Shown: piece after piece, positions 1 to 64,000 of the stretch
How the letters are laid out: every line of letters starts with the position of its first letter
Position numbering within the stretch: the first letter of the stretch is position 1
NCBI GenBank assembly: GCA_963675755.2
Contig: CAXXMD010000003.1
Location: 1 to 64,000, forward strand
Source: a bacterium
GTDB lineage: Bacteria; Zhuqueibacterota; Zhuqueibacteria; Residuimicrobiales; Krinioviventaceae
Length of the DNA: 64,000 nucleotides
Reading direction: 5' to 3'
The notes under the pieces: model-generated
Told to the model about the DNA's origin: nothing
Seen by the model: only the letters and a program-made list of their open reading frames with translations
Database searches by the model: none
Program-made: the position numbers and the translations under genes

Positions 1-384
1 CCGGTCAAGCATATCCGCTACCAGACTTTTTCGCTCGCTGCCCTTTACTTTTTTGTACAATAGCGGAGTTTCCAGGTTTTCATAAACAGTCAGTTCATCA
101 ATAAGATGATAAGCCTGAAACACAAAACCAATATTTTGCTGATGCAATGCCGTACGTTTTTTTTCATTCAACGCGTGTACAGCTTCATCATTGAAATAAT
201 ATTCCCCTTCAGACATGTCATCCAACATCCCGATTATATGCAGCAATGTGGATTTACCCGCTCCGGAAGGCCCCATAATAGTTACAAACTCACCCTCCTC
301 TATCTCCAGATCAATATCCCTCAGCACCCAGGTCTTGACAAACTTGTTGGAATAGTACTTTTCAATGTCTTTTAAACGGATCAT
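1..384 (-). CDS. ABC transporter ATP-binding protein, LolD/MacB family (3' end runs off the window)
   Basis: Not in the ORF track. Read by hand from ATG at 384: MIRLKDIEKYYSNKFVKTWVLRDIDLEIEEGEFVTIMGPSGAGKSTLLHIIGMLD...IGFVFQAYHLIDELTVYENLETPL, with Walker A and Q-loop. GGAG upstream. Confidence 0.93.
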   Translation of the reverse strand, partial: MIRLKDIEKYYSNKFVKTWVLRDIDLEIEEGEFVTIMGPSGAGKSTLLHIIGMLDDMSEGEYYFNDEAVHALNEKKRTALHQQNIGFVFQAYHLIDELTVYENLETPLLYKKVKGSERKSLVADMLDR

Positions 385-437
385 TCTAATTCTCCACGTT
401 AATTGTATATATATTATTTTATACTTTTTTTATAATA

Positions 438-471
438 AATAGCTCTTAGCTTAGAGCTATTAGCTAATAGC
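438..471. repeat. 7-bp-periodic AGC-class repeat tract (self-palindromic)
   Basis: tagctct-tagctta-gagctat-tagctaa-tagc; includes the perfect 16-bp palindrome gctattagctaatagc (456-471); 5 nt from the stop of 477..2852. Confidence 0.85.
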
Positions 472-476
472 ATGTT

Positions 477-2852
477 TCATTCATACCTCAATGCCTCCAC
501 AGGATTCTCTCGTGCAGCTTTTAACACATTGTACATTATTGGCAGCATTACAAAAAATAGCGACAAGGCTATTGACATCACAAACACCAAAACTCCAATT
601 TGGATATGATAGGCAAAGTTTTCTAACCATTTATTCATAACCAAAACCACAATCGGTATCGATAAAGCAATAGCAATACCTACCACAACGTGAAATTCTC
701 TAACCAAATACAAAGAGATATCTACCAGTGTTGCACCCAAAACTTTTCGAATACCAATTTCTTTTGTACGTCGTTCAACAATAAAAAATGTCAAACCAAA
801 CAAACCCAATATGGTTATTAGCAAAGAAATGAATGTAAACATTCTAACCATTTTATTAAAATTAAGCTCATCCTTGTAAAATAGCCCAACATGATCTTCA
901 AAAAAAGAATAACGAAATTCCTTGTCAGCAAACATTTCATCCCATTTTGCATTCATACTTTTTAAAATATCAGATTGTGCTCCTGAATCTATATTAACAA
1001 TCAATTGGTAATTGGAGCTATTGTCAAACCACACACACAAAGGAGCTATTTCGTCTTTTAACGTGTGCAAATTAAAATCATTTACCACACCAATAATATT
1101 CTCAAATTTATAATCCAGTATATTATCGACACCAATTTGTTTAAACGCAGTTTCATTAATTATTGCAGAGTTTTGGGAATCATCTACCCTGAACCCACGT
1201 CCTTGAATCAATTCAAGGCCCAGTGTCCTTATAAAATCCTCATCAGCGAACATACCATTTGCGATAAATTGTTGATCCGGTTGATCTTGAACTGCCATAT
1301 TAAAATTGCCGGATATCCTCACTGGCGGCATATCCTCCATCAGCGTTGCGCTGTTTACCCCAGGCATATTTAAAATTTCATTCTTGAAAAGCAGAGCACG
1401 TTGATGCGCATTTTTCGCTGCTTTTGAATAGCCCATTGCAGCAATATCCTCCGCAGAAGGCATATTCTCTATCAGTAAAAGATTGTTTTGATCAAATCCC
1501 ATATTTTTTGTTTGCGTATACACAAGCTGTTTATAAATCACAAAACTCGAAGCAGTCATCACCATAAAAACAAAGAGCTGGGCAACAACAAATCCTTTCC
1601 AAAATCCAGTTCGAGTACTGATTTTGCTAAATGTTGAATGGAATATTTGATTGGGTTGAATACGAGTCATATATAATGCAATAATAATCCCTGGTACCAT
1701 GCCTGCAAACAAGGCAAGCATTGTTATACCTGTAAAGAATCCCCAATTCCCATCCTTAAACAATGACAAATTAACACCTAAAAAATTATTCATTACAGGA
1801 AAAAGTAATTCTGCGACAATGAATGCAATGGGTAATACAAATACAATCAAAAGCAATGACTCGCCTGGAATGTAAGAAACAAGACGAATCGTGCTGGCCC
1901 CCATCATTTTTCGCAAACCAATTTCTTTTGTCTGTGTAAACACACGGGTAATAGCAAGAACAACATGATTGAAAATTGCCATGAACAAAACCAGCAATGC
2001 AACAAATGAAAAAATGTATAAATTTTCTTTATTACCTGTTTCAAAATTATTTTGGCCAATACCTCTTGAATTCAGATACATCGCGCTTAATGGCTGCACT
2101 AAACAAGATTTTGTGCGCTCTTTTTGTTGATGTGTTAGCACAAGCTCAAGGGCCTTGTTTTTAAATTCAACAAAGCTGGCATTTTTTTTCAATAACACAA
2201 ATGTGTTCAATTTATAATCATACCAGTCATCCGGAGGAGCGATTCCATCAAAAGCTGACAATCCGGATGCGATAAAATCTACTTTTATTGACGACTGTTT
2301 CGGCAAATCTTTAAACACGCCAGCCACATAAAACTCTAAATCTCCCCCTCGTTTTTTTACCTTTAACGGTTCCTTTATAGATTTTTTTCCAAAATATTTA
2401 TCATTCATGGATTCAGATAAAAAGATCATGGATTTATTTTCATCCAAAACTCGAAAATCACCGGAAATCACCTCAATACTTAACACATCGAAAAGATCAG
2501 CATCCGCATACCAGAAATTTCGCTCACGAATGGATTTTCCTTTATAAAATATAGACACATTTGATTTTTCCATTCTGAAAGCCGTTTCAACTTCCGGCAC
2601 TTGTTTTTTTAATGCATCAGCCAATGCAACAGGAGTGCGGGCAGACTGCTTCCCGGACAAATCATCCATTTGAATGATTCGATATATTCTGTTTTTTTCC
2701 TCATGAAACTGATCATATCCGGTTTCATATAGAACGTACAAAAGAATAACAAAACAGATAGAAAGACCCGCCACAAATCCAATCATATTTAAACCGGTAT
2801 ACATCTTGTTATGCATTAACTTGCGCCAAAACCTGCTAACAGTTCCTATCAT
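477..2852 (-). CDS. ABC transporter permease, duplicated MacB-PCD/FtsX architecture (array copy 13 in transcription order)
   Basis: 791 aa; YDQFH, two KEIG(L/I)RK motifs, DFNLHTL, C-terminal NPVEALRYE. Confidence 0.95.
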   Translation of the reverse strand: MIGTVSRFWRKLMHNKMYTGLNMIGFVAGLSICFVILLYVLYETGYDQFHEEKNRIYRIIQMDDLSGKQSARTPVALADALKKQVPEVETAFRMEKSNVSIFYKGKSIRERNFWYADADLFDVLSIEVISGDFRVLDENKSMIFLSESMNDKYFGKKSIKEPLKVKKRGGDLEFYVAGVFKDLPKQSSIKVDFIASGLSAFDGIAPPDDWYDYKLNTFVLLKKNASFVEFKNKALELVLTHQQKERTKSCLVQPLSAMYLNSRGIGQNNFETGNKENLYIFSFVALLVLFMAIFNHVVLAITRVFTQTKEIGLRKMMGASTIRLVSYIPGESLLLIVFVLPIAFIVAELLFPVMNNFLGVNLSLFKDGNWGFFTGITMLALFAGMVPGIIIALYMTRIQPNQIFHSTFSKISTRTGFWKGFVVAQLFVFMVMTASSFVIYKQLVYTQTKNMGFDQNNLLLIENMPSAEDIAAMGYSKAAKNAHQRALLFKNEILNMPGVNSATLMEDMPPVRISGNFNMAVQDQPDQQFIANGMFADEDFIRTLGLELIQGRGFRVDDSQNSAIINETAFKQIGVDNILDYKFENIIGVVNDFNLHTLKDEIAPLCVWFDNSSNYQLIVNIDSGAQSDILKSMNAKWDEMFADKEFRYSFFEDHVGLFYKDELNFNKMVRMFTFISLLITILGLFGLTFFIVERRTKEIGIRKVLGATLVDISLYLVREFHVVVGIAIALSIPIVVLVMNKWLENFAYHIQIGVLVFVMSIALSLFFVMLPIMYNVLKAARENPVEALRYE

Positions 2853-2946
2853 ACGTCCCCCTCTAATTTCAAATTTACATTCATTTTTTATTAAAATTCT
2901 TTTCTATAAATTCAAATCGATTCAGTATTTTTCAAGTAATGTCTAT

Positions 2947-2979
2947 TTACTGATTACTAATAACTGATAACTGACTACT
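2947..2979. repeat. 7-bp-periodic ACTGA-class arm
   Basis: ttactga-ttactaa-taactga-taactga-ctact, abutting the stop at 2980; only a remnant of the opposite arm (ttcagtatt, ~2921). Confidence 0.85.
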
Positions 2980-5391
2980 TTATTCATACCTCAACGTATC
3001 CACCGGATTGGTTTGTGCCGCCCGAAAAGCCTGTGTGGTTACCGTAAGCAAAGTGATGATCCAAACAACAATCAGCGGAAGCAAAAACAGCAATACATTC
3101 AGATCCATCTTTTGCACAAAATCATTCAGCCAGAGTTGGATCCCATAAATACCGGCAGGCAGCGCAACAATAAACGCAATACCAAGTAACAACAAGAAAT
3201 CTTTGGCAAACATGAATACAATTCCAGGAATATTGGCACCCAATACCTTACGAATACCAACCTCTTTGGTTCGCTGAACCGCACTGTATGCCGAAAGTCC
3301 CAAAATCCCCAAACAAGTCACCAGTACCGCAAGGATCGAAAACAATCCAATCACCTGACCAAACATTTGGTCAGCTTTATACTGTTGATCATAATATTCG
3401 TCCAGGAAATAGAAATCAAACGGATTCCCCGGGAAAAACTGGGCCCACAATTCCTCTACTTGTTTCATCGTCTGTGGAATGGATTTACCATCCAGATTCA
3501 GGGCAAATACTCCAAAATACGCAGTGGGATAATAGCGAAATATCTGAGGTTCAAAATCATCCTTGACTGTCTGCTGATGATAATTTTTCACCACACCAAT
3601 AATGGGATAAATCTTTTCCCAATAACTGACTTCACTCCCAACCGCTTCTTCCGCGGATTTGAATCCCATCCATTCTACAGCTTTTTCGTTCAGCATCAAT
3701 GCGCCCTTGTCTGACGAAAACTCCCGGGAAAATGGACGTCCCGCCACTATTTCCAAATCAAACATATCTATAAAATTAAAATCCACGCCTGTGATCATAT
3801 AATTTCGATTATGGGTCTGATCACTCCCCTTTTTCCGGATGCCGCCATTGTCCCAGAAAAACTGGCGTCCCGGCACCTCAGTCACAAAACATGCATCCGT
3901 CACACCGGATAAACGTTTGGCTTCGGTTTTAAAGGATTCAAACTTTTCTTCCTTACCTTCTTCTGCCACTACCCTGGGGACCTTGAACACCAACGTTTGA
4001 TTCATTGCAAAACCCAAATCCTGATTCCGCATAAACCGGATCTGGTTATAAATTGCAAATGTTCCCATTATTAATAGCAATGCAATAATGAACTGGGTTA
4101 ACAAAAGTACTTTGCGCAGTCCCATACCTCTGAACCCTGCACTGTTTTTTACTTTTAATACCTTTTGCGGCTTGAATGATGTGAGCAAAACAACGGGATA
4201 ACTTGCGGAGAACACAACTCCTGCAACAAATAAAATAGCCAGTCCAACCCAGAACCACATACGGTTCATTAATGAATACATATCCGGTATTCCGGTAAAA
4301 TGCTGAAATTGAGGTAAAACCAAAACAATCAAGACCAGTGCTGTCAATACGGACAATGCATTCACAATAACCGTCTCCAGCAAAAACTGGGCGCCCAAAT
4401 GTCTGCGCGATGCGCCAACAACCTTGCGTATACCCACCTCTTTTGCCCTGCTCATTGCCCTTGCTGTCGACAAATTGATATAATTGATCCACGCCATCAA
4501 AACAATAAAAACTGCAATAATAGACAAGATACGCACGGTATCCTGACTGCCATTCACTTTAAATTCCTGCAAATAATGCGATTTTAAATGTATATCTGCT
4601 AATGGTTGTAATTTTAAATAAACATGTACACCATATTTTTCAATCCATTCTTTAAACTCGTTTTCAACACTGTTCAAAATTTGTGATTGCAATTCCTGAA
4701 CATCTGTTCCCTTGGTCAGGCGTAAATAAGTAAAAAATCCGGTATACCCCCACGCCTCTTGCAATTCCTGTCCCTTTAAGGTTATCAGGTCCTTATATGC
4801 CAGCAATACATCACATTGGATATGCGAATTCTCGGGAAAATCTTTATAAACACCGGTTATTATATAACTATTGTCTTTGTCCACCTGAAACATTTTCCCT
4901 GTGGCTGGTTCATCTCCAAAATATTTTTTCGCAACCGAACTGGCAATCAATGCGGTTCCGGGTTTAACCAGAGCGCTGTCAAAAGTTCCGTTAACCAGAG
5001 AAAATGTAAAAACATCCAAAAGCTCCGGTTCAGCAAAAAACATAAACTCTTCGGTAAACTTTTTTTGCTCAAAAGACATGACCGCTTTATATCTGTACAA
5101 ACGCCCAATCTTTTCAATCTGCGGAAACTTTTCTTTAACAAAAGGAGCTCCGGGGGGACAACAAGAGGCAAACTGCACAATGGTGCCTTCATCAGCTGTC
5201 CGCTCATACCGTAAACGATAGATCTGTTCATAATCATTGTGAAATTTATCAAAACTGGTTTCATAATGGATATAATGAAAAATCAACAGGCACGAAACAA
5301 TGCCGATACTCAGGCCAATAATATTGAGCAATGTAAAAAATCTGGATTTTAATAAATTCCGAACCGCCACTCTAAAATAATTTTGAAACAT
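2980..5391 (-). CDS. ABC transporter permease, MacB/FtsX family
   Basis: 803 aa; SFDKFH, NYINLSTARAMSRAKEVGIRKVVGA, NPVDTLRYE. Confidence 0.95.
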   Translation of the reverse strand: MFQNYFRVAVRNLLKSRFFTLLNIIGLSIGIVSCLLIFHYIHYETSFDKFHNDYEQIYRLRYERTADEGTIVQFASCCPPGAPFVKEKFPQIEKIGRLYRYKAVMSFEQKKFTEEFMFFAEPELLDVFTFSLVNGTFDSALVKPGTALIASSVAKKYFGDEPATGKMFQVDKDNSYIITGVYKDFPENSHIQCDVLLAYKDLITLKGQELQEAWGYTGFFTYLRLTKGTDVQELQSQILNSVENEFKEWIEKYGVHVYLKLQPLADIHLKSHYLQEFKVNGSQDTVRILSIIAVFIVLMAWINYINLSTARAMSRAKEVGIRKVVGASRRHLGAQFLLETVIVNALSVLTALVLIVLVLPQFQHFTGIPDMYSLMNRMWFWVGLAILFVAGVVFSASYPVVLLTSFKPQKVLKVKNSAGFRGMGLRKVLLLTQFIIALLLIMGTFAIYNQIRFMRNQDLGFAMNQTLVFKVPRVVAEEGKEEKFESFKTEAKRLSGVTDACFVTEVPGRQFFWDNGGIRKKGSDQTHNRNYMITGVDFNFIDMFDLEIVAGRPFSREFSSDKGALMLNEKAVEWMGFKSAEEAVGSEVSYWEKIYPIIGVVKNYHQQTVKDDFEPQIFRYYPTAYFGVFALNLDGKSIPQTMKQVEELWAQFFPGNPFDFYFLDEYYDQQYKADQMFGQVIGLFSILAVLVTCLGILGLSAYSAVQRTKEVGIRKVLGANIPGIVFMFAKDFLLLLGIAFIVALPAGIYGIQLWLNDFVQKMDLNVLLFLLPLIVVWIITLLTVTTQAFRAAQTNPVDTLRYE

Positions 5392-5445
5392 TGTTATCCC
5401 TTTTAAATTTATTCAATTGAATATGCCATTCAACTTTAATTATTT

Positions 5446-5527
5446 CTAGTTTTCAGTCGTCAGTTACTAAATTACAACTATCTGTTTCGTTTTTTTACTG
5501 ACAACTAACTACTGATAACCGATTACT
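5446..5527. repeat. Inverted pair of 7-bp ACTGA-class arms (hairpin element)
   Basis: ctagttt-tcagtcg-tcagtta ... ttactga-caactaa-ctactga-taaccga-ttact, abutting the stop at 5528. Confidence 0.85.
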
Positions 5528-7876
5528 TTACTCAAACCTCAACGCATCTACCGGATTTGCATTTGCTGCCTTGACAGATTGCCAGCTCACAGTTAACACG
5601 GCAAAAGCAAAAGCCAGAATGCCCGCCAATAAAAATATCCATAAATTGAGATGGATCCGGTACACATAGCTTTGCAGCCATTTGTTCATCAAAAACCACG
5701 AAACCGGCCAGGCAATAATATTCGCAATCAGCACCCATTTCCCAAAATCAATAAAAGTTTTAAAAATAATACCGGACACCTCGGCTCCCAAAATTTTACG
5801 GATTCCAATCTCTTTGGTGCGCTGTTCATTTAAAAATGTCGACAAACCAAACAATCCCAGGCAAGAGACAAATACAGCAAGTATGGTGGACAAGAGGATT
5901 ATCTTTTGAGAAAATTCCTGTGTCTGGTTGAACTTGTGCGAAACATCACTCAAATATTGATAATTCAAGGGCCGTTCCGGACTGAACCGATCACACGTTT
6001 CGCGTATAAAACCTACTGTTTTGGTAATTTCTCTAATATCTTTTAATTCAGGGTTTATTTTTATAAACAGATATTTACTTGCTGCTGTATTTAATCCAAA
6101 TGCAAGGGGTTCGGGTTTTCCGGTTAATGTTTTATTATGATGAAAATCTTTAACAATTCCAACCAGCGTTATATAACGATCATTCACAAAAAAAGGAACG
6201 CCTGCTTTCATCTCCATACCTGCTGCCTTGATCGCTGCTTCATTTACAACCACAGCGCCTTTTGCATCATTGGGATATTCCGGGGAGAAATATCGTCCAT
6301 CTACCAATTCCAGATCAAACGTCTCAAGAAAATCATATCCGGTTTCTGTATAACACAATCGACGACTTTTTTGATCATTTACACCCCATTGAAAAAAAGA
6401 CCCGTTTAAAATTGAATTGGGAAGATTTGATGCGGTAGTCACAGTTGTAATCTGCGGATCCTGCAACAATTCCTGTTTCAGGGGCTGATAACTATTTTGA
6501 ATATCTCCATCCATTTGAACATAGATCACATTGCTTTCATTGACACCCAGGTTAAAACTTTTCACATATTTCACTTGAGAGCTTATCACAATCGCCATAA
6601 TCACAAAGCCAATCGAAAAAACAAATTGCACAACTATTAAAGTTTTTCGCAATCTTCCTCGGGCGGAAGATAAAGACTGTTGCTTGAATATCCTGACGGG
6701 TTGAAATCGAGATAAATACAAAGCAGGATATCCACCGGCAAGTAATCCTGCAATAACCAACAAACCTACAAATCCAATCCAAAATACAGGATCAGCAAGA
6801 TCGAGACTGATTGCCTTACCGGTCATTTGGTTAAATTTGTTTAATAAAAGACGTATAATTATAAGGGCGAGTACTCCCGCCATTCCGGTCAAGAGTAAAG
6901 ATTCACCTATAAACTGTTTCGCAATTTCGAACCGACTCGCCCCGGTCACCTTGCGTACACCTATTTCTCTTGCACGAACGGTAGCGCGTGCTGTAGCCAG
7001 ATTCATAAAATTAATACAGGCAATGGATAATATAATCAGGGCAATTAACGCAAGAATCAGATTGCGTGTTTCCCCTCCGGTATCAAACATATAGGTATCG
7101 TTAAAGGGCATCAATACAATCTCAAAAGATATAGTCTCCCCCTTTGAAAAAATTCGTTGACTGATCTTGTCAGATAAATCCTGGTAATCAATTCCGGCAT
7201 CCAGTAAAACATAGGTTAAATATTGACATGGGAAAAACGGAGTTCCTTCTATATCTTGCCCCAGCTTTTTTAAAAACTCCAGAGGCAACACATAGGTAAA
7301 GGTCCTGTATGCATTTTCAGGAAGGTCCTCAACAATACCGGTTACCTTGAAGTCAAATTTATTATCATAACGAATCACTTGCCCCAGAGCATTCTCATTA
7401 CCAAAATATTTTTTGGCCAATGATTCGGTAAGTACGATACTTTCAGGATCCTGCAACGCAGTTTCAGGATCACCGGAAATGAACGTATATGAAAAAACAT
7501 TAAAAATAGACGGGTCCGCGGAAATACCACCCGTCTCTAATATCCGGGTTTCACCAATTTTTATTACATGCGGGGCCATCAATCTGACTCGTACCGATTC
7601 TATGATTTCAGGATATTCGGATTTAAAAATATTTGCAATGGCGGGTGATACGGTAGACTGCAAGTTGGTATTTTCACCCTGTGTGCTTTTTAAATATGCC
7701 TGACACATTCTGTCCCGGTTTTCATGAAAACTGTCAACACTCAATTCATTCTGTATCCATAAAAGAATTAAAATCGAACAGCTCAATCCAATAGCCAGAC
7801 CAGCTACATTGATAAAAGAATAGGTCTTGTATTTCATTAAATTCCGAAAAACCGTTTTAAACAAATTCTTGATCAT
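5528..7876 (-). CDS. ABC transporter permease, MacB/FtsX family
   Basis: 782 aa; NFMNLATARATVRAREIGVRKVTGA, NPVDALRFE. Confidence 0.95.
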   Translation of the reverse strand: MIKNLFKTVFRNLMKYKTYSFINVAGLAIGLSCSILILLWIQNELSVDSFHENRDRMCQAYLKSTQGENTNLQSTVSPAIANIFKSEYPEIIESVRVRLMAPHVIKIGETRILETGGISADPSIFNVFSYTFISGDPETALQDPESIVLTESLAKKYFGNENALGQVIRYDNKFDFKVTGIVEDLPENAYRTFTYVLPLEFLKKLGQDIEGTPFFPCQYLTYVLLDAGIDYQDLSDKISQRIFSKGETISFEIVLMPFNDTYMFDTGGETRNLILALIALIILSIACINFMNLATARATVRAREIGVRKVTGASRFEIAKQFIGESLLLTGMAGVLALIIIRLLLNKFNQMTGKAISLDLADPVFWIGFVGLLVIAGLLAGGYPALYLSRFQPVRIFKQQSLSSARGRLRKTLIVVQFVFSIGFVIMAIVISSQVKYVKSFNLGVNESNVIYVQMDGDIQNSYQPLKQELLQDPQITTVTTASNLPNSILNGSFFQWGVNDQKSRRLCYTETGYDFLETFDLELVDGRYFSPEYPNDAKGAVVVNEAAIKAAGMEMKAGVPFFVNDRYITLVGIVKDFHHNKTLTGKPEPLAFGLNTAASKYLFIKINPELKDIREITKTVGFIRETCDRFSPERPLNYQYLSDVSHKFNQTQEFSQKIILLSTILAVFVSCLGLFGLSTFLNEQRTKEIGIRKILGAEVSGIIFKTFIDFGKWVLIANIIAWPVSWFLMNKWLQSYVYRIHLNLWIFLLAGILAFAFAVLTVSWQSVKAANANPVDALRFE

Positions 7877-7937
7877 TTTGTTAACCTCAATTCATAATAA
7901 CTAGATAACAACAAACATCTACCAGATAGCGATCTTA

Positions 7938-10298
7938 CTATTCATATTTCAGCGTCTTGGCCGGACTCAAAGTTGCAGCTTTTATAGATTGCAGAACCAA
8001 AGCAAAAAGTGCTAATCCAATCAAAGAAAAACCAGATACAATAAATATCCACCAATGCATGTCCACACGAAATGTAAAGTTCTGAAGCCATGTATTCATA
8101 ATCCAATATGCAATGGGACTCGAAATAATCATGGCAATAATTCCCAGCAATATAAACTCACGGGACAATCCAGCAATAATATCAATAACTGATGCGCCCA
8201 GTATTTTCCGAACACCAATTTCTTTAATTCTTCGTTCTGTATTAAAAGCAGCCAATCCTATTAAACCCATAATAGTAATAATTATGGCAAGCAAAGTAAC
8301 ATATAGTAGAATCGTACGCGTAAATTCTTCCATCTTATAATGACGATATATTACCTCATCCAGAAATGTAAAAGAAAATTCCTGATCAGGTATAATCTCA
8401 CTAAATACCTTGTGAATTTCATCCAATGTTTTATGCATTTGTCCCTGTTCAACCTTGATATAAAGCTGCCCCCCATTCACTGTATTGTAAAGAACAAAGG
8501 GACGAATGGGTTTGTGTAATGATTCTGTGTGATAATTTTTGACAACACCAATAATAACTCCTGACATTTCCATCATTGAATTTTCAGCCCAGGTAATCTG
8601 TTTGCCAAGAGGTTCTGAAATCCCCATTGCTTTAACTGCTTCTTCATTTACCACACAAGCATTACTCAAATCAGAAGGATGTTCGCTCGAAAAGAATCTG
8701 CCTTGAGCCATTTCAAGGTTAAAAGTCTTTAGATAATCATCATCAACCCGATTAAAGCCAACATCAAAAACATTATCCGGATCTTTCCCAGGCCAACTCA
8801 AACCTGCTGATGCCTGCCATTGAGTCATGTCAAATTGCGCCAAAGTAGCACTTTTTATATTTATATTTTTCAATAATTCTTTTTTTAATACATGACTTTT
8901 TTCCATCACTTTGTTGTGAATAGGAACAATAACAATATTTTCATGATCAAATCCCAGAGGCTTTGTTTGTAAAAAATGTACCTGATAATAAATAATAGAC
9001 ACACATATAATAAAAAAAATGGACAAGGTAAATTGTACGGTTACCAAAAGCTTACGAAGCACAGAAGGTTTGGTATAAATGTTATTTGCTGAATTGCTCT
9101 TTAACAAGCCCACAGGAATTAATCCTGACATAAAAAAAGCGGGATAACCACCGGCAGCAATACCTGTAACCATCACAAGAATCAACAATGTTGCCCAATG
9201 GTCCGTAACAATAAATTTCAGTTGTTCACCCAAAAGTGTATTTACAAAAGGCAGAACCAGTTTTACAAAAAGAACTGAGATAATTAATGCAAAAACACTA
9301 AACAATACAGATTCGAGTAAGAATTGCACCAAGAGTTGATATCGGCCTGCACCTATTACTTTTTTAACAGCAATCTCTTTTGTTCGTACTGAAGCACGTG
9401 CTGTAGACATGTTTACATAATTAATGCAAGCCATAACCAGAATAAATAATGCCAATAAGGAAAAGATATAAACATATACAATTCTGCCGCCCTGGCCATC
9501 AAGTGCATGTAAATGAATATCTTTTAATGGTTGTAAAAATAAATAATTAGGAGAACCATCAGGATTTAAATCATTATAAACAGAAATTATCTTTTCATTT
9601 ACATTTTGCATATCAATATTATCATGCAACATGACAAATAATTGACCGCTTTTAATGCTTGTGCTTTTAAATACCTCAGGTGAATACTGGTATGGAAGTA
9701 AAAAATCAAACTGAATATGCGAATTTACCGGTGGCGTTTTAATAACTGCAGCAACTGAAAATTGAGAATTTCCCAGCATTATACTTTTTCCCAAAGCGGG
9801 TTCATTGCTGAACAACTTTTTTTCCACCTTGTCTGTAATCACGATACTCTTGGGTTCAGACAATGCGGTTGAAGCATTACCCGATATCAATGAAAAAGAA
9901 AACATGTCTAAAAAATCAGGATGAACGATTCCAGCCGAGGCAAACATTTCTTTTCCCTGGTTGGAAAGATTCCAACTCGGATTACCAAAAAAAGAAGCAT
10001 AACTGATCTCTGGATATTTTTCAACCAAGATTTCAGCCAAACCGCCTGGCATCACAGGGCTATAAAATACTTTTTCATCAGTGTTGTTTGTATCAGTATA
10101 AAAACAAATACGATATAATTGATCAAAATTTTTGTGAAACCGATCAAACCCAAGTTCATGTTCAACCCAAAGCATAATTATAATCGAACAGGCTATCCCT
10201 ATAGCCAATCCCACAATATTGTTAATTGTGTAAATTTTATTTTTCATTACCTGTCGAAAAATAATTCTGATATTGTTCAAGTTAATTCTCCTGTTCAT
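7938..10298 (-). CDS. ABC transporter permease, MacB/FtsX family
   Basis: 786 aa; NYVNMSTARASVRTKEIAVKKVIGA, SPAKTLKYE. Confidence 0.95.
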   Translation of the reverse strand: MNRRINLNNIRIIFRQVMKNKIYTINNIVGLAIGIACSIIIMLWVEHELGFDRFHKNFDQLYRICFYTDTNNTDEKVFYSPVMPGGLAEILVEKYPEISYASFFGNPSWNLSNQGKEMFASAGIVHPDFLDMFSFSLISGNASTALSEPKSIVITDKVEKKLFSNEPALGKSIMLGNSQFSVAAVIKTPPVNSHIQFDFLLPYQYSPEVFKSTSIKSGQLFVMLHDNIDMQNVNEKIISVYNDLNPDGSPNYLFLQPLKDIHLHALDGQGGRIVYVYIFSLLALFILVMACINYVNMSTARASVRTKEIAVKKVIGAGRYQLLVQFLLESVLFSVFALIISVLFVKLVLPFVNTLLGEQLKFIVTDHWATLLILVMVTGIAAGGYPAFFMSGLIPVGLLKSNSANNIYTKPSVLRKLLVTVQFTLSIFFIICVSIIYYQVHFLQTKPLGFDHENIVIVPIHNKVMEKSHVLKKELLKNINIKSATLAQFDMTQWQASAGLSWPGKDPDNVFDVGFNRVDDDYLKTFNLEMAQGRFFSSEHPSDLSNACVVNEEAVKAMGISEPLGKQITWAENSMMEMSGVIIGVVKNYHTESLHKPIRPFVLYNTVNGGQLYIKVEQGQMHKTLDEIHKVFSEIIPDQEFSFTFLDEVIYRHYKMEEFTRTILLYVTLLAIIITIMGLIGLAAFNTERRIKEIGVRKILGASVIDIIAGLSREFILLGIIAMIISSPIAYWIMNTWLQNFTFRVDMHWWIFIVSGFSLIGLALFALVLQSIKAATLSPAKTLKYE

Positions 10299-10350
10299 TT
10301 CTTGATGTTATTAGCATCCATCAACTTTTTTCTGGTTTCACTTCTTGCAT

Positions 10351-10374
10351 CGGTTCCTGAACTTGTCAAAGGAC
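10351..10374. repeat. Degenerate REP-like half element (CCCTTCGACAAGCTCAGG type)
   Basis: Minus strand GTCCTTTGACAAGTTCAGGAACCG, 3 nt after the stop at 10378; single copy, recognised by resemblance only. Confidence 0.45.
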
Positions 10375-10377
10375 ACC

Positions 10378-12768
10378 TCACTCATAGCGCAAAGCTTTGA
10401 CCGGATTCTCAGTCGCTGCCTTGTAAACCTGCCCGGCAACAGTCAAAAACGCGATGAACAATGTTACAAACCAGGCCAGTATAAAAATACCTGGGCCGAT
10501 ATTTGTTTTGTAAGCAAAATTTTGCATCCATTTTATGCTTAAATACCATGCGGCAGGCGTTGCTATCAATACCGCAACATTAAGAAGAATAAAATATTCT
10601 TTCGATAACCCCAAAAGCACATTCCCGATCGATGCACCCAACACTTTTCGTACGCCAATTTCCCTTGTACGCTGTTCCGTACTAAAAGACACCAATCCGA
10701 ATAGCCCAATGCTGGCAATAAAAATAGCAAAGATTGAAAAAACGGTCATAATTTTACGGGTTTTCATTTCTGAAAAATACATTTTCGCATAGACATCATC
10801 CAAAATGAACCGTTCAAAATCTGCATTGGGAGCATATTGCGTCCAGATTTCACGCATAAATGAAAATAATTTTTGCATATTTTCCGGTTCACAACGTACC
10901 GATATATAATTCCGAAAATCAGGATTAATTAATAATACAACCCCTTCAACAGCCGAATGCAGGGACTTGAAGTTGAAATCTTTAACAACACCAATCACTC
11001 TCCCGGTTCTATCTTGCAATTCAGGCACTCTGAATTCTTTACCTACAGCGGTGTCCCATCCCAGTTGTTTTTTCAATTTCTCGCTTATAATATAAGCATC
11101 CGTTTTATCCGTTTCATAATTCCTCGAAAAATCACGTCCTTCAATTAATTCAAGCCCGAAAAACTTTAAAAAGTCATAATCTACTGCAGTACAGCTCGCA
11201 AACCACATTCGGTCATAGGTTTGGCCTTCAAACTCGAACTGTTTACCAAAAATACCATTCAGGTTTCTGGGACCATAGCCGCTTACATCTTTAACCCAGG
11301 TTTCCTGCAATAACTGTTGACGGATTGTCTCAAAATTATTCTGTACTTTTACCGGCATTTTAAAATCGACAACATGCTCTTTGTCAAAGCCCAGGTTTTT
11401 ATTTTGAATCCACTGTAATTGTTTATTGATTGTAAAACTGGTTACAATCAATACCATAGTTATAAAAAACTGGGCAACCACCAAAATACGTCGAATATTA
11501 AAAAATCCACTGGCACCGATATCACGGTTCTTGTTCATGATTGCTTTGGGTGCCGGTTTTGACAATACCTGCGCAGGATACCAACCGGTTAATAACCCGG
11601 CAATTAATGCAAGCAATGCCATGTATCCCAAAATCTGTATTCTGGATATACCCAGCATGCCCAATTCATTATCAAATAATCGATTAAACAAAGGCAGTGT
11701 TAGTTCAATAATCAAATAGCCCAAAAACATTGCCAGAAATGAAAACAAAATCGATTCTCCAAAAAATTGTCCCGATATTTGTGATTTTGTTGCCCCAATA
11801 GCTTTACGTATTCCTACTTCTCTTGCTCTGCGTTGGGCCCGTGCAGTTGCAAGATTAATATAATTCATACATGCTATAGCCAATACAAGCAAAGCGATTG
11901 CAGAAAACAGATAAATATAGGTAATATCCAGCTTGCGCCAGTTACGGTCCGCATCAATATTCGAAGAGTATAAATGAATTTTCTCCAGAGGCTGTAAAAC
12001 AAACGACAATCCGTCTTTAACCTCGGGGGGCATTATTTTCGAAACCAGTGCAGGCATTTTAGCTTCCAGTTGTTGAATATCTGCACCAGGAGCAAGCAAT
12101 AAATAACTCATAAAATCAAGATCATAATCATGATTTTCCATATAATCTTCTAACCAATAGGGATCAAAAGAGCACAATACCTGAAAATTCAAATGTGAAT
12201 TTCTCGGGGCTGCTTCTAAAACGCCGGTTATTTTATAATTGGCATCTTCACCAGCCTGCACAAACCGGCCCACAGGATTTTCTTTTCCAAACAGGGCATC
12301 AGCAGCCTCAGCAGTTAGCACCAGGCTCCTCGGTTCAACAAGCGCGGTTTTGGGATCGCCATATTTAAATTCATAGCTAAACACATCAAAAAAATCAGGG
12401 TCCGCACAATAAAACTCCCAATAAGGCTTGACCTTGTCACCATTCCGGACCATAACCGTTTCTTCAACCCTATACATGCGTACAAAACTTTCAATTTCAG
12501 GGAACTCTGTTTTTAACTCTGGTGCCATGCGACCATTGGTGCCGCCATTAATATGTTCATTGATCCCTTTCACATGTACATCAATAACCAGCCTTACCGT
12601 TCTATCGGATTTTTCATGAAAACGATCAAAAGATAAATGATAGTGGATCCATATAAAAAGAATCATACACAATGCAAGCCCCATCGCCAGCCCTGAAATA
12701 TTGATCACAGAATATATTTTTTGCCGAAACATATTCCTGATCGCAGTTTTAAAATAATTAATTAACAT
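10378..12768 (-). CDS. ABC transporter permease, MacB/FtsX family
   Basis: 796 aa; NYINLATARAQRRAREVGIRKAIGA, NPVKALRYE. Confidence 0.95.
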   Translation of the reverse strand: MLINYFKTAIRNMFRQKIYSVINISGLAMGLALCMILFIWIHYHLSFDRFHEKSDRTVRLVIDVHVKGINEHINGGTNGRMAPELKTEFPEIESFVRMYRVEETVMVRNGDKVKPYWEFYCADPDFFDVFSYEFKYGDPKTALVEPRSLVLTAEAADALFGKENPVGRFVQAGEDANYKITGVLEAAPRNSHLNFQVLCSFDPYWLEDYMENHDYDLDFMSYLLLAPGADIQQLEAKMPALVSKIMPPEVKDGLSFVLQPLEKIHLYSSNIDADRNWRKLDITYIYLFSAIALLVLAIACMNYINLATARAQRRAREVGIRKAIGATKSQISGQFFGESILFSFLAMFLGYLIIELTLPLFNRLFDNELGMLGISRIQILGYMALLALIAGLLTGWYPAQVLSKPAPKAIMNKNRDIGASGFFNIRRILVVAQFFITMVLIVTSFTINKQLQWIQNKNLGFDKEHVVDFKMPVKVQNNFETIRQQLLQETWVKDVSGYGPRNLNGIFGKQFEFEGQTYDRMWFASCTAVDYDFLKFFGLELIEGRDFSRNYETDKTDAYIISEKLKKQLGWDTAVGKEFRVPELQDRTGRVIGVVKDFNFKSLHSAVEGVVLLINPDFRNYISVRCEPENMQKLFSFMREIWTQYAPNADFERFILDDVYAKMYFSEMKTRKIMTVFSIFAIFIASIGLFGLVSFSTEQRTREIGVRKVLGASIGNVLLGLSKEYFILLNVAVLIATPAAWYLSIKWMQNFAYKTNIGPGIFILAWFVTLFIAFLTVAGQVYKAATENPVKALRYE

Positions 12769-12810
12769 CTCTTTACCTGATAATTTTTGTTTTCAACTTT
12801 TGTTTAACAT

Positions 12811-12958
12811 TCTGTTTTCAGATATCAGGCATCAGTATTCAGAAAAAACATTCCCAATTACTGATCACTAACAACTGAAAACTGATAACCATCAAAAAAT
12901 GACAATAAGCTCAACTTTTCCAAATTCACTTCTTACGTTTCACGTCTGCCGTTTTACG
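12811..12958. repeat. Composite 7-bp repeat element: inverted ACTGA-class pair plus CGT-class arm
   Basis: tctgttt-tcagata-tcaggca-tcagtat-tcag (12811-12842); ttactga-tcactaa-caactga-aaactga-taacc (12858-12890); ttcactt-cttacgt-ttcacgt-ctgccgt-tttacg (12925-12958), abutting the stop. Confidence 0.88.
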
Positions 12959-15343
12959 TTACTCATATCTCAACGCATCAATCGGATCCGCGTTTGCCGC
13001 CCGTATAGTCTGCCAGCTGATAGACAGCATGGCTATAAACATCGTTGCAATCCCTGCTGCAACAAACACCCATAATCCGATTGAAATCCGGTAAGCATAT
13101 TGCTGTAGCCAGTTATTCATTAAAAACCAGGCAATCGGCCATGCAATGACATTTGATAAAAGAATCCACAAGATGAACTTTTGGGAGAGTATTATCATAA
13201 TTTTAAACACTCCTGCGCCCAATACCTTGTAAACACCAATATCTTTAACTTTTTGCTCAATTGAAAATGCCGTTAATCCCCAAAGGCCAAGACAGGCAAT
13301 AAGTATAGTAAGTATCGAAAAATATTTAAACAACTCGCCCATACGCATCTCTGCGTTATAACTATTGTTCAGCTGATCATCAATAAAATAATAATCAAAC
13401 GCCTGATTGGGATAAACAGACAGCCATGCATCTTTTAAATGATCCAGTCCTTGCGGCAAAGCATTGGCATCAAAACGGATTGATATGGCCCTGTAATAAA
13501 GGTGTTGCTCCCTTGGATCAGGGACCCTAAAAATCAAAGGTTCAATTTTATCATGGAGTGTGCTGAAATGGAAATCTTTCACAACACCAATAATACGTCC
13601 TTTTCGGCGCCATACGGTCAGTTCACTCCCTACAGGTGAATCCAGTCCCATTTCTTTAACAGCTGTTTCGTTCAAAACATATGCCTCTTTAGCATCCGTT
13701 GCATATTGCTCTGAAAAGAACCGGCCTTCCTTCATTTCAAATTTATAGGCATCTGCCAATTCCGCATCAGTGTGCAATATCCATGTACTAAATTCACCCT
13801 TTTTCCCGGGCCATTGAATACCACCAGTACGTCCCAAAGATGACAGTTCTACGGGTTCTGATAGAGAAACTGCAAGAATACCGGGATTCGCCAAAAGTTT
13901 ATTTTTAAAAGCATCATATTGACTGTAAATATCGCCTTTAACGCGTATGCTCACAATATTTTCTTTATCATATCCTAAATTTGCATTTTGAAAGAAATGC
14001 AACTGATTAAACACGATAACCGTACTTGTCATGATAACAATAGATACGGCAAACTGGAAAATAATCAGCCCGCGCTGCATACGTTTTCCACCGCCTGTTG
14101 AACTGAAACGTCCTTTTAAAACCTGGATTGGTTGAAATCCTGAGACAAATATTGCAGGATACAGGCTGGAAACCGCACTTGTAAGCACCAATATTAGTAA
14201 AAGAAACGCAAGAAATTTAAAATCCGTAAATTGCGGGGACAGCATCTTGCCGGACAAATTATTAATAACAGGCAAAAACAGCTCTGCCAGCAAAAGCCCC
14301 AGAAAAAGTGCAGCCGCGGTTATAATAAATGTCTCACTAAAATGCTGCAAAACCAGATTTTTCCGTACTGCGCCAACCACCTTGTGTATACCAATTTCTC
14401 TCGCTCGCTTTAATGAAAGCGCGTTTGACAAGTTGATATAATTCATACTGGCAATCAATAACACAAGAACTGCAATAGCAGAAAACATGTAAACATACAT
14501 AATATCACCGGTTGCTTCAAAAAAACCAATATCTTTGGAATAAAGATGCAGCTTTGTTAAAGGCATTAACGAATAATATAAATCATCCAGATTTTGATTG
14601 GGTAGCTGCTCTCGTTCAAAGTCTGCAATTTCTTTATTTAATGCGGCAATATCAGTATGTTCTTTAACAAGGATATATGTATTGGATTGCTGATTCCCCC
14701 ACTTGTTCCAGCTATCAATACCAAAAGTTTGAGTAATAAAAGGGATAGGTACAAATATACTTCGCTGGATTTGTGAATTCCGGGGTATATCTTTTAATAT
14801 ACCTGTAATTTTCATGGATGTATCTTTACCGAGCAACGAAAGGACCAAAGTCTGCCCTAAAGGATTTGACTTGCCAAAATATTTTTCTGCCATACTTTTG
14901 GTGATTACAATCGAATTGGGATCAACCAAAGCGGTTTTGGGAGTTCCCTCAATATAATCAAATGAAAAAATTTCAAAAAATTCCGTATCAATAAATGCCA
15001 GGTTCTCCTCAAATCCGCGGTTACCATTTTTCAGATATATCTTAATAGATTCCGGTAAATTTATACACGCTGTAGCATTTTCCACCTGGGGGAAATCCTG
15101 CAAAAGAGCCAAAGAAAGCATCCGGGAAGTAACAGAAATCGTTGTGCCATTACTGGTACGCGATGCAAGATATATCCTGTTTGCATTTTTATGAAACCGG
15201 TCAAAAGACAGCTCATCCTGTACCCAAAGCATAATCAGAATAAAACAGCATAAACCCATTGCCAGGCCGGTAATATTGATCAGCGTAAAGCGTTTATGCT
15301 TGAACAAATTCCTAACAGCTATTTTAAAATAATTGATCAACAT
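12959..15343 (-). CDS. ABC transporter permease, MacB/FtsX family
   Basis: The ORF extends to 15379. The start MLINYF at 15343 is preferred (AGAGGA upstream, matches paralogue N-termini). Ends DPIDALRYE. Confidence 0.95.
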   Translation of the reverse strand: MLINYFKIAVRNLFKHKRFTLINITGLAMGLCCFILIMLWVQDELSFDRFHKNANRIYLASRTSNGTTISVTSRMLSLALLQDFPQVENATACINLPESIKIYLKNGNRGFEENLAFIDTEFFEIFSFDYIEGTPKTALVDPNSIVITKSMAEKYFGKSNPLGQTLVLSLLGKDTSMKITGILKDIPRNSQIQRSIFVPIPFITQTFGIDSWNKWGNQQSNTYILVKEHTDIAALNKEIADFEREQLPNQNLDDLYYSLMPLTKLHLYSKDIGFFEATGDIMYVYMFSAIAVLVLLIASMNYINLSNALSLKRAREIGIHKVVGAVRKNLVLQHFSETFIITAAALFLGLLLAELFLPVINNLSGKMLSPQFTDFKFLAFLLLILVLTSAVSSLYPAIFVSGFQPIQVLKGRFSSTGGGKRMQRGLIIFQFAVSIVIMTSTVIVFNQLHFFQNANLGYDKENIVSIRVKGDIYSQYDAFKNKLLANPGILAVSLSEPVELSSLGRTGGIQWPGKKGEFSTWILHTDAELADAYKFEMKEGRFFSEQYATDAKEAYVLNETAVKEMGLDSPVGSELTVWRRKGRIIGVVKDFHFSTLHDKIEPLIFRVPDPREQHLYYRAISIRFDANALPQGLDHLKDAWLSVYPNQAFDYYFIDDQLNNSYNAEMRMGELFKYFSILTILIACLGLWGLTAFSIEQKVKDIGVYKVLGAGVFKIMIILSQKFILWILLSNVIAWPIAWFLMNNWLQQYAYRISIGLWVFVAAGIATMFIAMLSISWQTIRAANADPIDALRYE

Positions 15344-15385
15344 ATTTCCTCTTATCTCTACAGACTTGTTAATTATCATATTTTA

Positions 15386-15419
15386 CGGCTTTTAGCTAAC
15401 AGCTATTAGCTTACAGCTT
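15386..15419. repeat. 7-bp AGC-class repeat tract
   Basis: cggcttt-tagctaa-cagctat-tagctta-cagctt, 3 nt from the stop at 15423. Confidence 0.85.
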
Positions 15420-15422
15420 GTT

Positions 15423-17813
15423 CTACTCATACCTCAACGCGTTCACCGGGTCCGCCTTAGCCGCCCGACTTACCTGCCAGGCAATGCTCAACATTGCAAT
15501 AACAAGCGCTATACTGCCGGCTGCAATAAATACCCACCACGGTATACTTGAACGATACGCATATCCCGACAACCATTTATTCATCACATACCAGCCGGCA
15601 GGCCAGGCAAGCAAATTACTCAGCACCACCCATTTCATATATTCTGCAGCAAACAGCTGCCAGATGCCTGAAACAGATGATCCCAACACCTTGCGGATGC
15701 CAATCTCTTTGGTTTTCTGCTGAATTGAAAAAGACGCCAGGCCAAATAATCCCAAACAGGCAATCAACATGGCAAATACAGCAAAACTGTTCAGCAATAC
15801 TGCGGAGCGCTCTTCACCCGCATAGACCTGTTCCAACTCGTCATCCACAAAGGTATAACTGAATGGATAACTGTGCCCGTGTTTTTGCCAGGTATCCTGG
15901 ATATATTTTAATGTTTCCTGCATATGATCAGACCGGATCTTGATCAATATGGCATGATTGAAAAATGGCTGTACAAACATTGCCAGCGGCTTGACCGGTG
16001 TTTTCAAACTACGGTAGTGAAAGTCCTTAACCACACCTATAATTTCACCGCGTTTGCCATAATGTTCAAACCATTTACCCACCGGCGAACCGGGGCCCAT
16101 CATTTTCGCGGCGGATTCATTCAGCATATAAGCACCACCATCCCAGTTGCTCATATCATTCGCAAATTCTTTAGAAAACGCCCGGCCATCAACAATTGGA
16201 ATATCAAACAAATCAAAAAAATCATAATGTACTGTGAGCCAATTAACCAATTCAGAATCTCCATCCGGTTTGCCTTCCCAGTTGGCAGGTGCCGCTGAAG
16301 TTTGCACGTCTCCGGGAGATTGAAAAGATTGCGTAACACCCAAAATGTCAGGGTTTTCAAGCAATTCCGTTTTCAATCCATTATAAAAGGAACCATCTTC
16401 CCGATATCCCCAATGCAGTACCATGGGTATAGAGATTACATTCTTGTGGTTATAGCCCACGTCAAAATTCCTTACATAACGTAACTGCTGAAACACAACA
16501 AATGTACTGATAAGGAAAAGGATGGAAAGTGTAAATTGTACTACAACCAAACCCTTGCGGATGCCTGCCCGATTTCTTCCGGGAATAATCTGATTTTTAA
16601 TTATTGCAACCGGTCTGAATTTGCTGATAAATAATGCAGGATAAATTCCCGCAGCCAGCCCCGTCAACACAGTCAATCCTGCCAAAACTGACCAGAATAG
16701 AGGCTGACCCGTTGGAATATGTGAAAATGTCTTGCCGGCAATATGATTAAACAAAGGCAAAATAAACTCTACAAATATCAGAGATACCATAAACGCCGCA
16801 GCGGTAACCACAAGTGATTCTAAAACAAACTGAACGATCAACTGACTGCGGTTCGCACCAATTGCCTTTTTCACACCAATCTCCGGCAAACGTCTGCTAA
16901 ATTGAGCAATGGACAAATTCATAAAATTAATACAGGCTATTACTAAAATCAGAATGGCTATACCTAAAAAAGTATAAATTTCTTTTATCTCCACAGCCGC
17001 TGCGTTAACAGGCACCGATTCTGGATGGGTATGAATTCCAACAAACGGAAAAATACGCAGCGTTAAATCATCAATTGAATGTTTGTGAGTAAAATTTACT
17101 ATTTTTTCTGCAACATTTGTTGCAGCACCTTTTTCATTCAGTTGAATATAGGTTGCACCAATATCCGGAACGTTCCAATCATCTATCCGGGAGCTGTACC
17201 GTACCATAAACGTGTTAATTGGGACCAAAAACTCGAAATCAAACATAGAGTTTCGGGGCAGATTTTCAAGCACTCCTGCGACCTTGAATTCAAATATAGG
17301 ATCAAATTTCAAAGTCTTGCCAACAGGATCCGTATCTCCAAAGTACTTTTGGGCCATTTTTTCTGTTAACAAAACATTATCAGGATCGCTAAACGCCTGT
17401 TGCAACGAACCTCTTATCATGGGAAAACTGAACATGCTCAAAAATGTTGAATCTACACCCAAAATGCGATTCTCGATAAAATGCTTATCCTCATAACTGA
17501 CAAGAAAATCATCCAAATAGTTTACCCGCGTTGCGTTAACAATCTCCGGGATTTCTGTTTTAAGCGCTTCAGCCAATGGCCCCGGAGTCTCAGTATAGGT
17601 TTGCACATTACCGCCCTGGTGCTCATCCGCAAGCACTATATACAATGAATCCGCGTTTTCATGAAACCGGTCAAAACTGAGCTCATCCGTCACCCAAAGC
17701 ATAATCAAAAAACTGGCGGTCAAACCAATCGCCAAACCCAGAATATTGATTAGAGAAAAGGTTTTATTCTTGAAAAGATTTCTCAACGCAATTTTTAGAT
17801 AATTACTTATCAT
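15423..17813 (-). CDS. ABC transporter permease, MacB/FtsX family
   Basis: Start MISNYL at 17813 preferred over 17846 by paralogue alignment; DELSFDRFH; DPVNALRYE. Confidence 0.95.
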   Translation of the reverse strand: MISNYLKIALRNLFKNKTFSLINILGLAIGLTASFLIMLWVTDELSFDRFHENADSLYIVLADEHQGGNVQTYTETPGPLAEALKTEIPEIVNATRVNYLDDFLVSYEDKHFIENRILGVDSTFLSMFSFPMIRGSLQQAFSDPDNVLLTEKMAQKYFGDTDPVGKTLKFDPIFEFKVAGVLENLPRNSMFDFEFLVPINTFMVRYSSRIDDWNVPDIGATYIQLNEKGAATNVAEKIVNFTHKHSIDDLTLRIFPFVGIHTHPESVPVNAAAVEIKEIYTFLGIAILILVIACINFMNLSIAQFSRRLPEIGVKKAIGANRSQLIVQFVLESLVVTAAAFMVSLIFVEFILPLFNHIAGKTFSHIPTGQPLFWSVLAGLTVLTGLAAGIYPALFISKFRPVAIIKNQIIPGRNRAGIRKGLVVVQFTLSILFLISTFVVFQQLRYVRNFDVGYNHKNVISIPMVLHWGYREDGSFYNGLKTELLENPDILGVTQSFQSPGDVQTSAAPANWEGKPDGDSELVNWLTVHYDFFDLFDIPIVDGRAFSKEFANDMSNWDGGAYMLNESAAKMMGPGSPVGKWFEHYGKRGEIIGVVKDFHYRSLKTPVKPLAMFVQPFFNHAILIKIRSDHMQETLKYIQDTWQKHGHSYPFSYTFVDDELEQVYAGEERSAVLLNSFAVFAMLIACLGLFGLASFSIQQKTKEIGIRKVLGSSVSGIWQLFAAEYMKWVVLSNLLAWPAGWYVMNKWLSGYAYRSSIPWWVFIAAGSIALVIAMLSIAWQVSRAAKADPVNALRYE

Positions 17814-17874
17814 GATGCATTTCCATTCAATCAATGCTAATTTCAACTTTAATTAAAGTCATGTTCTACGCTTT

Positions 17875-17902
17875 TGATAGCTATTAGCTGACAGCTATCA
17901 GC
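17875..17902. repeat. 7-bp AGC-class repeat tract / hairpin
   Basis: tgatagc-tattagc-tgacagc-tatcagc; tgatagct and agctatca are reverse complements. Confidence 0.85.
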
Positions 17903-17906
17903 TTTA

Positions 17907-20291
17907 TTATTCATACCTCAACGCCTTTACCGGTTCCGCGTTTGCCGCACGAATCACCTGCCACATCACGCTTGACAACGCAATAGCCAATGCCGCTATA
18001 CCGGCAAGAACAAACATCCACCATTGCAGTGATATCCGGTACGCGTATCCCTCCAGCCAGTTGTTTAACAGCCAGAAGGCCACGGGCCAGGCAATAATAT
18101 TAGCGACAAGCATACCTTTTAAAATATCCTTTAACAAACCATATACGATATGAAAAATAGACGCACCCAACACTTTACGCACACCGGTTTCTTTGGTTTT
18201 CTGTTCCGTGGCAAAGGTTACCAGACCCCATATTCCCATACCTGAAATGATCAGCGCCAACAATGTAAATATCTGAACCAAACGTCCTGCAACTTCTTCG
18301 GCATGATACAACCGCTCAAAACTCTCGTCCAGGAAAAAGTACTCGAAGGGTTTATCAGGATAAAACTGAGACCAGGTCTCTTTAACCGTACTTAGCAACC
18401 CGTCCAGATCCCGGGTATCTACCTTTAATGTCAGATGACTAAAAGTGGATGGCATGATCTGCACCAACAACGGATCAATCTTGTATTGCGCGCCAAGGTA
18501 ATTATAATCCTTGATCACACCCACGACTTCCAGTTCGCGCTGATCCATACCTTCTTTAATGTGTTTACCCAAGGCTTCTGTTGCGTTACTCCAGCCAAAA
18601 GCGGACAAAGCAGCTTGATTCACCAGGCAGGCATTCTGTGCATCACTGGTAATATTTTTATCAAACGCACGTCCCGCTATTATTTTAATATCATACATGG
18701 ATTGAAAATCCGTATCCCAAAAGGCATAATACACCATTTGCGATTTATCATCACTCTGCCCAATGACAGATGTCATCATACTGCCCGCACCTTGTCCCGG
18801 AACAGATGCCGATGCAGCGGCACTCAACACATCCGGAATACGTTCAAAACCAGACTTTAGCGCTTGATAGTTTCTCTCCATAGCCCGTATCCCCTGTACA
18901 GGGACCACTAGCTTTTGTGTTTGGTCAAATCCCGCATCCCTGTTTTTCATGTAACGGATTTGCCCCCCTACCACCAGCGTACCAATAATTAGCAATACCG
19001 AAACAGCAAATTGCAATGTCACCAGTACACGGCGGATACCAAATCCGCTGCTGTTCTTCATCATCCCCCCTTTGATCAACGTTATGGGTTTATATGATGA
19101 AATCAACAAAGAAGGATAAATACCAATCAACATTCCGGTTACAACCATCATCGATAATACAAAAGCACAATTTTTAAATGTCAACAGATTTAAGACATGT
19201 ATATCGACTGACAACAAGGACCGATACATGGGCATCAGAACCAATACAGCAATCAAAGCCAGGACTAACGAGATCATTAATAACAAAAACGACTCGAAAA
19301 AAAACTGAATTGCAAGCTGAATTCTGTCTGCACCAACAACCCGGCGAACCGTAATTTCTTTACTCCGTTTTACCGCCCGCGCTGTGGTCAAATTGATATA
19401 GTTAAACATGGCTGTAAACAGCACCAGCAATCCAATCCCGCCAAACAGATATAAACGTTTCACATTTCCGGTTGCTGTAAATTCATACTCTAAACCGGAA
19501 TGGAGATAAATATCCCGGATTGGCTGCAAAATATACGAATAACGGTTTTCACCTGAAGGATCACGAGTGGTATGTGTTTCTGCAAATCCGGCAAGTGCCT
19601 GACTAAAATCATCAGGATTCACCTGAGCACGCAGTTTGATATAGGTATACATTCCCGGCCAGTTCCAGTCCTGCATCCACGGCAGCCGGTCCAGTTGATG
19701 TATGGAAATAAATATATTGTACGGTAAATGGGTCTGCTGTGGTGCGTCTTTCAGTACCGCAGACACGGTATAATCCCGCTTATCCACTTTTAATATTTTA
19801 CCAATCGGATCTCCGTCACCAAAATATTTCTCAGCAATAGATTGCGTGATGACTATGGAATTCAAATCATTCAAAGCCGTTTCCGTATTCCCGGCAACGA
19901 ATGGCAGCGTTAATACCTGAAAAATTGACGGGTCCACGTACAGCATCAGGTCTTCATAAAAAGTTTTGCTTTCATATTTTACATTTACCCGATTAAAAAA
20001 GCTCATTACCCTTGCACTGGCTTCAACCTGAGGGAATTGCTCCTTTAACGCGGGACCCAACGGTGGTACATTCATAGCATAATCACGATCAGAGGCATCA
20101 TTTTTTATGCTCAATCCCACACGGTAAATCCTGTCCGCGTCCTTATGATACCGATCATACCCGGTTTCATTACTGATATATAGATAAATAAACACCACCG
20201 TAACCAACCCGAATGCCAATCCCAAAATATTGATTACGGAAGTGGTTTTGTTTTTCAAAATATTTCTGAATGTCATTTTAATCATATTCAT
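17907..20291 (-). CDS. ABC transporter permease, MacB/FtsX family
   Basis: 794 aa (start may be 20285); NYINLTTARAVKRSKEITVRRVVGA, EPVKALRYE. Confidence 0.95.
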   Translation of the reverse strand: MNMIKMTFRNILKNKTTSVINILGLAFGLVTVVFIYLYISNETGYDRYHKDADRIYRVGLSIKNDASDRDYAMNVPPLGPALKEQFPQVEASARVMSFFNRVNVKYESKTFYEDLMLYVDPSIFQVLTLPFVAGNTETALNDLNSIVITQSIAEKYFGDGDPIGKILKVDKRDYTVSAVLKDAPQQTHLPYNIFISIHQLDRLPWMQDWNWPGMYTYIKLRAQVNPDDFSQALAGFAETHTTRDPSGENRYSYILQPIRDIYLHSGLEYEFTATGNVKRLYLFGGIGLLVLFTAMFNYINLTTARAVKRSKEITVRRVVGADRIQLAIQFFFESFLLLMISLVLALIAVLVLMPMYRSLLSVDIHVLNLLTFKNCAFVLSMMVVTGMLIGIYPSLLISSYKPITLIKGGMMKNSSGFGIRRVLVTLQFAVSVLLIIGTLVVGGQIRYMKNRDAGFDQTQKLVVPVQGIRAMERNYQALKSGFERIPDVLSAAASASVPGQGAGSMMTSVIGQSDDKSQMVYYAFWDTDFQSMYDIKIIAGRAFDKNITSDAQNACLVNQAALSAFGWSNATEALGKHIKEGMDQRELEVVGVIKDYNYLGAQYKIDPLLVQIMPSTFSHLTLKVDTRDLDGLLSTVKETWSQFYPDKPFEYFFLDESFERLYHAEEVAGRLVQIFTLLALIISGMGIWGLVTFATEQKTKETGVRKVLGASIFHIVYGLLKDILKGMLVANIIAWPVAFWLLNNWLEGYAYRISLQWWMFVLAGIAALAIALSSVMWQVIRAANAEPVKALRYE

Positions 20292-20325
20292 TCCTTAATT
20301 TCACAACTTTTAGCAAACAACTGGA

Positions 20326-20386
20326 ACTCGTTTCACGTCATTCGTCTGCCGTTTCGCAGAAAACTGATCACTGACTACTGACAACT
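20326..20386. repeat. CGT-class arm plus ACTGA-class arm (7-bp periodic)
   Basis: actcgt-ttcacgt-cattcgt-ctgccgt-ttcgc followed by aaactga-tcactga-ctactga-caact. Confidence 0.85.
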
Positions 20387-20387
20387 T

Positions 20388-22724
20388 TTACTCATACCTC
20401 AACGTCTTTACAGGATCCATCGTTGCCACTTTGAGGGTTTGCCAGCTTGTAGTCAGCACAGCAATTCCCAAAGCCACAAAACCCGCTAGTACAAATATCC
20501 AAAACTCCAAATCTACACGATACGCATAATTCTGCAGCCATTTGTTCATCATGAACCAGGTTAGCGGCCATGCGATAATATTTGCCGCCAATACCCAGCG
20601 TGCGAAATCACTTGTCATTAACAGGATGATTCCCGATACCGGTGCACCTAATACTTTACGAATGCCAATTTCTTTGGTGCGCTGTTCAGCGGTAAACATG
20701 GAAAGTCCCAGCAATCCCAAACCTGCTATAACCAGAGCAAGTGCTGTAAAACTATTGATCACATTTTCCACTTTTTGGTCTGCTTTATAATAATCTTCTA
20801 TTTCTTCATCTATAAAACTGTACTCAAAAGGAACATCCGGGACCAGTGTCTTCCAGAGGGACTCTATATCATTGATAGTACTGTTCATACCATTGGGTTC
20901 AACTCGCACTATTAAAAATCTTGTATTGTTAATTTTATTATTGATCATTAACGGACCAATCTTTTCGTGTAGTGAACGAAAATTAAAATCTTTTACCACC
21001 CCTATAACGGTTCGATCACCTACGCGCTTACCCACAGCATTATCAAATCCCATCATTTTCATGGCAGCTTCATTAATTACCAGACTTTTGGAAGAATCAG
21101 ACGGAAACTCGCGCGAAAAAAAGCGTCCCTGTACCATCTGCATTTCAAGGGTATTCACCATATCTTCATCCGCAGATAATATATGAATCAGAAAATTTTC
21201 TTCCCCTTTACGACCGTCCCAGTCATCCATTACTATAGAATGCCCAAGATATGATGGTGAATATGAAACTCCACTCGCTCTTGTTACAAAGCGGCAGCCC
21301 TCTATCTCCCTCTTTAATAATTCAATTTGGGTTGCCGGTTTATTTTGCAAATCTATCATTAAAACATTTCTATGATTATACCCAAGTTTATGGTTCCGCA
21401 TATAATGCAGCTGCTGATTTATTACCATTGAACTTGCAATCAAAACAATGGTAATAACAAACTGAAATGACACCAACACCCGGCGAAAAGCTTTTCCTTT
21501 TAATCCAAATCCGGATTTAGCTTTCAAAACTTTAACCGGATTAAATGATGACAAAAAGAATGCAGGATAGCTGCCGGATATCACTCCGGTCAAAAACGCG
21601 ACCAATACAAATCCAATCAATATCCTGACATCCTGAATTATCTTGATAGATAATTGTTTACCTGAAATCATTTCAAACACCGGCATGAACAGTTTCAATA
21701 ATACCAGTGAGATCAGAAAAGCAGTAAACGTGTAAATCAGTGTCTCGCCCATAAACTGCATTACCAAATCTTTTTTCCCGGCCCCAATCACTTTGCGCAG
21801 CCCAACTTCCATTGACCGGTTGCCTGCCCTCGCGGTGCTCAGGTTCATAAAATTGATACATGCCAGCAATAACACAATCACAGCCAATATTGAAAAAATG
21901 TAAATATATCGTATATCCCCATTACCGCCCATACCCCACATGGTCCCTGATCTCAAATGGATATCGGTCAATGGCTGCAAGGACAAATCAACAAGTGCAT
22001 CTTCAAACCGGTCTTTAATAATCGGTTTAATTTTTTCATCAACAACGTTTTCGTCAATTCCGTTTTCTAGCTTTACAAATGTTGTGAACGCGTAATAATT
22101 CCAGTTCTCTTTGGGTTCTCCAAAGCTATCAATGGATTCAAAAGGAATAATAAACTTGAAACTATGGATTGTATTAGAAGGCAGGTCTTTTAAAACACCG
22201 GTTACTTTATAATCATGTTTACCGTCAATACGCAGCGTTTTGCCCAATGCTTCAACAGTACCAAAATACTTAATTGCCATGGGCTCTGTCAATATAATAG
22301 ACATAGGCTCTGTTAATGCATTCTCAGGTGTTCCGTTTTTAAATGTGAAACTGAAATACTCGAAAAAATTTTGATCAGCACTCAAAATTCGTGTTTCATT
22401 AAATTTCTTGTCCTCATATTGTAACACATGCTTACCAATAGATTTCATGCGCAGAGCACTCTGAATTTCAGGATAATCCGCGGCAAGTAAAGGTCCCAGG
22501 TCTGGTGGATTGGTTGAAAACAACAAAACTTCTCCACTTGAATAGGTTTCAATATCAATTACCCGGTAGATATTCTCGGCATCTTCATGAAACCGGTCAA
22601 AGCTCAACTCATCCTGCACCCATAATAAAATAAACAGCGCGCAGACCATACCCAGCGCCAAACCCAGGATGTTGATTGTAGAATGGATTTTATTTTTTAA
22701 TAATTGTCTGATTATGATCTTCAT
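20388..22724 (-). CDS. ABC transporter permease, MacB/FtsX family
   Basis: 778 aa; DELSFDRFH, EQRTKEIGIRKVLGA, DPVKTLRYE. Confidence 0.95.
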   Translation of the reverse strand: MKIIIRQLLKNKIHSTINILGLALGMVCALFILLWVQDELSFDRFHEDAENIYRVIDIETYSSGEVLLFSTNPPDLGPLLAADYPEIQSALRMKSIGKHVLQYEDKKFNETRILSADQNFFEYFSFTFKNGTPENALTEPMSIILTEPMAIKYFGTVEALGKTLRIDGKHDYKVTGVLKDLPSNTIHSFKFIIPFESIDSFGEPKENWNYYAFTTFVKLENGIDENVVDEKIKPIIKDRFEDALVDLSLQPLTDIHLRSGTMWGMGGNGDIRYIYIFSILAVIVLLLACINFMNLSTARAGNRSMEVGLRKVIGAGKKDLVMQFMGETLIYTFTAFLISLVLLKLFMPVFEMISGKQLSIKIIQDVRILIGFVLVAFLTGVISGSYPAFFLSSFNPVKVLKAKSGFGLKGKAFRRVLVSFQFVITIVLIASSMVINQQLHYMRNHKLGYNHRNVLMIDLQNKPATQIELLKREIEGCRFVTRASGVSYSPSYLGHSIVMDDWDGRKGEENFLIHILSADEDMVNTLEMQMVQGRFFSREFPSDSSKSLVINEAAMKMMGFDNAVGKRVGDRTVIGVVKDFNFRSLHEKIGPLMINNKINNTRFLIVRVEPNGMNSTINDIESLWKTLVPDVPFEYSFIDEEIEDYYKADQKVENVINSFTALALVIAGLGLLGLSMFTAEQRTKEIGIRKVLGAPVSGIILLMTSDFARWVLAANIIAWPLTWFMMNKWLQNYAYRVDLEFWIFVLAGFVALGIAVLTTSWQTLKVATMDPVKTLRYE

Positions 22725-22741
22725 TTCACACCTTTTTTATT

Positions 22742-22830
22742 CTGGTTTTCAGTGATCAGTATTCAGTCATCAGTTTCCAAGACACCGGGCCTATTCTTTT
22801 GATTACTGACAACTGATTACTGACAACTGT
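22742..22830. repeat. Inverted pair of 7-bp ACTGA-class arms (hairpin element)
   Basis: ctggttt-tcagtga-tcagtat-tcagtca-tcagttt ... ttactga-caactga-ttactga-caactgt. Confidence 0.9.
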
Positions 22831-22835
22831 CAATT

Positions 22836-25262
22836 TTATTCATACCTCAACGCGTCCACCGGATCAGCAGAAGCCGCCTTGACTGTATAGCCGCTGGTTG
22901 TCAGTAACGCAATAACCAACGCTAATACACCTGCCAACAGAAACGGCCAGATTCCGGGATCAACCCGGTACGCAAATCCCTGCAACCATTTATTCATGGC
23001 ATACCAGGAAGCAGGCCAGGCAAATATATTAGCAAGCAGCACCCACTTTATAAAATCACCAGACAAATGCAAAACTATACCCGGTACAGATGCGCCCAGT
23101 ACTTTTCTTAATCCGATTTCCTTTACCCGTTGTTCAGCATTGAAAATTGCAAGACCCAGCAACCCGACACAGGATATCAGGATCGCGAATCCGGTAAATA
23201 TATTGAAAACCATGGCAAACTGTTCATCACGGATATATTGCTGCTGTACCTGCTCATCCAGAAAAAAATATTCAAAATTACGGCCCGGGAACAATTGCTG
23301 GTGTTTGCTTTTCACAAAACCGAGAGTTTCTGTCAAGTTGCTGGTCTGTACGGTCAAAACGATATACCGGAATGGATTTTGGCCGTTTGCCTTAAACCAC
23401 TCGGGTGACAAAGCAAAATACAATGGCCTGACTATAGTATGCAGCGATTCATAATGTACATCTTTGCTCACGCCGATGATCGTTAACGGTGTTTCCGTCT
23501 CGTATCCGGGATTTATCGCTTTACCCAGCGCCTCTTCATTACTGTTAAAACCAAACGCCTTGCGGGCAGTCTCATTAATGACTACACTATGATAAATATC
23601 AGCAGGACTTGAAGAAAACGTCCGCCCGGCCAGAATCGGGATGTCGAAAATTTGCAAATAATCATTGTCGATCATGCTGAATTCCATGGGCTGCAATTTG
23701 TTATCGGATTGCCCTACAAGCCACACATCAAATGATAACAATCCACCGACTCCCGGAATGGCCCTTGCCATACAGGCATTGGAAATAGACGGATTGTTTA
23801 TAAATTCCTGCTTGGCTTGCTCATAGAAATCGAGTCCAGCGGAACGTTCGGCCCTTATGGGTATAATCAGCTTTTGCTCACTGTTGAACCCCATATCCAT
23901 ATTTCTTACAAAATGCATCTGTCTGAACACCGTGAGTGTTCCTGCAATCAAAGCAATAGACAATGCAAACTGCATAATAACCAGCAGCTTGCGCACGGAA
24001 AACGTCCCGCTGTCACTGAATTTCATTTTTTTAAAAACCTGTTGCGGTGTAAAAGACGCATATATCCATACCGGGTATGCCGCACAGATCAGAGATACCA
24101 GTAATATCAATCCAAATGCGCTTATAACAAATCCCGGGTTCAGCCATTCAAAATGCTGAAATTCCTTGCCGGTAAGATTGTTGAAAACCGGAATCGAAAC
24201 TTCTGACATTATGATTGCCAGCGCAAGCGAGATTAATACCATTATCATAATCTCAAATAACAATTGACGGATGATATGCGATTTTCCTGCTCCAACCACC
24301 TTGCGCACAGCCACTTCCTTTCCACGTCTCAAAGAACGACTTGTGGTCAGGTTGATAAAATTAATGCCTGCGATCAGAACAATGATAAGCGCTGTTAGAT
24401 TGAATACATATACGTAGAAAGCATTGCCGTGGACAGGGGCTTCACTTTCAAGCTCAGAATAGAGATAAATATCGCGCATGGGCTGCAGGAAATAGGTTTT
24501 TTCCATATTATCATTCGTGAGTTCTTCACCGATATAATTGTTTGCAATATGGGCAATACTTTTTTCAAACTCAGCCGCATCAATCCCCGGTTTTAATTTT
24601 ATAAAAGTATAGATCGAGATTCGTATGGTCCAGTCCGAAAAAAACCGGGCCTTTTCTACAGGCTTTAACGGTGCAAGAATATCAAACTGCAAATGACTGT
24701 TTCGGGGTGTATCTATAACCACACCGGTAACTGTTACCTCATTATTATTGATCCACAATACATGGCCTAAAGGATTTGTATCCCCAAAATACTTTTTCGC
24801 TATCCTTTCTGAAATCACTATGGATTTGCTGCCCTGAAATGCATCCTCCGCCGAGCCATAGACAAATGGCAGAGTAAAAATATCAAAAAAATCATCATCA
24901 ACGATAAAGAAATTCTTTTCGTTGAACTTCTGCTCTGGTCCCACCTGTATAACCTTGCCCGGCTGCGGCAATATCCGCGCTATATGCTCAATCTGGGGAT
25001 AATTCTCGCGCAATGCTACTGCCAACGCACCGGTAACACTGGCATGACTATGCTCGGCAATGGGAGATGTTTCTGTAACAGCTACTCGGTATATACGATC
25101 CACATCGTCATGATAAGCATCAAAGCTCTTTTCATCCTGTATCCACATAAAGATAAGGATCGCACATGCCATGCTGACTGCCAGTCCGGCAACATTGATA
25201 ATGGATATTACCCTGTTTCTGAGCAGGTTTCGAATTGCGATTTTAAAATAACTAAGCAGCAT
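22836..25262 (-). CDS. ABC transporter permease, MacB/FtsX family
   Basis: 808 aa; NFINLTTSRSLRRGKEVAVRKVVGA, DPVDALRYE. Confidence 0.95.
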   Translation of the reverse strand: MLLSYFKIAIRNLLRNRVISIINVAGLAVSMACAILIFMWIQDEKSFDAYHDDVDRIYRVAVTETSPIAEHSHASVTGALAVALRENYPQIEHIARILPQPGKVIQVGPEQKFNEKNFFIVDDDFFDIFTLPFVYGSAEDAFQGSKSIVISERIAKKYFGDTNPLGHVLWINNNEVTVTGVVIDTPRNSHLQFDILAPLKPVEKARFFSDWTIRISIYTFIKLKPGIDAAEFEKSIAHIANNYIGEELTNDNMEKTYFLQPMRDIYLYSELESEAPVHGNAFYVYVFNLTALIIVLIAGINFINLTTSRSLRRGKEVAVRKVVGAGKSHIIRQLLFEIMIMVLISLALAIIMSEVSIPVFNNLTGKEFQHFEWLNPGFVISAFGLILLVSLICAAYPVWIYASFTPQQVFKKMKFSDSGTFSVRKLLVIMQFALSIALIAGTLTVFRQMHFVRNMDMGFNSEQKLIIPIRAERSAGLDFYEQAKQEFINNPSISNACMARAIPGVGGLLSFDVWLVGQSDNKLQPMEFSMIDNDYLQIFDIPILAGRTFSSSPADIYHSVVINETARKAFGFNSNEEALGKAINPGYETETPLTIIGVSKDVHYESLHTIVRPLYFALSPEWFKANGQNPFRYIVLTVQTSNLTETLGFVKSKHQQLFPGRNFEYFFLDEQVQQQYIRDEQFAMVFNIFTGFAILISCVGLLGLAIFNAEQRVKEIGLRKVLGASVPGIVLHLSGDFIKWVLLANIFAWPASWYAMNKWLQGFAYRVDPGIWPFLLAGVLALVIALLTTSGYTVKAASADPVDALRYE

Positions 25263-25295
25263 TTAACACTCTTTTTTAATTTTATTTTTTCAATC

Positions 25296-25371
25296 AAAGC
25301 TATCAGCTATTAGCTTTATATTTTTCACAGTCAACTCATACTGACAGCTAATAGCTTATAGCTAAAAGCTG
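25296..25371. repeat. Inverted pair of 7-bp AGC-class arms ('empty' hairpin element)
   Basis: aaagcta-tcagcta-ttagctt ... ctgacag-ctaatag-cttatag-ctaaaag-ctg; same arm style as the pair flanking 33503..33862. Confidence 0.88.
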
Positions 25372-25374
25372 TTT

Positions 25375-27729
25375 TCACTCATACCTCAACGCTTTCACCG
25401 GATCAGCTGTTGCCGCTTTGATCACCTGTAAACTCACGGTCAGCATGGCAATCAAAAGCGCTGCCGTACCTGCCAGCAGGAATGGCCATACGGTAATATT
25501 GATCCGGTAGGCAAAATTCTCAAGCCACTTGTGCATGGCAAACCAGGCTATGGGCCAGGCAAAAAGGTTAGCATAAACTATACATCGCACAAAATCAGAA
25601 ATTATCATAAGAATAATTTCTTGTACCGATGATCCTAAAACTTTACGTATTCCAATTTCCCTTGTCCGCCGTTCAACGGTAAATAAAGTAAGCCCCAGCA
25701 AACCAAGCACAGAAATAAAAATTGACAAACCGGATATATAAGAAAAAATTTCATTCTGCTGAATTTCAGATCGATACAGATTATCAAAATCTTTGTCATA
25801 AAAAGAGTAACTAAATTCAGTTTGAAAAATATCATTCCAGGCATCGGAAAGATATTCAATGGAATCGTGAATCGCGTTTGGATCAACCCGCACAAGCAGG
25901 AACTTGCATAATTCCGGGTAAAGATAGATTGCCATCGGTTCGATTTTGTGATGTAAAGATTCAAAGTTGAAATCTTTTACAACACCTGCGATTTCACCCC
26001 ATTCAATAATTTTCATAGGTTCACCGATTGGATTGTCCCACCCCAATTGTTTCACGGCAGATTCATTCAATATATAAGTCTTGTGAGACCGCCGGTAGGG
26101 TTCCCCGGAAAAGGTACCACCCTGTTTCAATTCAAGACCAAACGTGTTTATAAAATCATAATCCACACTGATCCAGTTGATATATTTCATCTTGTTTGCG
26201 GCCTCGCCTTTAAAAATTACGTTCTGGTTAAAACCGGGCTCGCTGGGCAAATAAGATGTTGCTGTTACACCTTTTATACTGGCATTTTTAAGTATCTCTG
26301 TTTTAAAAACATCATATTTTTGCTGATCCTGATTCTCATATATGGGAAGAACAATTAAATGGTCCTTATCATATCCCAGCTTTTTGGAACTGGTATATTG
26401 CATTTGGTGTCGCATTACAAACATGCAAACCATAAAGAGTATCGTGATAGTGAATTGCAATACCACCAAAGCACCTCTAAAACCGAATGTATGGGGAACA
26501 GCTTCTTTATTTATATTCGAGATAGGTTTGAGCTTGGAAAGATAAAACGCGGGATAAATCCCCACAACACTCCCAACCAAAACAGATGCAAATAAAAGTA
26601 CGGTCATAAATTTAAAGTTGTATAAATAGTGCAAAGATATCTCTTTACCTGTGTAATGATTAAATATAGGTAAAATATAGGTTGCCAAAACCAATGAAAC
26701 AATTAAAGAGACAATCATTAAAAACATGGTTTCTGCCACAAACTGAATCGACAATTGATGCCGTTTTGCGCCTATAACTTTACGTAATCCTATCTCTTTT
26801 TCTTTGGTCATTATTTGCAAAGTGGTCATGTTTATATAATTGAAACAGGCCAAGATCAGTATCAAAACAGAAATTCCGATAAAAATATAGATATGTGAAC
26901 TGTCTTTGTCAGTTGGCAAATCATTAATCGGATCAATATCTATATGTGTTTTTAATAGAGGCTGCAGCAAAAATTTACTGTCCTGATTATGCGCATATAG
27001 CAAACCCGAAAGTTTTTTTTCAACCTGTTCAACATTGCTATTTTTGTTTAATAAAACATAAGTCGGATAATTATAGGCGCTCCAGCTCAGGTTCCCTTCA
27101 TTGCCTTTTGTATATAGCTTTTCAAAAGAGGCCAATAGCTCATACTGAAATCGTGAATTTGAAGGCGGGTCATCTACAACATGAGTAACCGTATAATCGT
27201 GGGTAAACGGCTTTGTACCAACGGTTATGACTTGATCGATCGGATCATAATCGCCAAAAAGTTTGTGAGCAACAGATTGGGTAATGACAACAGAGTTGAT
27301 ATTTCTAAAAACTGTACCAGCGTCTCCTTTTACGAGTTTTACATCGAATATGTCAAAATAGCTTTTATCAACCAATAGAAATGTATTTTTTTGAATTTCT
27401 CTATTTTGATTTGTGATGGTATATCTTTGCCCGTCAGCAAACCTTACAATGGTTTCAATCTCCGGAATACTTTTGGCAATTTCTAAAGCGATTGGAGCAG
27501 GCGCATTTGGATGATATTTCGTAGCTCCCTGAGAGTCATATTGCAAAACCAGACGATAAATGTTATCGACTTTTTCATGAAATGCATCATATCCAAGATC
27601 ATCTTGGACATATAAAGCGATCAAAATGCAGGAACACAATCCTATGGTAAAACCTATAATGCTGATAGCGGAATAAGTTTTAAATTTCCATAAATAACGG
27701 ATAGAATATTTAAGATTAGTGAAAAACAT
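25375..27729 (-). CDS. ABC transporter permease, MacB/FtsX family
   Basis: Start MFFTNL at 27729, 1 nt after the upstream stop (ORF extends to 27738); DPVKALRYE. Confidence 0.95.
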   Translation of the reverse strand: MFFTNLKYSIRYLWKFKTYSAISIIGFTIGLCSCILIALYVQDDLGYDAFHEKVDNIYRLVLQYDSQGATKYHPNAPAPIALEIAKSIPEIETIVRFADGQRYTITNQNREIQKNTFLLVDKSYFDIFDVKLVKGDAGTVFRNINSVVITQSVAHKLFGDYDPIDQVITVGTKPFTHDYTVTHVVDDPPSNSRFQYELLASFEKLYTKGNEGNLSWSAYNYPTYVLLNKNSNVEQVEKKLSGLLYAHNQDSKFLLQPLLKTHIDIDPINDLPTDKDSSHIYIFIGISVLILILACFNYINMTTLQIMTKEKEIGLRKVIGAKRHQLSIQFVAETMFLMIVSLIVSLVLATYILPIFNHYTGKEISLHYLYNFKFMTVLLFASVLVGSVVGIYPAFYLSKLKPISNINKEAVPHTFGFRGALVVLQFTITILFMVCMFVMRHQMQYTSSKKLGYDKDHLIVLPIYENQDQQKYDVFKTEILKNASIKGVTATSYLPSEPGFNQNVIFKGEAANKMKYINWISVDYDFINTFGLELKQGGTFSGEPYRRSHKTYILNESAVKQLGWDNPIGEPMKIIEWGEIAGVVKDFNFESLHHKIEPMAIYLYPELCKFLLVRVDPNAIHDSIEYLSDAWNDIFQTEFSYSFYDKDFDNLYRSEIQQNEIFSYISGLSIFISVLGLLGLTLFTVERRTREIGIRKVLGSSVQEIILMIISDFVRCIVYANLFAWPIAWFAMHKWLENFAYRINITVWPFLLAGTAALLIAMLTVSLQVIKAATADPVKALRYE
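25378..25559. repeat. 182-bp direct repeat, copy 1 (partner 27734-27915)
   Basis: Manual alignment: 6 mismatches in 182 bp, perfect core 25421-25540. Confidence 0.92.
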
Positions 27730-27730
27730 A

Positions 27731-30100
27731 TTACTCATACCTCAACGCATCGACCGGATCAGCCGTTGCCGCTTTAATCACCTGTAAACTCACGGTCAGC
27801 ATGGCAATCAAAAGCGCTGCCGTACCTGCCAGCAGGAATGGCCATACGGTAATATTGATCCGGTAGGCAAAATTCTCAAGCCACTTGTGCATGGCATACC
27901 AGGCTATGGGCCAGGAAATCACACTTGAAATCAGAATACGATTTACAAATCCACTCAGTAATAATCTTAGAATACTGCTCAATGAAGCACCCAGCACTTT
28001 ACGTACACCAATCTCTTTGGTTCGTTTTTCAGCCATGAACGAGGCAAATCCAAATAATCCCAGGCACGAGATAAATATGGCAAACACGGTAAATCCGTTA
28101 AAAAGGAGCTTAATCCGCTGCTCCAATTGGTACATGCGTTCATATCGTTCATCTAAAAAGCTGTATTCGAGGGGATATCCAGTAACGCGTCTGTCCCAAA
28201 CACTTTTAATAGACCGGATACTCTCATCAATCCTGTCACCGGTTCGCACCAAAAGAGTAAATCCCATAGCGCTGACAGGCTCTTCTGTCATGGGTAAAAA
28301 CACCTGTGGTTCAACGCTTTTGTGCAGCGAGTGAAAATTGGCGTCTTTGATCACACCTACAATGGTTCCCGGATTGTCATTTCCATAAACCGAGATCGAT
28401 TTCCCGATGGGGTCTGTAATACCCATCCGGCTCAAACCGGTTTCATTGATAATGACTGCGTTTTGAACATCACCAGGATAGTCTGGTGAAAAACTCCTAC
28501 CGAACAATAGTTCTACATTCAGGTCCGATAAATAGGATTCGTTGATCCAGTTGACTTCCCATATTACGTCCTCATCCGGATCTTTGCCCTGCCAGTTTAC
28601 GGATTGGGTAGCACGGGCAATATGCTCGGGAGAACAGTTTTTCACAGCCACACCGGCAATTCCGGGCTGACGCAGCAGTTCATCCCGCATGGATTCGTAA
28701 TCCACATCAACACCCCGGTTTACTTCAACGCAAAGAATATTCTCTTTGTTGAAACCCAAAGATTTGTTCTGCAGATAATGTACCTGCTCATTTACAACCA
28801 GCATACCGGTTATTAACGCAATGGATAAGGAAAACTGAACGATAGTGAGTACATGACGGAACCCAAAAGATTTTCCCGCTTTGATTTTCTGTTTAAATGC
28901 CGATTGCGGTTTAATTGCGGAAAGATAAAATGCAGGATATGCTCCCGCAATCAATGCGGTAATAATTAAAACTCCCACCAATGAAATCAAAAATTCCGGA
29001 TTGGTTAAATTTAAAGCACAAACAGAACTTGACAATTGCGCATAAATGGGACATCCTATAACTGCAAGTCCCAGTGCAAGGATAAAGGCCGCAAATGTAA
29101 TTAAAAACGATTCACCCATAAACTGCATTACAATGTCTTTTCTGGCTGCGCCCATTACCTTTTTCAAGCCAATCTCTTTGGCACGATTGGTAAACCGGGC
29201 CGTGGATATGCTCATATAGTTGATACAGGCTATGAGCAAAATGAAAACAGCAATGACAGAAAATATATAAATGTAATTTCGATTCACGGTGCTACTGTCA
29301 TCATTGAACAAACCGGGATTCAAATGTATGGACTGTAATGGCTGTAATTCAAAACTCTTGTTTGTATTCGGATTCGTGTTATTTTTCTTATATAACGAAG
29401 TAATATTACCGGCAACCGCTTGTGGATTAGACTGCTCATCTATCAGTACATAGGTATATGTAGGGAATCGGTTCCAGCGAGTTAGCAGATCGTTACGTTT
29501 TTCAGCTGCCTCAAAAGAGGTCAAAAAACGAAAACCCATATGCGAGTTTTCCGGCCAGTCCCTGATTACCCCGGCAACTGTCATCAATACTGAATTCACT
29601 TCTATTTGCTGACCCAGGGGATTATTGTCACCAAAATATTTTTTTGCCGCGCTTTCAGTAAAAACAATCCTGTCCGGTGCGGACAATGCACTCGCGCCAT
29701 CTCCGGCTAAAAATTCAACTGAAAAAATATCAAAAAAGGATGGGTCTGCTACCGCCACCCCATCTTCAAACATGGCTTCATTGTTATACCGGAATAATGT
29801 ATTTACCCCGCTTCTGAACCGGGTGGCTTTTAATACCTGCGGCAATTCCTGTTCAAGCTCCGGCGCCATAGGACCGGGAGTAGAGGCCCATTTGGCAGCA
29901 TTATTATGAAAATCGGATATAACCCGGTAAATCCGGTCCGATTGATCATTAAATCCATCATAACTCAGCTCATGCTGCACCCACTGCAAAATAAATATCA
30001 CACAAGCCAGACTCACCGCCAATCCGGTTATATTTAAAATGGAATATTGTTTATGTTTTAACAGATTTCGTATCGCAATTTTCAGATAATTAATTAACAT
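27731..30100 (-). CDS. ABC transporter permease, MacB/FtsX family
   Basis: 789 aa; MLINYLKIAIRNL, AGGAG RBS, DPVDALRYE. Confidence 0.95.
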   Translation of the reverse strand: MLINYLKIAIRNLLKHKQYSILNITGLAVSLACVIFILQWVQHELSYDGFNDQSDRIYRVISDFHNNAAKWASTPGPMAPELEQELPQVLKATRFRSGVNTLFRYNNEAMFEDGVAVADPSFFDIFSVEFLAGDGASALSAPDRIVFTESAAKKYFGDNNPLGQQIEVNSVLMTVAGVIRDWPENSHMGFRFLTSFEAAEKRNDLLTRWNRFPTYTYVLIDEQSNPQAVAGNITSLYKKNNTNPNTNKSFELQPLQSIHLNPGLFNDDSSTVNRNYIYIFSVIAVFILLIACINYMSISTARFTNRAKEIGLKKVMGAARKDIVMQFMGESFLITFAAFILALGLAVIGCPIYAQLSSSVCALNLTNPEFLISLVGVLIITALIAGAYPAFYLSAIKPQSAFKQKIKAGKSFGFRHVLTIVQFSLSIALITGMLVVNEQVHYLQNKSLGFNKENILCVEVNRGVDVDYESMRDELLRQPGIAGVAVKNCSPEHIARATQSVNWQGKDPDEDVIWEVNWINESYLSDLNVELLFGRSFSPDYPGDVQNAVIINETGLSRMGITDPIGKSISVYGNDNPGTIVGVIKDANFHSLHKSVEPQVFLPMTEEPVSAMGFTLLVRTGDRIDESIRSIKSVWDRRVTGYPLEYSFLDERYERMYQLEQRIKLLFNGFTVFAIFISCLGLFGFASFMAEKRTKEIGVRKVLGASLSSILRLLLSGFVNRILISSVISWPIAWYAMHKWLENFAYRINITVWPFLLAGTAALLIAMLTVSLQVIKAATADPVDALRYE
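27734..27915. repeat. 182-bp direct repeat, copy 2
   Basis: Offset 2356 bp from copy 1; encodes the near-identical permease C-terminus. Confidence 0.92.
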
Positions 30101-30160
30101 TGAATCTCCTGGAATGATGAAAACACTCTTTTTTTATCTATACTAAATTATTATTTGTAT

Positions 30161-30240
30161 CCAGTCATCAGTAATCAGTCGTCAGTTTACAGCAACAAGT
30201 TCCGTTATTACTGATAACTGAATACTGATAACCGAAAACT
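30161..30240. repeat. Inverted pair of 7-bp ACTGA-class arms (hairpin element)
   Basis: ccagtca-tcagtaa-tcagtcg-tcagttt ... ttactga-taactga-atactga-taaccga-aaact, abutting the stop at 30241. Confidence 0.9.
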
Positions 30241-32556
30241 TTATTCATACCTCAACGCCTCGACTGGATTCGCTGTAGCCGTCTTGATAACCTGCCAACT
30301 GGTTGTCATTAATGCAACGGATATGGCTGCAACACCCGAGATAGCGAATATCCACCAGCCCAGCTCAGTACGATAAGCAAAGCTCTCAAGCCATTTGTTC
30401 ATGATATACCAGCTCACCGGTACAGCGATAATAAAAGCAATAGCAGTCCATTTCAGCATGTCCCGGTTAAGCAGGACTGTTATCTCCCGCACAGATGCAC
30501 CGTTCACCTTGCGAATGCCTACCTCTTTTGCACGACGACGAGTCGTAAACTGAACCACACCAAAAGTACCCATAGCTGTGATCAGCAGGGCAATTACAGA
30601 AAAAATCCGGATTGCGAATCCCAGTCTTTCTTCAGATTTATACATGGCATCATACCATTCGTCATAAAAAGAATATTCTAATACAAATTCAGGACATACC
30701 TCGCCCCAAACGTTCTTGATATAATCCAAAGTACCGGAAATATTATCAGGCGCAATTCGCAAAGAAAGCCAGGTATAATAGCTGTCCTGGTCATAAGCAA
30801 AGAATACCGGTCCAAGCGTTTTGTACATATTCTTTGTGTGAAAATCTTTAACAACACCAATAACATCATTACCGTTTATTTTTTTACCCTCAATCGACTC
30901 CCAATTCACCAGTTTTCTGGCAGATTCATTAATAATAATGACATTGTTTTTCTCTGTAGTATTAAAATTTCTTCCTTCAATGACTGGCACATCAAACACA
31001 TTGAAAAAATCTGTATCCACCAAAAACATGGAAACACTCTGGTCCCAGGTCCCCAGCTCCTTTGCCTCATTCCAACCGCAAGACATGTATACTGCACCGG
31101 GTCCGCTGTTTGAACAGGTAACATGATATACTTGCGGAGATTCTATAATTTTCTGTTTCAACAATGGGAGTTTATCTTTGATCCGCCATGAAGTTTCAAT
31201 TTTGACCAGACAATCTTTATCAAATCCCCAATCCATATTTTTAACATGCTTCATCTGTAGACCGATCACTATCAATGCCGTGATCAAAATTATACTAACC
31301 GTATACTGCACGGTCAGTAATCCCGACTTGATCTTGAGCGCATTACCGTCTACATTGCGGAACATGGAGAGAACAGAGTAACGCGATGCCAGTATCGCAG
31401 GGAACAATCCCGCCAACACTGAGATCAGGATCAAGCCCGCAGGAATCAACAGAACCGTCGGCATAGAGTATATATAATTCATATCAAAAGATTTATTGAC
31501 AATGGACTCAAACAAGGGCTTGGTCAATCCGGACAATAAAATAGCTGCTAAAAGTGATATGGTGCCAATCAAAACAGATTCCAAAATAAATTGAAAAAAG
31601 ATGGCTTTACTTCCAGCACCCACAGTTTTCTTGGTACCAATCTCTTTTATCCTTGTCATATACTGCGCTGTAAATAATACAACAAAATTTAAAATCGAGA
31701 TCAACAGAACCAACAGGGCAATTGCACCTAGAATCCGGATCAACCTCAAATTGGCATGCATTAAATGGCTGTTGTCCCTGACATCACTAAAATAAGAGTC
31801 TTTCAGCGGCATCAGGCTTACCGCTTCTTTAACCATATTATGCTCAACCAAATGCGCGGACAGTTTATCATTAACTGCCGTAACATCACTGCCAGGCTCA
31901 AGCAGCACAAAATATCGGTTAAAGTATATAATCTTGTCACCATCTGAATAACTGTTTACTACAGATTTCAGATCTCTGTGAATAATTGTTTTTGGCTGAA
32001 AGCTTGAATTCTCTGGCAGGGATTTGATTACAGCACTCACGGTCAAATCATTTTTATGATAAACGGTTACCGGCTCACCAACCGGGTTCCGCTCTCCAAA
32101 TATTTTTTGTGCAATTTCTTCAGTTAAAATAATAGAATTCATATCGCTCAGAGCAGTCTCTTTGTTACCATATACAAAATCCACATCAAAAATATCAAAG
32201 AATGATGGTTCGGTATGCAGAATTTGATTGACCTTGGTTGAATGCAGATTATATGTCAGTGCTCCCCGAAAATTAATAAAATAGTTATATCGGCATACAT
32301 TTTCAATTTCAGGGAAATCATAGGTCAGATAATCAATTGCATCTTCATTGATATCGCTCTCGCCATCATCTTTGATCATCCGATAAATACGGTCGACTTT
32401 GCTGAAACTCTTGTCATACGACAATTCATTAAACACAAAAGCGGATAACAGCAGAACCACTGTCAGGCTCAGCGTAAATCCTGATATGGTAATGACCGAA
32501 AATGTCTTGTTCCTGATCAAATTGCGATAAAACAACCGAAAAAAATGGATCATCAT
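30241..32556 (-). CDS. ABC transporter permease, MacB/FtsX family (first of the array in transcription order)
   Basis: Start MMIHFF at 32556 (GGGAG upstream; ORF extends to 32583); RRAKEVGIRKVNGA, NPVEALRYE. Confidence 0.95.
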   Translation of the reverse strand: MMIHFFRLFYRNLIRNKTFSVITISGFTLSLTVVLLLSAFVFNELSYDKSFSKVDRIYRMIKDDGESDINEDAIDYLTYDFPEIENVCRYNYFINFRGALTYNLHSTKVNQILHTEPSFFDIFDVDFVYGNKETALSDMNSIILTEEIAQKIFGERNPVGEPVTVYHKNDLTVSAVIKSLPENSSFQPKTIIHRDLKSVVNSYSDGDKIIYFNRYFVLLEPGSDVTAVNDKLSAHLVEHNMVKEAVSLMPLKDSYFSDVRDNSHLMHANLRLIRILGAIALLVLLISILNFVVLFTAQYMTRIKEIGTKKTVGAGSKAIFFQFILESVLIGTISLLAAILLSGLTKPLFESIVNKSFDMNYIYSMPTVLLIPAGLILISVLAGLFPAILASRYSVLSMFRNVDGNALKIKSGLLTVQYTVSIILITALIVIGLQMKHVKNMDWGFDKDCLVKIETSWRIKDKLPLLKQKIIESPQVYHVTCSNSGPGAVYMSCGWNEAKELGTWDQSVSMFLVDTDFFNVFDVPVIEGRNFNTTEKNNVIIINESARKLVNWESIEGKKINGNDVIGVVKDFHTKNMYKTLGPVFFAYDQDSYYTWLSLRIAPDNISGTLDYIKNVWGEVCPEFVLEYSFYDEWYDAMYKSEERLGFAIRIFSVIALLITAMGTFGVVQFTTRRRAKEVGIRKVNGASVREITVLLNRDMLKWTAIAFIIAVPVSWYIMNKWLESFAYRTELGWWIFAISGVAAISVALMTTSWQVIKTATANPVEALRYE

Positions 32557-32624
32557 TTCTCCCAAAATTAATCTATATACCAAATCAACACATCTATTCT
32601 GTTATACATCATAATTAACTAACT

Positions 32625-32716
32625 ATAGTTATCAGCCGTCAGTTTTCAGTTTTTAGAATACTAATTCCAATCCACAGATTTTCTTACTGATTACTGACTA
32701 CTGATAACTGACAACT
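32625..32716. repeat. Inverted pair of 7-bp ACTGA-class arms (hairpin element)
   Basis: atagtta-tcagccg-tcagttt-tcagttt-ttag ... ttactga-ttactga-ctactga-taactga-caact. Confidence 0.9.
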
Positions 32717-32721
32717 TTTCT

Positions 32722-33411
32722 TTACACATGAAACTGATTGCGCATATTCTCGGTTACGACTTTACCATCGAACAGATGCACAATCCGGTTGCTGAATTCC
32801 GCGTACGTCGGCGAGTGGGTTACCATCACAATGGTAGTGCCTTTATCATTCAGCTCGGTAAGTATGCTCATTACTTCGTCACCATGACGTGAATCGAGAT
32901 TACCGGTCGGTTCATCCGCGAGGATCACTTTGGGGTCTGCCACAACCGCGCGCGCAACCGCTACACGTTGCTGCTGACCACCGGACAATTGCTGCGGAAA
33001 GTGGTTTTTCCGGTGCATGATCTGCATATATTCCATGGCATGCTCTACCCGTTCTTTGCGTTCTTTGGCCGGGACTTTCATATACAACAGCGGCAGTTCA
33101 ATGTTCTCAAACACTGTCAATTCATCGATCAGGTTAAAAGATTGAAAGATGAATCCAATGTTGCCTTTGCGCAGGTTGGCGCGTTGACGTTCATTGTATT
33201 TGGCAACATTCTCACCATTGAAAAAATAATCACCACCGTCTATAGTATCAATCAAGCCAATTACATTTAGCAGCGTCGACTTGCCACACCCTGATGGCCC
33301 CATAATGGCCACAAACTCGCCCTCATTGGCCTGGAAATTAATATTGTTCAGCGCTGCCGTCTCAATCTCATCCGTACGATAGACTTTGTTAAGATTTGTT
33401 GTTTTGATCAT
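32722..33411 (-). CDS. ABC transporter ATP-binding protein, LolD/MacB family
   Basis: Walker A GPSGCGKST, signature LSGGQQQR, Walker B ILADEPTGNLD, VTH switch. Confidence 0.97.
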   Translation of the reverse strand: MIKTTNLNKVYRTDEIETAALNNINFQANEGEFVAIMGPSGCGKSTLLNVIGLIDTIDGGDYFFNGENVAKYNERQRANLRKGNIGFIFQSFNLIDELTVFENIELPLLYMKVPAKERKERVEHAMEYMQIMHRKNHFPQQLSGGQQQRVAVARAVVADPKVILADEPTGNLDSRHGDEVMSILTELNDKGTTIVMVTHSPTYAEFSNRIVHLFDGKVVTENMRNQFHV

Positions 33412-33481
33412 TTTTGATTCCTTTATCTATGCTAGCAAAAATTGATTTTTTATTTTTATTCTTGTTAATACAATCTATCTA

Positions 33482-33514
33482 AAAGCTTTCAGCTGTTAGC
33501 TATCAGCTCTCAGC
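33482..33514. repeat. 7-bp AGC-class arm downstream of, and overlapping the end of, the four-helix-bundle gene
   Basis: aaagctt-tcagctg-ttagcta-tcagctc-tcagc; supplies the last codons and the TGA stop. Confidence 0.88.
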
Positions 33515-33862
33515 CTTTAGTCGTGTAATTAATGCTGCAAGCATACGCTTTACATCATTTAATGAGTCAGATGTCTTTTTGTAATTCAATTCATCTATAT
33601 ATTCCAAATCCTTTGATAACAACAACTGATAATCTAACTCACTAGCGGAGCCCGAAGCTATGAATAAAAACCTGCTGAATTCTGCATCACTGCTTCGACA
33701 ACAACCTTCCGCTATATTCGAAGGTATTGATACTGCACTTCGTCTCATTTGACTTGAAAGTCCAAATAATTCCTCTTTTGGAAATGCTTTTGTCAACTTA
33801 TATACTTCCATCACAACTTTATGGCTTTTCTTCCACACCTTTAAATTCCTAAAATCCTGCAT
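33503..33862 (-). CDS. Four-helix-bundle protein (23S rRNA-IVP / TIGR02436 family, Avd-like fold)
   Basis: 119 aa; family motifs FRNLKVW, FPKEELFGLSSQMRRSAVSIPSNIAEG, IASGSASEL; RBS GGAGG. Confidence 0.95.
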   Translation of the reverse strand: MQDFRNLKVWKKSHKVVMEVYKLTKAFPKEELFGLSSQMRRSAVSIPSNIAEGCCRSSDAEFSRFLFIASGSASELDYQLLLSKDLEYIDELNYKKTSDSLNDVKRMLAALITRLKAES

Positions 33863-33882
33863 TCAACTCCCCTCCTGTTTTT

Positions 33883-33973
33883 CTGATAGCTTATAGCTGA
33901 TAGCTTACAGCTTTAATTCCCGTCTATCGTTTCATATCTTCTGTCTGCCGTTTCACATCTCCCATCTGCCGTC
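33883..33973. repeat. AGC-class arm (33883-33913) plus CGT-class arm (33917-33973)
   Basis: ctgatag-cttatag-ctgatag-cttacag-ctt; ttcccgt-ctatcgt-ttcatat-cttctgt-ctgccgt-ttcacat-ctcccat-ctgccgt, abutting the stop at 33974. Confidence 0.9.
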
Positions 33974-35224
33974 TTACTTTAACACAAGCACATCAATATC
34001 CCCAAACGTCTCATATGACGAAGTGATGACATTTTCACCCGGCTCAAGCCCTTCAAGCACTTCATAGTCGCGGGTGTTTTGGCGGCCAATCCGGATGTCA
34101 CGCTTACGTGCGGTGCTGCCGTCATCATCAACCACATATACCCACTGCCCGCCGGTAGAACTGTAAAATCCGCCAGTAGCCAGCAAAAGAGCTTCCGAAA
34201 GATCACCCAGCGCCAATCGGATATGTACCGTCTGACCACGACGTATACCTTCCGGTTCAGCTCCAACAAATTCCATATCCACTTCAAATCGGCCTTCAAG
34301 CACTTCGGGATAGATTTTTTTGATTACCAGCTTGTGGTCCTTGCCCGCAAAAGTAAACTCGCCGGTCTGACCGGGAGAAATACGTGCAATATAATGCTCA
34401 TCCACCTGCACACGGATCTTGAATCCGTCCAGAACATCGATCTGGCCCAGTCGCTCACCGCGTGTCTTGGATTCTCCAATCTCGGCATTCAGGGATGTCA
34501 AATTTCCGGTGATGGGTGCGCGCAATGTCAGGTTTTCCATATTCTGCTTAACCAGATCAAGATTATCTTCCATACGTTTCAAAGACGCTTCAAGTTGCAG
34601 TACCTGCGCCTCACGATACAACGAATCCTGCTTGTGCGACGCCAAAGTCAACTCACGCTTTTTGGCAAGATATTCGTAATTGTCCCGCGCTTCTTCATAC
34701 TCTTTATCAGAGATCAATTTTTTATCCAACAATTCCTGTGCGCGATCATAGGTCCGTCTTTGCATTCTCAGACTATAATCCAGTTCCAGCAGTTGGGCTT
34801 GCAGACTGAGACGTTTTTCTTCCATGCTCAAACGGGTATTACGCAGATTATTGCTCTGAGCAAAAAGCTCCGCTTCACGATACATAATATCCATGATCAA
34901 ATCGGTATTGGTAAGCTGTAAAATGCTATCACCTTTTTGCACAAAGGTACCCGCTTCCAAAAATTTCGTCTCCACACGGCCGCCTTCAATGGCATCCAGA
35001 TAAATCGTAGTAATGGGAATCACTGTGCCCGTCACCGGAATAAATTCCTGAAACTTGTCCTGCTTTACGGTGGATATGGTAATACGCTCGGCCTGAACAT
35101 TCAGTCTTGAACTGTGATCGCTGAACAACAACTGGTACAAAACAAATATAATAAATACTCCGCCTGCTGCAGTCATTGCAATTTTCTTTGGCGGCCACTT
35201 TTTCTTTTGAATAACTCGATCCAT
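33974..35224 (-). CDS. Efflux membrane-fusion (periplasmic adaptor) protein, HlyD/MacA family
   Basis: 416 aa; N-terminal TM, lipoyl halves (EGGRVE, LRAPITG), coiled coil, EVLEGLEPGENVITS. Confidence 0.93.
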   Translation of the reverse strand: MDRVIQKKKWPPKKIAMTAAGGVFIIFVLYQLLFSDHSSRLNVQAERITISTVKQDKFQEFIPVTGTVIPITTIYLDAIEGGRVETKFLEAGTFVQKGDSILQLTNTDLIMDIMYREAELFAQSNNLRNTRLSMEEKRLSLQAQLLELDYSLRMQRRTYDRAQELLDKKLISDKEYEEARDNYEYLAKKRELTLASHKQDSLYREAQVLQLEASLKRMEDNLDLVKQNMENLTLRAPITGNLTSLNAEIGESKTRGERLGQIDVLDGFKIRVQVDEHYIARISPGQTGEFTFAGKDHKLVIKKIYPEVLEGRFEVDMEFVGAEPEGIRRGQTVHIRLALGDLSEALLLATGGFYSSTGGQWVYVVDDDGSTARKRDIRIGRQNTRDYEVLEGLEPGENVITSSYETFGDIDVLVLK

Positions 35225-35262
35225 TTTCTTTCCCGATATTGGTATTATTTTTGAACGTATAA

Positions 35263-35278
35263 AGCATAAAGCGTGCCA
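35263..35278 (-). promoter_or_regulatory. Sigma-54 -24/-12 promoter for the MFP-ATPase-permease unit
   Basis: Minus strand TGGCAC-GCTTT-ATGCT versus consensus TGGCAC-N5-TTGC; adjacent to a sigma-54 activator gene. Confidence 0.8.
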
Positions 35279-35332
35279 ATACTGTTTTTATTGAACTTAT
35301 GCACATTTTCAAACGCTCAAATTAGCCGCTTT

Positions 35333-35369
35333 TATCCGATATCAGACAAACAGTGTCCGATATCGGACA
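35333..35369. promoter_or_regulatory. Tandem palindromic enhancer (UAS) sites
   Basis: Perfect palindrome TGTCCGATATCGGACA (35354-35369, TGT-N10-ACA form) and imperfect copy TATCCGATATCAGACA (35333-35348), 21 bp apart. Confidence 0.78.
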
Positions 35370-35465
35370 TTAAATCATTTGCAAAGAACAGGATTATTCT
35401 TATATTATCCCGTAACCCTTTGCAAATTACCAAACAAACCTAAAAACAATATACAAGGATTTGCA

Positions 35466-36836
35466 ATGGACCCTCTGGGTAAAATACTGGTTGTGGATGA
35501 CAATAAAGACATCCTTACCGCGGCAAAACTGCTGCTCAAACAAAACAGCGCGCTCGTTCATATCGAAGACGATCCCGAGCGCATTCCCCAACTGCTCAAA
35601 AACGAACACTATGATATTATTCTGCTGGATATGAACTTTACCCGCGATATGACCAGCGGCTCGGAAGGATTCTTTTGGCTGGAAGAGATCCACAAAATCG
35701 ATCCCTCGGTAATCGTTATTCTCATGACCGCCTATGGAGATGTGGACCTTGCCGTGCGCGCCATGAAAGCCGGCGCAACGGATTTTATAATGAAACCCTG
35801 GCAGAACGAAAAACTGCAGGCAACCCTTTCGGTTGCCATGAACCTGAGAAATTCGCGTCTGGAAATCGATAAACTCCGCTCCCGCCAGCAGCAAATGAGC
35901 GACGACATGGACCAGCGTTTTCACGAGATGATCGGCTCGTGTCCCCCCATGCAGCGCGTATTCGATGCCATAACCAAAGTAGCCGCAACAGATGCCAATG
36001 TGCTCATTATGGGCGAAAACGGCACCGGTAAGGAACTGGTTGCCCGTGCCCTGCACCGGCAATCCCTGCGCAATGACGATGTCTTTATCAGCGTTGATAT
36101 GGGCGCCATTCCCGAAACCCTGTTCGAGAGCCAGTTGTTCGGCCATGTCAAAGGTGCGTTTACCGATGCCAGACAGGATAAACCCGGACGTTTTGAGATT
36201 GCCTCGGGCGGCACCCTGTTCCTGGACGAGATCGGCAACCTGCCCCTCTCCATGCAGGCTAAACTACTGCGTGTGCTCGAAGAGCGCAAGATCTTGCGCG
36301 TGGGCTCTAACAAGTCCCGCGATATTGATATTCGCCTCATCTGCGCTACCAACATGCCGCTTTACGAAATGACCGAGGATAAGAGTTTCCGGCAGGACTT
36401 TCTCTACCGCATCAACACCGTAGAGATCCATTTGCCGCCCCTGCGTGACCGCCAGGAAGACATTCCCCAGCTGGTGGACCATTTTCTGCAATACTATGCG
36501 AAAAAATATAAAAAATCCATAAAACGTATCAGCACCGGCGCCATGACCAAACTGCAAACCTATCACTGGCCAGGTAATATCCGGGAACTGCGCCATGCGC
36601 TTGAACGAGCTGTTATCATGAGCGACAGCCCCGCGCTGCAGCCCGGCGATTTCATGATGCAGGAAGCAAAATCCGGTGACGGATTCAGTCTTGACACCTA
36701 TAATCTGGACGATATCGAAAAATCTGTTATCCGCAAAGCACTTGATCTCAGTGGCGACAATATCAGCCAGGCCGCTTCCAAACTGGGTATTACCCGCTCC
36801 TCACTCTACCGCAGGATGGAAAAGCATGGTCTATAG
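35466..36836 (+). CDS. Sigma-54-dependent response regulator (NtrC family: REC-AAA+-Fis HTH)
   Basis: ILVVDD, LLDMNF, GENGTGKE, GAFTDA, LFLDEI, WPGNIREL, C-terminal HTH; start MDPLGK after AAGGA. Confidence 0.96.
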   Translation: MDPLGKILVVDDNKDILTAAKLLLKQNSALVHIEDDPERIPQLLKNEHYDIILLDMNFTRDMTSGSEGFFWLEEIHKIDPSVIVILMTAYGDVDLAVRAMKAGATDFIMKPWQNEKLQATLSVAMNLRNSRLEIDKLRSRQQQMSDDMDQRFHEMIGSCPPMQRVFDAITKVAATDANVLIMGENGTGKELVARALHRQSLRNDDVFISVDMGAIPETLFESQLFGHVKGAFTDARQDKPGRFEIASGGTLFLDEIGNLPLSMQAKLLRVLEERKILRVGSNKSRDIDIRLICATNMPLYEMTEDKSFRQDFLYRINTVEIHLPPLRDRQEDIPQLVDHFLQYYAKKYKKSIKRISTGAMTKLQTYHWPGNIRELRHALERAVIMSDSPALQPGDFMMQEAKSGDGFSLDTYNLDDIEKSVIRKALDLSGDNISQAASKLGITRSSLYRRMEKHGL

Positions 36837-38172
36837 GCGTTTTCGCATACTGGTGGTTTTACGCGTGATATTTCTCACCCTTACCCTGCTTGCGCTGGTG
36901 TGGACGTGGCAAAATACCAGCATTTTGGGAATCCCCATCATCCTTTTGCTGCTTGCTGTCTGGCAGGTTATCAGCCTGGTCCGGTTTGTAGATTATACCA
37001 ACACCGAGCTAGCCCGGTTCTTTGAGGCCCTGCGCTATTCAGATTTTACCCGCAATATGGCACCCCGCTTAAAAGGCGCGGGATTCCGGGAGCTCAACAC
37101 CGCGCTGAACGGAGTGGTTGAACAGATTAAACAAAACCGCGAGGAAAAAGAAGAGCAGTACCGCTATTTGCAGACCATTGTACAACACATTGGTATTGGC
37201 CTGATCGTGTTTGACGATACCGGCAAAGTAGACCTGGTTAACAATGCCGCCCGGCGCATCCTCAACATGTCCAACATTCGCAGTATTGAAAAACTGAAAT
37301 CCTTTGACACAGGACTCGCGGACCGCATCACCTCCCTCTCGCATGGAGAGCGCGCCATATTGAAGATCCGGGTCAATGACGAGCTCCAGCAGATGATGAT
37401 TTTCGTAACCGATTTTGTCATGCGTCATCGCAATTTTCGACTCATCTCGTTCCAGAACATTCAAAGCGAACTTGAAGAAAAAGAACTGGAAGCCTGGCAG
37501 AGCCTGATTCGGGTGCTCACGCACGAGATCATGAATTCCATCACCCCCATCTCGTCCCTGGCCTCTACCGCCAACTCGCTGCTCAATAACCGCGCGGAAA
37601 AAGAGCCGGCAGAAACCGATGAAACACTCACGGATGTGGGCCATGCCGTACAGACCATAGAGAATCGCAGCAAGGGATTGTTAAACTTTGTGGAAAATTA
37701 TCGCAAACTCACAAAGATCCCCAAACCCAACTATAAAATTCTGCCCGTCAGCAGCCTGTTCAACACCGCGCAATTGCTGTTCAAAGCCGAGATGGAATCC
37801 CGCAAAATCTCCTGTGAGGTAAACATTGACCCCAATCAATTGGAAATCACCGCCGATCCCGATCTGATCGAGCAGGTGCTCATCAATCTGGTCAAAAACG
37901 CCATTGAGGCAGTCAACAGCAGTCCCAATGGCCAACTGCGTTTCTCTGCCTATCTGGACCGCTACGGCAAGCCCTGCCTCGAGATCGCGGATAACGGCCC
38001 CGGCATCAACAAAGACGTCATTGACAATATATTCATCCCCTTTTTCACCACCAAAGCCAGCGGCTCAGGTATAGGACTCAGCCTCTCCCGCCAGATTATG
38101 CGCGTGCACGGAGGCAGCATCACCGCCCGCTCCACCAACAGCGAGACCGTGTTTACGCTGCGGTTTAAATAG
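36826..38172 (+). CDS. Sensor histidine kinase, NtrY-like (2 TM, PAS)
   Basis: H-box LTHEIMNSITPI, N-box NLVKNA, DNGPG, FFTTKASGSGIGL; start MVYRRF overlaps the regulator stop. Confidence 0.95.
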   Translation: MVYRRFRILVVLRVIFLTLTLLALVWTWQNTSILGIPIILLLLAVWQVISLVRFVDYTNTELARFFEALRYSDFTRNMAPRLKGAGFRELNTALNGVVEQIKQNREEKEEQYRYLQTIVQHIGIGLIVFDDTGKVDLVNNAARRILNMSNIRSIEKLKSFDTGLADRITSLSHGERAILKIRVNDELQQMMIFVTDFVMRHRNFRLISFQNIQSELEEKELEAWQSLIRVLTHEIMNSITPISSLASTANSLLNNRAEKEPAETDETLTDVGHAVQTIENRSKGLLNFVENYRKLTKIPKPNYKILPVSSLFNTAQLLFKAEMESRKISCEVNIDPNQLEITADPDLIEQVLINLVKNAIEAVNSSPNGQLRFSAYLDRYGKPCLEIADNGPGINKDVIDNIFIPFFTTKASGSGIGLSLSRQIMRVHGGSITARSTNSETVFTLRFK

Positions 38173-38258
38173 TTTTTTCTTGCTTGTTATCGCTAAAATT
38201 CATTTATTTGATTATACCTTTTTACAATTCGATATGGGGAGTTGCCTGGGTGGAAAGA

Positions 38259-38276
38259 TTGTCTGAATTAGGATTT
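38259..38276 (+). repeat. TTGTCTGAATTAGGATT repeat end (other copies ~39199, 39335, 40387, 42722, 42856; inverted copy 50233-50250)
   Basis: Direct comparison of the copies. Confidence 0.75.
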
Positions 38277-38281
38277 CTTGG

Positions 38282-39163
38282 ATGAATAAAGCACCAAAAT
38301 ATAGAAGTAAAGAACGAGATATTCCAATTAACATCCATTTTTATGATAAAACATCACAAAAAAACAAACAAGAAGATATTTATGATTTAAATCTAAATTA
38401 TAGTTCTAATGGACCAGCTTTTAATGAAATAATATTTCATTCTATCAACTTTAACGAAAAAAAAATTAAAGAAAACTTTGGTGATTTAAATTTACAGATT
38501 AATAATTCTTTTAATTACTTGTATGAATATGCATCTCTATATTTAAGTTTAATTTATGCTCCAATTTTGGTAGAAAGGAATCCAGCGACTAAAATAATAT
38601 TCCCGTGTTTTCACAAATCACTAATTGGATTATATTCTGCATTTTTTCTTACATGCAAAGGTTTTTGGGGGGCTGCGAGACCATTAATAAGATTAACATT
38701 TGAATCAATAATAATCGCAAAATTTTGTTCTGTTAATTATGAATCCGATGTATTTGATAAATGGATAGATGGAATGCCACTTTTTTTTAGCAACTCCATA
38801 TTGAAAAAAATTGAAAAACCTAAAACGGAAGAATTTAAAAAATTTTGGACAATCCTTAATGGATTTACTCATTCTTCAATATATTCATCTCAACCAGATA
38901 TAAAGGTTAGCCCAGATTTAAAGAATATACAGTTAAATTTAGTTTTTATTGAAATGATGTTAGTATGTAAATATCATTTATTAAATTCTCATTTGGTAAC
39001 TACAAATTTAAAATATTATCAAACTGTTTTTGACAATAAATATCGAGCACGTGAATTGCGCACCTTAATTAATGCAAACAACTTAAAAATGAAAAAAAAT
39101 CTAGGAAAAGATGGCAAGGCGCTAATTCGAGATTACAAAAGTACATGGATTACAAAAGAATAA
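38282..39163 (+). CDS. Hypothetical protein (very AT-rich; possibly DUF5677/HEPN-like helical protein)
   Basis: 293-aa ORF with ARPLIRLTFES and NGFTHSS motifs; family assignment tentative; start uncertain because it lies inside the repeat. Confidence 0.7.
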   Translation: MNKAPKYRSKERDIPINIHFYDKTSQKNKQEDIYDLNLNYSSNGPAFNEIIFHSINFNEKKIKENFGDLNLQINNSFNYLYEYASLYLSLIYAPILVERNPATKIIFPCFHKSLIGLYSAFFLTCKGFWGAARPLIRLTFESIIIAKFCSVNYESDVFDKWIDGMPLFFSNSILKKIEKPKTEEFKKFWTILNGFTHSSIYSSQPDIKVSPDLKNIQLNLVFIEMMLVCKYHLLNSHLVTTNLKYYQTVFDNKYRARELRTLINANNLKMKKNLGKDGKALIRDYKSTWITKE

Positions 39164-39169
39164 CAGTCA

Positions 39170-39376
39170 GTAGCCCAGGCTTCATGCCCGGGGCTTTTTT
39201 TCTGAATCAGGAATCAACTATAACCTTCGTGTTCTTCGTGAGCTTTGTGGTTAATTTATTACTACCACGAAGAACTCGAAGGTCACGAAGCTAAAAGATG
39301 CCAGTCCAATGCCCGCGCTTCACAAACGGGCTTTTTGTCTGAATTAGGATTCTAAGATGTATAAGATGATAGGATT
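39170..39376. repeat. Composite intergenic repeat: GTAG-REP, 9-bp-periodic CTTCGTG/CACGAAG hairpin and AGGATT arm
   Basis: gtagcccaggc-ttcat-gcccggggct; cttcgtgtt-cttcgtgag-ctttgtggt...accacgaag-aactcgaag-gtcacgaag; 39199-39376 recurs at 42722-42898. Confidence 0.88.
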
Positions 39377-39482
39377 CAGAAAAGTGAGCATACTTATATT
39401 CTTGTAAATCCTTTAATATCGTACTTTATTACAAATTGTTACCAGATAGAAATACTAACCAAACAACCCCCAAAAGGTAAAT

Positions 39483-40154
39483 ATGAAAACAAGAACGATT
39501 GTGTTGTTCCTTTTAATATTACAATGCAACCTGGTTGTTGCTCAAAAAGTAGACAAAGACAGTTTATCTATTGAAATAAAACAGATAAAAATTGTTAAAT
39601 CTCCATGGGGATTACAGTTCGGATTCGGTATATCAAAATTTATTTACCAGGCTGGTACAGAAAACTGGATTGGAAACCATACGAGTCCCGATATAAAATT
39701 TATTTTATATCATAATAATCTAAGTTTTGGCCTGAATTTTAAACCATGGACAGTAAATCCAAAAAATAATTTATTTGTAGGAGGCGATACATTATCTTCT
39801 TTTGCAGATTTAAATCCAATTAAACTAGAGTTAAATATAGGTTATAATTATAATGTCACAAATACAACCAGCATAGAGTCCTATATAGGATACCTGAATT
39901 CGTCATTCCATGTTATCAATCAAGATGTTTTACAAAAGAAATACAATATATCATCACAACATGGTATAACATTAGGTGCCAATATAAATAAATATATAGA
40001 ATTCTTGCCCTATCAATATATTGTATTCTATCTAAACACGAATTACAATTTTTCGGATTATACTAAAATCCATCCAAGTTTGGGTAGTTCCTTTTATGCA
40101 ATCGAGTTAGGGGTAGCATTTAAAGGATGGTTCAAAAAAACCAGTTTCAATTGA
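39483..40154 (+). CDS. Hypothetical exported protein, probable outer-membrane beta-barrel
   Basis: 223 aa; signal peptide, alternating G/aromatic beta-strands. Confidence 0.75.
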   Translation: MKTRTIVLFLLILQCNLVVAQKVDKDSLSIEIKQIKIVKSPWGLQFGFGISKFIYQAGTENWIGNHTSPDIKFILYHNNLSFGLNFKPWTVNPKNNLFVGGDTLSSFADLNPIKLELNIGYNYNVTNTTSIESYIGYLNSSFHVINQDVLQKKYNISSQHGITLGANINKYIEFLPYQYIVFYLNTNYNFSDYTKIHPSLGSSFYAIELGVAFKGWFKKTSFN

Positions 40155-40166
40155 CAACCCTAGTCT

Positions 40167-40404
40167 GTAGCCCGGTCATCTTGCACGGAGCTTTGCCTTC
40201 GTGTTCTTCGTGAACTTTGTGGTTCAATTTTAACCACAAAGCACACAAAGTTCACGAAGATTGATTCTACTTGCCGTATCAACAACATAATCCTTACTTT
40301 TCAGAGTGAACGAATCCCCTCACCAAAACAAATCCACAATGACGGGCCAATGGCCCATCTTACGCTGTAATATTCAAACGATCCAGTTGTCTGATTTAGG
40401 ATTT
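40167..40404. repeat. Composite intergenic repeat (degenerate GTAG-REP, 9-bp hairpin, REP remnant, TTGTCTGA end)
   Basis: gtagcccggtc..., cttcgtgttcttcgtgaactttgtggtt...aaccacaaagcacacaaagttcacgaag (40197-40259); 40321-40400 resembles 42657-42735. Confidence 0.82.
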
Positions 40405-40727
40405 TTAGGAAATATATGATTATATGATACAGGCAAGTAGCGCTTCACAATGACTTTCATACCGAAACTCAAAGGATCCAATTCAAGCCCTCTCATTTTT
40501 AATAGAATTGAATATTATAAAGCATAAAATTGTTAAATAAAAAAATGGGATTAAAGGGTGATTGATATTTTTCAAGTTTGACATTTTATATAGCTTTATG
40601 ATTTTCCTCCGATAGCATTACTTACTCTACACAACACATCCACCAAAGTCTACTCTCTATAAATCTTCATAAACAAATATCAAAATATTGGGAAAAGAAT
40701 TATCAAAAGTTACAAAAGGAGTAATCC

Positions 40728-42608
40728 ATGAAAATGTATTATCTTATTTTATTGATGATTTTATGTCTATCCTGTACAAAAAATCATATTCAAAATGTAA
40801 AGCAGTATACTATTGAACAATTCCTTGATACAACCACAAATTTTGGCATTTCATTTTCCCCAGACGAAAAAAGTATATTATTCACAAGCGACCAGTCTGG
40901 TGTGTTCAATGTTTACAAAATTGACATTGCAAGTAACAATATAATACAAAAGACTAACTCTGACAGTACTGCAAATTTCATGATATCGTTTTTCCCTAAT
41001 GATAATAGAATATTATTCGACGCTGATGATGAAGGAAATGAAATTTATCATATATATCTAAAAGAAAAAGATGGTTCTGTTCGTGATTTAACACCATTTG
41101 ATAAGGCAAGATCACAATTTATAAAATGGAATTATGATAAAAAAAGTTTCTTTTTTGTTTCCAATAAACGCAATCCCAAATATATGGATTTATTTGAAAT
41201 GAATATCAAAGATTTTAAATCCAAAATTATTTTTCAGAACAATGATGGATATAATATTATAGATATTTCAAATAATAATAAACTCTTATTATTAAGTAAA
41301 ACAATTACAAGTAATAATTCAGATATGTTTCTATATCATCTTAATAATACCAATAAACTTGAACATCTTTCCAAACATAAAGGTGACATTATTTTCCAAC
41401 CAGTTACCTTTAGTGTTGATTCAAAAAATATCTTATTTTTAACAGATAATGATCACGAATTCAAATATCTGGCTCAATACAACATTCTTACAGGTGAAAA
41501 AAAAATATTACAAAAATACAATTGGGATATTAAATACGCCAAACTTTCAATAAATGGGAAATATCTTATTGTTGGAATTAATTCAGATGCCACGACAAAA
41601 ATTCGGATATTCAATTATAAAACGGGAAAAGAAGTGAATTTGCCTGAAATGCCTGATGGGTCTGTTACTTCGATTAAAGTTTCAAAAAGTGAAGAGCTTG
41701 TGGCATTTTATATCAATAATTCTACTTCACCTAACGATTTATTTGTTTATAATTTTAACACAAAAGTTTATCAAAAATTAACTGAATCGTTAAATAAAAA
41801 TATTGATGTTAATGATCTGGTCACAGCTCAAACAGTTAGATTCCCGTCATTTGATGGACTTGAAATCCCTTCATTGTTGTATATACCCAAGAATTTAAAA
41901 AAAAGAGAAAAAACAGCTGCATTGATTCAGGTACATGGTGGACCAGGGGGACAATCGCAAGTTCTTTACGATGCAACAATCCAATATCTGGTAAATCATG
42001 AATATGTAGTTCTGGCTGTTAATAATCGTGGAAGTTCAGGTTATGGTAAAACATTTAATAAAGCAGATGATCAAAAACATGGTGATCATGATTTGCGTGA
42101 TTGTGTTGAAGCAAAAAAATTTTTAATAAATACAGGCATGGTTGATCCTGAAAAAATTGGTATTATAGGAGGAAGTTATGGTGGATATATGGTTCTGGCG
42201 GGATTAGCATTCCAACCAGAAGAATTTGCTATTGGTATAGATATGTTTGGAATTTCAAATTGGGTGCGAACATTGGAAAGTATCCCTGCCTGGTGGGAGG
42301 CAGCACGCAATGCATTATATAATGAGATAGGAGATCCTGAATCACAGCGAGATATGTTAAAAGCGAAATCACCATTATTCTACGCGGCTAACATTTCAAA
42401 ACCGCTTCTTGTTCTTCAAGGTGCGAATGATCCAAGAGTGCTAAAAATTGAGTCAGATGAAATTGTACAAGCCGTTAGGAAAAACAATATTCCAGTAGAA
42501 TATATTGTATTTAATGATGAAGGACACGGTTTCCGTAAAAAAGAAAACCGTATCAAAGGGTATAGAGCTATTTTAAAGTTTGCTGATCAATATTTAAAAA
42601 ACAATTAA
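40728..42608 (+). CDS. S9 family (prolyl oligopeptidase / acylaminoacyl peptidase) lipoprotein
   Basis: Lipobox CLSC, beta-propeller, VHGGPG, GGSYGG nucleophile, GANDPRV, DEGHGF. Confidence 0.95.
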   Translation: MKMYYLILLMILCLSCTKNHIQNVKQYTIEQFLDTTTNFGISFSPDEKSILFTSDQSGVFNVYKIDIASNNIIQKTNSDSTANFMISFFPNDNRILFDADDEGNEIYHIYLKEKDGSVRDLTPFDKARSQFIKWNYDKKSFFFVSNKRNPKYMDLFEMNIKDFKSKIIFQNNDGYNIIDISNNNKLLLLSKTITSNNSDMFLYHLNNTNKLEHLSKHKGDIIFQPVTFSVDSKNILFLTDNDHEFKYLAQYNILTGEKKILQKYNWDIKYAKLSINGKYLIVGINSDATTKIRIFNYKTGKEVNLPEMPDGSVTSIKVSKSEELVAFYINNSTSPNDLFVYNFNTKVYQKLTESLNKNIDVNDLVTAQTVRFPSFDGLEIPSLLYIPKNLKKREKTAALIQVHGGPGGQSQVLYDATIQYLVNHEYVVLAVNNRGSSGYGKTFNKADDQKHGDHDLRDCVEAKKFLINTGMVDPEKIGIIGGSYGGYMVLAGLAFQPEEFAIGIDMFGISNWVRTLESIPAWWEAARNALYNEIGDPESQRDMLKAKSPLFYAANISKPLLVLQGANDPRVLKIESDEIVQAVRKNNIPVEYIVFNDEGHGFRKKENRIKGYRAILKFADQYLKNN

Positions 42609-42636
42609 AACTTGTCCCATCTCATCATTGTCAGCT

Positions 42637-42699
42637 CGTAGGTTGGGCGATTCACCCACCAAGCAAACCAAAAATGACGGGCCAATAGCCCATCCTACG
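42637..42699. repeat. GTAG-family REP pair (REPIN-like)
   Basis: cgtaggttgggc ... gcccatcctacg, inverted with 1 mismatch; each half has an internal hairpin. Confidence 0.75.
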
Positions 42700-42721
42700 T
42701 TCTAAATTTTAGACAATTCAG

Positions 42722-42898
42722 TTGTCTAAATCAGAAATCAACTATAAACTTCGTGTTCTTCGTGAACTTTGTGGTTCAATTTTAACCACGAGCACACAAA
42801 GGTCACGAAGCTAAAAGATGACAGTCCAATGCCCGCGCTTCACAAACGGAGCCTTTTGTCTGAATTAGGATTGCTAGGATTAACAAGATGATAGGATT
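42722..42898. repeat. Second copy of the ~180-bp composite repeat (first copy 39199-39376)
   Basis: Shares aatcaactataa.cttcgtgttcttcgtga.ctttgtggtt...ggtcacgaagctaaaagatg.cagtccaatgcccgcgcttcacaaacgg...ttgtctgaattaggatt. Confidence 0.9.
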
Positions 42899-42912
42899 AT
42901 AAAAACAAGAAT

Positions 42913-43106
42913 AAATCCCAATCCTATTCATCCTTTAATCCTGTGAATCATGGTTTATCACGGTAATCCTTCAATCCTGTGAATCGTGGTTTATCATGGT
43001 AATCCTTTAATCCTGTGAATCATGGTCAATCAAGGTAATCCTTTAATCCTGTTAATCTGGGTATTAATCCGGGTCGATCCTGTCAATCCGGGTCAAAATG
43101 CGGGTT
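42913..43106. repeat. AATCC-core tandem repeat with a 36-bp higher-order unit
   Basis: Units at 42929, 42965 and 43001 plus a partial at 43037: aatcctttaatcctgtgaatcatggtttatcacggt; no spacers. Confidence 0.9.
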
Positions 43107-43250
43107 AATTTTTTTATCAGCATCAAAAAAGTTATTGCTTTTTTCCCAAATAATAACTTATTTACATTTGGAAGTAATGGGGCGGGCCAAAAGAGAACCT
43201 TTCTATTTTTTAAAAAACAATTCCTCAATTAAAAGTATTAGGAAAGTAGA

Positions 43251-46200
43251 ATGAATACGATTAAAAACGTATGTCTCTTTATTATTATGTGTGTTTCAAT
43301 AACACAAGCTCAAGACATTCAAATTCAATGGGCAAAAACATATGATTATGGATATAGTTATAAAAACATCATTGATTTTGCACATGATGATGGATTTGTT
43401 TTCTCAGCTAGTTATAATAAAATTGTAAAGATTGACAAACAAGGTATTATTCAAGAGGATTGGCCGCAGGATCCAGTTCCAAATAACCAATATACAAGAT
43501 ATATCCAAAAGTGTAATGAAGGTTATATAATTACAGGTAGTGATTACCAAGTCGAATATGAAGACAGGATCATGCTTAAGAAACTTGACAACCAGGGTCG
43601 GCAAGTATGGGTAAAGTTTCATTACAATTCTGGTCATGAAAATCATGGTAGATTTGTCAAACAAACACATGACAATGGCTACATTCTTTTTTACACTTCA
43701 TTTAGTTATGCTGACCCACCGGCAAGCGGCCCACCGGACTATTGGATAATGAAAACGGATCCAAATGGGGAAAAAGAATGGGATTATGAAATTACATGTG
43801 GTGAGGACGAAGATATTGAAGCAATACATCAAACATCAGACGGTGGTTTTATTGTAGCTTATAACAATGGTAATGGATATCTGCTCCGGCTAACTGCAGA
43901 TGGACAAAAAATCTGGCAAAAAAAACATAAAAATATATCTTATGCTTTACCAACAAAAGATGGTGGATACATTATTTGCGGTAACAATTATTCAAACGAT
44001 TATCCTTTACGTGATGCAGCATATTTAAAAAAATTAGATGAAAATGGAGATGAAATTTGGGAAAAAATCTTTAAAGGTGATACGAAATATGCCTTTTTAA
44101 AAAATATTAGTAAACTGGACAACAATAGCTATTTATTATGTGGTCAAATGCGATATTCTGATTGGAATTCATCCATTTCGTGGTTAATCAAAACGGATAG
44201 TTTAGGTAATAAAATATGGGAAAAAACATTAACAGAAATTGATGTCGTAAAACAAACTTTAAAAATCTCCAACAATGAATTTCTTTTATTCGGTGACAAG
44301 GATCATTATACAACAATAATAAAAATCAATGAAAACACCCAACAAGACCCCTCAAGCATTGTATTGTTAGACCCTGTATTTTATAAATTGGGAGTTGGCA
44401 CCCAACCGTGTCTGGATTGGACCAGCATTGCCAATGCTACATCATACCTCGTTGAAATATCTGAAAACATTGACATGTCAGCCCCTGTCATCTCAAAAAC
44501 AGTTTCAAATAGTTCAAATTGTATCATCGATAGTTTGTCATATTCTACACAATATTATTGGAGGGTCAAAGCCCAATTCCCGGATGGATCTGGTCAATGG
44601 TCAGGTATCAGCACATTTACAACAATGCCTCCACCCCACATAGCGTTTAATGATAAAGAATACAATATGTCTTATGTGGATGTTGGCGATCAATATTACA
44701 CAGACAGAGAATATACCATAACAGAACTGCCGGAGCCATTGAAAAATTGCCTGTGGATCAAAACAAAAAACAGCGACAAATATTTAACCGACGATGATTA
44801 CATTCAATTTCAGCTAAAAAGAGATGCAACTATCTATATCGCCTATGATAATCGTGCAAGCGCTGTCCCCCATTGGTTGTTATCCGGTTTTGAACAAACT
44901 GAATATACGATTCAGAGTTCTGATGATGAAAGTACCTTTAATATCTGGAAGGACCGGTTCCCGGCAGGTGATGTAACATTAGGGGCAAATTCGGCAACTG
45001 GAGCAGAGGATGTGCAAACAAATTATGTTGTATTCATAGATATACCACTGCAAATGCTTGATCCCAGAGATAACAAATCAGGGATTGGATATAATTTATA
45101 CTTTAGCTGGGAAGAAATTGGCAATTTCGGCAATTATGATTTACAAATAAGCGACAGTCAGGACATGTCATCACCCTTGCATAACATTACCAATATTAAT
45201 GAATCCAGATATTTATTAAAAGGATTGGACTTTAATAAAGACTATTACTGGAGGATCAAAGCGCACAATCGTAACGATGTGGATGCCTGGTACCAGACAC
45301 AAAAATTCCATACAATGGCTAAACCTCCGGTTTCAATTTCATTTTGGTCAAATGATTTTGCTTCATTGTCATGGCTTGAAGAAAAGGATCAATACTATAT
45401 TGACCGGAATGATATTGTTCTTTCCATCCCTGATCAGTTGAAAAATTTGCTATGGATCAAAACCGCAAATAATGATGCAGATAAGGATAACATCCGTAAT
45501 ACGGATATATATTTTGAAAATGATGCAACCCTCTATGTGGGCTTTGATAAAAGGGCCACTTCCCTGCCCAATTGGGTAACAGACGATTTTAAAAATACTG
45601 GGTTAACCATAACCGTATCTGATTCAGCAAATGAATTAAACATATGGACCAGAAATGTTGATAAAGGCCATATCGAATTGGGATCAAATATGGCAGAAGG
45701 CGCTGAAAATATTAAAAGTCATTATGTCGTTTTAATAGACCCCAACCAGGTTCCTCCGCTTTCAGCCAATTTTGGTTCAGATGTAACATCAGGAGTGCAA
45801 CCCTTGACTGTTAATTTCTCAGACCATTCTCAAGGATTTATAACATCATGGGTATGGGATTTTGGTGACGGTGCAACCTCTTCGGAACAGAATCCCTCCC
45901 ACACCTATGAAAACACGGGAAGCTACACTGTTAGCCTGACAGTCAGTGGGCCAGATACTTTTGATACTATAATAAAAGAAAATTATATTACCGTAAAAAA
46001 TGTGATTGCAAATTTCAGTGCGGATGTGACTATGGGAAAAGCACCGCTAACCGTAAGTTTTACCGACAGTTCATTGGGTGAAATCGACTCCTGGTTATGG
46101 AAATTTGGAGACGGACTCACAAGTACAGCGCAAAATCCATCGCACGTTTACACCTCTGGCGACTCGTTCACGGTAACGCTATTTGTACGTAATTCCAATG

Positions 46201-46541
46201 GATCAAATACTATGGTCAAAACGAATTATATAATAGTCGATCACCCAACATCCATTGACGATATGGCCGAAATACCCAAAAAATTCGATTTACTGCCCAA
46301 CTATCCCAATCCATTCAATCCGCAAACCACAATCCGGTTTGCGGTTCCGAAAAAGTCATTTGTGAAAATTTCTATTTATGACATTAACGGAAAGCTGGTA
46401 AGCAATTTATTCTCCGGAATCAAAAGCCCGGGAAATTATGCCATCACATGGAATGCTTCAGGCTTTCCATCAGGTATGTATTTCATCAAAATGGATACAG
46501 ATACCTACTCGTCTGTTAGAAAATGTATCTTGGTTAAATAA
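43251..46541 (+). CDS. Secreted multidomain protein: beta-propeller-like N-terminus, Fn3-like, 2 PKD, T9SS-type/FlgD-Ig C-terminal domain
   Basis: Signal peptide; W(E/Q)K-type repeats; YYWRVKA; WDFGDG and WKFGDG; NYPNPFNP...SGMYF. Confidence 0.9.
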   Translation: MNTIKNVCLFIIMCVSITQAQDIQIQWAKTYDYGYSYKNIIDFAHDDGFVFSASYNKIVKIDKQGIIQEDWPQDPVPNNQYTRYIQKCNEGYIITGSDYQVEYEDRIMLKKLDNQGRQVWVKFHYNSGHENHGRFVKQTHDNGYILFYTSFSYADPPASGPPDYWIMKTDPNGEKEWDYEITCGEDEDIEAIHQTSDGGFIVAYNNGNGYLLRLTADGQKIWQKKHKNISYALPTKDGGYIICGNNYSNDYPLRDAAYLKKLDENGDEIWEKIFKGDTKYAFLKNISKLDNNSYLLCGQMRYSDWNSSISWLIKTDSLGNKIWEKTLTEIDVVKQTLKISNNEFLLFGDKDHYTTIIKINENTQQDPSSIVLLDPVFYKLGVGTQPCLDWTSIANATSYLVEISENIDMSAPVISKTVSNSSNCIIDSLSYSTQYYWRVKAQFPDGSGQWSGISTFTTMPPPHIAFNDKEYNMSYVDVGDQYYTDREYTITELPEPLKNCLWIKTKNSDKYLTDDDYIQFQLKRDATIYIAYDNRASAVPHWLLSGFEQTEYTIQSSDDESTFNIWKDRFPAGDVTLGANSATGAEDVQTNYVVFIDIPLQMLDPRDNKSGIGYNLYFSWEEIGNFGNYDLQISDSQDMSSPLHNITNINESRYLLKGLDFNKDYYWRIKAHNRNDVDAWYQTQKFHTMAKPPVSISFWSNDFASLSWLEEKDQYYIDRNDIVLSIPDQLKNLLWIKTANNDADKDNIRNTDIYFENDATLYVGFDKRATSLPNWVTDDFKNTGLTITVSDSANELNIWTRNVDKGHIELGSNMAEGAENIKSHYVVLIDPNQVPPLSANFGSDVTSGVQPLTVNFSDHSQGFITSWVWDFGDGATSSEQNPSHTYENTGSYTVSLTVSGPDTFDTIIKENYITVKNVIANFSADVTMGKAPLTVSFTDSSLGEIDSWLWKFGDGLTSTAQNPSHVYTSGDSFTVTLFVRNSNGSNTMVKTNYIIVDHPTSIDDMAEIPKKFDLLPNYPNPFNPQTTIRFAVPKKSFVKISIYDINGKLVSNLFSGIKSPGNYAITWNASGFPSGMYFIKMDTDTYSSVRKCILVK

Positions 46542-46557
46542 CTATTAGGGGGAAACC

Positions 46558-49500
46558 GTGAACACAATGAAAAACATATGTCTGCTTATATTATCAATTA
46601 TTTCAATCACACTATCTCAAGACCTTCAAATTAAATGGTCAAAAACATATAACGATACACATGGAAATAATATTGATCTTGCTCATGATGGAGGATTTGT
46701 ATTAAATCTTGGTGCACAAGGAATTGTCAAGGTTAATAATCAGGGAATTATTCAGGATGATTGGCCTCAGGATCCTGCTCAATATCACTATGGTTATATA
46801 CAAAAGTGCGATGAAGGCTATATAACAATTGGAAACACTCGTCTGGAAGAAACCTCTAAATTAACGGCAATATTAAAAAAACTTGATAACCAGGGCAATC
46901 TGATTTGGGAAAAATACTATTACAAAGAAGACCGTGGTGATGTTGATGTTTGGAACTCGGGTGATTTTGTTAAACAAACACAAGACAAGGGCTATATTCT
47001 TTTTTGCACTTCAGATAATAATGCGGATCCGTCAGGTGACCGGACGAGCTTTTGGTTTATTAAAACTGATCCATATGGAGAGATAGAGTGGGAAGAAGGA
47101 GCAAGTGGTGATTATTATGGAGAAAATACAACCAAAGCTGTACATCAATTATCCGATGATGGCTATCTTTTCGTCTATAACAACGATTATGGCGGATTGA
47201 CCAGGTTATCACCAGACGGTCAGGAAATCTGGGAAAAAAGTTATGAAAAAATCATACAATACGCCTTACCAACAGATGATGATGGTTTCCTTGTTTGTGG
47301 TAACAGCTATTCAGCTTCTAACCTGGCACATTATACAGCCTATTTAACAAAGTTGGACGAAAATGGAGACAAAATTTGGGAAAAAACTTTTCAAAATGTT
47401 TCTAAAGACTCTTATTTAACAAGCATAACAAAATTAGATAATAATAACTATATGTTGTGCGGTAGAAATATTGATGCATCAGATTGGAGATTGTCAGAAG
47501 GCTGGCTGATCAAAACGGATAGTTTTGGCAATAAGATATGGGAAAAAACATTTCCTGAAATTAATAATATAAAACAAATCCTGGTTGTTTCTGAAAACGA
47601 ATATTTATTATTTGGTGACAAGGATAGTGATGTAACTTTAATCAAAATCAAAGAATATACTCAGCAAGGTTCCACAAGACTTGACTTGTTAGATCCCGTT
47701 AACAACAAATTGGGGGTTGGAACTCAACTTTGTCTGGATTGGACCAGTTTTGAAAATGCCTCATCATACCTCATTGAAATAGATGACAACAGTGACATGA
47801 TAGATCCTGTCATTTCGGAAACAGTCTCCAATAATTCAAACTATATTATTAAAGGCTTGTCATATGCTACACAGTATTACTGGAGAGTAAGAGCCAATTT
47901 ACCTGATGGTTCAAATCACTGGTCTAATACCAGTTCATTTAAAACAATGCCCCCACCCTCAATAGAACTCAACGGAACAGATGGGTATTGCAGTTCTTAT
48001 GTAGATGTTGGGGACCAATATTACACAGACAGAGAATATATCATAACAGAACTGCCGGAGCCATTGAAAAATTGCCTGTGGATCAAAACAAAAAACAGCG
48101 ACAAATATTTAACCGACGATGATTACATTCAATTTCAGCTAAAAAGAGATGCAACCATCTATATCGCCTATGACAATCGTGCAAGCGCTGTCCCCCATTG
48201 GTTGTCATCCGGATTCGAACAAACCCAATACACCATTGTAACTAGTGATGAATACTGCAATTTAAATGTCTGGAAGGGCCAATTTGCAGCAGGTGATGTA
48301 ACATTAGGGGCTAATTTGGCAACTGGTGCAGAGGGAGTGCTAACAAATTTTAGTGTGCTCATAGATATTCCCCTGCAAACGCTTGATCCCAGAAACAACA
48401 AAGCAGGAATTGGAATTGATTTAGCCTTTAGCTGGGAGCCATTGGGAAATTTTGGGAATTATGATTTGCAAATCAGCGACAATCAGGACATGTCATCGCC
48501 TTTGTATAATATTGCAGACATAATAAATCCCAGGTATTATTTAAATGAATTGGATTATGACAAAGATTATTACTGGAGAGTCAAAGCTCACAATCGTAGC
48601 GATGATAATGCATGGTCACAAAAGCAAAAATTTCATACAATGACAGAACCCCCTGTTGATATCTCACATTATTCAAATAATGTATTGTCCTGGCTTGAAG
48701 AAAACGATCAATACTATATGGACCAAAATCATGTGGTTCTTTCTATCCCTGATCCGTTAAAAAATTCACTCTGGATCAAAACTGAAAATAACAATTCACA
48801 AAACAACTATGATCATTTTATAAGCATTTCTTTAGATACTAGAGCAACAATCTATGTTGGCTTTGATTCAAGGGCCACTTCCCTGCCCAATTGGTTAACA
48901 GACGATTATGTTAATACCGGATTAACGATCAAAGTTTCTGATGAAGCAGAGGAATTAAATATTTGGTCCAGATATATTGCTACAGGCTATGTCAGCCTTG
49001 GATCAAACATGGCAGCAGGCGCTGAAAACATCAAAAGTCAGTATGTTGTTTTAATAGACTTTAAAGAGGTATCACTCATTTCAGCTAATTTCGGTTCAGA
49101 TGTAACATCAGGATTTCTGCCATTGACCGTCAATTTTGCAGACAGCTCACAAGGCCTTATCCCCATAACCTCCTGGTTATGGAATTTTGGTGACGGAGTA
49201 ACATCTACTGAGCAAAATCCCTCCCACACCTATGAAAAAACGGGAAGCTATGCCGTCAGCCTGACAGTCAGTGGAGCAGACACTTTTGATACAAAATCAA
49301 TAGGAAATTACATTACAGTATACGAAACAATACCCGTTGCAATTTTTGGTGCAGACAAAACATCAGGAGATCTGCCATTGACCGTTAATTTTTCTGACAG
49401 GTCCCATGGGCATATAGAATCCTGGTTATGGAATTTTGGTGATGGAACAACCTCAACAGATCAGAGTCCTTCCCACACCTATGAAAACGTGGGCAGCTAT

Positions 49501-50121
49501 TCCGTTAGCCTGACAGTCAGCGGTCCAGACGGTTCCGATACAATGTTAAAAGAGAATTACATTTCAGTAAAAGATCCGGCCCCAACAGCAAATTTCGGAG
49601 CAGATGTAATTTGGGGCAAAGTCCCACTCACTGTTAGTTTTGCTGACAGTTCTCAGGGAAAAATTGATTCCTGGTTATGGTATTTTGGAGACGGACTTAC
49701 AACTACGTCACAAAATCCAACGCATGTATACACAACTGCAGACACATTCACTGTGTCTTTAACAGTACGTGGCCCCGGTGGATCACATACAATGATCAGA
49801 AGCAATTATATTGTAGTAGACCATCCAACCTCCATAAACGACATGGCCGGGATACCGGAAAATTTCGCTTTATTACCCAATTATCCCAATCCATTCAATC
49901 CGCAAACCACAATCCGGTTTGCGGTACCTAAAAAGTCTTTTGTAAAAATAACCATATATGATGTAAATGGAAAACAGGTAAACAATTTATTCTCCGGAAT
50001 CAAAAGCCCGGGGAATCATGCCATCACATGGAACGCCTCAGGCTCTCCATCAGGTATGTATTTCATTAAAATGGATACAGACACTTTTTCATCTATTAGA
50101 AAATGTATGTTGGTAAAATAA
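46558..50121 (+). CDS. Paralogous secreted multidomain protein with 3 PKD domains and T9SS-type/FlgD-Ig C-terminal domain
   Basis: Colinear with 43251..46541 plus one extra PKD (WNFGDG x2, WYFGDG); GTG start after GGGGG. Confidence 0.9.
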   Translation: MNTMKNICLLILSIISITLSQDLQIKWSKTYNDTHGNNIDLAHDGGFVLNLGAQGIVKVNNQGIIQDDWPQDPAQYHYGYIQKCDEGYITIGNTRLEETSKLTAILKKLDNQGNLIWEKYYYKEDRGDVDVWNSGDFVKQTQDKGYILFCTSDNNADPSGDRTSFWFIKTDPYGEIEWEEGASGDYYGENTTKAVHQLSDDGYLFVYNNDYGGLTRLSPDGQEIWEKSYEKIIQYALPTDDDGFLVCGNSYSASNLAHYTAYLTKLDENGDKIWEKTFQNVSKDSYLTSITKLDNNNYMLCGRNIDASDWRLSEGWLIKTDSFGNKIWEKTFPEINNIKQILVVSENEYLLFGDKDSDVTLIKIKEYTQQGSTRLDLLDPVNNKLGVGTQLCLDWTSFENASSYLIEIDDNSDMIDPVISETVSNNSNYIIKGLSYATQYYWRVRANLPDGSNHWSNTSSFKTMPPPSIELNGTDGYCSSYVDVGDQYYTDREYIITELPEPLKNCLWIKTKNSDKYLTDDDYIQFQLKRDATIYIAYDNRASAVPHWLSSGFEQTQYTIVTSDEYCNLNVWKGQFAAGDVTLGANLATGAEGVLTNFSVLIDIPLQTLDPRNNKAGIGIDLAFSWEPLGNFGNYDLQISDNQDMSSPLYNIADIINPRYYLNELDYDKDYYWRVKAHNRSDDNAWSQKQKFHTMTEPPVDISHYSNNVLSWLEENDQYYMDQNHVVLSIPDPLKNSLWIKTENNNSQNNYDHFISISLDTRATIYVGFDSRATSLPNWLTDDYVNTGLTIKVSDEAEELNIWSRYIATGYVSLGSNMAAGAENIKSQYVVLIDFKEVSLISANFGSDVTSGFLPLTVNFADSSQGLIPITSWLWNFGDGVTSTEQNPSHTYEKTGSYAVSLTVSGADTFDTKSIGNYITVYETIPVAIFGADKTSGDLPLTVNFSDRSHGHIESWLWNFGDGTTSTDQSPSHTYENVGSYSVSLTVSGPDGSDTMLKENYISVKDPAPTANFGADVIWGKVPLTVSFADSSQGKIDSWLWYFGDGLTTTSQNPTHVYTTADTFTVSLTVRGPGGSHTMIRSNYIVVDHPTSINDMAGIPENFALLPNYPNPFNPQTTIRFAVPKKSFVKITIYDVNGKQVNNLFSGIKSPGNHAITWNASGSPSGMYFIKMDTDTFSSIRKCMLVK

Positions 50122-50125
50122 ATTT

Positions 50126-50372
50126 GTTGCCCCGGGCATCTTGTCCGGGGCTATACTTTGAAATAAAATTTCCAGGATGGAAGGATTCAAAAAAATGGAT
50201 ATACTCCAATCCTATTAATCCTCAAATTCCATAAATCATAATTCAGACAAACAGATCCCAATCAAGGTAATCCATAAATCCTGTTAATCTGGGTTTAATC
50301 CTTTAAATCATGGTTTATCATGGTAATCCTATAATCCTTGAATCTGGGTCATTCCTGTTGATCTGGGTTTAC
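50126..50372. repeat. REP-like hairpin, AGGAT/AATCC element ending in ATTCAGACAA, and AATCC tandem tract
   Basis: gccccgggc-atctt-gtccggggc (50129-50151); aaatcataattcagacaa (50233-50250); 50260-50372 resembles 42929-43095. Confidence 0.85.
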
Positions 50373-50373
50373 C

Positions 50374-51054
50374 TTAAAAAGCATATCCAATAGAAAACTC
50401 GCCTAAAAACGGGCCGCTAAACTCGTAATCTTTTTCAAATTGGTCCATTGCACTTGAAATCCCAGGAGTTGAAGGATCAACATTACGTTCCTGCTTGTAA
50501 AAACCATAACCCAAAGCAAAGTTAATATTAAAGCCATTGTTCCAAACCCATCTTTTCCCCACATTCAAACCCAAAGTAAATTCAGGCATGGTGAAATCAA
50601 AAGCCGTCCCCTCCAATTGCCCCGTGCCGTTAAACTCTCTATAGCGCACATATGTACCAAAATAGAGTGACTTTAACTGTTTGGCCACATGCCAACGATA
50701 ATTTAAAACTACCGCATAACTGCTGGCCTCAATATTGGCATCGGTAAAAGTCCCCGGTACACTTTCATAATCCAAACGTACAACCAACCCATGGGCAGGG
50801 GTAAACAGATGCTCATAGTTGGCAGAAAAATAACCAAATGCCAACGCAAGCGGACACATATTAACAGCATTGGTAAATTGTTCAACAGATGATGTATGAG
50901 AGATTCCACCCGTATCTTCCTGCGCATATAGATTGACAGCAGTAAAAAGCCCCACAAGCAGCATGGTCAAAGCAATATGATAGATACGATTTATTTTTAC
51001 AAAAAAATATTGAATTGCAAGAGCCAGAGTACTATTAGATTTTCGAGTGTTCAT
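50374..51054 (-). CDS. Outer-membrane beta-barrel protein, DUF3575-like
   Basis: SANYEH, LNYRW, GLNVGKRW, FALGYG, C-terminal SIGYAF. Confidence 0.8.
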   Translation of the reverse strand: MNTRKSNSTLALAIQYFFVKINRIYHIALTMLLVGLFTAVNLYAQEDTGGISHTSSVEQFTNAVNMCPLALAFGYFSANYEHLFTPAHGLVVRLDYESVPGTFTDANIEASSYAVVLNYRWHVAKQLKSLYFGTYVRYREFNGTGQLEGTAFDFTMPEFTLGLNVGKRWVWNNGFNINFALGYGFYKQERNVDPSTPGISSAMDQFEKDYEFSGPFLGEFSIGYAF

Positions 51055-51272
51055 AAATTAATCCTATATTTTTTTAACAGTTGTTAACCTTGAGTAACAA
51101 TCTTTACAATTTTGAATTTAATTACAATTATCCCAAGGGCAGATTCAACATCTCCAGGTTGTAATTAATTCCCCAAAGTATTGAAAATCAGATTTCTATA
51201 TACAGCATTGCAAAAATTTCATTTATCCACATAGCGAATCATCAAAAATTATCCAATCCTCACAAAAAGCCC

Positions 51273-51303
51273 TTGACCTGACTATAACTTTATAGCTTAT
51301 ATT
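51273..51303 (+). promoter_or_regulatory. MerR-type promoter and operator
   Basis: -35 TTGACC, 19-bp spacer containing the dyad CTATAA-CT-TTATAG, -10 TATATT; a MerR gene is in the same operon. Confidence 0.85.
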
Positions 51304-51331
51304 AGAGTGATAAAAAAAATGAGGAAAATTA

Positions 51332-52600
51332 ATGAAAAATCTGTTAAATCGAAATTTTGTACTCTTGTGGCAGGGTCAGCTTGTCAGCAAGACAGGAACC
51401 TTTTTATTTGAAATTGCACTGGTATTATGGATCAAAGAGCATACAAACAGCGCGGGCCTGATGTCATTAATACTCATTGCCAGTACCATACCTGCAATTT
51501 TATTGGCACCAATCGGAGGGACGTTTAGTGATATTTACTCGCGTAAAAAAATAATTGTTCTTTCAGACGTTATCAGCGGACTTTTGATCATAGCAACAAC
51601 CCTGATTCTGTCAATGAACAGTTTATCTATTATTATTAAACTGGCAGCATTGTTCATATTGTCCTTATCCCTGGGCATATGCACTGCTTTTTTTCAACCC
51701 GCTGTATCTGCTGTTATACCTCAACTGTCTCCAAAGGAAAAACTAAACGCGGCAAATTCTTTATTTCAGGCAACGTCTCAATTGTCAATGATTATTGGTC
51801 AGGGTATTGGTGGATTGCTCTTTGTAAAACTGGGTGCAATATTATTATTCTTTGTGAATGGTGCCAGTTTCATCTTTTCAGGATTTTCAGAAATGTTTAT
51901 AAAAATTCCCCAAATCACTCCCCCATCTAAAACGACACGGGAAAAAAAGTATAAACAATTTATCTCAAATATGAAAAGCGGATTTGAATATTGCCGTTCA
52001 CAGCAGGGCTTGTTGTATCTGCTTACAATTATTGGTATCTATCATTTTTTTCTCGCTCCCCTGCCGGTATTGTTGCCTTTTTGGATTTCTGACACACTGG
52101 GTTTGAGTCAGGAGTGGTTGGGATATTTAATGGCATGCTTTGCCATTGGAATCCTGGCAGGATTCACTCTTGCAGGTGTATTGGACTTTTCAACTCTACC
52201 AATAACCCGGTTTATCTCTCTATTATTTTTGTCTTCATCCGTTTTGTTTATTATATTGGGAATATCAGGTTCTTTTTTATTCAGTGCAATTTGTCTAGCC
52301 AGTTTAGGGACAATTATCGGCATTGTTGTTGTTGTTCATATAACATTTTTACAAAAAAAGGCGCAACCCGAGTATCACGGACGGGTTTTTGGCATTTTGA
52401 ATACAATTACAAATGCATCAGTACCTGTAGGTTTGGGTCTCTATGGATTATTGCTGGATGTATTAATCAATTCACCATTAAAAGTAGATCCGGTAAGGCT
52501 CATATTTATATCAAACGGAATAGCAATTTTTATAATTATTTTAGTAATGCTGATAAAAGTAAATTTGAATTTTGTTTTTGCAACGGCTACCCAGGAGTAA
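51332..52600 (+). CDS. MFS efflux transporter, DHA3 (MefA-like) family
   Basis: RNFVLLWQGQLVS, motif A GTFSDIYSRKK, GRVFG; about 12 TM. Confidence 0.93.
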   Translation: MKNLLNRNFVLLWQGQLVSKTGTFLFEIALVLWIKEHTNSAGLMSLILIASTIPAILLAPIGGTFSDIYSRKKIIVLSDVISGLLIIATTLILSMNSLSIIIKLAALFILSLSLGICTAFFQPAVSAVIPQLSPKEKLNAANSLFQATSQLSMIIGQGIGGLLFVKLGAILLFFVNGASFIFSGFSEMFIKIPQITPPSKTTREKKYKQFISNMKSGFEYCRSQQGLLYLLTIIGIYHFFLAPLPVLLPFWISDTLGLSQEWLGYLMACFAIGILAGFTLAGVLDFSTLPITRFISLLFLSSSVLFIILGISGSFLFSAICLASLGTIIGIVVVVHITFLQKKAQPEYHGRVFGILNTITNASVPVGLGLYGLLLDVLINSPLKVDPVRLIFISNGIAIFIIILVMLIKVNLNFVFATATQE

Positions 52601-52606
52601 TGTAAT

Positions 52607-53140
52607 ATGGCAGATTATACCATAAGCAAACTCGCTAAAGAATTCGGTCTTTCCCGAACGACATTGATTTATTATGATTCAATTGGACTTTTAAAGCCCG
52701 CCCGGTCAGAAAAAAAGTATAGAATCTATTCCGAATCAGACAAAAAACGCCTGCAGCATATATGCACTTATCGGGATATGGGTCTGCCCTTGAAAGAAAT
52801 TCAAACCCTGTTATCAGAAAGCGAAACACAATTCATTAACATACTTGAAAACCACTTGTCAACGCTGTCCGATAAAATCAGGCAATTGAGAAAACAGCAG
52901 CATTCCATCGTAAAATTGTTACAGGACAAATCGTTGTTGGAACACACTGGCGTAATGGACAAGGAATCCTGGGTGTCGATTCTGAGAGCATCCGGGATGA
53001 ACGACAAAGATATGGACAACTGGCACAAAGCGTTTGAATTGCAGTCACCTCAGGCCCATCAAGAATTCCTCATTTCACTGGGATTGGGAAAAACCGAGAT
53101 AGAGCGCATTCGTCGTGACGCACGCAATGAACTGGAATGA
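52607..53140 (+). CDS. MerR family transcriptional regulator
   Basis: YTISKLAKEFGLSRTTLIYYDSIGLLKP...YRIY...GLPLKEI. Confidence 0.95.
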   Translation: MADYTISKLAKEFGLSRTTLIYYDSIGLLKPARSEKKYRIYSESDKKRLQHICTYRDMGLPLKEIQTLLSESETQFINILENHLSTLSDKIRQLRKQQHSIVKLLQDKSLLEHTGVMDKESWVSILRASGMNDKDMDNWHKAFELQSPQAHQEFLISLGLGKTEIERIRRDARNELE

Positions 53141-53285
53141 AACCGAATAATAAACCAGCACCCTTTCATTTCAACCATTGCCCCTGCAATTCTTTACACA
53201 AACCTGAGATCCTGTTTGCATTTAAAATAAATTCAGACTATCTTTCACTTCAAACTGAATATCGCTCCCAACAGCAGGACTCGTA

Positions 53286-53699
53286 ATGAAATACTATCGC
53301 AATCTCTTTCTTATCTACTTTGTTGCGCATTATGCAAACGAAATGATTTTTGAATACTTTCCCAATATAGAATCCTGGGACTCTCATTCACCTTTTTATC
53401 TGGTAATGTTACCGATCATTATGTCTGTTATCTTTTCAATTTTTTACTTTATTAAAAAATTCTCTTTTAAAAAATATCTATTGGGACTGTTATGGTCCAT
53501 TTTGGGATTATTCGCGGCAAATATTATTGCATTCTTTCAATTATATATTTTCACAAAAGATAAGAGTTATTACTTTGGAGAACAAATCCCGTGGATAATT
53601 TTGTTCTTTATTATCGAGTGCCTATCCACCCTTTTCTTCACATCAATATTGTTTCCACCATTCTATTGGCTTGCTAAAAAAATCAAAAATAAATTTTAG
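53286..53699 (+). CDS. Hypothetical membrane protein (about 4 TM)
   Basis: 137-aa hydrophobic ORF, AGGA upstream. Confidence 0.7.
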   Translation: MKYYRNLFLIYFVAHYANEMIFEYFPNIESWDSHSPFYLVMLPIIMSVIFSIFYFIKKFSFKKYLLGLLWSILGLFAANIIAFFQLYIFTKDKSYYFGEQIPWIILFFIIECLSTLFFTSILFPPFYWLAKKIKNKF

Positions 53700-53851
53700 T
53701 ATTTCCCGCAAGGTGTGCGTCAGCTTTGTATCATTTACGGATCATCCCTTGCACAATCCAACGAAAAATACCTGCCTGCTAAAAAAACAGTAACCATTGA
53801 TCAATAATATTTGTATTTTCCGTAAACACTATTAATTCCGGATACAATTTT

Positions 53852-55423
53852 ATGAATATACTGTACGTCCCCATGTTGATATCGGGTATTCTGTGCACCT
53901 TGTTATCAATTATTACCTGGTTGTTTCGCCACCGAGAAAAAATCAACCGCGTATTCTCATTTTTCACCCTTACCCTGGCAATTGACAGCTTTGCATTTTT
54001 TGCATGGTTCCAGTACGGACATGTTGAGCAAATCAAAAGCTGGATGCGTTTCACATTCACAGCTGGCTTTCTCGTCCCCATTGCCCTGGTGATATTTTTC
54101 TATGCGTTTACCGGTTATGACAAAAGACCAAACGATACTGTTCTCAAGATCAAAACCGGACTCTTTAAGAAAATTGCCATAGGTTTTATCATTCTGAATA
54201 TGGTGCTTTCACAATTAACAGAACTTGTCATTAAAATATCAGACAATCCCCAACACATTTGGGATGTAGAATTTGGCAAAGTAGGAGAATCTCTTTTTAC
54301 ACTATTTGGGTTTATCTTTATCTACTTGTTTGCCATGGCAGTTAAAAGCTTTAAAACAGCAAAGGAAAAATCACAAAAACGCTTCATCATGTTTATTTCA
54401 GCAGGTACTTTGGTATGGCTGCTGTTTGGGTATATAGGAGCAGCGATTTTCCCTGCTGAAAATGTAATGTGGCAGGGAACAAACTATCTCGGCACAGCGC
54501 TCATGGCTGTATTCTTTTTTGTGGCAATCCTGAACCACCAGATTGAAAAGGTACATGAATTAAACATCGGGCTGGAACACAAAGTTGAGGAACGTACACG
54601 TGAGCTGCAGGACAAAAACCAGGTCCTCAACGACACTCTTTTCAAATTGCAGCAGATGCAGAAACAGGTCATCGTACAGGAAAAAATGGCCTCACTGGGT
54701 CAACTGGTTGCAGGTCTCACACATGAGCTGAACACGCCCATCAGCGCCATCCGCAGTATGAACGATACAAAAGCCAAAGCTGCCGCAAAACTAGAGAGTC
54801 AGTTACAATCCCTTGTTGATGTTGAAAACAATCCCGAGATCAACAAAATGATCCAAATTCTTTTAGATGCGGATAATTTGATTACCCAGGGCACCAACCG
54901 GTTAAGCGAGATTGTCAACAATTTGAAAAACTTTGTCAGACTCGACGAATCTGAAATGATGAAAACGGATATCCATGAGGGACTGAACAGTATCTTGGCA
55001 CTCATCAAACACGATATGCTTAATAATATTGAGGTTGTCAAAAATTTTGGTAAAATCCCCGAATTTTACTGTAACCCCCGCAAGCTCAACCAGGTCTTTT
55101 TCAATCTCATCAAAAACGCAAGTCAGGCCATTGATGGAACAGGAACAATCACCATAACAACCACACTTCAGAATAACAATGCTCACGTTGCTATTCAGGA
55201 TACCGGCAAAGGCATTGAACCGGAAAAAATCGATTCTATTTTTGATCCCGGATTTTCAACCAAAGATGCCACTGTCAGAGCAAGTCTGGGTTTGTCCATA
55301 TCCTCACAAATCGTACAGGAACACAAGGGAGAAATCAAAGTCGAGAGTCAACCGGGTAAAGGTTCGGTCTTTACAGTTATTCTGCCTGTTAATCTGGAAT
55401 CGGCAAATAATAAAAACAATTAA
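53852..55423 (+). CDS. Sensor histidine kinase with multi-TM (7TM-like) N-terminus
   Basis: EKMASLGQLVAGLTHELNTP, NQVFFNLIKNA, DTGKG, FSTK; about 7 hydrophobic segments. Confidence 0.93.
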   Translation: MNILYVPMLISGILCTLLSIITWLFRHREKINRVFSFFTLTLAIDSFAFFAWFQYGHVEQIKSWMRFTFTAGFLVPIALVIFFYAFTGYDKRPNDTVLKIKTGLFKKIAIGFIILNMVLSQLTELVIKISDNPQHIWDVEFGKVGESLFTLFGFIFIYLFAMAVKSFKTAKEKSQKRFIMFISAGTLVWLLFGYIGAAIFPAENVMWQGTNYLGTALMAVFFFVAILNHQIEKVHELNIGLEHKVEERTRELQDKNQVLNDTLFKLQQMQKQVIVQEKMASLGQLVAGLTHELNTPISAIRSMNDTKAKAAAKLESQLQSLVDVENNPEINKMIQILLDADNLITQGTNRLSEIVNNLKNFVRLDESEMMKTDIHEGLNSILALIKHDMLNNIEVVKNFGKIPEFYCNPRKLNQVFFNLIKNASQAIDGTGTITITTTLQNNNAHVAIQDTGKGIEPEKIDSIFDPGFSTKDATVRASLGLSISSQIVQEHKGEIKVESQPGKGSVFTVILPVNLESANNKNN

Positions 55424-55789
55424 TCTTAATTGTAATTGCGTAATCTTTATACTTGAATCTTACCTAATAATAGCGCTTGTACGCATTTTGGGGAATCACC
55501 ATATAGACTGACTTTTTCTCATTATCAGTTATCATAAGGTGCATGAATTACTCTGCTGTAATAATCTACACAATACCAAAAAAAGATCAAATTCTAACAA
55601 ATTCATTACACTAAAGGTGTTATAGATTGCATTATAAACATTCTTTATTAAAAAAGGTACAGACTCATCATTATCAAATCACAAAAAAATTCAAGAGGGT
55701 ATATTTTTAGAGCAGCATTCAAGTTACATGCCGGCAGGTATTCTAACCATTTAAAAGAACTGCAAGAGTATGATGTTAATCCTGCAAAA

Positions 55790-56983
55790 ATGGAGTCAAG
55801 AACAGCTAAAAAATTATCAACCTTTCTAGAGCATGCTGTAAAAACCACGCCTTTTTACAAGCCTTTTGGATTCAAAACAGAGTTGGACCATTTCCCTGTT
55901 TTGACAAAATCGATCCTGAAAGTACATTATAACAATTTTATCTCAAATGCATTTAACCCGGACCAGCTAAAAAAAACAAGTACCAGCGGATCCACGGGTA
56001 CACCCTTTGTATTTTATATTACACCGAACAAATTATGGCGGCGAACCGCAGAAATGCTGTTTTACAATCAAATTGCCGGGTACCTGCCGGGTATGCCTTT
56101 TGCTCAGGTTCGTACTGATAAATTCAGCAGTTTTTATAAATACGTCCACAATGCGGTTATTCTTGATCCGTCATTCATTGACCAGCAATGGTTAAAAGAA
56201 AAAAGAGACCTCCTTAGCACCCAAAGGACCGAATTCCTTGTCGGTTGGCCCAGCGTTCTGTCTCAAATTGCATCTTATTGTCAATCCAAAGGCGACAATC
56301 AAGAAACCTTTCATCTTAAAGGTATTGTTACCAGTGCTGAACCGTTAACCAGACAACTCAGAGATCAGATATCATCTGTCTTGTGCAGAAATCTATATGA
56401 TAGATATGCTACCCAGGAACTCGGTGTGGTAGCACATGAGTGCAAAATCTGCAACAGTTATCATTTGAATACCGCTTCACATTATTTCGAGTTCCTGAAA
56501 CTAGACAGTAATGAACCAGCAGACCTCAATGAATCTGCCAGATTGATCGTTACCGATTTATACTCTCATGCAATGCCGCTCATACGATACGAGATTGGTG
56601 ATATTGTTATACGTAACATCCAGACAGATAAATGCCCAGGTGCATTGAAAGTAAAAAGCATCCAGGGGCGCGTAAATGATGTAATTTATAACCCCAATGG
56701 CACAATTGTCAATTGGGCTGTTATAGAAGATATATTAAAAACAGCAGACAATTTCATCAGCGATGTGAGTCAATACCAGTTTGTACAGGAATCAATAGAT
56801 CAATACAGTTTAAAGCTTATCAGTAAAAACCACCGATCATCAAAAACAGATCTGAAAAACAAGCTGGTGCAACTGTTAGGTCTACAAGCCAAAGCCAGTA
56901 TAGAGTTTGTTCAAACAATCCCCAAACTTCCTTCAGGAAAATGCCCGGTAGTATTAAACCAGATGACACGTAATAAGGTATAA
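55790..56983 (+). CDS. Phenylacetate-CoA ligase / CapK-like adenylate-forming enzyme
   Basis: TSGSTGTP, YATQELG, MPLIRYEIGD, QGR, PSGK; true start may be upstream. Confidence 0.88.
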   Translation: MESRTAKKLSTFLEHAVKTTPFYKPFGFKTELDHFPVLTKSILKVHYNNFISNAFNPDQLKKTSTSGSTGTPFVFYITPNKLWRRTAEMLFYNQIAGYLPGMPFAQVRTDKFSSFYKYVHNAVILDPSFIDQQWLKEKRDLLSTQRTEFLVGWPSVLSQIASYCQSKGDNQETFHLKGIVTSAEPLTRQLRDQISSVLCRNLYDRYATQELGVVAHECKICNSYHLNTASHYFEFLKLDSNEPADLNESARLIVTDLYSHAMPLIRYEIGDIVIRNIQTDKCPGALKVKSIQGRVNDVIYNPNGTIVNWAVIEDILKTADNFISDVSQYQFVQESIDQYSLKLISKNHRSSKTDLKNKLVQLLGLQAKASIEFVQTIPKLPSGKCPVVLNQMTRNKV

Positions 56984-57157
56984 TCTATACATCAATATAT
57001 CCCCTGTCTTCCCCTATAACCCGACACCCTGCAACAAGGCGAGAAAAAACATATTGCTTTTGTGAATGTATCTGTTAATATTGTTAACTGTAACTATGCT
57101 TACTTTCCATGACATATTACAATCCACACAATATTCAATACAACCTCAGGAGTAAAA

Positions 57158-57973
57158 ATGAAAACCCGATTACTGCCAAATCAAATTTTCAAGATCTTAT
57201 TTCCCCTCACAATTCTGGGTCTGCTGATGTCTATATTTATCGGTTGTGCATCCCAGGAACCGGTTTCGCAAAATGATTATTACCAGATCAAAGTCTACCA
57301 ATTGAGCAGCCAATCTCAAATGGACCAGGTAGAAAGCTATCTAAAAAACGCCTATATACCGGCATTGCACCGCGCAGGTATAGCAAAAGTAGGGGTATTT
57401 AAACCCAGAGAGTTGGAATCCGAAACCAGCATGCAAGTTTGGGTATGGGTGCCTTTTAGTTCTTTTGAACAGTTTGAAGGAATGGAACAGGTACTGGCAA
57501 ATGATTCCCAGTATCAATCAGACGGTGCAGATTACATCAATGCGGCTTATGACAATCCGCCATATGACCGTATCGAAAGTACATTCTTGAAAGCATTTGC
57601 GGGAATGCCGCACTATGGCAGTTTTAGCTATGACAATCCGGTTCAGGACAGAGTCTATGAACTTCGTAGTTATGAATCTGCTACCGAAAAAGCCCACATG
57701 CTAAAAGTAGACATGTTTAACAGTGGTGAAATTGATATCTTTAACAATATCGGTGCCAATCCCCTCTTTTTCGCCAAAGTCCTTTCAGGTGCTACCATGC
57801 CTAATCTGATGTACATGACAACCTATGCCGACACACTGGTTCGTAAAAACACCTGGAGCACCTTTAGTAACCACCCGGATTGGAAAGCCATGAAACAAAT
57901 AGATAAATATAAGAATACTGTTTCCAAACACGTTCACAATTATCTTTATCCCACCGAATACTCGGATATTTAA
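57158..57973 (+). CDS. NIPSNAP family lipoprotein
   Basis: Lipobox FIGC; IPALHRAG, VYELRSYES, MPNLMYM, PTEYSDI. Confidence 0.88.
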   Translation: MKTRLLPNQIFKILFPLTILGLLMSIFIGCASQEPVSQNDYYQIKVYQLSSQSQMDQVESYLKNAYIPALHRAGIAKVGVFKPRELESETSMQVWVWVPFSSFEQFEGMEQVLANDSQYQSDGADYINAAYDNPPYDRIESTFLKAFAGMPHYGSFSYDNPVQDRVYELRSYESATEKAHMLKVDMFNSGEIDIFNNIGANPLFFAKVLSGATMPNLMYMTTYADTLVRKNTWSTFSNHPDWKAMKQIDKYKNTVSKHVHNYLYPTEYSDI

Positions 57974-57982
57974 GAATTTATT

Positions 57983-58013
57983 TCAGGCAGGGGAGAATTC
58001 TTCCCCTGCCTGA
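57983..58013 (+). terminator. Intrinsic terminator-like hairpin
   Basis: tcaggcagggga-N7-tcccctgcctga followed by ttt. Confidence 0.8.
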
Positions 58014-58188
58014 TTTCCATTTCATGCCCTAACAATACTCTTATTACTCTAATTTCCAGATCCATTACAAAAAATCATTGCTTTTAAGGGTGTATCTATT
58101 AATTTAATAAATATTCATCACTTGCAATAATTATCACATCATATTAAACAAGGTAACTTGCTTTTCAATTTTAACCTCAGGAGTAACA

Positions 58189-59007
58189 ATGAAAAACAAA
58201 TTGCTATCTAATCGTCTTTTAAAGAATCTCTTTGTCATCGCAATTCTGGGTCTTTTGCTGTCCATGTTTACTGGTTGTACAACAACCCAGGAAACAGCTT
58301 CAGACCGTGATTATTATCAGCTCAAAATTTACCAACTCAGCAGCCAGGATCAAATGGACCAGGTTGATAATTATTTAAAAAACGCTTATATGCCCGCTTT
58401 ACATCGTGCGGGAATCCCTCAAGTAGGCGTATTTAAACCCAGACAACAGGAATCCGAAACCAACATGCAGATCTGGGTTTGGGTGCCATTCAAATCATTA
58501 GATCAGTTCAAAGAACTGGATTCCATTCTTGCCAAAGACGCACAATATCAATCAGATGGCGACGCGTATATCAATGCCGCTCCGGATAAAGCTCCCTATG
58601 ATCGTATAGAAAGCATCCTTTTACTGGCCTTTTCAGCACAACCGCATTTTGGCACATTTTCTTACGACAATCCGGTCAAAGATAGAATTTATGAACTGAG
58701 AAGCTATGAATCTCCTACCGAGAAAAAACATGTCAACAAAGTAGACATGTTTAACAATGGCGAAGTTCAAACATTTAATGCAATTGGTTCCAATCCCCTG
58801 TTTTTCGGACAGGTTATTTCCGGACCTTGCATGCCCAACCTGATGTACATGACCACATACAAAGACAGTGTATCTCATGCTGAACAATGGAATAAATTCA
58901 GAACACATCCCGACTGGCTGGCAATGAAAGACCTGCCCGAGTATGCGGACAATGTTTCAAAAAACACAAAATATTATCTATACCCCACCAAATATTCTGA
59001 CATTTAG
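58189..59007 (+). CDS. NIPSNAP family lipoprotein (tandem paralogue)
   Basis: Lipobox FTGC; IYELRSYES, MPNLMYM, PTKYSDI. Confidence 0.88.
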   Translation: MKNKLLSNRLLKNLFVIAILGLLLSMFTGCTTTQETASDRDYYQLKIYQLSSQDQMDQVDNYLKNAYMPALHRAGIPQVGVFKPRQQESETNMQIWVWVPFKSLDQFKELDSILAKDAQYQSDGDAYINAAPDKAPYDRIESILLLAFSAQPHFGTFSYDNPVKDRIYELRSYESPTEKKHVNKVDMFNNGEVQTFNAIGSNPLFFGQVISGPCMPNLMYMTTYKDSVSHAEQWNKFRTHPDWLAMKDLPEYADNVSKNTKYYLYPTKYSDI

Positions 59008-59017
59008 ATCCAATATG

Positions 59018-59049
59018 AAACAGGCAGGCATTAATAGTCTGCCTGTTTT
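59018..59049 (+). terminator. Intrinsic terminator
   Basis: aaacaggcaggc-N7-gtctgcctgtttt. Confidence 0.8.
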
Positions 59050-59156
59050 AATTAATCACACCTAATAATCTTGCTGCTATTGCAGATGAAACAATAATGC
59101 ACTATATTGTGTTCAATTTTAATTATTATTCATCTATCAAACCACTGGATTTCACT

Positions 59157-59810
59157 GTGAAACGCACATCTTTGATCATAATCATCACCGCAATTATAAC
59201 AATAACCTTGTATTACTGGGGACAGCGAGTTCATGTTTATGTATTTAAACCCCTGACAACAGCACTCATTATCATACTTGCCATGCAGGGTGCATTTAAA
59301 TCCCGTAAAAAGTATGGATATCTCGTAACAATCGGATTGGTTTTTTGCCTTGTCGGCGATGTATTTCTAATGCTTCCCGGTAAAACTTTTATCAAAGGTT
59401 TATTCAGCTTTTTAATTGCTCACTTGTTTTTCATCGCAGCGTTTCTCACAGAAGGATTTTATATTACCTGGTATGTTTTACTAATTTTGGGATTAACCGG
59501 TACAATAATATTCACAATCTTGTTGTCATCACTGAATGGTCTCCTTTGGCCGGTTCTTTTCTATTTATCAGTCATACTTTTTATGGCATGGCAGGCTATT
59601 GAACAACGCGTTCACATTCCTGCAAAAAACAAAACATTTGCAGCTATAGGCTCAATACTCTTTTTAACATCCGATTCTTTTTTGGCTTTTAACAAGTTTC
59701 ACGTATCACTTCCATTATCTCATTTACTGATTCTTTCTACTTATTACGCGGCTATATATTTTTTAGCACTATCTATTCATAATCCGGCTGTCAAAAGTTT
59801 AAATAAATAA
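59157..59810 (+). CDS. YhhN / lysoplasmalogenase family membrane protein
   Basis: FKP, GDVFLM, FLIAH, SDSFLA, TYYAA; GTG start at 59157 preferred (ORF extends to 59097). Confidence 0.9.
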   Translation: MKRTSLIIIITAIITITLYYWGQRVHVYVFKPLTTALIIILAMQGAFKSRKKYGYLVTIGLVFCLVGDVFLMLPGKTFIKGLFSFLIAHLFFIAAFLTEGFYITWYVLLILGLTGTIIFTILLSSLNGLLWPVLFYLSVILFMAWQAIEQRVHIPAKNKTFAAIGSILFLTSDSFLAFNKFHVSLPLSHLLILSTYYAAIYFLALSIHNPAVKSLNK

Positions 59811-59853
59811 AAATAATTCTTTTTTTAATTGAAAATTTAACTAATTTAAATGC

Positions 59854-61137
59854 ATGAACATAAACAAAGACATAAAAGAGCTGCTAAAAGCTCAAATCAT
59901 TACTCCTGAAACTGCGGCAGACATTCAGGCCTATTACCAAAGCCGAAAGGCCAATGCCACAAATCGTTTGTTTGTCATTTTTGGAATTCTGGGTGCATTG
60001 CTTATTGGGCTGGGAATTATCCTGATCTTTGCTCACAATTGGGACACGCTGCCACGTTTATTCAAAACAGGATTAACCTTTCTCTTACTTTTCATTGCCC
60101 AATTAATTTGTGGCTATGCAATCACAAAAAAATCAACCAGCATAGCCTGGCGCGAAAGCAGTACCGTCTTTTTATTCCTGATAATTGGCGCAACCATTGC
60201 CCTGATCGGTCAGATCTATCATTTGCCCGGAAATTTGGGACGGTTTCTTTTAACATGGATGCTGTTGGGCCTTCCGCTTGTTTATCTGGCAAAATCATCC
60301 ATTTCATCTATACTGTACATTATCGGAATAACAGCATACGCCTGCGAGATAGGATATTGGATGCATCCGGTAGCCGAGTCATGGCTGTATTGGATTTTAT
60401 TACTGGCCATTATCCCCCATTTTATCATATTAATTCGCAATTATCCGGAAAGCGGATTCTTAACATTGCACAAATGGCTGCTTCCTCTTTCACCGGTTAT
60501 AACCCTGGGGACAATAGCATCCAACAATTCAGAATTCATGTTTGTTGCCTATATCAGCATGTTTGGTTTGTATCATATCATTGGTAATACACTATTCAAT
60601 AATGAGAAAAAAGCGATTAACAATGCTTTTACATTAACAGGAATTCTGGGTACTCTTTCCCTCTTGTTAACATTGAGTTTTGACTGGTTCTGGAACGAAC
60701 TGCAAAAAGGTTCATTCCATCCTGAATATATGCTGATATCAAGAGAAGGAATAACAGCTATACTCGTCACAATATTTGCAATCGTTTTAAAAATATTTGC
60801 GGCTTCCAGGTACAAAAAAATTGACCTCTCCCCCTTTTCTTATGCCTTTATTCTCTTTTTCTTTATTTTCCTTGCAGGAATGGCAACACCCAGCGCAGTA
60901 TTTCTGATTAATCTCTTGTTATTTGCAATGGGGCTGGGCGGAATTATTATGGGTGCAAAAAACGGAGAAATTCAAGAGTTAAATCTGGGTTTATTGGTCA
61001 TATCCGCATTAATTATCTGTCGTTTTTTCGATACAGAATTCAGCTTTGTAACCCGGGGTATTGTTTTTGTTTTAATCGGTTCCGGCTTTTTTACAGCAAA
61101 CTATTGGATGTTAAAAAAGAGAAAAGCAAATGCGTAA
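59854..61137 (+). CDS. DUF2157 domain membrane protein
   Basis: IITPETA, LGALLIGLGIILIFAHNW, GATIALIGQIYHL. Confidence 0.88.
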   Translation: MNINKDIKELLKAQIITPETAADIQAYYQSRKANATNRLFVIFGILGALLIGLGIILIFAHNWDTLPRLFKTGLTFLLLFIAQLICGYAITKKSTSIAWRESSTVFLFLIIGATIALIGQIYHLPGNLGRFLLTWMLLGLPLVYLAKSSISSILYIIGITAYACEIGYWMHPVAESWLYWILLLAIIPHFIILIRNYPESGFLTLHKWLLPLSPVITLGTIASNNSEFMFVAYISMFGLYHIIGNTLFNNEKKAINNAFTLTGILGTLSLLLTLSFDWFWNELQKGSFHPEYMLISREGITAILVTIFAIVLKIFAASRYKKIDLSPFSYAFILFFFIFLAGMATPSAVFLINLLLFAMGLGGIIMGAKNGEIQELNLGLLVISALIICRFFDTEFSFVTRGIVFVLIGSGFFTANYWMLKKRKANA

Positions 61138-61693
61138 AAATAAAATCATACTATTGTTATTCATACTCGTTGCGCTGGCCCAGCTCTTTATCCCTGCATC
61201 CATGATAATCGATCGGGAAAATGTAATCAAGTACGGTAATAAGTTCAATTTTCTCACCGAACCGGTTGACCCTAACGATCCCTTTCATGGCAAATATATC
61301 GATCTTGCGTTTACTGAAACAGAATTCCCCCTAAATAGTGATACTTCCTGGGTGCCCAATGAAACGGTATTCGTTATCCTTAAAACAGATAAAGACGGTT
61401 TTGCCCGGATCCAATCCGTATCTAAAGAAAAACCGAAGAATTCGACAGACTATATCAAAGCTCAGGTTTATTATGTCCGCGCTGACGATGCAAATACAAT
61501 GGTCATCAATTATCCCTTTAGCAGATTTTATATGCAAGAGACAAAGGCCAAAAACGCAGAAGACCAGTTTAGAAAAGCCCAACGCAATAATTCAAAAAGC
61601 ACTTTTGCAATAATAAGCGTTTTAAATGGCAAAGCAGTTATCATTGATATTATGATAGATAACGTCTCTGTTACCAAGCTCGCTAAACCATAA
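61130..61693 (+). CDS. GDYXXLXY domain protein
   Basis: TEPVDPNDPFHGKYIDL, RFYMQE; overlaps the DUF2157 gene, its usual partner. Confidence 0.88.
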   Translation: MRKNKIILLLFILVALAQLFIPASMIIDRENVIKYGNKFNFLTEPVDPNDPFHGKYIDLAFTETEFPLNSDTSWVPNETVFVILKTDKDGFARIQSVSKEKPKNSTDYIKAQVYYVRADDANTMVINYPFSRFYMQETKAKNAEDQFRKAQRNNSKSTFAIISVLNGKAVIIDIMIDNVSVTKLAKP

Positions 61694-61696
61694 ATT

Positions 61697-63631
61697 TTAT
61701 TTCAATAACAGCATCCGAATTATTTCTTGTTGCCCATTTGTTGTCAATACCGCAGTATAAATACCACTCGAAACAGAATTCCCTGTACGGTCTAATCCTT
61801 TCCAGTCTGTTGTATATGTTCCTGCCGTCAAGATCTCTGAAACAAGTGTTGTCACTTTTCTTCCTGTCACATCATAAATATCCAATGTAACAAAGGTATT
61901 TTGAGGTATTGTATATTGAATAACAGTTCCCGCATTAAATGGATTGGGGTAATTGTTAAACAATTGCCATCCATCTGGCTCCGAATTGTTATCTTGAATA
62001 CCTGTATTTGCATAATTTTCAACACTTTTCGAGATACCGGCAATTTCAACAGGAGCTTTATCCATTGCTTGATAAAAACCGGAAAAACGGGTTACTTTAT
62101 CAGTATCATAAGCATTCAAATCTGCAACAAAATGGGGTGCAAGTGTCTGATAATACATAGTAACTGAAATATCATAATCCGTTACAGTATTATCAATAGC
62201 CATCTTGTAAGTGACATAATCACTTCCGGAACCTTCCTGGCCATCATCATTAAAATTGAAATTATTATCATTTAAAGCATTTCCACAGATTGCAATATCC
62301 TGATAATTTTCAGATACGCTCGTAAATCCTTTGGGCGGAATACGATTGTCTTTGGCATATTCAGCTCCTCGCAGCAGGGTATAGGTTACATCTCCATTCA
62401 CATCTTTCATAATTGCCTGGTAGATTTGTACCTGATCAGGTTGATTGATTTCATCATAATGAGGTTCATATCCATCGTCTATACCTGCCACCTCACCATT
62501 ATCATCCGGTTTTCCGGATTCAAAAACAATATTCTCATTATTATCTTGAATGACAACATGCAGCCACGCCCGGCGACTGGGAAAGCCGGTGGGGAACTTG
62601 TGTCCTGCAAGATTTTCAACAAGTACCTGTGTTACAAGGGTATCATCATCAATCCAGGCTGTTGCAGATAAATTGACAGCCTGTTGCTGCAACATCCTTT
62701 TAGATTTATTCATCGTGCTGTCAAAATGCTGTACTGCAGCTGTTGCACCAATAACATCCAGATTATTTTTTATCAGCGTGCCCATAAAAACATTCCCTCC
62801 CACAAATTCATGTCCCCAGGTAGGTGAACGCTTTGTGGTAAGTGAAGGCGGCCGTGTAGAAATAAGCATAGATTCTTCTGTAACCGGCATATGACAGGTT
62901 TGACATTCAACAGACTCGTCGGGATAACCGCTGTTTTCCCATTCCAGATAAGGTGTCTGTTCAGGGAAATAACCGGCTACCTGGCCCATATCATCCACAA
63001 ATGGAGTATACAAGGTGTGGCAAGTGGCACATAGTTCTGACTTGTGTACATGTTCAGAATATACAGGGGTATACCCCGTCATATTAAACATCGGCATGGT
63101 AGTGGGATTTGTATAGGGTCCAAAGATGGAATGCACATTGGTAATATCATATCCACCGGTAAAACTTGCTTCAGTGCCCAAATTTGAATTTTGAATTTGA
63201 TGACAGAGGGTGCAGCTCACTCCATCCATGCTCAAGGGATCAGCCAAACCCTCATCAAATGTATACCCCTCCGCTCCTGTAACAACAGATTCTGTACGTC
63301 CCATTGGCATATGACAGGTTGCGCATTTATCTTCAATTACAGCTTGTAATGCAGGATTCGCCGCAACCTCGGCACTAACCTTTGCCTGCCATAACGGATC
63401 CCGTGAAGCATTGGCCATCATGGTTGAACGCCATAGCGTTGTGGGAGAAACATCATCGCCACTCTGCGTGGTAAAAGCATTTCCATCAGAAATATGACAT
63501 TGGGCGCAATTACCAGAGCCGGAAAAATGTGTAGAAGTTGATACGGTCAGGGTTTGAGAATAAATTGAAAGCGAAAATACAAATACAATTGACAGTGTAA
63601 AGGTCAGGATTCTGAATAAATACTTTATCAT
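61697..63631 (-). CDS. Secreted pentaheme c-type cytochrome with T9SS-type/FlgD-Ig C-terminal domain
   Basis: Signal peptide; five CxxCH motifs (CAQCH, CATCH, CTLCH, CATCH, CQTCH); GHKFPTG; NYPNPFN...SSGIY. Confidence 0.9.
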   Translation of the reverse strand: MIKYLFRILTFTLSIVFVFSLSIYSQTLTVSTSTHFSGSGNCAQCHISDGNAFTTQSGDDVSPTTLWRSTMMANASRDPLWQAKVSAEVAANPALQAVIEDKCATCHMPMGRTESVVTGAEGYTFDEGLADPLSMDGVSCTLCHQIQNSNLGTEASFTGGYDITNVHSIFGPYTNPTTMPMFNMTGYTPVYSEHVHKSELCATCHTLYTPFVDDMGQVAGYFPEQTPYLEWENSGYPDESVECQTCHMPVTEESMLISTRPPSLTTKRSPTWGHEFVGGNVFMGTLIKNNLDVIGATAAVQHFDSTMNKSKRMLQQQAVNLSATAWIDDDTLVTQVLVENLAGHKFPTGFPSRRAWLHVVIQDNNENIVFESGKPDDNGEVAGIDDGYEPHYDEINQPDQVQIYQAIMKDVNGDVTYTLLRGAEYAKDNRIPPKGFTSVSENYQDIAICGNALNDNNFNFNDDGQEGSGSDYVTYKMAIDNTVTDYDISVTMYYQTLAPHFVADLNAYDTDKVTRFSGFYQAMDKAPVEIAGISKSVENYANTGIQDNNSEPDGWQLFNNYPNPFNAGTVIQYTIPQNTFVTLDIYDVTGRKVTTLVSEILTAGTYTTDWKGLDRTGNSVSSGIYTAVLTTNGQQEIIRMLLLK

Positions 63632-64000
63632 CTTTGTGATCTCCAGTTAAATTTCAAAACTTGATTAATAACATGGTCACATTTTAAATTCAATATATAA
63701 TAAATTAGCAACTTCCATTCCAAAATCAATTTAAATATTTATTTTTATATAAATTAGCCACAAAACTTTTTAAAGTTGATTTTTTTCATTCATTTCGTTA
63801 CCGGTAACTTGTAATTTCAAAAAAACAGGTATTTTTTTTCAACTTTGATGGAATGGATTTCACAATCCAATGGTCTAATGGGTGTTTAATGATGGTTAAA
63901 TCCGGTAGAATTAACCGATAAAATCTTTTTTAAAATCCATCAGTTGACCAAAATATTTACAAAACAAGGTAACGTAATTATTCACAAACCCCAACCCATC

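Follow-up and report, generated by a model that had tools for sequence, protein, structure and literature searches.

Organization of the permease operon and its junctions

The window, by which we mean the whole stretch of DNA analyzed, comprises 64,000 nt of contig CAXXMD010000003.1 (forward-strand positions 1 to 64,000; genome G000). Pfam searches of the window ORFs predicted a minus-strand operon of 17 genes and 16 junctions, ordered 5' to 3' as HlyD adaptor, PF05635 gene, ABC ATPase, 13 MacB/FtsX permeases and a second ATPase. The first gene (33974..35224) encodes a HlyD/MacA-type membrane-fusion adaptor (HlyD_3 and HlyD_D23) with 98% identity to that of a congener, G001. It is followed by the gene for a 119-aa protein of the PF05635, or 23S rRNA intervening sequence (IVS) protein, family, a four-helix bundle hereafter called IVP (33503..33862; Pfam 1.3e-41), and by a MacB-type ABC ATPase gene (32722..33411; ABC_tran, 1.5e-35). 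The 13 permease paralogs (MacB_PCD+FtsX), named A13 to A01, lie in tandem at 477..32583 and are the host genes of the insertions proposed below; they are 778-808 aa long and highly diverged, as the first-pass annotation had noted, with pairwise identities of 25-38%. From the gene layout, the second ATPase (1-384, also on the minus strand) runs off the window edge. A divergent sigma-54 response regulator (Sigma54_activat, Response_reg, HTH_8) and histidine kinase (HATPase_c), at 35379..38172 on the plus strand, lie outside the repeat system and are likely to regulate the permease operon.

The same annotation had described 7-nt-periodic tracts of three classes at 13 of the 16 junctions, and the junction sequences agree on both counts. 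Read in the gene sense, the classes are TCAGTnn with its partner nnACTGA, AGCTnnn, and ACGTGAn/ACGGCAG. A strict detector requiring at least three exact cores in phase recovered 12 of the 13 tract-bearing junctions; the thirteenth (5392-5527) holds a TRF period-14 array at 5495-5527. Tracts are missing from three junctions, 7877-7937, 10299-10377 and the 8-nt overlap 27731-27738. The tracts do begin at the upstream stop codon: at 12 junctions the first exact core lies -1 to +12 nt from it, or -2 to +5 nt when degenerate units are counted. At junction 33863-33973 the first exact core is found 61 nt past the stop; by eye, a CGT-class tract begins at the stop itself.

This CGT-class tract of GACGGCA/GATGTGA units runs from the HlyD stop codon at 33928..33972 (TRF period 21, 2.1 copies; junction sequence) and, like all the elements described here, is given for the minus strand. 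Beyond it, two AGCT-class arms bracket the IVP gene. The 5' arm (33883..33913; TRF period 7 and 14; exact-core chain 33888-33912) consists of four units and lies some 25 nt ahead of the IVP start, and the 3' arm (33484..33514; TRF period 7, 4.4 copies; chain 33484-33508) overlaps the IVP stop codon.

Six junctions had been named as full inverted arm pairs, and these fold at -26.5 to -39.1 kcal/mol (z -3.4 to -5.2) around loops of about 15-35 nt. Gene-less hairpins are found at ATPase/A01 (32627..32709; TCAGT/ACTGA arms; -32.3 kcal/mol, z -3.40), A01/A02 (30159..30239; -39.1 kcal/mol, z -4.59), A03/A04 (25298..25363; AGCT arms, chains 25298-25315 and 25346-25370; -27.9 kcal/mol, z -3.55), A04/A05 (22745..22827; TCAGT/ACTGA arms; -32.1 kcal/mol, z -4.33) and A11/A12 (5449..5527; degenerate TCAGT arms; -26.5 kcal/mol, z -3.63). 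The sixth belongs to the composite junction A08/A09 (12811..12959; TRF, chains), in which a CGT-class tract at the stop (12925-12959) precedes a TCAGT/CTGA hairpin (12811-12885; -31.1 kcal/mol, z -5.18).

The remaining tracts are single. A solo TCAGT arm (20363-20381, a chain) followed by CGT-class units read from the junction sequence occupies A05/A06 (20325..20381), and another lies past the A12 stop (2949..2974; TRF period 7, chain) with no significant fold (z +1.01). AGCT-class tracts are present at A06/A07 (17875..17903; TRF; short self-hairpin, z -2.34), at A07/A08 (15388..15418; TRF period 14, chain; z -1.72) and between the A13 stop and the second ATPase gene (438..471; TRF; chain 441-465). 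Fold z-scores at the single-arm junctions and two of the tract-free junctions ranged between -2.3 and +1.0.

A genome-wide scan, which the first-pass annotation had suggested, found tract-positive gaps at 11 of 14 in the operon against 25 of 3043 elsewhere (Fisher p = 4e-20, with crude ORF calls). Throughout the genome there are 20 ACTGA, 11 TCAGT and 14 AGCT chains, compared with 0-5 for same-length control cores, and the tracts exceed chance, although the ACGT class alone gives only 5 chains. The 25 positive gaps outside the operon are far from either IVP gene of G000, and the arms there follow unrelated genes (rhamnosidases, BNR/PA14 proteins, peptidases, T9SS cargo). Two remote loci share a composite element of approximately 150 nt (87% identical over 92 nt by BLAST). 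Among 31 relatives scanned, ACTGA-class tracts were found in 4 and IVP genes in 29, and the tracts were confined to the source genus and one sister genus. Gene-less forms, built from the heptamer classes seen at the full cassette, are carried by the G001 permease array too, and by eye about 11 of 19 junctions bear tracts in G014. G004, a relative lacking arms, has an array of five permeases; no tracts were seen by eye in its 7 junctions, of 2-98 nt.

Association of the arms with PF05635 genes

The PF05635 four-helix-bundle family first came to light in the intervening sequences of ribosomal RNA. The IVP encoded here scores 141.6 bits against a Pfam cut-off of 33.8, and matches 2GSC (5.9e-23) and also 2RLD in the PDB by sequence; both of these entries contain five chains. 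Its AlphaFold model (pLDDT 90.4) has four helices. A fold in common with Avd, the accessory protein of diversity-generating retroelements (DGRs), had been noted, and Foldseek with the predicted structure agrees: it matches XCC0516 and BT_0352, 2GSC giving TM 0.92, and, more weakly, Avd at 0.79 (4DWL; 0.87 on the target), as well as DGR ribonucleoprotein entries such as 8UB7.

A tie between the arms and the PF05635 gene was borne out: heptamer-periodic inverted arms lie around IVP relatives at the majority of 80 loci, which were drawn from many phyla. Periodicity was scored as at least 16 matches at lag 7 in a 21-nt window. Upstream of the IVP gene, 54 of the 80 loci were positive at lag 7 as against 1-3 at lags 4-6 and 8-11; downstream, there were 24 of 80 as against 0-1 at other lags. 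Other genes in the same loci were positive in 12 of 155 cases upstream and 14 of 187 downstream. Additionally, an arm complementarity score of at least 10 was reached at 57 of 79 IVP loci, compared with 2 of 79 in the reversed control and 11 of 79 when one arm was taken from another locus. The stop triplet of the IVP gene is repeated in phase, at +7, in 31 of 79 loci, as against one locus each at +6 and +8. Arms at IVP loci have a median length of 4.3 units upstream and 4.1 downstream. In whole-cassette folds the two arms pair in 6 of 7 cassettes. The exception is G000 itself: the AGCT arms around its IVP are only weakly complementary, and in the fold the 5' arm is paired instead with the last part of the coding sequence.

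An armed IVP gene occupies the slot between adaptor/OMP and ATPase genes in G000 and in five further genomes (G001, G014, G017, G003 and G020), with heptamers that differ from genome to genome, and armed IVP genes also sit in unrelated operons of other phyla. The IVP tree, a quick and poorly resolved one, intermixes phyla. In our literature search, no paper describing heptamer-armed IVP cassettes was found.

Heptamer tracts could simply be microsatellites, born by slippage in AT-rich spacers, with neither a tie to IVP nor a function. Perfect 9- and 13-unit arrays do exist in the exact-core scan, and arrays in the congener differ by multiples of 7 nt (for example, 9 versus about 3 units). Moreover, the published TAACTGA repeats have, in the part of that report available to us (PMC4679880), the same sporadic distribution and 7-nt-step indels. 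Slippage, however, leaves the inverted arm pairs, the fixed core with free spacer positions and the placement at stop codons unexplained, as well as the association with a single gene family (54/80 loci versus 12/155 control genes), and we regard this explanation as improbable.

Turnover between congeners and the test of permease shuffling

Flanking proteins of G000 and G001 are 89-98% identical, and nine permease orthologs 89-96%. Two orthologous junctions have nevertheless swapped heptamer class: G001 carries ACGT and AGCT units in place of the TCAGT arm and CGT-class units at A05/A06, and a TCAGT hairpin in place of the AGCT-class tract at A06/A07. Loops have been replaced as well. The A04/A05 hairpin is homologous to the G001 B02>B03 junction with a different loop, and at A11/A12 the arms are kept, with 2 compensatory changes, around a replaced loop. 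The ATPase/A01 hairpin is kept with 1 compensatory and 1 one-sided change, and the A01/A02 hairpin is about 95% conserved. The embedded IVP is 61% identical between the two genomes as against 98% for the neighbouring HlyD, while the stand-alone second IVP is identical; judged from these sequences, the embedded gene looks replaced rather than conserved.

Stems are constrained. Hairpin columns differ at 18 of 230 paired and 111 of 313 unpaired positions, and of 115 base pairs none is broken, 12 show one-sided changes and 3 are compensatory, in a comparison biased toward conserved pairs because the stem/loop structure was derived from the same two sequences. As a sign of an RNA-level duplex, the comparison of strands is unconvincing: all 11 hairpins fold more stably as the sense strand (53 G-U pairs versus 18), but that strand is G+T-rich; when mismatch types were counted directly the figures were 12 versus 4 (p = 0.08), and in 67 IVP loci 66 versus 62. 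Variable unit positions hold 34 non-wobble mismatches against 221 Watson-Crick pairs, and their general lack of co-variation suggests that the feature being kept is the repeated core and not the helix.

One alternative is that the stems evolved in place, to the benefit of the host, as RNA punctuation that processes, stabilizes or anti-terminates, gene by gene, a putative polycistronic mRNA of about 35 kb, IVP being the trans-acting RNA-binding factor of the operon. The extreme and operon-specific tract density in three genomes of two genera argues for it, as do the IVP gene at the operon head in six genomes, the start of the arms at stop codons and the conservation of stems relative to loops. 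In addition, the minus-strand junction hairpins lack a T-run and none was called a terminator, which places them closer to processing or stabilizer stems. On the other hand, orthologous junctions of the congener differ in class or show only a solo arm where G000 has a hairpin, and three junctions have no tract at all; class swaps and tract-free junctions fit poorly with a required punctuation. The G004 operon does without tracts, the same arms stand behind unrelated genes elsewhere and around IVP genes in operons of other phyla, and the embedded IVP appears to have been replaced. We consider a host-beneficial role of this kind rather unlikely.

The first-pass annotation had also offered the arms as DNA recombination sites at which permeases are added, deleted or shuffled. 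Integron attC sites are imperfect palindromes right behind ORFs, and the arms resemble them in being imperfect palindromes directly after each ORF; gene content also differs between the congeners, A03, A04 and A08 having no counterpart in G001 and A13 not being an ortholog of B10. When permease order was compared, however, the nine shared orthologs stood in the same order in G001, and the divergence of the paralogs indicates that the array is old. The one indel that could be resolved, the two-gene indel of A03-A04, has its left breakpoint within a conserved motif at the 3' end of the coding sequence, and in G000 there is no arm behind A02. Arm-free G004 has a tandem permease array too, and the window is colinear with the contigs of three public runs, the sole joints having sides of only 20-42 nt. 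No recombinase, integrase-type gene or reverse transcriptase was detected among the 36 window ORFs scanned. Of the earlier interpretation, the tie between arms and PF05635 gene, the fold and the absence of a recombinase or reverse transcriptase among these ORFs stand, whereas permease shuffling at the arms is not supported; cassette boundaries of the attC kind are very improbable here.

Relation to known elements and proposed origin of the cassettes

Heptamer repeats are known in cyanobacteria as STRR. REP/BIME elements are short extragenic palindromes between co-transcribed genes, likely affecting mRNA 3' ends, and in REPtrons a RAYT (Y1 transposase) gene is flanked by inverted REPs. The present elements share with these the palindromes between genes, a gene-bearing master form with the same flanking repeats, many gene-less copies and, likely, an effect on mRNA 3' ends. 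They differ in that the arms are heptamer arrays and not one conserved palindrome, and that the enclosed protein is a four-helix bundle without known catalytic motif instead of a Y1 transposase; across these genomes the occurrence of Y1_Tnp genes does not follow that of the arms, and arm-free G004 has them as well. Early mRNA of phage T7 has RNase III processing hairpins between cistrons; here, too, the spacers of a long, putatively polycistronic transcript are predicted to hold interrupted stems of about 20-30 bp. The analogy is functional only, since T7 sites have no heptamer arrays or ORF link and cleavage here is putative.

Avd resembles IVP in fold, and a homology statement on it appears in the part of PMC10053308 available to us; the sequence identity, however, is 11%, and RVT_1 had no match in the whole genomes of G000 and G014. 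Nor did any template or variable repeats come to notice in the general analysis. The available part of MacGregor 2015 (PMC4679880) describes TAACTGA intergenic direct repeats that occur sporadically, including in five Bacteroidetes, with indels in 7-nt steps; they are mostly direct, lie just upstream of start codons, and were proposed to act in translational regulation. As far as that part of the paper goes, they share with our tracts the ACTGA core, intergenic site, sporadic phylogeny, 7-nt-step indels and mixed heptamers per spacer. Our tracts instead form inverted pairs, start at stop codons and show a tie to the IVP gene; a single inverted repeat and no PF05635 link are reported in the same part.

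Among the nearest known elements are the ORF-bearing 23S rRNA IVS (Coxiella burnetii helix 45, Leptospira; S23p/PF05635 ORF). In the available part of PMC4990558 the Coxiella IVS is called a selfish element that RNase III excises, and according to the portion of 10.1101/2024.02.27.582315 at hand, rRNA insertions of CPR bacteria likewise contain PF05635 ORFs. Both kinds of element carry a gene of this protein family within flanks that pair into a long stem, and both are inserted in a host transcript. Here, unlike in the IVS, the host is a protein-coding operon, the arms are degenerate heptamer arrays (published IVS being compared by description), and the full form is rarer than the gene-less and solo-arm forms; excision, described for the IVS, is putative here.

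Considering the anatomy of the tracts, their rarity and enrichment, their association with IVP across phyla and their turnover between congeners, we hold with moderate confidence that they are the arms of small, fast-turning-over, probably selfish insertion cassettes built like ORF-bearing rRNA IVS. Against this reading weigh the positive gaps distant from IVP genes, the many relatives that have IVP genes but no ACTGA-class tracts, and the poor pairing of the IVP arms in G000. Each cassette would have two arrays in inverted orientation, made up of about 4-5 degenerate heptamers in which 4-5 nt form a conserved core and 2-3 positions vary freely. In the full form (33484-33913) the arrays would bracket the PF05635 gene and in the gene-less form (six hairpins) a 15-35-nt loop, single or composite arms at six junctions probably being surviving copies. 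Unit slippage and local copying are seen; neither a transposase nor a reverse transcriptase could be linked to the cassettes.

The arms may serve as arrays of recognition units for a pentameric IVP and, being inverted, would pair in single-stranded nucleic acid as an interrupted duplex of 17-31 bp. In the transcript, this duplex could be tolerated or cut by RNase III, which G000 encodes, as in 23S rRNA IVS. Each cassette sits behind one gene's stop codon and ahead of the ribosome-binding region of its successor, so that host genes stay intact, and the upstream cistron would be left with a 3' stem, making the insertion harmless. Such cassettes would stand outside the transporter's own logic, having probably colonized its operon in two sister genera.

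Operon layout and heptamer tracts at its junctions

Over its first 35 kb, the window has a single gene string on the minus strand, in which an HlyD-type adaptor (33974-35224) is followed by a PF05635 protein of 119 aa (33503-33862; hereafter IVP), an ABC ATPase (32722-33411), thirteen permeases of 778-808 aa each, in which MacB_PCD and FtsX domains were identified with Pfam (477-32583; A01-A13, A01 being nearest to the operon head), and a second ATPase truncated by the window start. Divergently upstream of the operon are encoded a sigma-54 response regulator and a histidine kinase, and T9SS sorting domains are present in its neighbouring genes, by which the organism is assigned to the FCB group. 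The window opens contig C3. At the end of contig C2 of the same genome (G000), a C-terminal FtsX fragment precedes genes that are in synteny with those past the permease array in the congener G001, so that the operon most likely continues across the gap between contigs C2 and C3 into one further permease. C2 would thus end, and C3 begin, within the same operon, with the gap falling in the second ATPase/last permease (locus L008; window 1-384; G001 synteny).

All 16 junctions of the operon were inspected in the gene sense, and 13 of them carry heptamer tracts, in agreement with the first-pass annotation. The units are TCAGTnn (with nnACTGA as the inverted partner), AGCTnnn, and the purine-rich ACGTGAn/ACGGCAG. 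A chain detector requiring three exact cores in phase recovers 12 of the 13 tract junctions, and TRF recovers the thirteenth. As had been described, the tracts start near the upstream stop codon, the first in-phase core lying at -1 to +12 nt at 12 junctions, and six junctions form long interrupted hairpins (-26.5 to -39.1 kcal/mol, z-scores of -3.4 to -5.2); the solo arms and two tract-free spacers fold no better than shuffled sequences. Besides one full cassette (with the IVP gene), the operon contains six hairpins without a gene and six arms that are solo or composite. Intrinsic terminators were rejected as an identity of the hairpins, as the minus-strand terminator-like matches within 16000-35900 miss every junction hairpin. 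The minus-strand junction hairpins have no T-run, and A-rich sequence comes after them. Rfam, used at the gathering threshold, gave no matches in the whole window.

Several further features of the junctions can be observed. Every unit in one orientation contains a stop codon (ACTGA, ACGTGA, TAGCT), so that three units close all three frames; the same property was remarked for the TAACTGA repeats (PMC4679880). At the tract-free A09>A10 junction (10299-10377), a conserved GTCCTTTGACAAGTTCAGGAACCGATG is located immediately after the stop codon. It is also found after an unrelated permease in G001 (L001 and L002 joined, 20966-21045 and 10794-11032), and is possibly a further small element of junctions. 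In the relative G014 (contig C84, L003-L005), composite junctions that follow the second ATPase are ordered A-B-loop-A'-B', with ACGTGAn units, TCAGYTn units, a loop, and then the complements in unchanged order; these arm pairs cross and do not nest, as they would in a pseudoknot or in a pair of hairpins that exclude each other. In the relative G017 (contig C97, L007, 15984-16298), a permease junction is padded otherwise, by four to five tandem copies of about 57 nt, each containing the conserved permease C-terminal coding motif and a G+C-rich hairpin.

Genomic distribution of the tracts and their association with the IVP gene

Genome-wide, 20 ACTGA, 11 TCAGT, 14 AGCT and 5 ACGT chains were detected, compared with 0-5 for control cores, and 16 of these 50 chains lie in the 34 kb of the operon. 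Based on crude ORF calls, 11 of 14 gaps are positive in the operon vs 25 of 3043 elsewhere (p = 4e-20). On the same crude calls the tracts are intergenic throughout, the exceptions being slight overlaps with gene ends and two small doubtful ORFs. The 31 exact-core ACTGA/TCAGT chains are likewise intergenic, one tract overlapping a 121-aa ORF by 12 nt. Solo TCAGT arms, read in the direction of the upstream gene, are located 3-74 nt past its stop codon (16 nt or less in most cases), and ACTGA-sense arms 80-165 nt upstream of start codons. The enrichment is apparent for specific cores only, and not in TRF period counts: at a TRF score of 30, period 7 is not over-represented genome-wide (238 rows, periods 8 and 9 having 279 and 590). 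A class-agnostic lag-7 detector (at least 16 of 21 matches) was positive at 6 of 15 window junctions vs 23 of 2415 gaps genome-wide, and at a threshold of at least 14 of 21 other lags equalled lag 7; core-in-phase chains were therefore used instead. A survey of 31 relatives for the ACTGA triple pattern gave 49 hits in G000, 41 in G001, 9 and 1 in two genomes belonging to one sister genus, and none in the others.

No functional theme was found among the other tract-bearing genes, which include glycoside hydrolases, peptidases, T9SS cargo and several tandem paralogs. At G000:C2:2078440-2095900 (L009, L010), tracts follow tandem paralogs, namely a pair of BNR/PA14 proteins (about 600 aa) and rhamnosidases (about 1140 aa). 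This pattern hints either at a preference for tandem arrays as hosts or at a duplication of genes together with their tracts. The possibility of a MITE family sharing a conserved interior was rejected, since only 4 pairs among 38 tract clusters were alike beyond the arms in an all-against-all BLAST. A second, unrelated repeat family occurs in the window at 42920-43105 and 50277-50371, with tandem units of 36 nt and about 9-10 nt rich in AATCCTGT/AATCCGGGT; it flanks tandem PKD/T9SS-cargo genes, being located upstream of 43251-46541 and downstream of 46558-50121.

In six genomes (G000, G001, G014, G017, G003 and G020), an armed IVP gene has the adaptor (or an outer-membrane factor) on one side and the ATPase on the other, and its heptamers differ from genome to genome. 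The analysis was extended to 80 loci encoding relatives of the window IVP, found with an alignment of five sequences (a 12-sequence set being too diverse), in Acidobacteriota, Chloroflexota, Bacteroidota, Verrucomicrobiota, Planctomycetota, Spirochaetota and Cyanobacteriota, among others. With a flank scored as positive when a 21-nt stretch of it had 16 or more matches at lag 7, the upstream flank of 150 nt was positive at 54 of the 80 loci, compared with 1-3 for seven other lags, and the downstream flank at 24 of 80, compared with 0-1 for other lags. Control genes of the same loci were positive at lag 7 in 12 of 155 cases upstream and 14 of 187 downstream. The proposed occurrence of arms near PF05635 genes was thus borne out, and the association between arms and the IVP gene is general, holding well beyond the window. 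Flank complementarity with a score of at least 10 was observed at 57 of 79 loci, vs 2 of 79 in one control and 11 of 79 in another, and at no fewer than 31 of 79 loci the 3' arm has the stop codon of the IVP gene as its first unit. The median number of units per arm is 4.3 upstream and 4.1 downstream. In whole-cassette folds the arms pair around the ORF in six of seven cases (G001, G014, G020, G003, G030 and G025); in the minimum free energy fold of the window's own cassette, the 5' arm pairs instead with the last part of the ORF.

The IVP matches the PF05635 profile with 141.6 bits (cut-off 33.8), covering profile positions 1-105 of 106, and its matches in the PDB by sequence include 2GSC (5.9e-23) and 2RLD (2.1e-07). 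In the structural model (pLDDT 90.4), helices are predicted at residues 8-24, 29-54, 59-85 and 91-118, and Foldseek aligned it to 2GSC (XCC0516) with a TM-score of 0.92 and an rmsd of 1.3, BT_0352 being matched as well. We are therefore confident that the modelled protein is a four-helix bundle. The kinship in fold with Avd, stated in the first-pass annotation, is supported by a structural match at 11% sequence identity. The PDB relatives contain five chains in each entry. A second PF05635 gene (G000:C3:1660475-1660843, L020; L026 in G001) is armless and has its own terminator-like hairpin. In the arm-free relative G004 (contig C6, L113, 16451-16795), a 114-aa ORF with no Pfam match is tightly packed between adaptor and ATPase; its N-terminus is faintly IVP-like (hhalign probability 4.7%), and the ORF may represent an IVP that has decayed or been domesticated.

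Permease order and junction turnover

The operon of G001 has 11 permeases, nine of which are orthologs of those in G000 with 89-96% identity and unchanged order; A03, A04 and A08 are missing from G001, and A13 and the G001 permease B10 are unrelated. The suggestion that the arms are DNA boundaries at which permeases are added or shuffled is not supported. The nine shared orthologs follow the same sequence of genes, and the left breakpoint of the A03-A04 indel lies within the conserved C-terminal coding motif (A02, A04). The G001 junction remaining at this indel is homologous to the A04>A05 junction, so that ordinary unequal recombination between paralogs would suffice to explain the difference. 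Five tandem permeases, with spacers of 2-98 nt, are present even in the tract-free G004. Contigs of three public runs (one study) are colinear with 14001-34000 and show no indels. The only joints in the public contigs have sides of 20-42 nt with 85% likeness, and several connect arms of different junctions or other loci; we take them to be repeat artefacts and not rearrangements.

Other mobile systems were examined as identities of the array. An integron cassette array was rejected, as no integrase family was found among the 36 window ORFs scanned, the left breakpoint of the indel is coding, and the shared order is conserved. A diversity-generating retroelement (DGR) was rejected because RVT_1 was absent both from these ORFs and genome-wide, and the earlier statement that the window has neither recombinase nor reverse transcriptase therefore stands for the 36 ORFs. 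RVT_1 was found neither in G000 nor in G014, and does not track the arms. Y1_Tnp, considered as a mobiliser, is present in all four genomes examined without tracking the arms, and none of its loci in G000 is near any listed tract.

The junctions diverge between the congeners very differently from their flanking genes. Junction A01>A02 is about 95% conserved in G001, the heptamer class differs at A05>A06 and A06>A07, and at A11>A12 the arms are kept around an unrelated loop. In the four hairpins that could be aligned, differences affect 18 of 230 paired and 111 of 313 unpaired columns and no pair is broken, a comparison biased toward conserved pairs because the structure came from the same sequences. 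Tract length also varies by whole units between orthologous tracts outside the operon, the one after a U32 peptidase gene having 9 units in one congener and about 3 in the other, and the one after a GH2 gene differing by one unit. Two loci remote from each other share a composite element of about 150 nt, with 87% identity over 92 nt by BLAST. Between G000 and G001, the embedded IVP is 61% identical, whereas the adjoining HlyD gene product is 98% identical and the stand-alone second IVP identical, which points to a replacement of the cassette rather than drift in place. In a quick IVP tree, used for these two points only as 44 of its 84 forks are open, the phyla are mixed and the embedded IVPs of the two congeners lie far apart.

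Proposed nature of the element

The observations above demonstrate the anatomy of the element, its association with the IVP gene and its turnover; on the level at which it acts, the evidence is mixed. Sense-strand folds were more stable in 11 of 11 hairpins, but the sense strand itself is G+T-rich. The wobble-pair strand test gave 12 vs 4 by direct mismatch counts and 66 vs 62 in a second count, made on 67 IVP loci. The free positions of the units are mostly without co-variation, and the conserved feature is the core repeated every 7 nt. An oligomeric binding protein could read a core with this spacing, and a putative IVP pentamer would fit 4-5 units, making the inverted arrays candidate protein recognition units. 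The paired arrays might at the same time form an RNA stem through which the insertion does no harm, on the model of intervening sequences (IVSs), which are excised by RNase III (PMC4990558); the genome has an RNase III gene (rnc, G000:C2:1366800-1367444). As a repeated 7-nt core fits an oligomeric reader, we favour by a modest degree the reading, drawn by analogy, of an IVS-like cassette whose inverted arrays would have two roles, that of protein recognition units and that of an RNA-level stem that renders it harmless. An rRNA IVS sits inside an rRNA gene, whereas the window cassette is located between protein-coding genes.

The closest published description, as far as the consulted part of the source extends, is that of the TAACTGA direct repeats by MacGregor (2015; PMC4679880), which has no link to a PF05635 gene. 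These are tandem ACTGA-core heptamers, intergenic and sporadic in relatives, and the window tracts share all of these properties. IVP genes within cas operons and rRNA insertions are given as unexplained in the consulted parts of other papers. A literature search, which took in sections of PMC4679880, found no paper connecting PF05635 with heptamer arms. A wider scheme can be offered tentatively, although we consider it doubtful: heptamer-armed cassettes would be a cross-phylum, self-propagating class whose sole gene encodes a pentameric IVP reading its own arms, one heptamer per subunit, and of which TAACTGA/STRR repeats and ORF-bearing rRNA IVSs would be two faces. In this operon, such cassettes would have spread in cis along the 35-kb unit from a master copy at its head, and the hairpins would now be points of gene-by-gene RNA processing or insulation.

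In annotation, the arms could be taken wrongly for terminators, CRISPR-like repeats or artefacts of assembly, and IVP genes in cas or transporter operons need not belong functionally to those systems. The window is a useful natural test bed, as it contains all cassette forms in one operon and has a congener differing at defined junctions; the arm-free relative with the same operon adds to this value. To our knowledge, PF05635 proteins have been without a known function since their discovery in rRNA intervening sequences, and bacterial heptamer repeats have been catalogued without explanation. The statistical and anatomical link between PF05635 and the heptamers makes both puzzles experimentally approachable.

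Follow-up and report, generated by a model that had tools for sequence, protein, structure and literature searches.

Eleven of the 13 permease genes of a long array end in RCGTTGAGGTATGARTRR with at most one change, and these 18-nt ends are tentatively read here, with a probability of roughly 0.4, as a selected nucleotide-level signal at each internal permease cistron end, which ribosomes may contact. The array lies in the window, the whole 64,000-nt stretch of DNA that was analysed. The statistics of the ends, their specificity for the array and their recurrence in relatives are established; contact with the ribosome and its effect are what we infer from them.

The array belongs to one long operon that comprises a sigma-54 promoter, an adaptor, an ATPase, 13 ADOP-like permeases, a second ATPase, and more (Table 1). 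The promoter-like site is the only intergenic sigma-54 match in the operon. Array junctions measure 1-190 nt, and at 11 of the 12 the next start is 61-190 nt away. The permeases are of about 780-808 aa with MacB_PCD and FtsX domains, and each motif match covers the last five codons plus the stop. In gene content and order the locus agrees with arrays of ADOP (duplicated orphan permease, TIGR03434), in which an adaptor and an ATPase precede numerous divergent double-FtsX permeases and another ATPase, with a two-component pair of the sigma-54 type; unlike ADOP members, its permeases score 269-310 bits, under the curated cut-off of 622.3, and are thus ADOP-like rather than members by the curated rule. 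None of the papers found describes a nucleotide-level signal at gene ends. In a second genome used for comparison (G001; the genome of the window is G000), a 14th permease comes after the second ATPase gene; it has no motif, and a canonical terminator marks its end.

Table 1. Features of the permease operon in the window, with the gene-end motifs in coordinate order.
Feature	Position	Strand	Remark
Second ABC ATPase gene, start only	1..384	-	Runs off the contig
Array of 13 ADOP-like duplicated MacB_PCD/FtsX permease genes	477..32583	-	
Gene-end motif, one change, GCA TTG AGG TAT GAA TGA	477..494	-	Final permease ahead of the second ATPase
Gene-end motif, exact, ACG TTG AGG TAT GAA TAA	2980..2997	-	
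Gene-end motif, one change (Phe TTT replaces Tyr)	5528..5545	-	
Exception, ACG CTG AAA TAT GAA TAG (Lys)	7938..7955	-	No SD-like core, no arm
Exception, GCT TTG CGC TAT GAG TGA	10378..10395	-	No arm
Gene-end motif, one change (AGA replaces AGG)	12959..12976	-	
Gene-end motif, exact	15423..15440	-	
Gene-end motif, exact	17907..17924	-	
Gene-end motif, exact	20388..20405	-	
Gene-end motif, exact	22836..22853	-	One partner of the G001 two-gene-loss crossover
Gene-end motif, exact	25375..25392	-	
Gene-end motif, exact	27731..27748	-	Other partner of the G001 deletion crossover
Gene-end motif, exact	30241..30258	-	Second GAGG at -18 (GAG GCG)
ABC ATPase gene	32722..33411	-	End lacks the motif; a heptamer-arm hairpin like those of the array comes next
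HlyD-type periplasmic adaptor, first gene of the operon	33974..35224	-	
Sigma-54 promoter-like site	35262..35279	-	38-55 nt upstream of the adaptor start
Divergent sigma-54 activator (response regulator) and histidine kinase genes	35379..38172	+	

A search of the window for the 18-nt pattern with up to two mismatches returned 11 matches, all on the minus strand, eight of them exact and three with one change, against 0.01 expected in shuffled sequence (none of 100 shuffles reached 11). These are the very ends that an earlier note on this DNA had described, and its description was also borne out in the codons (TTG in all 11, AGG in ten of the 11), in the two exceptions, which read as quoted and lack heptamer arms after the stop, and in the strong divergence of the gene bodies (24-38% pairwise amino-acid identity, median 31%). 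With exception 10378, Leu is spelled TTG in 12 of the 13 genes, and the single motif gene without AGG (12959) has AGA. TTG makes up 26.3% of Leu codons in the genome and 34.8% in the array genes, and AGG 6.8% and 10.9% of Arg codons. Taking genes as independent, which is fair given that silent sites are saturated (overall same-codon observed/expected 1.07), the probability of at least 10 AGG in 12 is 1.3e-8 and that of at least 12 TTG in 13 is 2.8e-5. At an AGG share of 7-11% and P = 1.3e-8, the codon bias that the earlier note had seen as a possible objection is ruled out as the cause. Nor is the spelling shared by non-array homologues in the genome, none of nine having AGG at the terminal Arg place.

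Of 867 columns in the alignment, those of the terminal Leu and Arg take the top two places in codon conservation, with 66 of 78 same-codon pairs (19.0 expected) and 45 of 66 (11.8 expected). The conserved block is an island, outside which silent sites are free: same-codon pairs number 16 against 15.9 expected at the Val third position, 11 against 13.1 at codon -7 and 36 against 43.2 at Glu. When orthologues of G000 and G001 are compared, one of 17 terminal Leu and Arg codons differs, against about 5.3 expected (P = 0.016), whereas Val codons differ in five of eight cases and Glu codons in four of nine. Exception 7938 is identical in its G001 orthologue; that of exception 10378 reads GCA TTG AGG. 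In the tree, array paralogues interleave with those of other genera, in which the nearest orthologues use other Leu and Arg codons; the array paralogues are thus ancient. The exact end YTR-AGG-TAT-GAR-stop, mostly with TTG AGG, was found in 48 of the 125 genomes examined in the class, or in 46 of 123 once two unpublished genomes are set aside.

The conserved tail A/T-L-R-Y-E is spelled GCG or ACG, TTG, AGG, TAT, with G at the free positions and no avoidable C, and this set of codons yields a Shine-Dalgarno (SD)-like GAGGU complementary to ACCUC of the genome's own 16S tail, which reads GGATCACCTCCTTTCT. The genome uses SD sequences (G reaches 47% at -9, and GGAG precedes 25.6% of starts against 2.6% in a control window), and GAGGT, pairing with that tail, ends 5 nt before the stop. 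GGAG or GAGG was counted in the last nine codons and compared with the expectation from synonymous shuffling. It occurs in 10 of 13 genes in G000 (1.38 expected) and in 9 of 11 in G001 (0.9). Pooled family arrays outside genus g1 gave 26 of 48 against 7.9: G004, 5 of 11 (0.47); G014, 6 of 13 (2.62); G003a, 7 of 9 (2.9); G003b, 4 of 6 (1.24); G017, 3 of 5 (1.02); and G022, 1 of 4 (0.19). Non-array ORFs genome-wide carry the tetramer in their last 27 nt in 10.8% of cases, and in 8% when the next start is 41-300 nt away. The G000 end is, judging from these comparisons, a nearly fixed, genus-specific form of a pressure present in other family arrays. These results uphold the claim of the earlier note that the ends hold a nucleotide-level signal.

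The same ends are biased in composition. Z-scores for G and C in the last nine codons were +8.3 and -4.9 in G000, +9.6 and -7.7 in the other family arrays and +9.7 and -12.9 in a broad set, control codons 40-32 staying within |z| <= 3.8; across the genome, genes outside the array have a per-gene G excess of -0.01. The last nine codons of 236 homologues from other genomes are likewise G-rich and C-poor, under weaker pressure. With the G count fixed, the tetramer is found 10 times against 3.7 (sd 1.5) in G000 and nine against 2.3 (sd 1.2) in G001, so that in both the SD-like arrangement goes beyond what the G count predicts. With G and C counts both fixed, the excess is small (10 against 7.1 in G000; 26 against 21.0 in other family arrays; z about 2). 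Composition and SD-likeness are not cleanly separable.

The earlier note had offered two readings of the signal, a GAGGT SD for translational coupling or a crossover or insertion site coupled to the heptamer arms. The first stood as regards SD use, 16S pairing and tetramer enrichment and failed on spacing. GAGGT does lie 9 nt before the next ATG at 27731->27729, as had been noted, and genome-wide GGAG/GAGG is present in the final 27 nt of 19% of genes that have another start within the next 15 nt, compared with 8-10% of the rest. However, classical coupling fits this one junction only, given the distance of the next start at the other 11 and the SD-like sequences that downstream permease genes carry themselves 5-13 nt before their starts; moreover, the silent sites of the motif are conserved between G000 and G001 even at long-spacer junctions. 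That the motif serves as the classical SD of the next permease at every junction is therefore very improbable. Known SD sequences embedded in the 3' end of an upstream gene resemble the array ends in placing 4-5 nt of 16S-tail complement in silent positions of the last codons, in a host that uses SD and, at 27731->27729, at fitting spacing, but the array element is enriched precisely where no start follows.

The coupling to arms was mostly unsupported. A heptamer-repeat arm or hairpin starts 3-12 nt past the stop in 10 of the 13 array genes. Such arms, however, form 37 clusters genome-wide directly after the stops of unrelated genes without the motif, and also follow the ATPase gene, and a same-genus genome has three motif-bearing genes with no arm directly after the stop; a tie between motif and arms is not supported. 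Gene 27731 carries the motif and no arm, as the next gene starts 1 nt past its stop. Downstream folding energy did not differ between genes with and without an SD-like end.

What remained of that second reading is a crossover within the motif in one of three G000/G001 rearrangements. Genes 25375-27738 and 22836-25262 are absent from G001, with a crossover within GATCCGGT....GCGTTGAGGTATGA; G000/G001 homology stops exactly at the stop of gene 2980, beside a replaced paralogue; and the third rearrangement crosses in the conserved N-terminal region, which speaks against the motif as a dedicated site. Micro gene conversion that homogenises the motif, or use of the motif as a crossover site at which permease cassettes are gained, lost and shuffled, would also agree with the near-identity of gene 25375 and gene 27731-30100 over their last ~190 nt up to the stop, with a same-codon ratio of 1.46 over the last five codons, up from 1.08 in gene bodies (28 pooled arrays of the 32 analysed), and with a relic second gene end 3' of a G014 gene. 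Such a recombination feature is nevertheless improbable. Silent sites flanking the 10-13 nt core vary freely, contrary to a conversion tract, and together with the codons of other-genus orthologues rule out a simple one; all copies are direct repeats, no inverse copy having been found; no recombinase gene turned up in those window ORFs that were scanned, and the genome has its four Y1 transposase-like genes in other places; independent arrays share the G-rich, SD-like bias with differing sequences, which conversion does not predict; and microhomology would place breakpoints at the only shared 14-mer, whatever conserves that 14-mer.

Composition by itself is an unlikely, though sizeable, possibility. 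Rho favours C-rich, G-poor RNA, and gene ends and intergenic RNA might be kept G-rich and C-poor to deny Rho a loading site wherever a junction of this very long operon is untranslated; the 13-mer would then be simply the unique maximal-G, minimal-C spelling of A/T-L-R-Y, with GAGG as a by-product. All six constrained silent sites in G000 are indeed the maximal-G or minimal-C choice, the G and C z-scores equal or exceed the tetramer z-scores in all three gene sets, and most of the tetramer excess goes once both counts are fixed. At junctions of up to 30 nt, genes of the broad set each have a G excess of -0.05, as against +1.33 at 31-300 nt, and GC skew is +0.31 in array intergenic sequence against +0.10 at other co-directional junctions (P = 5e-4), with a profile peak at -25..0. 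On the other hand, under a diffuse compositional signal one would not expect 10 of 12 genes to settle on the rarest Arg codon while Val and Glu third positions and stop codons stay free; other family arrays tolerate C at Leu position 1, Asn and Tyr; and the strong tetramer excess in G000 and G001 given the G count stands against it as well. Specific recognition, in which a 10-13 nt site (G TTG AGG TAT GA) would serve an operon-specific protein or small RNA, or pause RNA polymerase, is hardly likely. The constraint forms one contiguous island that includes bases outside the anti-SD complement (11 of 11 ends have T at Leu position 1, P = 0.004, and 11 of 13 have a third-position G in the Ala/Thr codon), and the 11-mer TTGAGGTATGA occurs nine times in the array and only twice elsewhere in the genome. 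Elemental pauses follow the rule G(-10), Y(-1), G(+1), to which the bases 10 nt before, 1 before and 1 after the Tyr/Glu codon boundary conform. Yet operon RNA holds no complementary partner of at least 8 nt apart from one match within a gene, Rfam gave no match, no candidate factor was found, and the exact word is absent from other family arrays, which have the G-rich, SD-like bias in common.

Two further known systems invite comparison. The paper on RTS reports a depletion of RTS downstream of genes in the middle of operons and the absence of any general sequence motif. The array is similar in that the motif sits immediately upstream of the arms and hairpins that follow 10 of its genes; it differs in that hairpins are found after internal genes, the conserved element is part of the coding end itself and the motif has no statistical link to downstream folding energy. 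The programmed +1 frameshift site of RF2 (prfB) consists of an SD-like element, a 3-nt spacer, a P-site codon and an in-frame stop. Array ends match this geometry, but their P-site codon, GAR, is unable to re-pair after a +1 shift, and past their stops the +1 frame offers only short and unconserved reading frames; only that of 27731 leads into the next permease.

A selected signal at cistron ends, the reading preferred here, has its own difficulties. The SD-like site lies at -19/-18 or at -10 in other family arrays, and no mechanism of exact register fits all; anti-SD pairing spans GAGGU only, which leaves the T of Leu, the third-position G of Ala/Thr and TAT unexplained; the tetramer excess is small at fixed G and C counts; and Val and Glu third positions in G000 are not G-maximised. 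In a broad sample, loci without SD at permease starts (0 of 209) still have ends rich in G, the tetramer being present in 53 of 215, and SD-using loci outside the family carry it in one of 14.

As a cistron-end signal, the element would act at the cistron junction within the polycistronic mRNA, where the anti-SD of a terminating or just-released ribosome may contact it, so that the ribosome would pause or be retained there. The element may also double as the SD of the next gene at one junction, and its surroundings, with G in excess of C, should make a poor Rho loading site. The combined effect would be to keep a transcript of ~35 kb expressed across at least 13 junctions.

The first 35 kb of the window form a single co-directional minus-strand block; upstream of this operon and divergent from it are genes for a sigma-54 activator and a histidine kinase.

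Features of the permease operon (window coordinates)
Feature	Coordinates	Strand	Remarks
Sigma-54 promoter-like site	35262-35279	-	head of operon
HlyD-type adaptor gene	33974-35224	-	
23S_rRNA_IVP gene	33503-33862	-	four-helix-bundle protein, 119 aa
ABC ATPase gene	32722-33411	-	
13 permease genes	477-32583	-	771-808 aa, two MacB_PCD/FtsX halves each
Second ATPase gene	1-384	-	start only, runs off contig

Three of the permeases were scored against TIGR03434 and gave 268.8, 310.2, and 284.7 bits, short of the curated cut-off of 622.3; since the alignments are nevertheless full-length, the permeases are called ADOP-like. In G001, a genome of the same genus, a 14th permease gene ending in TCT ATA AAG TAT GAA TAA comes after the second ATPase gene, with a canonical terminator behind it, and this gene end is also present at the end of contig C2 in the source genome, G000. 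The array runs on across the contig break (window 1-384 and G000 C2:2448894-2449404) with the second ATPase and the 14th permease, and this repeat-rich operon is probably where the assembly broke. The 23S_rRNA_IVP gene (Pfam E = 1.3e-41), located between the adaptor and ATPase genes, has AGCT-type heptamer arms on both flanks and resembles an inserted element.

Eleven of the 13 tandem permease genes, named here by the minus-strand coordinate of their stop end, finish in a near-identical stretch of 18 nt that encodes Ala or Thr, then Leu-Arg-Tyr-Glu and the stop codon, its core spelling TTG AGG TAT. A recount recovered every one of the matches listed in an earlier note, 8 exact and 3 with one change; shuffled sequences would be expected to yield 0.01. 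The 13 proteins share 24-38% pairwise identity (median 31%), and silent sites in the array are saturated, pairs with the same residue sharing a codon at 1.07 times the codon-usage prediction. Codons fixed at the gene ends against this background support the earlier claim of a nucleotide-level signal. The terminal Leu uses the same codon in 66 of 78 pairs (19.0 expected) and the terminal Arg in 45 of 66 (11.8 expected). These are the two most codon-conserved among 867 columns, and the last 12 codons hold four of the top six. AGG accounts for 6.8% of Arg codons across 2767 long ORFs and for 10.9% within the array genes, and the corresponding shares of TTG are 26.3% and 34.8%; the probability of at least 10 AGG codons among 12 was computed as 1.3e-8. 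Among the nine non-array homologues of G000 that have Arg at this position, none uses AGG. Codon bias and chance were ruled out by codon usage, by the column ranking, and by the probabilities for AGG and TTG. The ending is neither common in solitary permeases nor explained by codon bias, and thus the original observation stands.

The fixed silent sites are contiguous and comprise the third base of the Ala/Thr codon (G in 11 of 13 genes), the first and third bases of Leu and of Arg, and the third base of Tyr. Flanking silent sites are free (Val third base, 16 vs 15.9; codon -7, 11 vs 13.1; Glu, 36 vs 43.2), as is the stop codon, all three types of which occur among the array genes. Across the bodies of nine G000/G001 orthologue pairs, the codons for a shared Leu, Arg, or Ala differ in 30-32% of cases, compared with 0 of 9 for the terminal Leu codon and 1 of 8 for the terminal Arg (jointly P = 0.016); the Val and Glu codons differ in 5 of 8 and 4 of 9 pairs. 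This points to a constraint that is still acting on the terminal Leu and Arg codons, within a small sample. The exceptional end of gene 10378, GCT TTG CGC TAT GA (window 10378-10395), matches that of a solitary half-size permease (G000 C2:14386-14412), and the G001 orthologue of this gene carries the motif; the identical ends may reflect micro-conversion or chance.

The GAGGT of the motif is complementary to ACCTC within the 16S tail of G000, GGATCACCTCCTTTCT. Shine-Dalgarno (SD) sequences are clearly used in this genome: G peaks at 47% at position -9, and of 2766 long ORFs, 25.6% have GGAG upstream (2.6% in a control window). Typical Bacteroidota differ from G000 in this clear use of SD sequences, and in contrast to the strong signal of G000, 209 permease starts in such loci are SD-less. 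G000 encodes type-9-secretion sorting tails, DUF3575, and multihaem cytochromes, yet shows this strong SD signal. When the protein was held fixed and codons were drawn from the usage of each array, GGAG or GAGG in the last nine codons was found far above expectation, array by array.

Genes with GGAG or GAGG in their last nine codons, by permease array
Array	Genes with tetramer	Expected
G000 (source genome)	10/13	1.38
G001 (same genus)	9/11	0.9
G004	5/11	0.47
G014	6/13	2.62
G003a	7/9	2.9
G003b	4/6	1.24
G017	3/5	1.02
G022	1/4	0.19
Arrays outside the genus, pooled	26/48	7.9

The SD-like site lies at TTG AGG, position -10, in the genus and mostly at GTG GAG GCG, positions -19/-18, in other genera. 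Among non-array long ORFs of G000, the tetramer occurs in the last 27 nt of 10.8%, and of 8% where the next start is 41-300 nt away. The ending YTR AGG TAT GAR plus stop, mostly with TTG AGG, is present in 48 of 125 genomes surveyed from the class; leaving aside two unpublished ones gives 46 of 123. Here as in the other counts, genes are approximated as ORFs from the first ATG, and relatives are not independent. No support was obtained in the broad sample for a terminal SD-like bias that tracks host SD use. At the permease C-termini of 80 loci (L029-L108), Ser at codon -5 is AGY in 72% (35% in gene bodies), Leu is TTR in 63% (39%), and Pro at codon -8 is G-ending in 57%.

An SD placed at the end of one gene could serve the next, and the earlier note had proposed GAGGT as such a coupling site. 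The proposal holds in that the element pairs with the 16S tail of a host that uses SD sequences, but the spacing to the next start fits only 1 of 12 junctions. Distances from stop to next permease start in G000 are 140, 1, 112, 111, 96, 93, 79, 190, 79, 61, 136, and 127 nt. The start codon thus lies about 4-12 nt past the SD-like element at a single junction, 27731->27729, which does have classical SD spacing as the note had said, and at 61-190 nt in the others. Most downstream permease genes have an SD-like sequence of their own 5-13 nt before the start. A small ORF starting from the ATG in TATGA, with GGAGG 9 nt upstream in other arrays, was rejected because Tyr is encoded by TAC in 4 of 9 G003a genes and the spacing is 1 nt in G000. 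The ends also resemble the +1 frameshift site of prfB, as GAGG-TAT-GAR-stop, with the SD-like element 3 nt before the P-site codon, occurs in nine array genes, and gene 5528 has TTT as the spacer between GAGG and GAR. They differ from it in that the P-site codon, GAR, is not slippery and the +1 frames past the stops are short and mutually dissimilar. Within the spacers, AAAGTTG is present in 7 of 13, and the longer AAGTTGA in five, sharing GTTGA with the gene-end motif; five copies of A[AG]GTTG[AT] lie 24-45 nt upstream of permease starts.

The earlier note had also considered the motif as part of a crossover or insertion site coupled to the arms. These are 7-nt repeats with a 4-nt core that begin 3-26 nt after stops, both in the spacers of window 385-33974 and across G000, and behind 10 of the 13 array genes heptamer-periodic arms (of CAGT/ACTG, AGCT, and ACGT type) fold into hairpins that begin 3-12 nt past the stop. 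Such coupling was rejected, as arms follow unrelated gene ends and folding energy is no different. Of 37 arm clusters in G000, 11 lie in the operon and the rest follow stops of unrelated genes without motif-like ends; the ATPase gene has arms without the motif, three motif-bearing genes of G001 lack arms directly after the stop, and in G014 arms stand behind genes whose end codons are quite different. Genes with and without an SD-like end did not differ in the folding energy of the 70 nt beyond the stop, whether in G000 and G001 (-12.9 vs -10.7 kcal/mol, P = 0.37), in the other arrays of the family (P = 0.91), or in the broad set (P = 0.16). A second dense patch of arms occurs at G000 C2:2082662-2107926 behind ORFs of about 1140 aa, and G003 and G014, from other genera of the family, have similar arms. 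PMC7518266 describes "ribosome termination structures" after stop codons that are depleted after internal operon genes; the arms resemble these structures but here follow internal operon genes.

A recombinational origin of the motif is possible, and its history offers evidence on both sides. When 72 permeases from eight arrays were placed in one tree, those of G000 were not grouped but interleaved with those of other genera, and their nearest relatives use other codons; the clade of gene 5528 (TTG AGG), for example, includes CTC AGA, TTA CGT, and TTA AGA. The paralogues are thus old, and it was in the lineage of this genus that their common ending either originated or persisted. Identity between the G000 and G001 arrays is 86-95%, and three rearrangements separate them, so that breakpoints could be located in this one comparison: one falls inside the motif, one at the stop after it, and one is N-terminal. 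G001 lacks genes 25375-27738 and 22836-25262 through a crossover within GATCCGGT....GCGTTGAGGTATGA, inside the motif; gene 477-2852 and its spacers are swapped for another paralogue, with homology stopping exactly at the stop of gene 2980; and gene 12959-15379 is missing from G001 by a crossover in conserved N-terminal codons. The motif can therefore act as microhomology for deletions, although such deletions are expected for any shared 14-mer and leave its sharing unexplained. A gene-conversion tract entering from gene or spacer should have homogenised the flanks, and is contradicted by the free Val third base, codon -7, Glu third base, and stop codons; the same G-rich, C-poor, GGAG/GAGG bias in G004, G014, G003a, G003b, and G017 also counts against it. 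In difference from an integron attC-like boundary, the window contains no reverse-complement copy of the motif even with 2 mismatches allowed, and no recombinase adjoins the array in Pfam scans of 16 window ORFs; Y1_Tnp matches in G000 lie elsewhere in the genome, away from the array. The adjacent and otherwise very different genes 25375 and 27731 are nearly identical over their last ~190 nt (25375-25565 and 27731-27920, minus strand), suggesting a recent tract of conversion or recombination that ends at the stop. In G014 (L016+L017), 35 nt past the real stop of the gene whose end is at joined coordinate 17812, there is a relic second end that reads …GAG GCG TTG AGG TAT GAA TGA and was probably left behind by a paralogue since deleted.

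Composition alone may also explain the gene ends, through a junction that evades Rho. The fixed codons are the spellings with most G and least C. Relative to synonymous shuffles, the last nine codons reach z values of +8.3 for G and -4.9 for C in G000, +9.6 and -7.7 in the other arrays of the family, and +9.7 and -12.9 across 236 homologues at 80 loci in other genomes, whereas a control block 32-40 codons upstream stays at |z| <= 3.8. The GC skew of the array spacers is +0.31, against +0.10 in 1215 other co-directional spacers. The G excess is absent from the ends of non-array genes in G000, and in the broad set it is missing at tight junctions and present at those of 31-300 nt. Fixing the G count leaves a clear excess of the tetramer (10 vs 3.7 in G000, 9 vs 2.3 in G001), but with G and C counts both fixed the excess falls to a z of about 2. 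The SD-like tetramer and the G-rich, C-poor composition are confounded. It is possible, too, that a specific factor or pause site explains the motif. Promoter-like sigma-70 sites and terminator-like sites at the junctions showed no excess over shuffles, no sigma-54-like site occurred there (the only intergenic one being that of the operon head), no complement of the motif of at least 8 nt was present in the intergenic regions, and no known RNA family was found, the sole hit being CrcZ, far below threshold at 19 bits against 95.

The gene-end motif is real and marks cistron ends with a nucleotide-level signal under selection, most strongly in the genus of G000 and more loosely in related arrays. 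It is read as an SD-like, G-rich, C-poor element that acts on the mRNA at the junction, with ribosome contact and protection from Rho as inferred effects. A tentative extension, given a probability of about one in four, is that ADOP-like arrays carry a "cistron-end box", an SD-like, G-rich, C-poor element set in the silent sites of the last codons, that would hold the terminating ribosome or 30S subunit at each junction and keep Rho off. A single sigma-54 promoter could in that case drive expression of 13 or more cistrons for large membrane proteins, with long spacers full of hairpins between them.

If this is true, the "cistron-end box" would be an undescribed form of intra-operon punctuation; no description of gene-end codon conservation in such arrays was found in the literature searched, mostly at listing level. 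Silent sites are usually taken as free, and here the rarest Arg codon is fixed at one place in ten ancient paralogues. With the same bias in related arrays, these last codons offer a clean and testable example of a hidden regulatory signal. Should it prove purely compositional, the gene-end bias would still be useful for marking junctions inside operons of these genomes. Should ribosome behaviour or the survival of transcripts at the junctions be under the control of the element, caution would be called for in codon-optimising ADOP-like MacB/FtsX genes, and the even expression of very long membrane-protein operons would be easier to explain.
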